Source: Octopus sinensis
Taxonomy: Eukaryota
Direction of reading: 5' to 3'
Assembly (NCBI RefSeq): GCF_006345805.1
Contig: NW_021835332.1
Location: 1 to 40,921 of the forward strand
Length of the DNA: 40,921 bases
Shown: positions 1 to 40,921 of the stretch, piece by piece
Layout of the letters: each line of letters opens with the position of its first letter
Position numbering within the stretch: position 1 is the stretch's first letter
The notes under the pieces: model-generated
Seen by the model: the letters and a program-made list of their open reading frames with translations, nothing else
Told to the model about the DNA's origin: nothing
Database searches by the model: none
Position numbers and translations under genes: made by a program

Positions 1-213
1 AAACCTAGCTGATTTTGATTGTTTTTATATAAGTTGGTGGGAGTCTTCTGTAATTTGTTTATATTTATATGTTAAAGATATTTTTTAATCCACATCACTA
101 ACTGGTTGTTATTATTGAAGTCTTTATTATTTTTTTTTATCTTCTGCTGGTCTTAAACTATAAAATGTTCTACATATCTAAATTAAAAATAATTTTAAAA
201 AATTGATCAAATA

Positions 214-354
214 TTAGGTTGTCCCAAAAGTTCGTAAATACTTGCGAAAATTGAATTTTTACTCGCCAAGTACTAACAAAAACAACAAAAATTATTCCTC
301 AAAATAAAGACCATTATTTTCCAAGACTTTCTACGAACTTTTGGGACAACCTTA
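214..354 (-). mobile_element. Mariner-derived MITE (141 bp)
   Basis: Terminal inverted repeats TAttaggttgtcccaaaagttcgta (212-236) and tacgaacttttgggacaaccttaTA (332-356), 1 mismatch, with TA target duplication. The minus strand interior retains a transposase-like C-terminus, VLENNGLYFEE*. Confidence 0.88.
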
Positions 355-546
355 TAGAAATTGAATCAAACTTTCTGTTTGTTACTAGTGTTTATGGTAC
401 ATTTACTTTTCAGCAAGCTAAATAGTTTATTATAGATTTGATCATAAAAGAATTACACTACTTTATATTTCTATTTCATTGTTTCAACCAATACTTCATA
501 TGCCATACCAGATACTTCAATATGAATATTTTTTTTGTTATGTCAG

Positions 547-603
547 CTGCCACCACCAGTGGATTGCCTCCAAAAATAGAAGTAAAGGAAAATCAAAAGA
601 ACG
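547..603 (+). CDS. Cadherin exon A (57 nt, phase 1-1): xATTSGLPPKIEVKENQKNG, start of EC1
   Basis: Acceptor ttttttgttatgtcag, donor gtaagg. IEVKEN matches the EC-domain x(P/x)EN motif and the phase fits the next exon. Confidence 0.85.
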
Positions 604-730
604 GTAAGGAAAATTTTGTTTAATAGATCAAGTTAATTTTGCATCTTTTAAAAACACGATATAAATTTATTTCATAGGAAAACATCTAGAAAAGAGAGAT
701 AAGAATGATTAACTTCAGCTACACTATTAC

Positions 731-733
<3 letters not shown>

Positions 734-768
<35 letters not shown>
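734..768. repeat. (TA)n microsatellite
   Basis: Perfect TA run. Confidence 0.95.
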
Positions 769-771
<3 letters not shown>

Positions 772-2738
772 GAGGAAACATCAAGAAATATGTAAGTCTT
801 CTATATGAGATGTGTCTTGAATACCAACCCAGCTATAAATACTAAATACTGTCTCATAATACACCAGATTAACAAGGCAGAAAGCTACCTGCAAGACAGT
901 CATAATACCAATTCACTAGAATAACTCTCTGACTTTAATCCATCCAAATCAGTTGCTTTAATCTAATAAGTGAGAAACCAAGTGTGTTTACATTCAGAAT
1001 GTAAATATGGAAGCATTGAGAATTATGTAAACAAGTCTTCTAGCAATAATGTATCTCAAATGCCACTTCAGCCATAAATGATAGCTCATAATACATAAAT
1101 GTATGACATTGTATATGGCTAAATCAAAACTTACTACAAGCCTGTTGCAACATCCAAATAGTTTCCGTAAGAGATTTTTAAATAGAACTTCACACAGATA
1201 TATTGCTTTTTCAATCCTTCATTATTCAATTTAGGCAAACTGTGAAATGCACAGAAACAGACAATCATTCTAGCATGTGTAGATTAATGACTAACTGATG
1301 TGACTATATCAGATTTAAAGTCAAGGTCATTCATGCATGACATGATAGGTATGATGTTTAAAAATTTGGGTTTACCCTTATCATCATCATTGTCATCGTC
1401 ATCATCATCATCTTTTTCATGCTCCCATGGATTGGATGATAACCTCTCACCCTTCAGCACTTGCCATGACCCTTCACTTGCCAGGATACATGTACCAGAA
1501 GGGAAAGCTACCAATTTTTGTTATTTTGTATATCATCTACATGGGCTAATTTTTATTGTAGAAGTGAATGGGTGCATTCTTATTGTGCCACCAGCACTAT
1601 AGAGATTTTCGGCCAGGACTACAGAATTCTCTCTATCCTATATCTGATGTTAGTCAAAGTTACTGCTCACCTTGGTAGGTTGACTTCACTGTGGCTTGTG
1701 GAGATCACATATTCATTTCCTTTTATGTTTTTGACATGGTTTTTATGATCAAATGCCTTCCCACTGCCATCTATTTTACAGCATTGGTTGGGTGCATTTT
1801 ATTATGCTACCAGTACCAGGGCATTTATCTACCAATACAAAAGAGTCCCCTCATCACACACACAAACATGTACATGTGTATGTCTCTATAAAGATATGAT
1901 ACTGGATTATTTATTCATAAATCTTGAGTTCAGTGTAACAAAGAGCATTTCATTATTTATTTGGACTTAAGTTTTAAATAATAGACTCTACATATCTCAG
2001 TTCAACATCAAGATTATCTGTTAGATTATCTGATAATCTTAACTGCAATATACTATAGTTCTTCAAAGGGAAAATTTATTTCTTGTCTGCTAATGCCATA
2101 AAATCTGAAGCCTATTTTCAGTCATGTAGAAACAATATACCCATACACAAAAGGGAAAATAAACTACACAAACAAGGTCATACAATATTCATCAGAAAGA
2201 CCACAAATTTTAGCCAGAGGACAGTAGTTGAAGCAGTCTTTATACCAAATATCAAACCAGTTGCACAATAGAAAAGTATCAAATGAGGCATGGTAGTTGA
2301 ATATTTTTCATCTACATCTGTCACATGCATAACTCGTTTTTTTTAATGTCAACTGAAATGAAGGTTGTTGAAAATCAGTCATAATAATATTCGAAACAAA
2401 AGGCTTTAAATGTCTATGAGTTGTACTAGAATCAATAGCACAATAAACTGAAACCTTCAAAAATGACTAAAGCAGAACGAAAATACTCAGTGTACACATT
2501 GTGATCTTGGCTCAGTGTAATTCAGAAAACATTATTTTTTGGTAATTTAAGAAATGACTTATAAAAATGCAGTTAGCAAAAATACATGCTAATGTTTTAA
2601 TGTTTTTGATTCATAGTACTCAAAATAGTTTATAATCTTTAATCAATTAGAGAAGCACAGTGACTGTGCTGTGGGGTTAACATCCTGGGCTAATGACTGC
2701 TTGTATATGATTTCAAAATCTTCCTACTGGAACATCTT

Positions 2739-5497
2739 CATCATCATCATCATCGTTTAACGTCCGCTTTCCATGCTAGCATGGGTTGGACGATTTTGAC
2801 TGTGGGCTGGCGAACCAGATGGCTGCACCAGGCTCCAATCTTGATTTGGCAGAGTTTCTACAGCTGGATGCCCTTCCTAACGCCAACCACTCCGAGAGTG
2901 TAGTGGGTGCTTTTTACGGGCCACCAGCATGGGGGCCACTCATGTGGTACTGGCAATGACCACGCTCGAATACTTTTACACATGTCACCAGCGCAGGTGC
3001 CAGTAAGGCGATGTTGGTAACGAACACACTCGAATGGTGCCCTTCTACGTGCCACTGGCATGGAAGCAGTTGGCTGCTCTGTCAATGATCATGCTCGAAT
3101 GGTGCCCTTTAAGTGCCACTGGCACGGAAGCCAGTTAGCCGCTCTGTCAATGATCACGCTCGTATGGTGCTCTATGCACCCTGCTATCACGGACACCAGT
3201 CATCGAGTTTGATTTTGATTTTGATTTTGCTTTTGATTGATTTCACTTGCCTCAACAGGTCTTCGCAAGCAGAGATTTAGTGTCCAAAGAAGGAAAAGGT
3301 ACGCATAAGTGGGCTGGTTATGCCCCTGGCATAGGCCATGAGATTATGGTTTCATTTGGCATATTTCCAAAGGTCTCGGTCACTAGTCATTTCCTTGGTG
3401 AGGCCTAAAGTTCGAAGGTTGTGCTTCACCACTTCATCCCAGGCCTTCCTGGGTCTACATCTTCCACAGATTCCCTCAACCACTAGGGTGTGGCACTATT
3501 TCACACAGCTGTCCTCATCCATTCTTGCCACATGACCATACCAGCACAGTCGTCTCTCTTGCACACCACATCTGATGATTCTTAGGTCCAACATTTCTCT
3601 CAAGGTACACACTCTGTCGAGTATGCACACTGACATTACACATCCATCGGATCATACTGGCTTCATTCCTTGCAAGCTTACACATGTCGTCAGCAGTCAC
3701 AGCCCATGTTTCACTGCCATGTAGCATGGCTGTTCGTACACAAGCATCATACAGTCTACCTTTTACTCTGAGCGAGAAGCCCTTTGTCGCCAGCAGAGGT
3801 AAGAGCTCTCTGAACTTTGCTCAAGCTATTCTTATTCTAGCAGCTACACTTTCAGCACACCCACCTCCACTACTGACTTGGTCCCCTAGGTAATGAAAGC
3901 TATCCAATACTTCTAGTTTTTCTCCCTGGAATGTGGCAGAAGTTGGTCTCTGCGCATTTCCAGTGTTTATTGCTCCTGAGTATCTGCCACATACAAAAAC
4001 TATCTTCCCCATTAGCCTTCCTTTGATATTACTGCACCTCTTATGTGTCCATAGCTTACACTGGGTGCATCTTATAGAGTTTCTACCTACGCCTCTACTA
4101 CAGATTGAACAGGGCCATCTACCTGAAGGGATTTGTGGTTTGCCTGCCTTCCTATATATTAGGACTTTGGTTTTAGCTAGGTTGATTCTAAGGCCCTTCA
4201 ATTCTAATCCTTGTTTCCACACTTGAAACTTTGCCTCTAGTTCTGATAGTGACTCAGCAATTAGAGCAAGGTCATCAGCATAGAGGAGCTCCCAGGGGCA
4301 TCCTGTCTTGAATTCCTCCATTATTGCCTGGAGGACTATGATGAATAGGAGGGGGCGGAGGACTGAGCCTTGGTGGACTCCTACCTCTACCCTGAAGTCT
4401 TCAGTGTACTCGTTGCCAACCCTCACCTTACTTACAGCGTCCCTGTACATGGCTTGCACAGCTCTCACTAACCATTCATCTATCCCTAGTTTCCTCATTG
4501 ACCACCAGATAAGCGATCGGGGGACCCTGTCAAAGGCTTTCTCCATGTCAACGAAAGCCAGGTACAGGGGCTTATCTTTGGCCAGGTATTTCTCCTGCAG
4601 CTGTATTACCACAAATATGGCATCAGTGGTGCTTTTCCCTGGCACAAAACCAAACTATATCTCATCCAAGCTGGCTCTCTCCCTAATCAGTTGGGCTATA
4701 ACCCTCTCCGCAACCTTCATTACCTGATCCAACAGCTTGATACCTCTGTAATTATTTGTATCTAAAGCGTCACCTTTACCTTTGTAGCAGTTGACTATTA
4801 TGCTGCTACACCAGTCATTGGGTATAATTCCTTCGTGTATCACCTGGTTAACTATACGGGTGACTAGGCTATAGCCGACACTGCCAGATATTTTGAGCAT
4901 CTCTGCAGTAATTCCTGATGGGCCTGGGGCCTTCCCTGTCTTCATGCTTCTAATTGCCTTAGGAACTGTCAACTGAGATAGCTGGTTCCTCTGTTGGGTC
5001 GACATTTGGCAGACTCTCATTCTCCCATTCAGTTTCTTTATTCAGCAACCTTTCATAGTGGTGTCTCCAAACCTCTCTCTTTGCATCCTCATTCAGCGCA
5101 AGTGAACCATCATCTAGCTCCCCTTTGGGTAGTCTGATACAATTCCCTGCTACCACCGTTCTTCCAGTCCTTCCAAGCCTGTTTCTTTTGTCTAATAGCC
5201 CTGTCAACAACATTGTTCCACCACCAAGTTATTTTGGGTCGGGAGGGGACTTTGCACCATCCACAGATCTGGTCGGTGACTCTTAGCAGGTTGTTCCATA
5301 GGAACCTCCAGTAGTCTTCTATACCATGTGAAGCTATATCCCCTTCTATTTCGTCAAAGGGTTTGAGTAATATGTCCCTAAATCTCTTTCCATTTGCAGG
5401 ATCTTTAAGTCTTCAGACCCTTCTTCTCCTTGCCGGTCGTCTTCTGGGAATCCATTTAGCCCTGATCCTGAAGTCACTAACTACTAGTCTATGTTGC
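2739..5497 (-). mobile_element. RTE-clade LINE copy A: 5'-truncated and frameshifted, with RT domain, 3' UTR minisatellite and (GAT)n tail
   Basis: ORFs 3821-4645 (FVDMEKAFDRVP, HQGSVL, LLYADDLALIAES), 4655-5020 (KAPGPSG, NYRGIKLL) and 3515-3727 (MLHGSETW) are RTE ORF pieces. About 5 tandem 3' UTR units lie at 2908-3190. Confidence 0.95.
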
Positions 5498-5954
5498 AGG
5501 TTGCCTGTCCTATGTATCACATGACAAACACAGGACATATTTTCCTATAGCCCATATTTCATATTTTATACATATCCCCAATTTTTTCATTCACTAGAGT
5601 AGCTTGGGACTTTGGAAAAGAGTGTTTTATATTACTCAGAATATATGAAGCAAAGAATAACTAAAAGTCTGAAAACAATCGTAGACATTTAGGACAAACT
5701 TATGCAAATGTTTTTGACAGGTAAAGGGTTAAGCAAGGCACAAAATGTGTCTTGTTCCAGTTTGCTTGACTGGTAAAATCATTCTAGTAAGGGCATCCAA
5801 TTACAAAAAGAAATGTTTTCAATAAATGCCATCTTATCTTTTCTAGTATGCAAAAATTGATTATAAAACAGTAAAAATGAAAGAAAAACAAAATGCTGAG
5901 AATACCATGAATTTAATGCTATCATTTTTACTCATAGTAAATTTTCTTTTTCAG

Positions 5955-6130
5955 GCACTGTTGTTGCAACTGTTGAAGTGACTGGAAACAATTTCCCTAA
6001 ATTAACTTTAGTGGGAGATGATATACTGAAATATATAAAAGTAGTAGATAATCCTTCTTGTATTAATACTGCATCATGTAACAAGTTTGATTTGGTTACC
6101 GTAAAAGTAATTGACAGAGAAAAAGTTCCG
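5955..6130 (+). CDS. Cadherin exon B (176 nt, phase 1-0): EC1 core ending in VIDREKVP
   Basis: Acceptor attttctttttcag, donor gtatgt. Open frame GTVVATV...IDRE. Confidence 0.92.
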
Positions 6131-7284
6131 GTATGTACAAAACTTCTTGAAATAATTTCCACATGCTGACATTAATAAATAATGAAAATGAAATAAAATA
6201 AATAAAAAACAAAACAGCATTGTTGATAAGGGCATTTTCATTTATCTTTATTTATAAAACTTGTAGTCACTCAGTTGAAAATGGGATGAGACATAAAATG
6301 ATAAAAAGTTCATTGGTTAATTGAGATTATAGGCCCATTTGAGAGCACACTGTCTGAGAGTGGTGGTAGACTAAAGTAAACACAGAAGGTTTTGCACTGG
6401 TGACTATAAATGAGATGGGGAGGAAAGAGAATTTTGTACAAAATTTAGTCATGTCGACTGAAAAGTGTCAGATATGAGAATTCTTGGACATTAGTAAAGA
6501 TTTTCTTGATAACAAATGAGAAATCTCAGGTGCAATTTCGAAAGTGGAATATCTTGCAGATTGTATGAAGTCACAAGCGAAAATCAATTGTGAAGATTTC
6601 AGCTTTCCCTTGAATTGAGTTACAGTTTGAATAATTGCAGCAACAGCCTGGACCTTGCTAAAAGCATCTAAATATCCAGAAACTGGTTTAAAATCGAGCA
6701 GCATGTTATGTTTACTATTTCAAAAGTAGACTGTTTTTATCATGATACCAGTGATAGAGAGGTTGTTTTGAAGGACTTCGAACATCATCTTTCAGAGGAA
6801 GGTTCTTTTTCATTTTTGAGTAATGAAGCATCTAGGTGGTCTGCTTTATTGTAGAGATCATGTCTCTCTTGAGGTGAATCACTATTGTAGGAAGTATTAG
6901 GTTTACAGTATTTCCAGAGATATAGTGTAAAACAAAGTAAACTAGAAGTGGATTTGAAAATGAACCAATATTTCCTCAAGGACCAATAAAATGAATCTTA
7001 ACAAATAAAGTGTTGTATTAAAGAAAAGTGGTGTGAAAATGCAAAAGTATATTGGTATAGTGTATCAGATGAAGCATCAATAGCTCAGAGTTAGCTTAAA
7101 TTATTAAAAGGGAAAAGGCAGTGAATATGATTTGATTGGTTAGAAAGAAATGGAAAATAGTTGATCAAGAGAAAGAAGCATGACAAAGACTGTAAAAATG
7201 ATAAGAAACACAAAGTAGATATAATTTAACTGTAGTTCTGTAGTTGCAGGGTGTTGGTGAATAAAGCGTTATATATCATTGCCA

Positions 7285-7625
7285 GACAGCTGACTGGCTT
7301 CCGTGCTGGTGGCATATGAAAAAACATTCAAGCGAGGTCGTTGCCTGTGCCACTGGACTGGCACCTGTGCAGGTGGCACATAAAAAACACCATTTGAACG
7401 TGGCCGTTGCCAGTACTGCCTGACTGGCCCTCATGCCGGTGGCACGTAAAAGCACCCACTACACTCCTAGAGTGATTGGCGTTAGGAAGGGCATCCAGCT
7501 GTAGAAACTCTGCCAGATCAGATTGGAGCCTGGTGCAGCCATCTGGTTCGCCACTCCTCAGTCAAATCGTCCAACCCATGCTAGCATGGAAAGCGGATGT
7601 TAAATGATGATGATGATGATGATAT
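7285..7625 (+). mobile_element. RTE 3' UTR/tail copy (3 tandem units plus (GAT)n)
   Basis: Contains ggcgttaggaagggcatccagctgtagaaac...ccaacccatgctagcatggaaagcgg..taaatgatgat, the reverse complement of the copy A tail. Confidence 0.93.
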
Positions 7626-7833
7626 ATTCAGTATCTAGGCAGTGTGTAAGTTGCATTTATAGCTATACAGCCATGAATTTTACCATCATACTTTCACTAA
7701 ACAGTTGTTTAGTTCAGCAGTTTATTGTTTTAAATGAATTATTAGATTCATGGCCTTCTATTTATTTTTTCCCTTTTTTTGAGATAAGCATTATGTAATA
7801 CCTACTTTGAGTATCATTATGTATGATACTAGT

Positions 7834-8044
7834 TAAGGCAGTGAGCTGGCAGAATCATTACTAGACCTAACAAAATGCTTGGCAGCATTTCTTCCAGCCT
7901 CCAGATTCAAATTCAGCTGAAGTTGACTTTGTCTTTCGTCCTTTTATCATTGATGAGATAATTACCAGTTGAGCATTGGGGTTGATGTAATCGGTTAGCC
8001 ACCTTTCCCCTAAAATTTCAGGGCTTGTGTCTACAGTAGGAAGA
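7834..8044 (+). mobile_element. tRNA-derived (CORE-like) SINE with target-site duplication
   Basis: A-box-like gagctggcagaatc and decayed B-box gattcaaattc. Flanked by attatgtatgatact(a/g)gt at 7816-7833 and 8045-8062. Same family as 26441-26600 and 38188-38403. Confidence 0.85.
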
Positions 8045-8548
8045 ATTATGTATGATACTGGTATATGCATTATTTCTTTGTGGCTTTTATTGAGAATTTT
8101 GATTATATTTACAGAGGCATTTTCATTTGTTTTACTCTTACTAAAGTAATATTTGACAATTGCAAAAAGTATGGTAGGAAGATGAATAAAGTTAATGTTT
8201 TGTTGGAATATTTGAAAATGTGAGCCTGAGAAGATAAAAACAGGCAAAGAAGGGGTGCTTAAAGGAAGCATATCTGAGGAGGAAGGATTTCAAAATCTGT
8301 TTTGTTTGAAGTATAGGGTAAGTTAAGTTGGATGAGGTACTTTTAGCCAACTTGGTGAGAATCAGAGAGTGTGATATTATTAACAATGACATAGAGAGAA
8401 TATAACTTGATAATTGGGAGAAGAGTATTGTTGAATTAAGGTTTTGCTTATATTTTGCCTGTATCAGATATATGTACTGTTATTTATGTATTTATAATAA
8501 AACATTAATTTCTTGAATAGGAACATAATTCTTTGTATTATTTTGCAG

Positions 8549-8569
8549 AACGGATTTGTTGAGTTTACG
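8549..8569 (+). CDS. Cadherin microexon C (21 nt, phase 0-0): NGFVEFT
   Basis: ctttgtattattttgcag|AACGGATTTGTTGAGTTTACG|gtaaga. Supplies the expected strand between DRE and DG. Confidence 0.78.
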
Positions 8570-8694
8570 GTAAGAATATATACTTCTAATACTTAACTTT
8601 TTAAGAGTGGCCTGTTGTCATCATCATCTTCATTGTCATCATCATCATAATTATCGTCACCACCACCACCACCTTCCTCCTCCTCCTTCTCATC

Positions 8695-9130
8695 ATCATC
8701 ATCATCAGTAACATCTGTTGACCATGCTGGCATTCATATGATGGTTTGACCAGTGCTGGTAAGCTGAGGTACTGCACTAGACTCAAGTCTGATTTGGCAT
8801 GGTTTCTGTGACTGGATGCCCTTCCTAAAGCCAACCACTCTAAGAGTGTAATGGGTGCATTTATGTGCCACCAGCATGGGTGCCAGTTGCATGACACCAT
8901 ATCTGTCATGACTAAGATTCCACAGGACTTGATGGTTCATCTTCTCAAGCATATTGCCAAAAGTCTTGCTCATTTGTCATTGCCTCCATGAGGCCCAACA
9001 CTCAAAAGGTGCTTTTTACTTATCACATGCACAGGAGCCAGTTACATGACATCAGCATCAAACACATGATTTCACTTGGCCTGATGGGTTTTCTCCAGCA
9101 CAGCATATCACCAAATGTCTCAGTTATTAG
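8695..9130 (-). mobile_element. Degenerate RTE 3' end
   Basis: (CAT)n followed by ctggatgcccttcctaaagccaaccactc and decayed units. Confidence 0.85.
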
Positions 9131-9183
9131 CCATTGTCAGTAAGGTGAGAATTAACACCTTGTAGAGTTATATATATATATTT

Positions 9184-9535
9184 CATCATCATCATCATCA
9201 TTGTTTAACGTCTGCTTTCCATGCTAGCATGGGTTGGATGATTTGACTGAGGTCTGGCGAACCAGATGGCTGCACCAGGCTCCAATCTGATCCGGCAGAG
9301 TTTCTACAGCTGGATGCCCTTCCTAATGCCAATCACTCCGAGAGTATAATGGGTGCTTTTACGTGCCACCGGCACGAGGGCCAGTCAAGCAGTACTGGCA
9401 ACGACCACCCTCAAATGGTGCTTTTTATGTGCCACCTGCACAGGAGCCAGTCCAGCGGCACTGGCAATGACCTTGCTTGAATGTTTTTTCATGTGCCTCC
9501 AACACAAGTGCCAGTAAGGCGATGCAGGTAACGAT
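9184..9535 (-). mobile_element. RTE 3' UTR/tail copy (3 units)
   Basis: Closely matches the reverse complement of 7285-7625 by eye. Confidence 0.93.
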
Positions 9536-9542
9536 CATATAT

Positions 9543-9544
<2 letters not shown>

Positions 9545-9573
<29 letters not shown>

Positions 9574-10065
9574 GTTAACGTCCGCTTTCCATGCTAGCAT
9601 GGGTTGGACGGTTCAACTGGGATCTGGAGCCCGACGCTGCACCAGGCCAGTCAGATCTGGCAGTGTTTCTACAGCTGGATGCCCTTCCTAACGCCAACCA
9701 CTCCGAGAGTGTAGTGGGTGATTTTATGTGCCACCGACACAGGTGCCAGCGAGGCTGGCGAACGGCCACGCTCGGATGGTGTTTTTATGTGCCACCGACA
9801 CATGCCAGACGAGGCTGGCGAACGGCCACGCTGGATGGTGTTTTTATGTGCCACCGACACAGGTGCCAGACGAGGCTGGCGAACGGCCATCGATGGTGTT
9901 TTTATGTGCCACGACACCCAGACTGGCGAACGGCCACGCTCGGATGGTGTTTTTATGTGCCACCGCACAGTGCCAGACGAGGCTGGCGAACAGCCACGCT
10001 CGATGGTGTTTTTATGTGCAGGAGCCAGATGAGGCTGGCGATACGATCAGATGGTGATTTTTATG
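9545..10065 (-). mobile_element. Young RTE 3' UTR/tail copy with about 7 homogenised ~57-60 bp units
   Basis: CpG-intact tail. The unit gatggtgtttttatgtgccaccgacacaggtgccagacgaggctggcgaacggccacgctc repeats over 9716-10065. Confidence 0.93.
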
Positions 10066-10074
10066 TATATTATA

Positions 10075-11200
10075 TCATCATCATCATCATTTTGCATCCA
10101 TTTTCTATGCTGGCATGGGTTCGACAGTTTGGCATGTAGCTGGCCAGCTGGGAGCTGTCCAGACTCCAATTGTCTGTTGCGGCATGGTTTCTATGGTTCG
10201 CCTTTCCTTATGCCAACCACTTAACAGAGTGTGCTGGATGCGCATTTTACATGTTACCAGCATAAGTGCATTTACACAGCACCAGCACAGGTGCTTTTTT
10301 ATGTGGCCCCTACTATTACCCTGGCGGTGTCTGAAGCTTTTATGTGTGGAAGACAGCATTGTACTTAACTTGACATGTCTTATCAAGAATAGCAAATTGC
10401 TACATCTCCTTTGTCATTGCCTCAGTGAGGCCCATCTTCCAAAGATCTTTTCTCACCACTTTGTCCCACGTCTTCTTGGATCTACCCCTCCCGCAGGTAC
10501 CCTTCACAATTAGAGCTTAGCACTTCTTTACACACTTGTCCTCATCCATACACATCACTTGACCAAACCAGTGCAGTCTTCTCTCTTGCACACAGCATCC
10601 GATGCCTCTTATATCCAGTTTCCCTCTTGAATCATATACACTCTGTTGTGTATGCACATTGACATGACTCATCCAGTGGGGAATGCTAGCTTCCTTTCTT
10701 TCAAGCTTTCGGAAGTCCTCTGTAGTCAAAGTACGTTCACTGCCATGTCACATAGCTGTACATACACAGGCATCATACAATCTGCTTTTCACTCTGAGAG
10801 AGAGGCCCTTAGTTATCAACAAAGATAGAAGCTCTCTGAACTTTGCCCAGCCTATTCTTATTGTAGCAACTACACTTTCAGAATTTTCTCCACCACTGCT
10901 AACTTGGTCTTTTAGGTAAAAGAAGTTATCTACTACTTGTAATGAGTCCCCCGAGTGTTTGAGGGAATCTGTTGCTTGTAGATTATTAGCGCTTATTGTA
11001 CCTGCACATTTGCCTCACACAAAGACTCTATTCTCCATTAACCTTCCTGTGATGCCACTTCACTTCTTATATGTCCAAAGCTTGCACTGGGTACAACACA
11101 TGGAATTTATCCCAACACCCTTCTTACATAACAAGGAGAACCATCTCCCAGACGGGACTTGTGAATTGTCTGTTGAGTCAAGTAAAACCAAAATTGTAGT
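10075..11200 (-). mobile_element. RTE fragment: tail plus ORF C-terminus
   Basis: Minus-strand peptides GCCVQERRLHWFGQV and MCCTQCKLWTYKK parallel copy A. Confidence 0.9.
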
Positions 11201-11202
11201 TG

Positions 11203-11805
11203 TGGCCAGTGTCCTCTGACTGGTTCCGGTGCCAGAGGCAAATAAAAAGCACCATCCAAACTTGGATCCGAACATAATCAAAGCCAGCAACACCTGACTG
11301 GTCCCTGTGCCGGTGGCACGTAAAAAGCACCATCAGAATGTGGCTGATGCCAGTACCCTCTGACTGGCTCCCTTGCCAGTCACACGTAAGAAGTACCATC
11401 CAAATATGGCTGATGCCAGTACCCCTGACTTGCTCCTTTGGCGGTGGCATGTAAAAAGCACTATCCTAATGTGATCAATGCCAGGACTGCCTGACTAGCC
11501 CCCATGTTGGTGGCCCCTGAAAAGCACCATCCGAACGTGGCCAATGCCCGTACCCCATGACTGGCCCCATGCTGGTGGTACATAAAAAGCACTATCCAAA
11601 CATGATCAATGCCTGGCCTGCCTGACTAGCTCCTGTGTTGGTGGCATGTAAAAAGCACTCTCAGAGTGGTTGGTATTAGGAAGCGCATCCAGCTATAGAA
11701 ACATTGCCAGATCAGATTGAAGCCTGGTGCTGGCTCTCTGGACCTCAGTCAAACCATCCAACCTATGCCAGCATGGAAAATGGACTTTAAACGATGATGA
11801 TGATC
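11203..11805 (+). mobile_element. RTE 3' UTR/tail copy with about 7 diverged ~65 bp units
   Basis: An aaaagcac anchor recurs near 11243, 11322, 11390, 11455, 11521, 11586 and 11650. Ends in taaacgatgatgatgat. Confidence 0.92.
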
Positions 11806-12574
11806 TGTTCTTCTCACTGTTGCTGTTGCTTTTGTTCAATGTCCTTTGTTTACATCTTCCTGGAAAACTTTCTTTAAAATCTTATAACCAGCTTTGTTAG
11901 TAAACTTTTGGATTTTGAAAAAAATTTTTGTTCTGTTCTTGCTTTTTGAAGTTAGTTTTACTAAAACATTTTCCAGATTGATATTTGAGCACTATTTCTT
12001 AAACTTAAATGTAACATTGAAAAGTAGAGGTGGGGCATTGCCCTCCATTGCCCCTTTCTTTCCAGTGCCACCTTGGATCTTTCCACCCCACCGAGAGGAG
12101 TGGTATTGCCCATTTTGGAAACTACTGGTTTAACCAATACATTAAACAAATGATCATTAGTTTGATAGATAGATATTTAAATAATTGACTAAGTATAAAG
12201 AAGTGGAATTGAACCTGAATGTGTGTTGTTCTTATCGGCAGATTGACTCTCCCAAGATAGAACTAAATATATATTGAGAAGTAATGTTTGTCACCACTTC
12301 AATATAGCTGTTCTGTATGAACTGACATTACTACCATTCTTTAACCCGCAAGAGGAAGCCTCCTCTAGTAATCTGCACCTAATATATTTTGCAAGCAAGG
12401 TTGTGAACCTCTACCATCTTTATGTGACTTGACAGGGCCAGCAGACTGTCTGGTTTCGGGCTACTTTTGCCTATCCTCAATGCTGGATACCTGTCTGCTA
12501 GTGACAGCAGTAATTCCCCATTCCCCCAGTTCGCAACATATAGAAAATAAGCGACAATCAGTCACTGATCTTGC

Positions 12575-12836
12575 AACAACAAGCAAAGTAACTAGTTAGA
12601 AAATCTTTGCAAGAGATGAAATGAGTAATTATACTGAGAAGTAATGTTTGTTGCCACTGCAACATGGCTATTCCAAATGAACTGGTGTTACTACCATTTT
12701 TAACCCCAAGAGGAAGCCCCCTTTGTGTAGAACAGCCATCTTGAAGTGGCAATAAACATTACTTCTCAGTATAGTCACTACGTTCATCTCTTACAGAGAT
12801 TTCCCAACTAGCTATTTTGCTTGTGAAAAATATATA
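12575..12836. mobile_element. Palindromic (MITE-like/foldback) element with ~105 bp arms and a ~45 bp loop; a partial second copy lies at ~12265-12370
   Basis: Left arm caagcaaagtaactagttagaaaatctttgcaagagatgaa...tatactgagaagtaatgtttgttgccactgcaacatggct. The right arm reverse-complements to caagcaaaatagctagttgggaaatctctgtaagagatgaa...tatactgagaagtaatgtttattgccacttcaagatggct. Confidence 0.85.
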
Positions 12837-13082
12837 TTGTTATTCAAAATTAATTTGACTTATCCTTTATATTATTAACAGCAGTGATAAAATAAGTTCC
12901 AATAATGTAATTTATAATGAGTTCATACAAATGATTGCAAAACTGTTGAATTATCATATGCATGCTTTTTTGTGATGTAAAAATACTTATATTGAAGAGA
13001 AGCTTACACATCAACAAGATCAAATTCATGTTCTTGAAATCGTATGGAATTATAACATTTGATATCTGTTTTTTAAATTCAG

Positions 13083-13178
13083 GATGGCTCAGGTAAAAAT
13101 TGTATCTTAATAATTCTTGATGAAAATGATAATGTTCCAGTTTTCGGAAGTCAACGATATAAAGCAACAATACCAGAG
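13083..13178 (+). CDS. Cadherin exon D (96 nt, phase 0-0): DGSGKNCILIILDENDNVPVFGSQRYKATIPE, EC1-EC2 linker
   Basis: Acceptor gttttttaaattcag, donor gtaaga. Contains the canonical DxNDNxPxF calcium-binding motif. Confidence 0.95.
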
Positions 13179-13289
13179 GTAAGAATTTGACATTTTCTTT
13201 TAAAAGATTCTCTCTCGTTCTTTCTCCCTCTCTCTTTCTAATGCTTCATAGAAGTGAAGTATTGAACATGACTGCAGAAGGCATAAGAA

Positions 13290-13711
13290 TACTTGAAAGA
13301 AATGAGATGCGCATGCATGCTCTACTGGATGTGTCAGATTAATGTACATGTATGACAAAGTGCAAATGTGCTGAGAGAAAAATTGGGCAAAAGAGGTACC
13401 AGATGTGGTGTACAAAAGAGAAGACTGCTGATATGGTCTTGTGATGGGTATGGATGAGCACAGCTGCATAAAGAAGTACAGACTGTTGATTGTGGATGGA
13501 ACTTATGAAAGAAGACGATTCAGGAAAACATGAAATGAAGTAGTGAAGACCAGTGTCAGGTTGTTGAACCTTGCATAAAAGACTGAGCTGATTAGAGATT
13601 CAGTGTGCTCAAGAAGCCTCATCAATCTCATAAAAAATGAGGTCAAACAGTCAAACTGTCTAACCCATGCTAGCATGGAAAGTGGACATTAAATGATGAT
13701 GATGATGGTGA

Positions 13712-13762
<51 letters not shown>
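13290..13762 (+). mobile_element. Old RTE 3' fragment whose (GAT)n tail runs into a (TA)n microsatellite
   Basis: ctaacccatgctagcatggaaagtggacattaaatgatgat, then (TA)n at ~13714-13762. Confidence 0.8.
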
Positions 13763-13763
<1 letters not shown>

Positions 13764-14089
13764 CATCATAACCATCTGAGTAAGGATTATGTTGAAATCA
13801 TAAGATGCAGCATGATAGATGTGAACTATTTTGGTAGATGAACTTATTGAATCAATGATGAATATCACTGGATGGCGAGCAGAGGAACGCCCAACAAACT
13901 GACAGCCAGAATCAGTTTCCTTAGATTTTATTCTGAATACAGATTCTGCTTTGTTGACTGCTCCAGTGCACAGTCTGAATTGTTGATATGCCTGCATTTA
14001 ATGTTCCTTTTTAATTTTGGACATCAACTAGACAATGGCAGCCTTTAATGAAGCTACAGTATTATGAAGATGGATATTAGTGTCTCTTT

Positions 14090-14655
14090 CATCATCATTA
14101 TCATCATCATCATGATCATCATCATCTTTCAGTGTCTGTTTCCATACTGGCATGGATCGGATGATTTGACAAGAGTTGGCCTTGGCTCCATTTGTCTGTT
14201 CTGGCATGATTTCTATTTAGCCACTTTTATATGCTTCTATATGGCACCAGCACATAGGACTGGCACAGGCACTTCTACATACCACTGGCACAAGTGCTTT
14301 TATATGACACTGGCAATGGTGCTTTTACATAACATTGGCATGGACACTTTTACATGGCACCACCAAAGGTACTTTTATGCGAAACTAGCACCCACAAGTC
14401 TGCAAGACTAGGATTTCTTGGCTGAGAGAGGGATGCAGAAGACATGCCTATAGGCATGGACAGCCTCAGTTTTACTTAGCTTAGCATGTTTTCTCAAGCA
14501 TAGAAAACCCTTCGAATCTTGGCCACCTGTCATCTCCTCTTTGAGGCCCAACATCTGAAGATTCTTTCTCACCACTTCATCCATGTCTTCTTGGATCTGC
14601 CCCTTCCACATGTTCCCTCCATAATTAGAGATCTTCACTTCTTGATGCAGCTTTC
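14090..14655 (-). mobile_element. Old RTE 3' fragment
   Basis: (CAT)n, decayed units and a minus-strand MDEVVRKNLQMLGL-type ORF end. Confidence 0.75.
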
Positions 14656-14659
14656 CTCA

Positions 14660-15625
14660 TCCATTGCTCCATGAGATTTAAATCTGGCAAGTTTGGAGGC
14701 CACAAGTTTGGTGTTACATGATTGTAACGATTGACTGACATTCATTCTTGGGTTATATGAATTTGAAAGAAAGTGCTGAGTCTATTGAAGTACATGTGGC
14801 TTTCTATTGCATACTTAATCCACCTAGGACTTAACAGATCTATCTCCAGCAGCTCAATGTATACTATAGTATTAACTCTAAAATCCTGTCAAAAGATGTG
14901 AGGTGGAATGACATGGCATTCACCACTAAGCATTCCTAAATTCATCGCAATTGCTGGAAACTTGGTGTGCATCATTCAATGAAAACAGAAGGATCTGCAC
15001 TTAACCATCAGGAATTGGAATTTTTCCTGTTAGACTTTTGGCTGTGGATGAAGATTTTTTCCTCAGAGAAGAATCAAAGCATGCCATATTTGTAAGGGTT
15101 TTAACCTTGTTAAGTAACCACTTGGCAAGGATCAAAGGATTTTTCTGTGTCTTTGCAGACATCAATTGGCCTCTCCTCCTCAGTACTTGTATCGAATGTC
15201 CTCATGCACCAGTTTTGATAGTCTGTTCTGACACCTAAAGTTTTTTGGCAATAGCCCTCATAGATTTTGTGGAATCATCATCAATAATGTTTTGAACCCA
15301 TTGGATGAATTGCAGTGTCGTTATAGTGTAAAAATGTTTAGAATGCTTTTTTCTCTTTGATACGTTTGAAACATCCCTGCCAGAGTCTTCCATTTCTATT
15401 TGAACTTTACGTGCAAAGATCTTGCAACATGTAGAAAGCTGGTAATTTCTACATTGATGCATTCCACATATATCGCAGCAATAACTGCATATCTTTTCAT
15501 TTTTTGTGTCAGCACTTTATCTACCATGGATAATAGGAAAGAAATAAATTCTTTTAATTGATTTAAGAGAATAATAAACTGATAATTATTTAGTGTCCTG
15601 AAATACTTCTCACACCCATTGTATA
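14660..15625 (-). mobile_element. Tc1/mariner superfamily transposase remnant (maT/DD37D-like), copy 1
   Basis: Minus-strand N-terminal HTH-like peptides KRYAVIAAI and IIDDDSTKSMRAIAKKL, plus HVTPNLWPPNLPDLNL. Homologous to 32355-33305. Confidence 0.85.
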
Positions 15626-15669
15626 TTAGATTGGTAAGGAAGCTCTGTTGCATTTCAAGATAGAAAAGT

Positions 15670-16660
15670 AAATAATTATTTGGTTTTAATTGATATTTTT
15701 TGTCAAGATAGTATATTCTCTCATTTTTGATAACATAATTCCAATCATTTGGGTGAAAAATTTTTCAAGTTTCATTTTTAAGCTGATCACAATTGTTAGA
15801 TATTTATAGATTGTTTTCACTCTAATAAATATTGCAATGGTCTGAAAAGATAATAGAGGGAACAAAATCGGTAGAGTAAGGATGGTGAGGTACAACTTTC
15901 ATATTTAAGGCAGTAATCCTTTCATGAATGACTTCAGTAGGATATGATTTTGTGTTATTATGTTGGAGCAACGCCCCTGTACATTTGATTAATGAGGAAT
16001 ACCTTTGCTGCAATTTTTTTTGTGTGCAATGCTTCCATTTGATAACAGTATTCCTCTGCATTTTACTTTAACACTTAATAGTATAAAACATTCTTTATAC
16101 CCAACCAAACAGAGCACATTTTTAGCTGTTGTAAATGTTTGAGGATGGATTCTCTTTTTTCATTTTTGTTAAATATAATTATAGAAAACCAACTTTTCAC
16201 ACACCTGTGATGATTCTATCCAGGAAAGGTTTTGTAGCTAGCCTACTCTTCAATAATGAGCAGAAAACAACTTTATGATTAAGCTGATAAGCAGTCAAGT
16301 GATGAGGCACCCATTAACCAAATTTAGATACTTTTCCTAGTTCATGCAAGTGTTTTGTGATCAAAATGTGACTTCACTTGAACTGTTTTGTCAATTTTCA
16401 TGTAGTTTCCCTTGGGTTTTCTCAACTATGGTTTCCAGAAGCTCAATATTGACAGAACATGGTCATGCAGATCAAGGAAATATGTGAAAGAAATATTTCC
16501 TGAGTAAAACTGGCCAAACCATCATTGGAATGTCCAGACACTTCAAGCTTTGTTTTCACAGACAGAATGAATATTCTTGTTTCCATTGCTTCTTTTGAAT
16601 TCATACAATATGCAGTGTCTGATAGGGGTCTGATCTAAACTCATTTTAAAAGGTAAAATA
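15670..16660 (-). mobile_element. Degenerate near-full-length mariner (DD34D-type) transposase
   Basis: Minus strand gives KPFLDRIITG (~16200), LLQHNNTKS and VVPHHPYSTDFVPS, corresponding to the mariner motifs ITGDE, HDNA and HPPYSPDLAPSD. Many stops and shifts. Confidence 0.85.
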
Positions 16661-16973
16661 AATCATACAAATTTAACCATTATATTATAAAGTAATCTGT
16701 GAAGAATAAAGCATTAAAGTGTAAAACTTAATGTTTATTTGACAATAAGTATTGAAAAAGTACCCTGAAGCGATTGTGTTAAAAATGTTACAGGACCTTC
16801 TTTCTGACCTAATGTTTATATATGTATTGCTTTCATAGCAAAGACATTTGTGGTAGGGGGGAATTGTTTTCTGAAATGTGTCATCTTTATCATAGAATGA
16901 ATTAATATGAAAACTAGTGAAAAAAAAATATTTGCTGAATTATATTTCCTTAATATTTTGCTTTTTTTTGCAG

Positions 16974-17060
16974 AATATTACAGTAAACACTAAAATACCA
17001 AATTTGCAGATAACAGCAACTGATTTTGATGAAAATCCTTCTCTAAAATATTCTTTGATA
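16974..17060 (+). CDS. Cadherin exon E (87 nt, phase 0-0): NITVNTKIPNLQITATDFDENPSLKYSLI
   Basis: Acceptor ttttgcttttttttgcag, donor gtaagg. Completes IPE|N and carries the ATDxD and YSL motifs. Confidence 0.95.
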
Positions 17061-18564
17061 GTAAGGATACTGGTTTATTTTTTGCTTTATACTCACAAGT
17101 CATTCAATGTATTTTAACATGAAAGTAGCTAAATTAAACCAACCTGTACTTTAGGAAGTTTCACTTTCCCAAGATGATTCTTAATACAATTTACTGAGAC
17201 CAAATTCATAGGTTACTGCTTTGATACACAGCCTTCATAACTGATATGTAATCATAAGAATTGCTTCATGCTTGTGTTTCGTCTAAGTTGGTCTCAATGG
17301 TTTAAGTCTACTTAACAGTAGATAGTTACCATGGACATGGGGACATGGGTTGCATTGTTTACTGATGTAAACTGATGATTTTGTTTGTTGTCTGCAGTTC
17401 TGAGTTAATTTCCTCTGGTTAGCAGGCAATTTTAAATACAGTGGAACTTAATCCTAAAAGAGATTTAGCTTTTACCTACATAATGTTATAGAAACAACAA
17501 TGGAACATTTGCTCTGTGGAGTCTTGAACTACAAAAATGAAGATGAATAATTTGCTCAGCCAAATTTTGATACACCTATCTCTGTCCCTCTATACTTTTA
17601 ATCACTCAAATGGCACAAAACTGCACCCAGTCAATACTATTCCTCCCAGCATGGAAAACAGACTTTGAATAATGATGATGATGATGATATCTATGTATAT
17701 GGTTCATATATGTATGTGTGTGTCTAGACACACATATAATTGTCTGTAAAGTCACAAGAGGGACTGAAGGATGACAAGTTTAGTGCATGTCATATATCAG
17801 ATTAACTTAAATATCATGAATCCACCTTTTATATGGAATGATTGATCAAATATTGTTTTAAGCTGGACATTTAGACACATGCACACACTTCTATCACTTT
17901 TTCTTGCCATTCCATATACCTCACTAATTTTCTTCTCTTACTAAAGCAGAAAAATCATTTCCTTCCTTGTACAGTTGTTACTTTTTCTTTTTCCATTTTT
18001 TTTCTCATTTCATCTCTCATTTCTGTATTAACACCATTTCACACCAATACCCTTACACACACTATTCACATTCCTCCTACCTTCTTTCCACCCTCACACT
18101 TGCACCCACTGCTACCTCCTCACTTCTATATTTTACTTGCTCACAATATAATTACTCATGTACACCAACCATCCACATATCTCCGCTATCCCATGCCATT
18201 ACATCCAACACTTATATTTTGCCAATATAAGAAATTATTATTAGTATAATTTTTTGATTGATAACTAGATCTTTTGGGTTACTTGTCAAATGTCTGGTAA
18301 TAACATGTTACAAAAGCTGTCATGAAGGTTTCTCAAAGTTTTTTTCAATTTTATTTAGGCCTTATAAGTTAAAAACAGATTTAGTTTTGTCTTATTAAAT
18401 AAGATGTTGCAGCAAATAATATTCATAACTGTCTGAAAACCAACTCTTTTAATGCACACCTCTGAGTTTCATTGTCTTAAAATATCTTCTCATCTTAAAA
18501 AATATCTTTTGTATTATTCTTGTTATTCACTATTCTTATAAATGTTTATTTGTTTCAATTTCAG

Positions 18565-18576
18565 CCTGCTGGCCAG
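18565..18576 (+). CDS. Cadherin microexon F (12 nt, phase 0-0): PAGQ
   Basis: tttatttgtttcaatttcag|CCTGCTGGCCAG|gtgagt: near-consensus sites on both sides, frame-preserving, falls in the loop after YSLI. Confidence 0.72.
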
Positions 18577-18619
18577 GTGAGTTTAACTTTGATTTGATAT
18601 TTATTCTAATGTCTTCCAT

Positions 18620-19060
18620 GATGGTGTCCATAATGATATCAAATATGCTCTTAGAATCTACTTGAAATCAACTCTTTGGGGAAATATAAAATTTGTTGAA
18701 GTTGAAATTTGCTGGTGATTTTTGTTCCTCTGGCAAGACCTGTGTTGTTGGTGTTTTGTAGCTACTGTGGTAGTGATTGTTGTCAACACCTCTGTTTTGT
18801 TGGCGTTGTTGTCTCTCATGTAGTATTTGCTGTTGGTGTTTTTGCTGGAGACCTCTCTGCTTTCTTTTCTTGGGGTTGCCTCTGTAGTTGGGGTTGCTTC
18901 AGTTGTTTGTGGTGTGAGTGGTGCTTGTATCAAGGGGGTAGTGTCCTCCTTCTGTTTTAGTCATGGGCAAAAGGCTTTCAGGTGGTTATTTTGTCCACAT
19001 TGATAGCATCTTGGCCTTCTGTCCTCACACATTTTATTTGGCTTGAGTAATTCGTGTCCC
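18620..19060 (-). pseudogene. LINE ORF1/gag-like fragment with a CCHC zinc knuckle
   Basis: Minus strand reads EDRRPRCYQCGQNNHLKAFCP*LKQKEDTTPL, with CX2CX4HX4C at 18967-19008, followed by a low-complexity T/P-rich tail. Contains an in-frame stop. Confidence 0.75.
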
Positions 19061-19138
19061 TGTTCACCTACCAGAGACCAAATGGTGGCTTTGTTGCCTT
19101 GTTGCACCTCTGCCACCTGGGCCTCTCATGTGGTTCCA

Positions 19139-19150
19139 AATAATAATGAC

Positions 19151-19182
<32 letters not shown>

Positions 19183-19197
19183 TAATAATAATAACAA
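19139..19197 (+). repeat. (AAT)n microsatellite, possibly a retroelement tail
   Basis: Near-perfect AAT run with a few AAC variants. Confidence 0.9.
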
Positions 19198-19639
19198 CAC
19201 CAACACCAGATATTCTGCTCAAAACCACAAATTTGCGTGTTAGTTGTTTGACCTAAATCAGGTGAGCATGTCCATAGTGGCTGACAATATGTGCATCTCT
19301 GATCACAAGCGGAGTAATGGGGGAGCATCATAACCATGTTTTTGAGATGGATTCTTTAGGGCTTGAATAATTCACCCCTGGAACAAAGGTATTTTTATTT
19401 GTCATCCTTAGACCACCCTAATAGGAACTTTGAGCGGGATGGACTAATTGATCTGAAGAAAATTCTAACTGGGTTCCATCTGCAAGATCATGTACTGTCT
19501 ATTGTGAAATGAGGTCACCATGTTCCACACAATTGGTTGTGATGCATATGATTGGTGTACCCTTATCAGGTGCATTGTCATGATGATTATATTGCTTTTT
19601 CTATATTTGTACCCCAGCATCACTTTGGCATATACTGTT

Positions 19640-20514
19640 CATCATCATCATCGTTTAATGTCTGCTTTCCATGCTGGTATGGGTTGGACGGTTTGACTGA
19701 AAACTGGTGAGCTGTGGGGCTGCACTAGGTTCCAGTCTGATTTTGCAGGGTTTCTACTACTGGATGCCTTTCCTAATGCCAACCACTCAGAGAGAGTAGT
19801 GGGTGCTTTTTACGTGCTACTGGATGGGTGCCATTGACCTGACATCAGTATCACTCACGATTATGATCTTAATTGGCTTGACAGGTTAATATAAGCACTG
19901 TATATTGCCAAGGGTCTTGGTCACCTGACACTGCCTCCATGGGGTCCAATGCATGAATGTTGCTTTTTATATGCCTCCGGCATGGATGCCAGTCAGATGA
20001 CATTGGTATTGGTCACGACTCTGATTTCATTCGGTTCAACAGGTTTTCACAAACACAGCATATTGCCCAGTGATTGAAGGGTGCTTTTAATGGGCCACTT
20101 AAACGACATTGGCATCAGCCATGACTATGGTCTCACTTGGGTCTTCTCAAGCATGGCATATCGTCAAAGGTCTTGGTCATTTGTCATTATTTCTGTGAGG
20201 CCCAGCATTTGAAGATTATGCTTCACTACCTCATCCTACGTCTTCCTGGGTCTACCACTTCCACAGGTTCCCTCCATCATTAGAGTGCAACATTTCTTCA
20301 CACAGCTGTCCTCATCCATACACATCACATGACCATATCAGTGCAGTCATCTCTCTTGCACACCACATCTGATGCTTCTTATGTCCAACTGTTATCTCAG
20401 GAGCGCTTACACTCTGTTATGCATGCACACTGACATTACACATCCAATGGAGCATACTAGCTTCATTTCTTTCAATGTTGTTATTATTATTTGTTGTTGT
20501 TGTCATTATTATTA

Positions 20515-20558
<44 letters not shown>

Positions 20559-22070
20559 AGTGAGGGATGCGATGGCAGAATGCTTGAGGGACAAATCGCC
20601 GGGTTTGGATGGTCTATCCTATGAGCTTTACAATTGTATGCCAGACTTGTTTGGAGATGTCTTGGCAGCGGTGTACTGCAACTTGCAGCAAAACGGGAGC
20701 ACCCCCAGTTTTGTGAGCTGAGGAGCCAATACATTTCTTTCGAGCCTATGCATGTCCTCAGCAGTCTCAGCTCATGTTTCACTGCTGTGTAGTAAGGTTG
20801 TTCACACACAGGTATCATACAGTCTGCCTTTCATTCTGAGTGCGAGTTTCTTTGTTACGAGGAGAGGTAGGAGCTCTCTGAATTTTGCCCTATTCTTATT
20901 CTAGCAGGTATGCTTTCAAAGCATCCATTCCTGCTATTGATTTGGTCACTTAGGTAAAAGAAGCTATCGACTACTTCTAGTTTTCTCCCCTGGAATTTGA
21001 TGGAATCTATTTTCTGTACGTTTCTGATGTTTGTTGTACCTGTGCACCTTCAACACACAAAAACTATCTGCCCTGTTAACTTTCCTCTGATATTGTTGCA
21101 TCTCTTATGTGTCCATAACTTACACCAGGTACATCTTATGGAGTTCCTACTTATGCCTTTTCAACAGATCAATTGTGGCCATCTACCTTAAGGGATTTGT
21201 GATTTGTCCACCTTCCTACTTACTAAGACTTTGGTTTTTGCTAATTTAACTCTAAGGCCCTTTGATTCTAGACCTTGCTTCCACATCTGAAACTTTTTCT
21301 CTAGTTCTGGTAGTGATTCAGCTATAAGAGCAAAGTCATCAGCATAGAGGAACTCATAGGGGCGACCTGTCTTGAATTCCTCTGTTATCGCCTGGCGGAC
21401 TATGATGAACAAGAAGGAACTGAGGTGAACCCCTACTTGGTGAACCCTTACTTGTGCCCTGAATTCTTCTCTATACTCATTGCCAACCCTCACCTTACTG
21501 ACACCTTACTCCCTGTACATGGCTTGTATAGCTCTCATCAACCACTTGTCTATCCGTAATTTCCACATTAACCACCAGATAATGGATCAGGGGCCTTGTA
21601 AAAGGCTTTCTCCAAGTCAACAATAGCCAGGTACAGAGGTTTATCTTTAGCTAAGTATTTCTCCTGCAGCTGCCTTACCAGAAATATGGCATCAGCAGTG
21701 TTTCTCCCTGGCATCTCATCTAAACTAATTCTCTCCTTAATTAGTTGGGCTGTAACCCCCTCCGTGGCTTTTATCACTTGATCCAGCAGATTGATACCTC
21801 TGTAATTATTTCTATCTAAGGTGTTACTTTTACCTTTGTAGCAGCTGACTATGGTGCTGCTACACTGGTTGTTGGGTATGACTCCTCTGTGCATCACCTT
21901 ATTAACTATGTGGGTGACTAGACTAGCCTACACTGTCAAATATTTTAAGCATTACAGCAGTGATTCTTGAGGGGCTGAAGGGTTTCCTTGTCTTCATATC
22001 CTTAACTGTTTTATCTACCAAGTTACTGTCAATTCAGATAGCTGGTCCCTCAGTTGGTTCAACATTTGGC
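19640..22070 (-). mobile_element. RTE-clade LINE copy B: degenerate, internally deleted, interrupted at 20476-20731
   Basis: Tail at 19640. ORFs contain FLYADDFALIAES, VDLEKAF and NYRGINLL. Confidence 0.93.
20476..20731 (+). mobile_element. TSD-flanked insert: (TTA)n tract plus an L1/Tx1-type RT N-terminal fragment
   Basis: Flanked by catttctttcaa (20464-20475) and catttctttcga (20732-20743). 20558-20720 encodes VRDAMAECLRDKSPGLDGLSYELY, an L1-type KSPGxDG motif. Confidence 0.8.
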
Positions 22071-22229
22071 AAATAACAACAACAAAAATACGTTGAGTAG
22101 CTGTGTCTCATGGGCAGGATAAGCTTACTAGTCTTGTTTGATAATTGTCCTAGATGTATTATCTTCAACAAAATCATCCTTTGATAGGAACAGATAAAAT
22201 GTATAACTAAACAAAAAATACAAAATTCG

Positions 22230-24745
22230 CAATGTCTATTGACGAAAACACATACCAGATCAGTTGTCACTTGAATCAACAAGGGCTGCATCCCTCAAGG
22301 AGGAATCAGCCTGGGGTTGAAAAGTTTGCATTTGAAACAAGCTCTTCTCCAAATATGGACTTGAATAAGATTAATCTCAACCCAGTCCTTTCAAGTTCAG
22401 ATGCACTAAGAAGACAAAGATCTAAATGTTACAAATGAACCTGAGAAACTTACAAGTAAGTGATATATACATTCTATTGCTCATTGGGCAAATAATCTGA
22501 ATCCAAATACATGGTAAATTCTTTTAAGGTATGGAGAGAAAGAAATCTAGACATTAGACCAAACATGGATGAAAACAAACTTACAAATATAAGAGACATT
22601 CTTAGAAACAAATGACTAACAGATGCAGAATTAAATGAAATCAAGAGGAAAGTTGGAAAGATTTGAAAATATAAACACGAAGGAAGGATGAAAATGAATA
22701 CATGACAGTAGAGAAACCTTAAAACTTTGTGACCAAGTTGTCACCAGAAGAAATTGCACAAAAAAAAAAAAAATGAAAATATCAGAAATACCACAGAGCA
22801 AGTTTAAGTTGAAAGATATATTAACAATATGGATGAAGATATTTTTAGTCATGAGCTTTAAGATTGGCTAGAACCCTAACCCTAACCCTAATCCAAGCCC
22901 TAACCCTAACAAGAAATTTCTCAATGAACTTGGAAAAGTAAAAAACATTAGTATGAATGAAAGAAAATCATTGCAAAAACTGACAAACAATCCCAGGACA
23001 CATAAGAATTAGAAATCAGGCTGTTAAAGCAATAATTGAAGAGATGGAGCCTGATGTATCAGAACTGAATGAAGTTATATATGCCACAGTAATGGTAATA
23101 TAAAGGAAATGTGTGTCAATGAAAAGGCAAAAAGGACACTGCACTAAAAAAAAACAAAAAAAAACTGGAAGATAAAAATTGAGTAAGAAATTGAAATGAT
23201 GAGAGTAGAATTATCAATCTTGGATTAAATATATGTTAGCAAATCTGTCAAGATAAGGACAGAAGGTGATTAAGAAATATTAAGTAACTTCACTTCAAAA
23301 CATGATACTCCATCAATCAAAGAGACCCTGAAACAATAAGTACTGCTGAAAGCTCAAAGAATGAGATTTGATAAATGAAACAAACTTCACAGGCAACAGT
23401 TGTTTATGTCAGATGCAAAAGATGTTTTTACATGGAAATTGGGTTATAGACAAAAGAAACTCCTTCAATTCATGAGATTGATGAATTTTGGAAAAAAGAT
23501 AGAAGTACAGAAAATACCCATAATGAGAATGTAGAATGAATAAAGAACATAGAAGAAATGGTCAATAATTTAGAGAGGCTGACTTGGCCATTTCTTCAGA
23601 AATGATCATACTATTGCCTGCTTCTCCACTTCATACAAAATGCTCACCTCAATTTTGACTGAGACGATGTATAAATTTATGAACAAAATTCATTTCCCTA
23701 CTGAGCAGAAAGGTTGCCACTGTGGGTCTTATAGCTGTGAAGACCAACTTTAATTAATTAAACTATCATAACAAGAAAAGAAGTTTGAGAACTGCTTGGA
23801 TTTATTATTAAAAAGTGCATTTGATTGTGTGCCCCATTCATGAATTTTGAAAACTTTGGGTGTTCTGAGGATTTTCCCAGTAATATCAAATTCCTGAAAT
23901 ACATGTCTGTATAGAATACACATCTAACTTTGTCATACACTACAACTGTTAATATAAATTCCAGCAGCATAAGCATTAACTTTTTCAAGATAATTCATTT
24001 TCTCTTTCTTTTATTTTGAATTGCATTCAAACCACTAACTGTAGATTTCAACAAAAAATGGCTACAAAAAGATAGCAAAAACTACAACCATCTGTATTTT
24101 GTGGATGATTTGAAATGCATGCCGAAAATGACAACATGTTGGTAAGACTGTTAAAGAGAGTTAAGGGTTCAGTGATGAAGCAGGGGTAGGTTAGAGTTTG
24201 GGCTGGAAAAATGTGTGAAAGGGCAGAATGACAAGCACATATCCAATGGATAAAGATGTGGGTGTAGTAATTATGGAACAAGATCAAACCTAAAAGTATT
24301 TGACGTCAAGGAAGGCTAAAGTATTCATTATGCTAGCATGAAAGAAACAATCAAAAGGAACGCTACAGGAGAGTATGTGCTGTCTTAAAAACAGAGCTCA
24401 ACTCAAAGAATGAAATGTGTATCTGCTATAAATACCCTTACAATCCCAGTTATCACCTATGATTGCAATATCATAAATGGACCAATAATGAAAATGGACT
24501 AAAAAATGACTAAAAAGTTTGACCTATAATAAATTAGATCCTCAAAAGCAGATGTGGATCACCTTTATTTCTCTGGATGAAGTAGTAGAGTTAGAGGAAT
24601 GATCGCGCTTGAGCTGCTGTGCAAAATATCAAGTGTTGGGCTCAAACAATACCTTAAAACTTCAGATTACTGGATGTTGAAAACAGTTTCAGAATATGGA
24701 AGAAGAAAAGTTTGCGATAAATCTTGAAAGAAAGTTGGAAGTTTG
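22230..24745 (+). mobile_element. R4/Dong-clade non-LTR retrotransposon remnant 1
   Basis: Fragments across frames: VWRERN..NK*LTDAELNEIKRK, KETLKQ..LKAQRM, EQKGC..GSYSCEDQLLIN, KSAFDCVPHS and FVDDLK, matching the R4-clade ORF order. Confidence 0.85.
22872..22910 (-). repeat. Interstitial telomere-like (TTAGGG)n tract, about 6 units
   Basis: aaccctaaccctaaccctaatccaagccctaaccctaac on the + strand. Confidence 0.85.
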
Positions 24746-24756
24746 TGAAGATTAGG

Positions 24757-25135
24757 CATCATCATCATCATCATCGTTTAGCGTCCGTTTTCCATGCTAG
24801 CATGGGTTGGACGGTTCAAATGGGGTCTGTGAAGCCGGAAGGCTTCATCAGGCCTAGTCAGATCTCGCAGTGTTTCTACGGCTGGATGCCCTTCCTAACG
24901 CCAACCATTCCGTGAGTGTAGTGGGTGCTTTTTACAGGTGCCAGACAGAGCTGGCAAAGAGCCACGAACGGATGGTGCTTTTTACGTGCCACCGGCACGG
25001 GGGCCAGGCGAGGCTGGCAATGGACACGAACGGATGGTGCTTTTTACGTGCTACCGGCACGAGGCCAGTCGGGGCGGCGCTGGCAACGGTCACGAACGGA
25101 TGGTTCTCTTACATGCAACCGGCACTGGTAACACA
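24757..25135 (-). mobile_element. RTE 3' UTR/tail copy (4 units)
   Basis: (CAT)n, CpG-rich tail, units anchored on cgaacggatggtgctttttacgtgc. Confidence 0.92.
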
Positions 25136-25542
25136 TCTGCAACATGTACACTGAAAATTATGGTCATTCTGAAATTGAGGGTAATGTTGGTGAAAAATGG
25201 TCAACAGAAACTGTGCCCCAAATGGGAACAAAAACCACTGCACTGGTGGTATGTTCTCCATAGCAAAAAATTTTATATAAAATCAAAATTTCACCCATGT
25301 TGCTGATTTCTGGACTAAAAACAGAGTGAGGACTTCATTGTGGTTGCACAAAATCAGTTTCTTTCAACATACAACTTTCAAGTGAATGAGATCAGAAATG
25401 TAACAGACCCAAAGTGTTGATTTTGCAATGAGTAAATCGAGATCATTGAACACTCTGTTTCAGGCTGCAAAGTATTGGTTCCCCAGAAGTATAAAACTGG
25501 GCATGATTGAGTAATTTTTACACACACACACATACATATATA

Positions 25543-26437
25543 TAAGGGGGTACCCGAAAGTAACTGGAAACATTCTCTGTGGGACAAGCCCACTGTAGTT
25601 CAGACTTCTGCCTCTAGAAGCCACTTGATGTAATCCTCAAGCACGTGTATGCTGGGCAGCGTCGTTGAGTGTAGTCCTACTGCCATGTGGTGTGTCTTTG
25701 TTTTTCAGTGCTTCTTCCCTGTGCATTAATCTTTGTGAAGGCTGAAACGAAGGACAGCATGCTTCCATGAAATTCTGTTTTCTACTGGGGAAATGGCTGC
25801 CAAAACAGTTGTTATGCTTCAAGTAACTTACAAAGACACTGCCATGAGCAAAACACAAGTTTCCACTTTTTAGGAATGGTCATTTGTCACTTGAAAACCA
25901 ACTTCATTCAGGTATCCATTGACCTCCTGAATGATTAAAACCATCATGAAAATTCATGAACCGATCTTGGAATACCATCACTGACAGTTGACAAACTTGT
26001 TGATATGATTGGTGTGTCTTGGAGCTCCTGCAACAAATTTTGAGCAAGGAATTGCGAATGAAAAGAGTTGCAGCAAAATTTGTGCCTCACTTACTCTCGG
26101 AAGATCAAAAACAGTCACAACTGAATCCATGTCATGAACTGAAAGAATATTTGGAAATTGATCCAGACCTTTTTTTTTTATTTTGAAGGTCATCACTGGT
26201 GATGAATCTGGTGCTATGGAATTTGCAGATGTAGAAGAGGTGAAGTGAAGAACAACAGAGGTTTAAAAGGCATCATTTTGCAAGAGTTCCAGCACTGCTT
26301 TGAACAGTGGAAAATGCATCTGGAATGATGCATTGCTTGAAATGGAGAAGAGTTTGAAAGTGATCAAAGTGTAAACATATAGAACTGTGTGAATAAAATA
26401 ATATTGCAAAATTCTGGCTTTTTTGGGTACCCTCACA
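25543..26437 (+). mobile_element. Internally deleted mariner element with both TIRs
   Basis: TIRs gggggtacccgaaagtaactggaa and ttctggcttttttgggtaccctc. Peptides MKFCFLLG, KRVAAKFVPHLLSEDQKQ and KVITGDES are present; most of the catalytic domain after the first D is missing. Confidence 0.9.
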
Positions 26438-26440
26438 TAT

Positions 26441-26600
26441 ATTATTTTCTACTCTAGGCACAAGGCCCAAAATGTTGAGGAAGTGGGGCAGTAATTAGAT
26501 CGATCCAAGTATGCAACTGGTGCCTAATTTATCGTCCCAGAAAGGCTAAAAAACAAAGTTAATCTCGGCGGAATTTGAACTCAGAACGTAAAGACAAACA
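26441..26600 (-). mobile_element. CORE-like SINE, 5'-truncated
   Basis: ttttctactctaggcacaaggccc...ctcggcggaatttgaactcagaacgtaaagac matches 38188-38350. Confidence 0.85.
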
Positions 26601-26625
26601 TATATATTACAACAGCCTTCTATTT

Positions 26626-26762
26626 TCATCTACCAAATTTACTCACAAGACATTGGACAGTCTGAATATTATAGCAGAAGACTAAGGGCTGCCCAGTAGG
26701 ACTAAAACCAAAATTATTTTGTTGTGAAATGAACTATTTAACTTCATAGCCATGCCTGCACC
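26626..26762 (-). mobile_element. Highly decayed tRNA-like SINE head, second family
   Basis: Weak A-box-like tggctatgaagttaa and B-box-like ggttttagtcct on the minus strand. Family assignment rests on recall only. Confidence 0.35.
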
Positions 26763-26829
26763 TATGCATACAAAGATCACTTAATAATCAGTTAAATCAT
26801 AACTGAAAACTCTAGGATGAGAAAAAAGT

Positions 26830-29280
26830 GTCAGGTCTTGGTATAGGTTGATTGGTATCCAGAAGGCTTTTATAGTGTTCTCAACTCATGGATTCTTGAA
26901 ACATTAGCCAATCACAAGTGAATACACCAATCATGTGAAATGAATGAGAAATAAATTTGGAGATTCAAACAGAAGAGGTAAACATAAAAATGAACTACAT
27001 TGCTGTCAGAAGAAGAATATTTATCGTAGACTCTCTGTCCTCATACCTTTTCTGCATGGTATTGTTCCTCTGGAATAAATGCTAAGCCAGACTGACTATG
27101 GGTATAAGTATTTCGATAACAACTTTCTGTTATATATTAACTCTTAACATTCTATACAACATGAAACAAATAGGACCAAACCATCTTCGTTTGCATTTGT
27201 TGTAAAGAAGGTTATGAACTCTCTAATCGAAGAAAATCATTTATGTTTTGCAATGTTTGTTATTAGCATCAACCCAATGTGTTGCTGAATTTTTGTGATT
27301 TTTTCCTAGACTCTGTTTTATAGAAACTTATTTTAAAAATGGTTATGGCAGATAAGTTTTGAAGGTGATAACTAGAGGAATATATCTCTTTCATGCACAC
27401 TCAATATCTGACTTTGATCTGTCTAAATTTTCATTGAGTAACTTGAACAAAATATTATCTGAAGAATGTTTAGACAGTGAGCCTTTTGTTTTGTTGAATA
27501 TCTTTCTCAATTTTTTCTTCTTGTGATTTCAACAGTACAACTAAGAAGCTATAAGGATCTATCACTTTCTTCTAATGCTTTGAAATTTGGGCAGACTTGG
27601 GTATATTTATCATTGGGCTAACAATAATGAACTTAAAAATCTGCTGGAAAATGCACGTATTTTGTTTGTGATATTTGTATGCCCATATTTATTACCAATA
27701 TCTTTCTTTTCATCATTTTTTAAATATTGTATCTGTTTTCAGTTAATATTATGATATTAATTAACAATCTCATTTGTATACATAAAATTCAACACAAATA
27801 AGACTAAGTCTTTTCTACAATACTGTCTATCTTGACAATAATCTAGCCATAATGAAAGACTTATAAACATTTGAATAAACAAACCCATTTGCAAATATGT
27901 TCTGCTCAGTTATTACAGCACTGAGATTTTAACTTTGAAAAGTTTCAATGCAATGTTAAAAGTTAATGTACTCAAGCTGTATTCTGCACATGAAAAGCAA
28001 GAAACCTTGCATGTGAGACATGGTGTACAGCTTTAATATGGAGATTAGTACAAAATACCTTTTAAAACAATGTACCAAAGCCACCTAAAAAGTGAGGGAA
28101 TATATAAAATATAGACATACCATATTATACCTAAATAAATGTTAAATTGAGACAGATTTATAATTAGCAGATAACTTGCTATGTACAAATGAAAGAAAAT
28201 GTTAGGGTAGAATATTACAAATTTATTAGATTAATTCTTAAAAAAGTTCATGCACATCAATACTTTTGCTGTATTGGTAATTAGTTATAGCTTAATATTC
28301 TCAACTGGATGCTAAATGACTTGGTTAGACCAGACTGGAAATAATGATTTGTATTTAGAATATGCCACTCAAAATCTGACATACGAATATTATATTCACC
28401 ATGAATACAGGGATGTAGGGTATTATGCATGTAGAAAACTATTATAAGATATCAAATGTGGGACTACAAAAGTATTTAAAAATAAAGGAGACTAATACAA
28501 AGGGTGACAAAAGATGAACAAGAATAAAAGCAAAACTGCTTTTTGTTTCTTATCAGATCATTAACTACAAAATTGAGGTTGAAATAACCTTCAGCTGTGA
28601 GGATGATAGAAAAATAACAAGAGATATTGTGGAAACAAAAAGTTCAAAATGGAGGTAGAGAACTAGCATGATAAAATGATGCAAAGGAAAGACACTACAT
28701 GGCCAATAGATGAAAAGGCTGAAAAGAAGAAAGAGGACAATAAATAATAGGGAAAACTCAGGACTGGCTGAGAAGCTTAGGACTTACAGCTGAGACTAAA
28801 TTGTTTTTGATTTGTGGCACAAGAACAAAGCAACACACCAAAAACTGCAAAAACTTGTAACGAAGTTGGAAATGTAAAATATGTGGAGGTTGTAAAGAAA
28901 TAATTAGTTCAGTCTATGACAAAAGGGAATATATGCATACCTGACAGAGTGGAGGTTTCATACATTTGACATTATGCCATTATTGTGAAATCATTGAAGG
29001 AAAGACGTGGTGCAAATCTACACTACAAAAGGATTCTACAGAAGGTGAAAGTGACTGTACATATAGATTTACACAAGCAGTGATATTAAGTTAAATAACC
29101 CCAAGAAAGAAGAAAAAACAAAAAGCAAAAAGGCATCTAACAGAAAGAAATAAGGTCACTTTCCAAGTATGAAGACATACAAGAAGAGATGTCTATAAGT
29201 ATAATGTGATTGAAAACAAACAATCCCCCATAATATCAGCAACCTTGAGATAATACAAAGAATAGATGCATGATGAATAC
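26830..29280 (+). mobile_element. R4/Dong-clade remnant 2, very degenerate, RT piece through the restriction-like endonuclease region
   Basis: QKAFYSV..SWILETLA (~26860), NTFAVLVISYS (~28260), WLRSLGLTAET (~28765), KCKICGGCKE (~28870) and LSKYEDIQEE (~29160). The 27110-28000 interval is unresolved. Confidence 0.7.
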
Positions 29281-29297
29281 ATAACCAAAACACCAGA

Positions 29298-29330
<33 letters not shown>

Positions 29331-29580
29331 ACATGCTCATGCTATATACAGAAATCTCACTACTATGTACCGCATACATATTATATGGAACACTTAATGC
29401 AATGTAAGACAAATTAAACAAATCATTGCATGTACTTTAAGGCAACCAGGACTGTGGTTGATTGTGCCTTGAAAGCAAATTAAAAAAGACTACTGAAATA
29501 TTAATAATGATTAACAAGTAAATACACACATTATTAAACAAATAATGAAACTTAAATATTTCATTTTCTTTTACTTGTAG

Positions 29581-29700
29581 AATTCAAAAGGAATTGAAGA
29601 CTACATGAAAATTGAAGATAAATATAATGGTTCCATCACAGTAGTAAAAGCACTGGACTATGAAACAAGAAACTTTTTTGAATATACAGTACAAGTATTT
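29581..29700 (+). CDS. Cadherin exon G (120 nt, phase 0-0): NSKGIEDYMKIEDKYNGSITVVKALDYETRNFFEYTVQVF
   Basis: Acceptor tcattttcttttacttgtag, donor gtaagt. Contains G.I.V...LDYE. Confidence 0.95.
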
Positions 29701-29854
29701 GTAAGTATTTAAACTTAAATTATCTTTTCGTGGGTTTCCATTCTTATTGAAATGAAATGGTAACAGTATAATATATATACACATTCATACACACATGTCA
29801 CATCTGTAGTAAGTTCTTAAGTTTTCTATATTTATTTTATGGTTTTAGACCATA

Positions 29855-30020
29855 AATTTTGTAGACCAGCCCACTCAACGGAATATTGATTTAAGAAGGG
29901 CATCCAACCATAAAAACCATGCCAAAACAGCACACAGAAGCATAGCACAGGCTCCAGATTCACCAGCTCCAGTCAAACCGTCCCACCCATGCCAGCATGG
30001 TAAGAGGACAATGAACAATG
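29855..30020 (+). mobile_element. Old RTE tail fragment
   Basis: aagaagggcatccaacc...cccacccatgccagcatgg. Confidence 0.75.
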
Positions 30021-30259
30021 TCTGTCTGGTCAAACAAATCAGTTCCTTTCTCTTTATTCTTTCTGCTTGCACCAAAAGTATATGAATTTCAATGAGAAGC
30101 TCAACTCTCACATATTTTCAAAGAAAATAATTTTGCAGTTTCTTTAACAACAAATAGTTTGGACATGCTTTGCTAATGGCAGCAAAGATATCAAGAAAAA
30201 GGGAAATATGAACTCACTTCCATACATTCACACAAACACATACTTATACAAACATACAT

Positions 30260-30540
30260 ACATCATCATCATCATTGTTGTCACCGTTGTCATCATCATC
30301 ATCATTGTTGTCACTGTTGTCATCATCATCATCATCATCATTTAATGTTCATTTTATTTGCTGGTATAGGCTGGACAGTTTGGCAGTAAGTTCCAATGTC
30401 AACTTTGGCATAATTTCTATGGCTGGATACCCTTCCTAGTGTCAGTCACTTTACAGTGTGTATTGAGTACTTTTTTATGGCACAACCAATGGTGAAGTTG
30501 CCAAGTAACTTGCAAGACAAAAAAGAAACAAAGAAAATGT
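30260..30540 (-). mobile_element. Old RTE tail fragment with an expanded (CAT)n-derived tract
   Basis: catcatcat...atttaatgttc...ggctggatacccttcctagtgtc. Confidence 0.75.
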
Positions 30541-30544
30541 CTCC

Positions 30545-31545
30545 TCGACTGAGTGGACATGTATTTGAGAAATGAGGTGACTTTATGGCTGGTATTGGAG
30601 GCAGAAGTATGATAGAGTGACAAGCAGAGGTATTTTGCTATAGAGGAGATACATGGTTACCCTATTTCACATGAGGGTGAGTGATAGTAGCTGGGAGATA
30701 AGGATGGTGGGGATGAGTGCCAGAGTATACTCTCAAAATATAAGAAGGTAAATATGAAGGAGAAAATAGGTAGTAGATCAGGTGGGAAGAGGACCAGAAG
30801 GGTAATTTCATAAGAGTATGAGAGAATATTGACAGGTAGAGATGGGGCTGGAATTAGCTGTAGTGAGTGATGAACAAGGGTGGAGGTGTAGCTGATAGTA
30901 AATATCAGTATTGAAGTGGGAGAGTGAGAGAAATAGAAGTGGCTCAGAAAGGAAGAGTGATAAGCAGCAGCATAGGAGGTATGGAGAGTAGCAGTATCAT
31001 AAATAGGTGGACAAATCAGAAGTAATAAGATGCTGTGCAAATTTTGAAATTGGATGGGGATGGAAGGCAAGTGACAGTCGTAGAGATGGAGGTTAGAGGC
31101 TAAAGTGAGTGGGAAGACAGAAGTGATTAGGGAGTTGGGGCTGTCATCAATAGCAGATATGAGAAAAAGATACCTGATATCACACTTGTAAAAGATGAGG
31201 GAAATCAGAGGTGGGGAAGAAAAATTGATGGTGACTGAAAAAGGGTTGATTAGTGGAAATTGTACATTGACTGGGATGATAATGAAAATAAGGACTGGAG
31301 TTTAAAAAGAAGTGGTTCCAGAGGAAGAAGGAGTAACTAATAGAGTAAAAGGAGGATGAAATATGTGCTGATTCTGCTCTCAAATGATTATAGCGCTGAG
31401 TAGTGCTATAGAAGAGTGATGGGAGAATGGATGCAAGAAAGATGAGATGTAAGGGAATGCTTGATGTGGGTAGATTGGTTTCAGGGCCTAACATATACAG
31501 GCATAATGCTTTTAGCATTTCATTTTCACCATGATTCACAGTTCT
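30545..31545. repeat. Unclassified purine-rich (G/A on +) interspersed repeat
   Basis: Strong strand asymmetry. 31190-31430 shares blocks with 33340-33445 (aaagatgagggaaatc; gattagtggaaa; gagtagtgc..agaagagtgatggga). Confidence 0.6.
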
Positions 31546-31549
31546 TGAA

Positions 31550-32300
31550 TACAATGAACTGTTGTTCATCTTGGTCCTTTCTCATCTATTCTGTGAGGCT
31601 CAGTATCCTGAGATCAGCCTTTGCTACCTTATCTCACATCTTCCTGAGTTTCCTTCTTTTACTATTTCCATCCATTTTAAGCAATTGGCATTTCTTTATA
31701 CAGCTGTCTTCATCTATATCCATCACATGACCAAACTATCACAGTCTTGTTTCTTATATGCTACTTCTGATTCTTCTTATATCTTATTTTTCTCTTAACA
31801 CATTTACTCTTTATAGTACATGCACATTGATGTAGATCCAAGGGAGCATATCCCCTCCATTCTTCTCCAGTCTTCACATGTCCTCTGTGTTCAGTGCCCA
31901 CATCTCATACCAAATAGCATTGCATTTCATGCCCAAGCATCATACAATCGGACTTTCACTCTGGGAGTTAATAGTCCTCTGAACATTCACTGTCCTATTC
32001 TTATTCTAATAATTAAACATTCAAAATATCTTGCTTCACTGCTAGTTAAGCCACCTAGATAGCAGAAATTATCTATGTCTCTAGAGAACCTCCTTGGCAT
32101 TTGAGAAAATCTGTTTCCTGTATGCCTCAAGTGTTTATTCCCCCTGTGCATCTTCCATTTACAAAGATTACTTTTTCTAGGAATTACTGCTGAAATTCTT
32201 AAAAACTGCTCAGGATGCAAGTGTACTAACCCCTGTGGTTAATTAGATTTTACAGGAAGGTGTCATAGTCAATTGTTACAAAGGTAAAATAGATGCTTTT
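31550..32300 (-). mobile_element. Very old RTE ORF fragment
   Basis: Decayed matches to copy A blocks: catcacatgacca, caagcatcatacaatc, cctattcttattct. Confidence 0.7.
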
Positions 32301-32354
32301 GTATGTGTGTGTGTGTGTGGGGGGGCTTGTTAGATTTGTAAGTAGGTATGTATG

Positions 32355-33305
32355 TTCATAGGGGGGTAATTCAATAAATAACTCTAATCTAACAAAAGCC
32401 AAATGTATTTTAATAAAAATTCCTGCAGAAGTTCTCTCTCAATAAGCATGCCTTCAACTTTGATGACTGTTTCAATGCGAGTCACAGATTTTTGACATAT
32501 CTACACTAAACAGGCCTTTTTTTGGACATCACCTGGACAATGGCAGTGTTCAGTGAAGCTGTGATATCTTGAGTAAATTGATTAGTCTCCCTTGCAACAA
32601 TAACCCAAATGTAATCAATGGATTTAAATCTAGTGATTGTGTATGTCACAAGATAGGTGCCATATGACTAAAGATTGTCTAGATTGTCTGGCATTGATTC
32701 TTGGATTTTGTTAGATGGAACTGAGTCTTGTTGAAATATGCATGGCCTTTCACTGGACACTTCACCTATCCAAAGCTTAACAAATGTCTTCCACACTTCG
32801 ATGTATCCAACAGCTTTAATTCTAATATCTTGTTAAAAGATGTGAAGTTGTGTGACATGACCTTCATTACTCACCACTCCTAAAACCGTCACAGTTGCTG
32901 GAAACTTATTGTTCATTACTCAATGAATAACAGAAGGATCTGCACATACTGAAGTTTTTCTCATTAAAGAAGAACAAAACATGCTATGTTTGTGAGGGTT
33001 CTAGCCTCGTTAAGTAACCACTTGGCATAGATCAAATGGTTTTCCTGTTTTCGCTGACATAAATCAGCTTCTCCTCAGTACATATGACTTGTATTAAATG
33101 TCTTTGTGGACCACGATTTTGATAATCCATTCCAACACCTATGGTTCTTTGGTGGTGAGCCTCAATGTTTTCAGAATCATCAATGTTTTGCGCCTGTTGG
33201 ATGAATTATGGTATCCTTATTATGTCTGAACATTTAGAATTTTTTTTTCCTCTTTGATACAATTGAAACATTCTGCCAGAGTCTTTCAATTCCATCTGAA
33301 CTTTG
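32355..33305 (-). mobile_element. Tc1/mariner superfamily (maT/DD37D-like) transposase remnant, copy 2
   Basis: Minus strand gives QQDSVP and SLDLNPL(D)YIW..VARETN; a terminal D rather than the Tc1 E suggests maT. Nucleotide blocks are shared with copy 1 (acagaaggatctgcac; taagtaaccacttggca). Confidence 0.85.
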
Positions 33306-33559
33306 TATAATAAAAAGATTGTAAAATATATCTAAGAGTTGTTAAAGATGAGGGAAATCGAAAGGGTAGGAGGAAAGAGGGCTGATCAGTGGAAAGTACA
33401 TATTGATAGGGATGAGTAGTGCCATAGTTAGAAGAGTGATGGGAGGATCTTGCAACATTTGGACAGTTGGCAATTTCTAAATCACTTTGTTCTACACAAT
33501 GAATGCATATCTTTTCATTTCTCATGTTAACATGTTATTTACTATGATGGATCTAGAAA

Positions 33560-34100
33560 AAACAACCTTTTTAACTGCTTTGAAGAAAATAATATACCGA
33601 TAAGTAAATTTTCTGAAATACCCATCATGCTCTGTATATGCTGCTCTCAATTATTGTAAGCACATTGAATGAAATTAACCTCATAACTTGAAGCAATCTA
33701 ATGCTACTACACCATGATATTTGCCTCAATGCATCAGAGGAATTACTGACTTCCTTGAAGTGAAGATTAGAAAGATATACATCTTGAAGAACTTCAAAGG
33801 GCTTGAAACAACCTTTGTCATTGAAAACTACAAAAGTCCTTGTAAAGGACACTAGTGCACAATGCCAAAAGTTCAACCTTTGCTATGTAAAGTTTGAACC
33901 AAATAGTGCATTGTTTAGGTTTCAAAGGTCCATTGCACTTCACATTTTGCCAAAAGCTTGGGATATCTTTTTGGTGTGGATATAAATGTTTTTAAAAGAC
34001 AACTGGATGTCTTGTTATCTGATATTCCTGATGAACCTACTTCATAGTAAATAATGCAAATGAGAGTTGCAGCTTCAAAGAATGAAGGTTAATTAAATTG
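33560..34100 (+). mobile_element. CR1/L2-type LINE 3' fragment
   Basis: Decayed ORF2 end GVDINVFKRQLDVLLSDIPDEPT, preceded by KIYILKNFKGL..F.IENYKSP. Confidence 0.65.
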
Positions 34101-34402
34101 TAGCAACATCAATGTCAGTATCCCAGTATGTACACAGATTGCAGCCAAAATGTGTCCAAGAGTAGAAGAGTAACAGAGGAAATGTGTAAATATATATGTG
34201 TGTGTATGTGTGTGTGTGTGTGTGTGTCATTGTTCAGTTTTATTTCAAGATTTCTTGCCAATAGAGAAAAAGCCAGTTTCTAACCTAGATCCAACATCAA
34301 CAACAGGGTAATTTTGTTTGTATGTATGTGTATGTGCAGATTTGTAATTCTGCCTTATGCATGTATTCTCATGCACATAGTTGCATATCTAGACATGCTC
34401 TT

Positions 34403-37400
34403 CATCATCATCATCATCGTTTAACATCCGTTTTCCATGCTGGCATGGGTTGGATGGTTTGACTGGGGATTGGCAAGTCAGGAGGCTGCACCAGGCACCA
34501 GTCTGATCTGGCAGTGTTTCTACAGCTGGATGCCCTTCCTAACACAACCACTCTAAGAGCGTAGTGGGTGCTTTTTACATGCCACCAGCATGGGAACCAA
34601 TCAGGTGGCATTGGCATCGGCCATGTTCGGATGGTGCTTTTACATGCTACCGGCACAGGATCCAGTTGGGGTGGGAGACTAGCATCAATCATGTTTGGAT
34701 GGTGCTTTTTACATGCTACCAGCACAGGAGCCAGTTGGGGCAGGGAGGCTAGCATCAATCATGTTTGAATGGTGCTTTTTACATGCCACCAGCACAGGGA
34801 GCCAGTAAGGTAGCAATGGCAATAACCCATGCATGGATGGTGCTTATTGCGTGCCACCAGCATGGGAGCCAGCCAGATGGCACTGGCAGCTGCCACAACT
34901 ACAATTTCCATTTGATTGTGATTTGATTTTACTTGACTCAATAGGTCTCTTCATGCACGGAATATCGCCCAACGATTCAAAGATACTTTTTAAATGGGCT
35001 GGTTATGCGACACTGGTGTGTAGGCTATGGCTGTGGTGTCACTTTACTTGCTTGGTCTTCTCAATCACAGTATCTCCAGAGGTCTCGGTCTTTCATCATT
35101 GCCCAACATTCGAAGGTCATGCTTCACTACCTCGTCCCATGTCTTCCTGGATCTCCCTCCTCCATGGGTTCCTTTCACTCTTAGGAGGTGACACTTCTTC
35201 ACTGAGCTCTCCTCATCCATATGCAGCACATAACCATACCATCACAGTGGTCTCACTTACACATCACATCTGATGCTTCTTATGTCCCACATTTCTCTAA
35301 GGGTGCTTACACTCTGTCGTGTGCACACACTGACATTATATATCCAGCGGATCATACCAGCTTCATTTCTTTCAAGCCTGCGCATGTCTTCAGCAGTCAC
35401 AGCCCATGTTTCACTGCCATGTAGCATGGCAGTATGCACACATGCATCGTACAATCTATCTTTCACTCTCAGCAAGTGGCCTTTGTCACCAGTACAGCTT
35501 TCTGAACTTTGTCCAGGCTATTCTTATTCTAGTAGCAACACTGTCCGAGCATCCACCCTCTACAGACTTGGTCACCTAGGTAGAGGAAGCTATCAACTAC
35601 TTCTAGTTTCTTCCCTTGGCATGTGATGGAATCAGTTTTCTGAGCATCTGCGGTGTTTATTACCCCTGTGCATCCGCTGCACACAAAAGCTGTCTTCCCA
35701 GTTAACCTTCCTTTGATGTTGCTTCTCCTTTATGCATCCATAGCTTACACTGGGTACATCTTATGGAGTTTCTACCTACAACTTTTCTACAGATTGTGCA
35801 GGGCCATCTACCTGAAGGGGTTAATGATGTGTTCACCTTTCTACTTACTGGGACTTTAGTTTTGCAACATTGAATCTAAGGCCCTTCAATTCTAAATCTT
35901 GCTTCCACCTGAAATTTCTTCTCTAGATCTTGTAGTGATTCTGCTATGAGATCAAGATCATCAGCATAGAGGAGCTTCCAGAGGCAACTTGTCTTGAATT
36001 CCTGTGTTATTACCTGGAGGACTATGATGAATAAGAGAGTCCTTAGGGCTGATCCTTGGTGAACCTCTACTTCTACCTGGAATTCTTCACTATGATCATT
36101 GGCGACCCTTACCTACAAACGGCATCCCTGTAAAGGTCTTCTACAGCTCTTATTAACCACTTGTCAATCCCTAGTTTCCACATTACCCACCTGTCAATGG
36201 CTTTCTCTAAGTTAACAAAAGCCAAGTATAGGGGTTTATCTTTGCTAGGTATTTCTCCTGCAGTTGCCACACCAGGAATATAGCATCAGTGGTGCTTCTA
36301 CCTGGCATAAAACCAAACTGCAAACTCTCTCCTTAATTAGTTGGGCTATCACCCTCTCATGACCTTCATCACCTGATCCAGCAGTTTGATACCCCTGTAG
36401 TTATTTCTATCTAAAGTATCACTATTACGTTTGTAGCAGTTGACTATGGGGCTGCTACACCAGTCATTGGGTACGACTCCTTTGTAAACTACCAGGTTTA
36501 CAATACAGGTGACTGGGCCAAATACACAACACCAGATATTTTAAGCATCTCAGCAATGATTCCTGATGGGCTGGGTGCTTTTCTTAACTTCATATCCTTA
36601 ATTTCTTTATCTACCTGGGCACTGTCGTTTCAAGTAGCTGGTCTCTCAATTTGGTCAACCTTTAGCAGACTCTCCTTCTTCCATTCCTTCTCCACATTTA
36701 GCAGTCTTTTGTAATGGCTTCTCCAAGCCTCTTTCTTTGCAGAATCTTTAAAAGTAAGTGCACCGTCATCCATGCTGACACATTTCTCCCCTGTGACATC
36801 ATAATTTTTTCTCACACACTGTCTTGCAATCCAAAATACTTCAGTTCTTTGGTCCTCACATCGCTGAACATCGGAAAACCTCTTCTTTTCTGCCTCTCCC
36901 TTAGCTTTGTATACCTGTCTCCCAGCCTCCCTTCTGGCTATCTGGTACAGTTCCTTGCTACCCCCACTCTTCCAGGCTTTCCAGGCCTGTTTGTTTGCTC
37001 TAATGGCCTTGTCTACTGTATTATTCCACCACCACGTTACTCTAGGTCTGGAAGGGACTTTACACTAGCCACAGATTTGATCTGTGGTGCTCAGTAAGCT
37101 GTCCTATGGGAATTCCCAGTTACCCTCTATGTCCAAAGTCTAGCTCTTCTTCCCTTTCATCAAATTAGAGGATGTCCCTAAATCTCTGAATATGTGAAGG
37201 ATTCTTTAGCTTCCAAAGCCTTCTTTTCTGGATTGGTCTGCTTCCTGGCATCCTTCTATAATGTGACTCATGACTAGTCTATGCTGGGGGGGGGGGTGCA
37301 TTCTTCACCAGGAAGGGTCTTTGTATTTAAGAGCAATCTTGCATCCCACTGCCTGGTGAGGATAAAATCGATTTGGCTAGCAAAGTCACCTGATTGATAG

Positions 37401-37750
37401 GTTATCAGGTGGCTGTCTGGCTTCCTGAAGTTAGTGTTGCAGATTAATAGGTTGCATGCATCACAGAACTCTAGTAGCCTAGTTCCCTCTTCATTTCGGG
37501 AACCAATTCTATGACCCCTGTGGATACCATGGAAGACCCACATTACCATCTGACTTGCCCATTAAAATTTCCAGCCACAAAGATGAAGTCATTGCCACTC
37601 GTCTTTAAGGTAGCCTATAGAAGGGTATCATAAAAGTGGTCCTTCTGATTGTTTGGTAGGCCCACTGGTGGGGCATAGGCAGAGAGATAATTGTGGCTTT
37701 ACTATTCTGCAGAACTAGTTTGAGCTTAAGCACTCTATTGCAGGTATGAT
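34403..37750 (-). mobile_element. RTE-clade LINE copy C: longest copy, APE endonuclease through RT to tail, degenerate
   Basis: ORF 37274-37549 GSRNEEGTRLLEFC..NTNFRK..ITYQSG..SQIDFIL is the endonuclease. RT pieces at 35900-36600, AMLHGSETW at 35257-35475, 5 UTR units at 34570-34870. Confidence 0.95.
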
Positions 37751-37774
37751 AGAGGGGATAGGTTTTCCTGTGAG

Positions 37775-37925
37775 AGAAGAGTGATATCTGACGATGGTGG
37801 TAGGAGAAGTGAGAGATCCGGTAATGGTGGTAGAAGAGAGATCCCGTAATGGTAGTGGGAGAAGAGAGAGATATCCGGTATTGGTGGTAAGAGAAGAGAG
37901 AGATATCAAGTATTGGTGGTGGGGC
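37775..37925. repeat. ~30 bp minisatellite, about 5 units
   Basis: Unit approximately gagaagagagagatatccggtattggtggta. Confidence 0.85.
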
Positions 37926-37959
37926 TGGGAATGGGTGGGCGCACCACAAAAAGCAAAGG

Positions 37960-38875
37960 GAATTTAGGAGATTTCATTTAGAAAATTACATGAAGAATTA
38001 AGGTGAAATAAACAAATTACATGAAGAATTAAGGTGGAACAAACAAGCAAGGGTTGATTCAGAGAGTTGGTATGAAAAATATGTAGTCAACTTTAAATTT
38101 CATCAAGAAAATTACATGAAGAATTAAGGTGAAATGAAGGCTGAGGGAGAGAGATTAGGAAGTAATATATTGAACGGTCAATTGAAATAATTCTTTTCTA
38201 CTCTAGGCACAAGGCCCAAAATTTTGGTGGGAGGAGTTCAGTCAATTAAATTGACCCCAGTGCATAACTGGTACTTAATTTATCGACTTCAAAAGGATGA
38301 AAGGCAAAATTGATCTCGGTGGAAATTGAACTCAGAACGTAAAGACAGATGAACTTCTGTGCTAAAGCATTTCATCCAGCGTGCTGACATTCTGCCAGCT
38401 CGCTTCTTTTCATTTTAAATAATTAGCTTATGAAAGCAGGTATTAGTAAATACACATTAAAGTATTAATAGTGATGATGGATGAATGCGTGAAAAGGTCG
38501 AAAAATGAGAGAATATCTTAGTTTAGCAATGCATAACTGGGCATCTAAGAACGTTTGCTTGGCATTGGTGAAGAGTTGTGTGAAAAGAGGGAAGAAAGCT
38601 TGTGAGTAAGTGTTTTATAGACATGCTATGGCTGGGGAAGTGGACATTATGGAGGGTGCTGAAGACAATAGCAATGATAGTAACAGAGTAGCATAAGAAG
38701 CCATAGTGAGTGGGAAGGAATAAGAGAATAGTACGAAAAGTACTTAGCCACCATGAACAAGCAAGGGTTAATTTAGGAGATTCCATTTAGAAAATTAGAT
38801 GATGAATTAAGGTGAAACGAAGGCAGAGAGAGAGAGAGAGGAGAGAGATTAGGAAGTTATATATTGAAGGGTCAA
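37960..38875. repeat. Local duplication patchwork
   Basis: aattacatgaagaattaaggtg occurs 3 times in 37984-38135. The 37960-38182 block recurs in shorter form at 38760-38875. Confidence 0.85.
38188..38403 (-). mobile_element. tRNA-derived CORE-like SINE, full length
   Basis: Reverse complement begins gcgagctggcagaatgtcagcacg (A box), then gttctgagttcaatttccacc (B box), then tttgcctttcatcc..gtcgataaattaagtacc. Confidence 0.88.
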
Positions 38876-38879
38876 ACTA

Positions 38880-39830
38880 CAAAGTTTATAGATTTTTACA
38901 GTTCCAGTGATAATTTGATCTGTAGTTTTCGAATTTGCTTTCTCCTCTCTGATTTTGAGAAGCCTAATTTCTCAAGATTGGTATTTAGGTGGTTGTGTTA
39001 TATATCTCAGGGCCCCAAGAATTACAGGTATAAACCTGAACTTGTAATCTGGATAGAGTAACTGCAGATTTCTCAATAGTTCGTGCAGGTGTTCTCATTT
39101 TCACTGAATGTCAGCTTTATGTTAACATCTGCGGCAGCTAATTTCCACAGCTGTGCACAGTTTCTCTTCTCTATCTCAAATCAGGTCTGCTGTGTTTACA
39201 TTTTATTGAGGTCTTCACTGGTACATTCCATCAGTATCCTTTTTATTATGAGTGGCTATGGCTTCTACCATACTGTAGGTTCTTATTTCTTTGGCCTTGG
39301 GGTTATTCTTCCAATGGATTTCATTATAGAGTGTCCTAGCTACAACATCATGTCTCATTGGTAGATAATGCCATGATGACATTTTCAGACAACTACTTAT
39401 GATGTGGCTGATATCATTCTGTGTTAACTACACAAAGTATGCATTGGTTGTCACATTTTACTGCTTTTCTTGCATCTCTATCCCTTTGTGCATCAGTACT
39501 TGGTTAATATTTCCCGTTCCTGGATTGCAAACACATATCCTTAAAGAGGGAGGTAGTAATCGGCTATTGGTCCATGATAAACTGCTTTGATGATCAATGT
39601 TACTATCATTTTGGAGCTTTCTACTAACACTCATGCATAGTCTTCTGCTCATACAGGCTCATCCTTTCATCCGATGATACGTTACAGTAGAGTCGTGCGA
39701 CTTCTTTGGGATGTATTCTAGGTTATGAGACAATGAATGTTGCAGAAGGAGCTGATTTCAAGTCTTATGACGTTATCAGTCTCATGTATGCAAACTTGGT
39801 GAGGGGATGCACTTCAACACTTGGTGTATG
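38880..39830 (-). mobile_element. R4/Dong-clade remnant 3: C-terminal CCHC finger plus restriction-like endonuclease
   Basis: Minus strand gives GYVFAIQE, CILCVVNTE/DISHIISSC, WNVPVKTSIKCKHSRPDL..AVEIS and ITGTVKI. Confidence 0.8.
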
Positions 39831-39984
39831 CATGTGTTCTTGGATATAATCATCATATCATCATCATCATTTAACATCCAGTTTTTATGCCAACATGGTT
39901 TGAATAGTTTGACAGGATTGGACAAGCATGGGACTATGGTTTCTATGGCTGGATACTTTCCTTAAACACCAGTAACTTTATAAA

Positions 39985-40204
39985 GTGTGTATGTATATGT
40001 ATGCCTATGTATGTATATATATATATGTATATATATATATATAGTTTATATGTATATATATATATATATTATATATATATATATATACATACACACAAAC
40101 ATACACACACACACCACACAAATATATATATATATACACACACACGGCACACATATATATATATATATATATACACCCCACACACACATATATATATATA
40201 TGTA
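39985..40204. repeat. Compound (TA)n/(CA)n microsatellite
   Basis: Direct inspection. It generates the spurious I/Y/H/T-rich ORFs. Confidence 0.95.
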
Positions 40205-40397
40205 TCATCATAATCATCATCGTTTAACGTCCGTTCTCCATGCTAGCATGGGTTGGACGGTTCGACCGGGATCTGGGAAGCCAGAAGGCTGCACCAGGCT
40301 CCAGTCTTATCTGGCAATGTTTCTACAGCTGGATGCCCTTCCTAACCGCCAACCACTCCGTGAGTGTAGTGGGTGCTTTTTACGTGCCACCTGCACT
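40205..40397 (-). mobile_element. Young short RTE tail copy (1 unit) with TA-rich microsatellite on both sides
   Basis: CpG-intact cgtttaacgtccg tail. (TA)n resumes at ~40398-40423. Confidence 0.92.
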
Positions 40398-40634
40398 GTA
40401 TATATATATATATATATATATATAAAACTATCAATAAATACTATTCCACAGCCAAACCAACAAGAACTGGAGACTGGTTATTTGAGGTATGGACAAATTC
40501 CTTTGGAAACAATTCAAACTTTTGTAAGAGTCCAGAATTCAAGCTGTATTACTGGCAAAGGCGGTCCTACCCCATTTAATAAATTTGTTTGAAAATTTAA
40601 GGTATTTCCATTATTTTGTCAACACACTATGCAT

Positions 40635-40860
40635 AATCATCAGCATCATCATGATCGTTTAATGTCCGTTTTTCCATGCTGGCATGGGTTGGAGGTTCGA
40701 CTGGGGTCTGGAAAGCCAGGGGACTGCACCAGACTCCAGTCTGATCTGGCAATGTTTCTACAGCTGGATGCCCTTCCTAATGCCAGCTGCTTCAAGAGTG
40801 TAGTGGGTGTTTTTTACGTGCTATCAGCACAGGGGCCAGAGGGGGCTGGCATCAAACATG
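40635..40860 (-). mobile_element. RTE tail copy
   Basis: cgtttaatgtccg...ctggatgcccttcctaatgcc. Confidence 0.9.
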
Positions 40861-40883
40861 TGTGTGGTGTGTGTGTGTGGTGT

Positions 40884-40921
<38 letters not shown>

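What the first reader, a model, noticed from the sequence alone, without database searches (positions are those of the whole stretch)
547..29700. Hidden cadherin assembled from tiny exons, including 21-nt and 12-nt frame-preserving microexons
Seen: 569 coding nt spread over 29 kb. Every exon from C to G is phase 0-0 and a multiple of 3, so each can be skipped without a frameshift. Known: cephalopod protocadherins encode their EC repeats largely in one big exon, so this is a different, intron-rich cadherin class. Neural microexon programmes (Srrm3/4 eMIC domain) are a bilaterian feature. Inferred: this may be a mis-annotated or unannotated adhesion receptor whose ectodomain is tuned by microexon choice. 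The 12-nt PAGQ exon sits in an EC2 loop where skipping should be tolerated; the 21-nt exon supplies part of a strand, so skipping it could disable EC1.
Basis: partly seen in the sequence, partly recalled or inferred. Interest (0 to 1): 0.75.

Follow-up and report, generated by a model that had tools for sequence, protein, structure and literature searches.

The report
Annotated octopus cadherin fragment, tiny exons
The seven small exons are real, but they form an already annotated, scaffold-truncated front end of one copy of a large octopus cadherin family, and its two tiny exons look like ordinary constant parts of the protein rather than switches.

Summary
The gene is not hidden. The window is the whole Octopus sinensis scaffold VCDQ01000372.1, and RefSeq XP_029657140.1 (201 aa) already uses all seven exons, both tiny ones included. 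That model is cut at both ends by the scaffold. Related proteins and two spliced mRNA contigs show the real product: a single-pass cadherin of about 1,800 aa made only of EC repeats, of the Cad87A / "cadherin-23-like" type, present as several nearby copies. It is not a protocadherin. The 12-nt PAGQ exon is identical in four loci and is present in every mRNA and gene model seen. In the closest limpet homologue both small exons are just parts of larger exons. The 21-nt exon is a 33-nt exon that has lost 12 nt in this copy only. No skipped form was seen, but RNA-seq could not be searched. Found in passing: exons A and B (first part of EC1) differ 7-8 times more than the introns from the O. vulgaris locus, and almost all changes alter the protein.

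The parts
522..29712 (+). Span of the existing RefSeq gene model (product XP_029657140.1, 201 aa, 'protocadherin gamma-B7-like'). It starts at an ATG (523) inside the intron upstream of exon A and ends by reading 9 nt plus a stop codon into the intron after exon G.
   Evidence: sequence
547..603 (+). Exon A, 57 nt: start of the mature protein and EC1 strand A (ATTSGLPPKIEVKENQKN-G). It carries a 3-nt insertion (ACC) relative to the other copies. The signal-peptide exon that should precede it lies off the 5' end of the scaffold.
5955..6130 (+). Exon B, 176 nt: most of EC1, up to the DRE calcium motif, with a 3-nt insertion (GAT). This is the fast-evolving exon: 15 of 173 aligned positions differ from the O. 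vulgaris locus, while the flanking introns are almost identical in four loci.
8549..8569 (+). Exon C, 21 nt (NGFVEFT): EC1 strand F in the model. It is 33 nt (NGFV.FTPEF[TM]) in the three other loci and in the mRNA contig L005. This copy has lost 12 nt between the direct repeats G[TA]GTTTAC.
13083..13178 (+). Exon D, 96 nt: EC1 strand G, the DENDNVPVF linker and the start of EC2. It is 99 nt in the other copies (3-nt deletion here).
16974..17060 (+). Exon E, 87 nt: EC2 strands A to C with the TATDFDENP calcium motif.
18565..18576 (+). Exon F, 12 nt (CCTGCTGGCCAG, PAGQ): end of EC2 strand C running into a loop. The exon and 45 nt of intron on each side are identical in four loci. The same 12 nt occur in an mRNA from another octopus that is about 70% identical overall.
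29581..29700 (+). Exon G, 120 nt: EC2 up to strand F (..LDYETRNFFEYTVQVF). The exon that completes EC2 (DG.F..NASVWIQV.DVQD.PPAF in relatives) is not in the window.

Best explanation
The window holds exons 3 to 9 (here called A to G) of one copy of an octopus-specific, locally duplicated family of large single-pass cadherins. They encode EC1 and about three quarters of EC2.

The full-length proteins have a signal peptide, roughly 14-16 EC repeats, one transmembrane helix and a tail of about 170 aa. They total about 1,770-1,850 aa. Their nearest named relatives outside cephalopods are Cad87A / 'cadherin-23-like' proteins.

The scaffold ends remove the signal-peptide exon on the 5' side and the rest of the gene on the 3' side. 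The existing RefSeq model therefore has an artificial start and an artificial stop.

The two tiny exons are ordinary pieces of the EC fold, set apart by extra introns that the closest Lottia homologue lacks. Exon C (33 nt in the family, 21 nt here after a 12-nt in-frame deletion) encodes EC1 strand F. Exon F (12 nt) encodes the turn after EC2 strand C.

Shown here: the exon structure, the identity with the annotation, the truncation, the family architecture, the presence of both small exons in mRNA, and the Lottia exon fusion.

Inferred: both small exons are included all the time, and this particular copy is a working gene.
For: - Identity with the annotation: 100% to XP_029657140.1, and the window is the whole scaffold VCDQ01000372.1.
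- Matching O. vulgaris locus: window 387-39423 is colinear with locus L003 at 97-98% identity. There the signal-peptide exon lies about 3.4 kb upstream of exon A, and the annotated 3' exons lie beyond the point where the window ends.
- Gene continues downstream: in the O. sinensis paralogue L004, the exon after G, read in the correct frame, completes EC2 and begins EC3. Further EC exons follow.
- Full-length relatives: XP_036356631.1 (1262 aa), XP_036356629.1 (1876 aa) and CAI9718144.1 (1768 aa, with transmembrane helix and tail). The spliced mRNA contigs L005 and L006 encode about 1,840-aa cadherins with a transmembrane helix.
- Domain content: Pfam finds only cadherin-type domains.
- Nearest named relatives: the best non-cephalopod hits are 'cadherin-23-like' molluscan proteins and insect Cad87A-type proteins of 1,840-2,000 aa, at about 30% identity over at least 87% of the length.
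- Small exons in mRNA: both are present in L005, and PAGQ is present in L006 and in all listed members of its 26-sequence cluster.
- Lottia: the homologue shares the intron positions and phases D|E, E|F and G|H, but has F+G as one 135-nt exon and B+C as one exon.
- Signs of a working gene: all four indels that distinguish this copy are in frame, there is no stop codon, and all splice sites are intact.
- Structure: the AlphaFold2 model (pLDDT 85) gives two tandem EC folds.
Against: - No RNA-seq reads could be searched, so inclusion levels of exons C and F in O. sinensis are unknown.
- No assembled transcript of this exact copy was found.
- At the matching O. vulgaris locus, the exon that completes EC2 is absent for at least 24 kb downstream of G. 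The annotation there ends in two unrelated 3' exons (P0007). The copy could therefore be a partial duplicate or could make a short product.
- Orthology is mosaic. The introns match L003, but parts of exons A and B look more like other copies.
- Assignment to the Cad87A-type family rests on best hits and protein length, not on a tree.
Confidence: 0.8

Rival explanations
1. One reading: exons C and F are alternatively included (neural, Srrm3/4-type) microexons whose choice tunes the adhesive ectodomain.
For: - Sizes of 12 and 21 nt, both phase 0-0, so skipping keeps the reading frame.
- Exon F is identical at all 12 nt, including third codon positions, between two octopus species whose coding sequences are about 70% identical. 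This kind of nucleotide-level constraint is often seen in regulated microexons.
- A TGC lies directly before the AG of exon C.
- A precedent exists among the structural matches: a PCDH15 EC1-2 splice-variant structure, 4xxw.
Against: - Every mRNA contig and gene model seen includes them. No form shorter by 4 or 11 aa was seen in the 26-member transcript cluster (15 members were listed).
- PAGQ is kept at the protein level in relatives that are only 40% identical.
- In Lottia the same residues lie inside ordinary 135-nt and about 195-nt exons.
- Exon C encodes a whole core strand.
- There is no TGC in the 45 nt upstream of exon F.
Confidence: 0.1
2. The copy in the window is a dead or dying partial duplicate: a front-end cassette without the rest of the gene, possibly an assembly leftover. 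It would not be a functional gene.
For: - It sits on a 41-kb unplaced scaffold.
- No transcript of this exact product was found.
- The exon that completes EC2 is missing for at least 24 kb at the matching O. vulgaris locus.
- A 12-nt deletion shortens an EC1 core strand.
Against: - The 569 nt are open, and all 14 splice sites are intact.
- All four copy-specific indels are multiples of three.
- Divergence is not uniform, as neutral decay would predict. Exons C to G differ at 0.9%, against 1.27% for introns. Exons A and B differ at about 10%, almost all of it amino-acid changing.
Confidence: 0.15
3. The locus makes a short secreted protein: signal peptide, EC1, a truncated EC2 and an acidic tail, as annotated for O. 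vulgaris CAI9718147/8.
For: The O. vulgaris models P0007 and P0002 at the colinear locus end in two 3' exons 13 to 14 kb after G. These models have no transmembrane helix.
Against: - Those models use a GT 4 nt downstream of the conserved G donor and shift the reading frame.
- EC2 would lack its last strand and the DxNDN linker.
- The tail matches no Pfam family above its cut-off.
- Those exons lie outside the window, so they cannot be examined here.
Confidence: 0.12
4. The window is one unit of an array of multi-exon front-end cassettes (EC1 to the first half of EC3). The cassettes would be used alternatively with shared downstream exons, giving a diversity system.
For: - At least five distinct cassettes exist in O. 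sinensis, and at least three lie on one O. vulgaris chromosome, two of them about 0.7 Mb apart.
- RefSeq XP_036356629.1 chains two cassettes head to tail.
- Each cassette examined has its own signal-peptide exon.
- EC1 evolves fast, with dN/dS of about 5.
Against: - The two assembled mRNAs each carry a single cassette.
- The chained model is probably a prediction artefact.
- At least two different sets of downstream exons exist.
- No junction evidence is available.
Confidence: 0.1

Closest known systems
RefSeq XP_029657140.1, 'protocadherin gamma-B7-like' [Octopus sinensis] (UniRef A0A6P7U4B6)
   Same: It is the same gene on the same scaffold, with the same seven exons.
   Different: The model adds an artificial MNIFFVMSA start, from an ATG in the upstream intron. 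It also adds an artificial VSI-stop by reading into the intron after G. Its name is misleading, because this is not a gamma protocadherin.
Octopus family members XP_036356629.1, XP_036356631.1 (O. sinensis) and CAI9718144.1, CAI9718139.1, CAI9718147.1 (O. vulgaris), variously named 'protocadherin Fat 4', 'CELSR2-like' and 'cadherin-23-like'
   Same: They share the same signal peptide and the same exon set A to G, including PAGQ (PADQ in one) and the small exon C. Identity over EC1-EC2 is 78-89%.
   Different: They continue into about 14-16 EC repeats, a transmembrane helix and a tail. Exon C is 33 nt and exon D is 99 nt. Exons A and B differ at many amino-acid positions.
Invertebrate Cad87A / 'cadherin-23-like' cadherins of about 1,850-2,000 aa (e.g. 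Carabus Cad87A, Drosophila proteins named 'cadherin-23', Lottia LOTGIDRAFT_229249)
   Same: These are the best non-cephalopod matches, at about 30% identity over at least 87% of the length. They have similar length, a cadherin-only architecture and a single pass through the membrane. Lottia shares three intron positions and phases in the EC1-EC2 region.
   Different: The Lottia gene model lacks the introns that isolate exons C and F. No tree was built. That the Drosophila proteins of about 1,980 aa are Cad87A rests on my memory of that protein's length.
Vertebrate cadherin-23 and protocadherin-15 (tip-link cadherins)
   Same: Both are intron-rich genes for long cadherins. Their EC repeats are among the best sequence and fold matches. 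A PCDH15 EC1-2 splice-variant structure exists (4xxw), so splice-tuned cadherin tips have a precedent.
   Different: CDH23 has 27 EC repeats and about 3,350 aa (from memory), against about 14-16 repeats here. The structural matches are generic for tandem EC domains: CELSR1 and the gamma protocadherins score equally well.
Cephalopod protocadherin expansion (168 multi-exonic protocadherin genes in O. bimaculoides, about 120 of them clustered; Albertin et al. 2015 as cited in PMC6339937)
   Same: It is a lineage-specific, locally duplicated set of cadherin-superfamily genes in octopus.
   Different: Protocadherins are much shorter proteins than this family, which has about 14-16 EC repeats.

Membership tests
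Cadherin superfamily | Tandem EC repeats of about 110 aa with calcium-binding motifs (DRE, DxNDN, DxD) at the linkers | tested here: met
   Pfam PF00028 matches residues 110-188 at E = 2e-11. IDRE, DENDNVPVF, TATDFDENP and LDYE are present. The AlphaFold2 model shows two beta-sandwich domains that match solved tandem EC structures at E = 1e-9.
   EC1 and part of EC2 alone are split over seven exons. Full-length relatives are about 1,770-1,850 aa, with 10-13 Pfam-detected EC repeats.
Fat / CELSR (names given to paralogues) | EGF and laminin-G modules after the EC repeats; for CELSR also a GAIN domain and seven transmembrane helices | tested here: not met
   Pfam finds only cadherin-type families in P0157, P0016, P0276 and P0161. 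The mRNA contig L005 and P0276 show one transmembrane helix and a short tail.
Cad87A / invertebrate 'cadherin-23-like' cadherins | About 1,850-2,000 aa, EC repeats only, single pass; orthology shown by tree or reciprocal best hit | tested here: inconclusive
   Best non-cephalopod hits, protein length and architecture agree. Three intron positions are shared with the Lottia member. No phylogeny or reciprocal search was run.
Vertebrate cadherin-23 proper | 27 EC repeats, about 3,350 aa | tested here: not met
   Family members are about 1,770-1,850 aa.
Microexons (size definition) | Exon of 3-27 nt (some authors allow up to 51 nt) | tested here: met
   Exon F is 12 nt in all loci. Exon C is 21 nt here but 33 nt in every other copy, so it counts only under the 51-nt definition elsewhere.
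Regulated neural (eMIC/Srrm-dependent) microexons | Alternative, neural-enriched inclusion that depends on Srrm3/4 | not testable with these tools
   No RNA-seq read search was available. Indirect evidence: the exons are included in all mRNA contigs and models seen.

The most novel reading that the evidence does not exclude
The window is one unit of an octopus-specific local array of multi-exon front-end cassettes of a Cad87A-type cadherin. Its first EC domain (exons A and B) would be under diversifying selection, while the surrounding introns are kept alike by gene conversion. That would make it a second, intron-rich cadherin diversity system beside the octopus protocadherin expansion. Cassette choice or rare skipping of the tiny exons might add further variety.
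Probability: 0.2. Interest if true: 0.6.

Novelty: already known. Interest (0 to 1): 0.25.

Why it matters
As submitted, the finding adds little. The gene is in RefSeq with exactly these exons, tiny ones included.

Three things are still worth keeping:
- **Annotation quality.** Several public models of this family are wrong. They are truncated by scaffold ends, split by a one-base homopolymer error, chained across two cassettes, or misnamed as gamma protocadherin, Fat4 or CELSR2.
- **Origin of the tiny exons.** The 12-nt and 33-nt exons appear to be set apart by extra introns inside older, larger exons. The closest Lottia homologue lacks those introns, although only this one outgroup was examined. 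That argues against reading small size and symmetric phase as a sign of regulation.
- **Fast evolution of EC1.** Exons A and B change 7-8 times faster than the introns, almost only at amino-acid-changing sites, in two independent locus pairs. This is the pattern of a recognition surface under diversifying selection and deserves a proper test.

Tried and rejected
- **Paralogue DNA not retrievable.** Locus look-ups for P0002, P0003 and P0158 found nothing on record. For P0016 and P0159 the gene range was too long for DNA to be returned. I therefore could not map the O. vulgaris cluster or prove which downstream exons follow the window's copy.
- **Exon that completes EC2.** I searched for it in the window, L002 and L003 with tblastn and blastn and did not find it.
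- **Family assignment by structure.** The profile search against PDB sequences and the Foldseek search gave only generic tandem-EC matches (CELSR1, gamma protocadherins, CDH23, PCDH15, Fat4). They do not discriminate between families.
- **Whole-library search.** The ranking is dominated by giant multi-EC proteins through summed scores. Only the two hits colinear from the N-terminus (P0016, P0071) were informative.
- **1835-aa versus 1845-aa transcripts.** I checked whether this reflects a skipped small exon. It is only a shorter N-terminal start.
- **Protein-level evidence.** None of five UniProt ids of the family occurs in the supplements of the O. vulgaris skin-mucus proteome paper.
- **Literature.** A search on octopus microexons found nothing on this gene. 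A search for a Cad87A/Cad74A classification was unproductive. The species behind SRR29271463 could not be identified.
- **Other content of the window.** Pfam on open frames in the introns gave only a weak reverse-transcriptase fragment. There are no tRNA or Rfam hits.


Full report
**What the window is.** The window is A+T-rich (31-44% G+C), and about 38% of it is repeated within itself. It is the complete 40,921-bp scaffold VCDQ01000372.1 of the Octopus sinensis assembly GCA_006345805.1.

| Exon | Coordinates | Length (nt) | Note |
|---|---|---|---|
| A | 547-603 | 57 | |
| B | 5955-6130 | 176 | |
| C | 8549-8569 | 21 | NGFVEFT |
| D | 13083-13178 | 96 | |
| E | 16974-17060 | 87 | |
| F | 18565-18576 | 12 | PAGQ |
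| G | 29581-29700 | 120 | |

They total 569 nt. All have AG acceptors behind pyrimidine tracts and GT donors. The spliced frame is open. C to G are phase 0-0.

On sequence alone the tiny exons are weak calls. There are 32 open AG-12nt-GT candidates in intron E-G and 16 AG-21nt-GT candidates in intron B-D. Exon F is nevertheless the only 6-51-nt candidate on the whole strand with a consensus donor, a strong pyrimidine tract and YAG. Pfam recognises EC2 at E = 2e-11, cut at profile position 73 of 93. EC1 is too divergent for a significant hit.

**The gene is already annotated.** The spliced peptide is 100% identical to XP_029657140.1, 'protocadherin gamma-B7-like', 201 aa, whose gene spans 522-29712 of this scaffold. 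That model contains both tiny exons. It begins at an ATG (523) inside the intron before exon A (MNIFFVMSA...) and ends by reading into the intron after G (...VQVF-VSI-stop). For the exons in question it exists.

**The model is a fragment.**
- Window 387-39423 is colinear at 97-98% identity with an O. vulgaris locus, L003 (OX597815.1, 127.89-127.99 Mb), which carries the gene for CAI9718147/8.
- At L003 a signal-peptide exon (MLSIIFIGLLLMLGTV.A) lies about 3.4 kb upstream of exon A. The annotated 3' exons lie beyond the point where the window stops.
- In the O. sinensis paralogue L004 (CM016860.1), exon G has a T5 run instead of T6. This frameshift made RefSeq read the next exon out of frame.
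- In the correct frame that exon is DEMFTANASVWIQVKDVQDMPPAF|IHSCCVEKIKENSNK. This is the end of EC2 and the start of EC3. More EC exons follow.

**What the family is.**
- A whole-library search found two proteins colinear from the N-terminus. One is XP_036356631.1 (1262 aa). The other is a 957-aa product of a 5.5-kb spliced transcript contig, L005, from run SRR3401912, an octopus metatranscriptome according to PMC11662614.
- L005 encodes about 1,840 aa once a homopolymer frameshift is allowed for. It has a transmembrane helix and a tail of about 170 aa.
- Further members are XP_036356629.1 (1876 aa), CAI9718144.1 (1768 aa, complete), CAI9718139.1 (1402 aa), and 1,843-1,845-aa transcripts that are 40% identical (L006).
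- Pfam sees only cadherin-type domains, with 10-13 EC repeats detected and no EGF, laminin-G or seven-helix modules.
- The best non-cephalopod matches are 'cadherin-23-like' molluscan proteins and insect Cad87A-type proteins of 1,840-2,000 aa, at about 30% identity over at least 87% of the length.
The RefSeq names (gamma protocadherin, Fat 4, CELSR2-like) are misleading.
- O. sinensis has at least five distinct front-end cassettes: the window, L004, XP_036356631.1, and two inside XP_036356629.1. O. vulgaris has at least three on one chromosome. The two that could be located lie about 0.7 Mb apart, and the third falls between them by accession order.

**The 12-nt exon F.**
- Exon F and 45 nt of intron on each side are identical in all four loci.
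- L005 mRNA, about 70% identical to the spliced window sequence, carries the identical 12 nt between its E and G equivalents.
- L006 carries CCTGCCGGTCAG, which still encodes PAGQ.
- PAGQ (PADQ in one copy) is present in every model and transcript seen. The listed members of the 26-sequence transcript cluster show no form shorter by 4 aa.

**The 21-nt exon C.** Exon C is 33 nt (NGFV.FTPEF[TM]) in L002, L003, L004 and in L005 mRNA. The window lacks 12 nt between the direct repeats G[TA]GTTTAC. This copy also has +3 nt in A, +3 nt in B and -3 nt in D. All four indels are in frame.

**Comparison with Lottia.** In the closest Lottia gigantea homologue (LOTGIDRAFT_229249), the introns after D, after E and after G sit at the same codon positions and phase. 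But octopus F+G (132 nt) is a single 135-nt exon there, and B+C is a single exon of about 195 nt. The tiny exons are therefore pieces of older constant exons separated by extra introns, gained in the cephalopod line or lost in Lottia. They are not inserted optional cassettes.

**Structure.** An AlphaFold2 model of the 189-aa peptide, built with a 12-sequence alignment, has mean pLDDT 85.3. It shows two EC-like beta sandwiches. Exon C residues 80-84 form a strand, followed by strand 90-96. PAGQ (146-149) lies at the end of strand 142-146 and runs into a loop. Foldseek matches tandem EC structures in general. The inference that the loop is dispensable is weakened by its strict conservation.

**Regulated splicing could not be tested.** No read-level data were available. 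The indirect evidence (conservation, presence in all mRNAs, fusion into larger exons in Lottia) makes constant inclusion the more likely reading. I put regulated skipping at about 10%.

**Found in passing: fast evolution of EC1.**
- Between the window and L003, exons differ at 25 of 563 sites (4.4%) and introns at 478 of 37,516 (1.27%). Fisher P = 2e-7.
- The excess is confined to exon A (7/54) and exon B (15/173). Exons C to G differ at 3 of 336 sites.
- Nei-Gojobori estimates give dN 0.058 and dS 0.012. The independent pair L004/L002 gives dN 0.061 and dS 0.010.
- Around exon B, the flanking 100 nt of intron are almost identical in all four loci, while the exon is peppered with amino-acid-changing differences.
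- This fits diversifying selection on the first part of EC1 together with homogenisation of the flanks. Short gene-conversion tracts between copies are an alternative source of clustered changes.
- Orthology is visibly mosaic. The counts are small: the binomial test of the synonymous deficit gives P = 0.06 and 0.03. This is a lead, not a result.

**Verdict.** The feature is real, described with correct coordinates, and already annotated. It is a scaffold-truncated piece of a member of a known kind of cadherin. The 'hidden receptor' claim is refuted, and the microexon-tuning idea is untested and disfavoured. Interest is low for the finding as given. The EC1 divergence and the cassette array add moderate interest.

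Noticed in passing
window 547-603 and 5955-6130, compared with L003 44869-44922 and 51622-51794: Exons A and B differ from the colinear O. vulgaris locus at about 10% of sites, against 1.27% for introns. Almost all changes alter the protein (dN/dS about 5). The same pattern appears in the independent pair L004/L002. The intron flanks of exon B are nearly identical in all four loci. Possible explanations are diversifying selection on EC1 or patchy gene conversion.
   Followed up: partly
L004 75428-75544 and 92983-93105 (O. sinensis CM016860.1): A T5-versus-T6 homopolymer difference in exon G shifts the frame of RefSeq XP_036370914.1/XP_036370919.1. As a result, the real exon for the end of EC2 and start of EC3 is translated as nonsense, and the gene is split from its downstream EC exons, which are called as a separate model.
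   Followed up: partly
P0157 = XP_036356629.1 (O. sinensis), residues about 40-297 and 298-556: This RefSeq model chains two complete front-end cassettes (exon A through the first half of EC3) head to tail. That shows tandem cassette duplication in the genome. The chaining itself is probably a prediction artefact.
   Followed up: no
L003 74887-74890, 87529-87651, 88664-88723 (O. vulgaris): The O. vulgaris models CAI9718147/8 reach two unrelated 3' exons through a GT 4 nt downstream of the conserved exon G donor. The product is a 273/281-aa protein with no transmembrane helix. This is either a short secreted isoform or an annotation artefact.
   Followed up: no
L007 1942-6303 (Lottia gigantea KB202953.1): The closest Lottia homologue shares three intron positions and phases with the octopus gene. 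It has octopus F+G and B+C as single exons, so the introns that isolate the two tiny exons are gains in the cephalopod line or losses in Lottia.
   Followed up: partly
window 3025-3200, 7279-7451, 9717-10019, 11279-11658, 24950-25125, 34622-34806 (and related copies at 2734-3138, 19639-19833, 40200-40395, 40637-40850): A multi-copy interspersed element, with up to about 19 overlapping self-matches, contains internal tandem units of 59-70 bp. It fills much of the introns in both orientations. No tRNA or Rfam match was found.
   Followed up: partly
window 14745-16067 (-), 32509-32832 (-), 21571-21927 (-): There are decayed transposon reading frames on the minus strand. Two look like mariner/Tc1 transposase remnants by eye. 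One is a weak reverse-transcriptase match (RVT_1, E = 9e-4, below the Pfam cut-off).
   Followed up: partly
window 734-771, 13714-13762, 40006-40091, 40884-40921: There are (TA)n microsatellites, one of which runs to the very end of the scaffold. This may be why the assembly stopped there.
   Followed up: no
L005 about 2880-2900 (Logan contig SRR3401912_3752): The octopus mRNA contig has a frameshift in a T8A7 homopolymer run, which splits one reading frame of about 1,840 aa into products of 957 and 869 aa. This is probably an assembly error.
   Followed up: no
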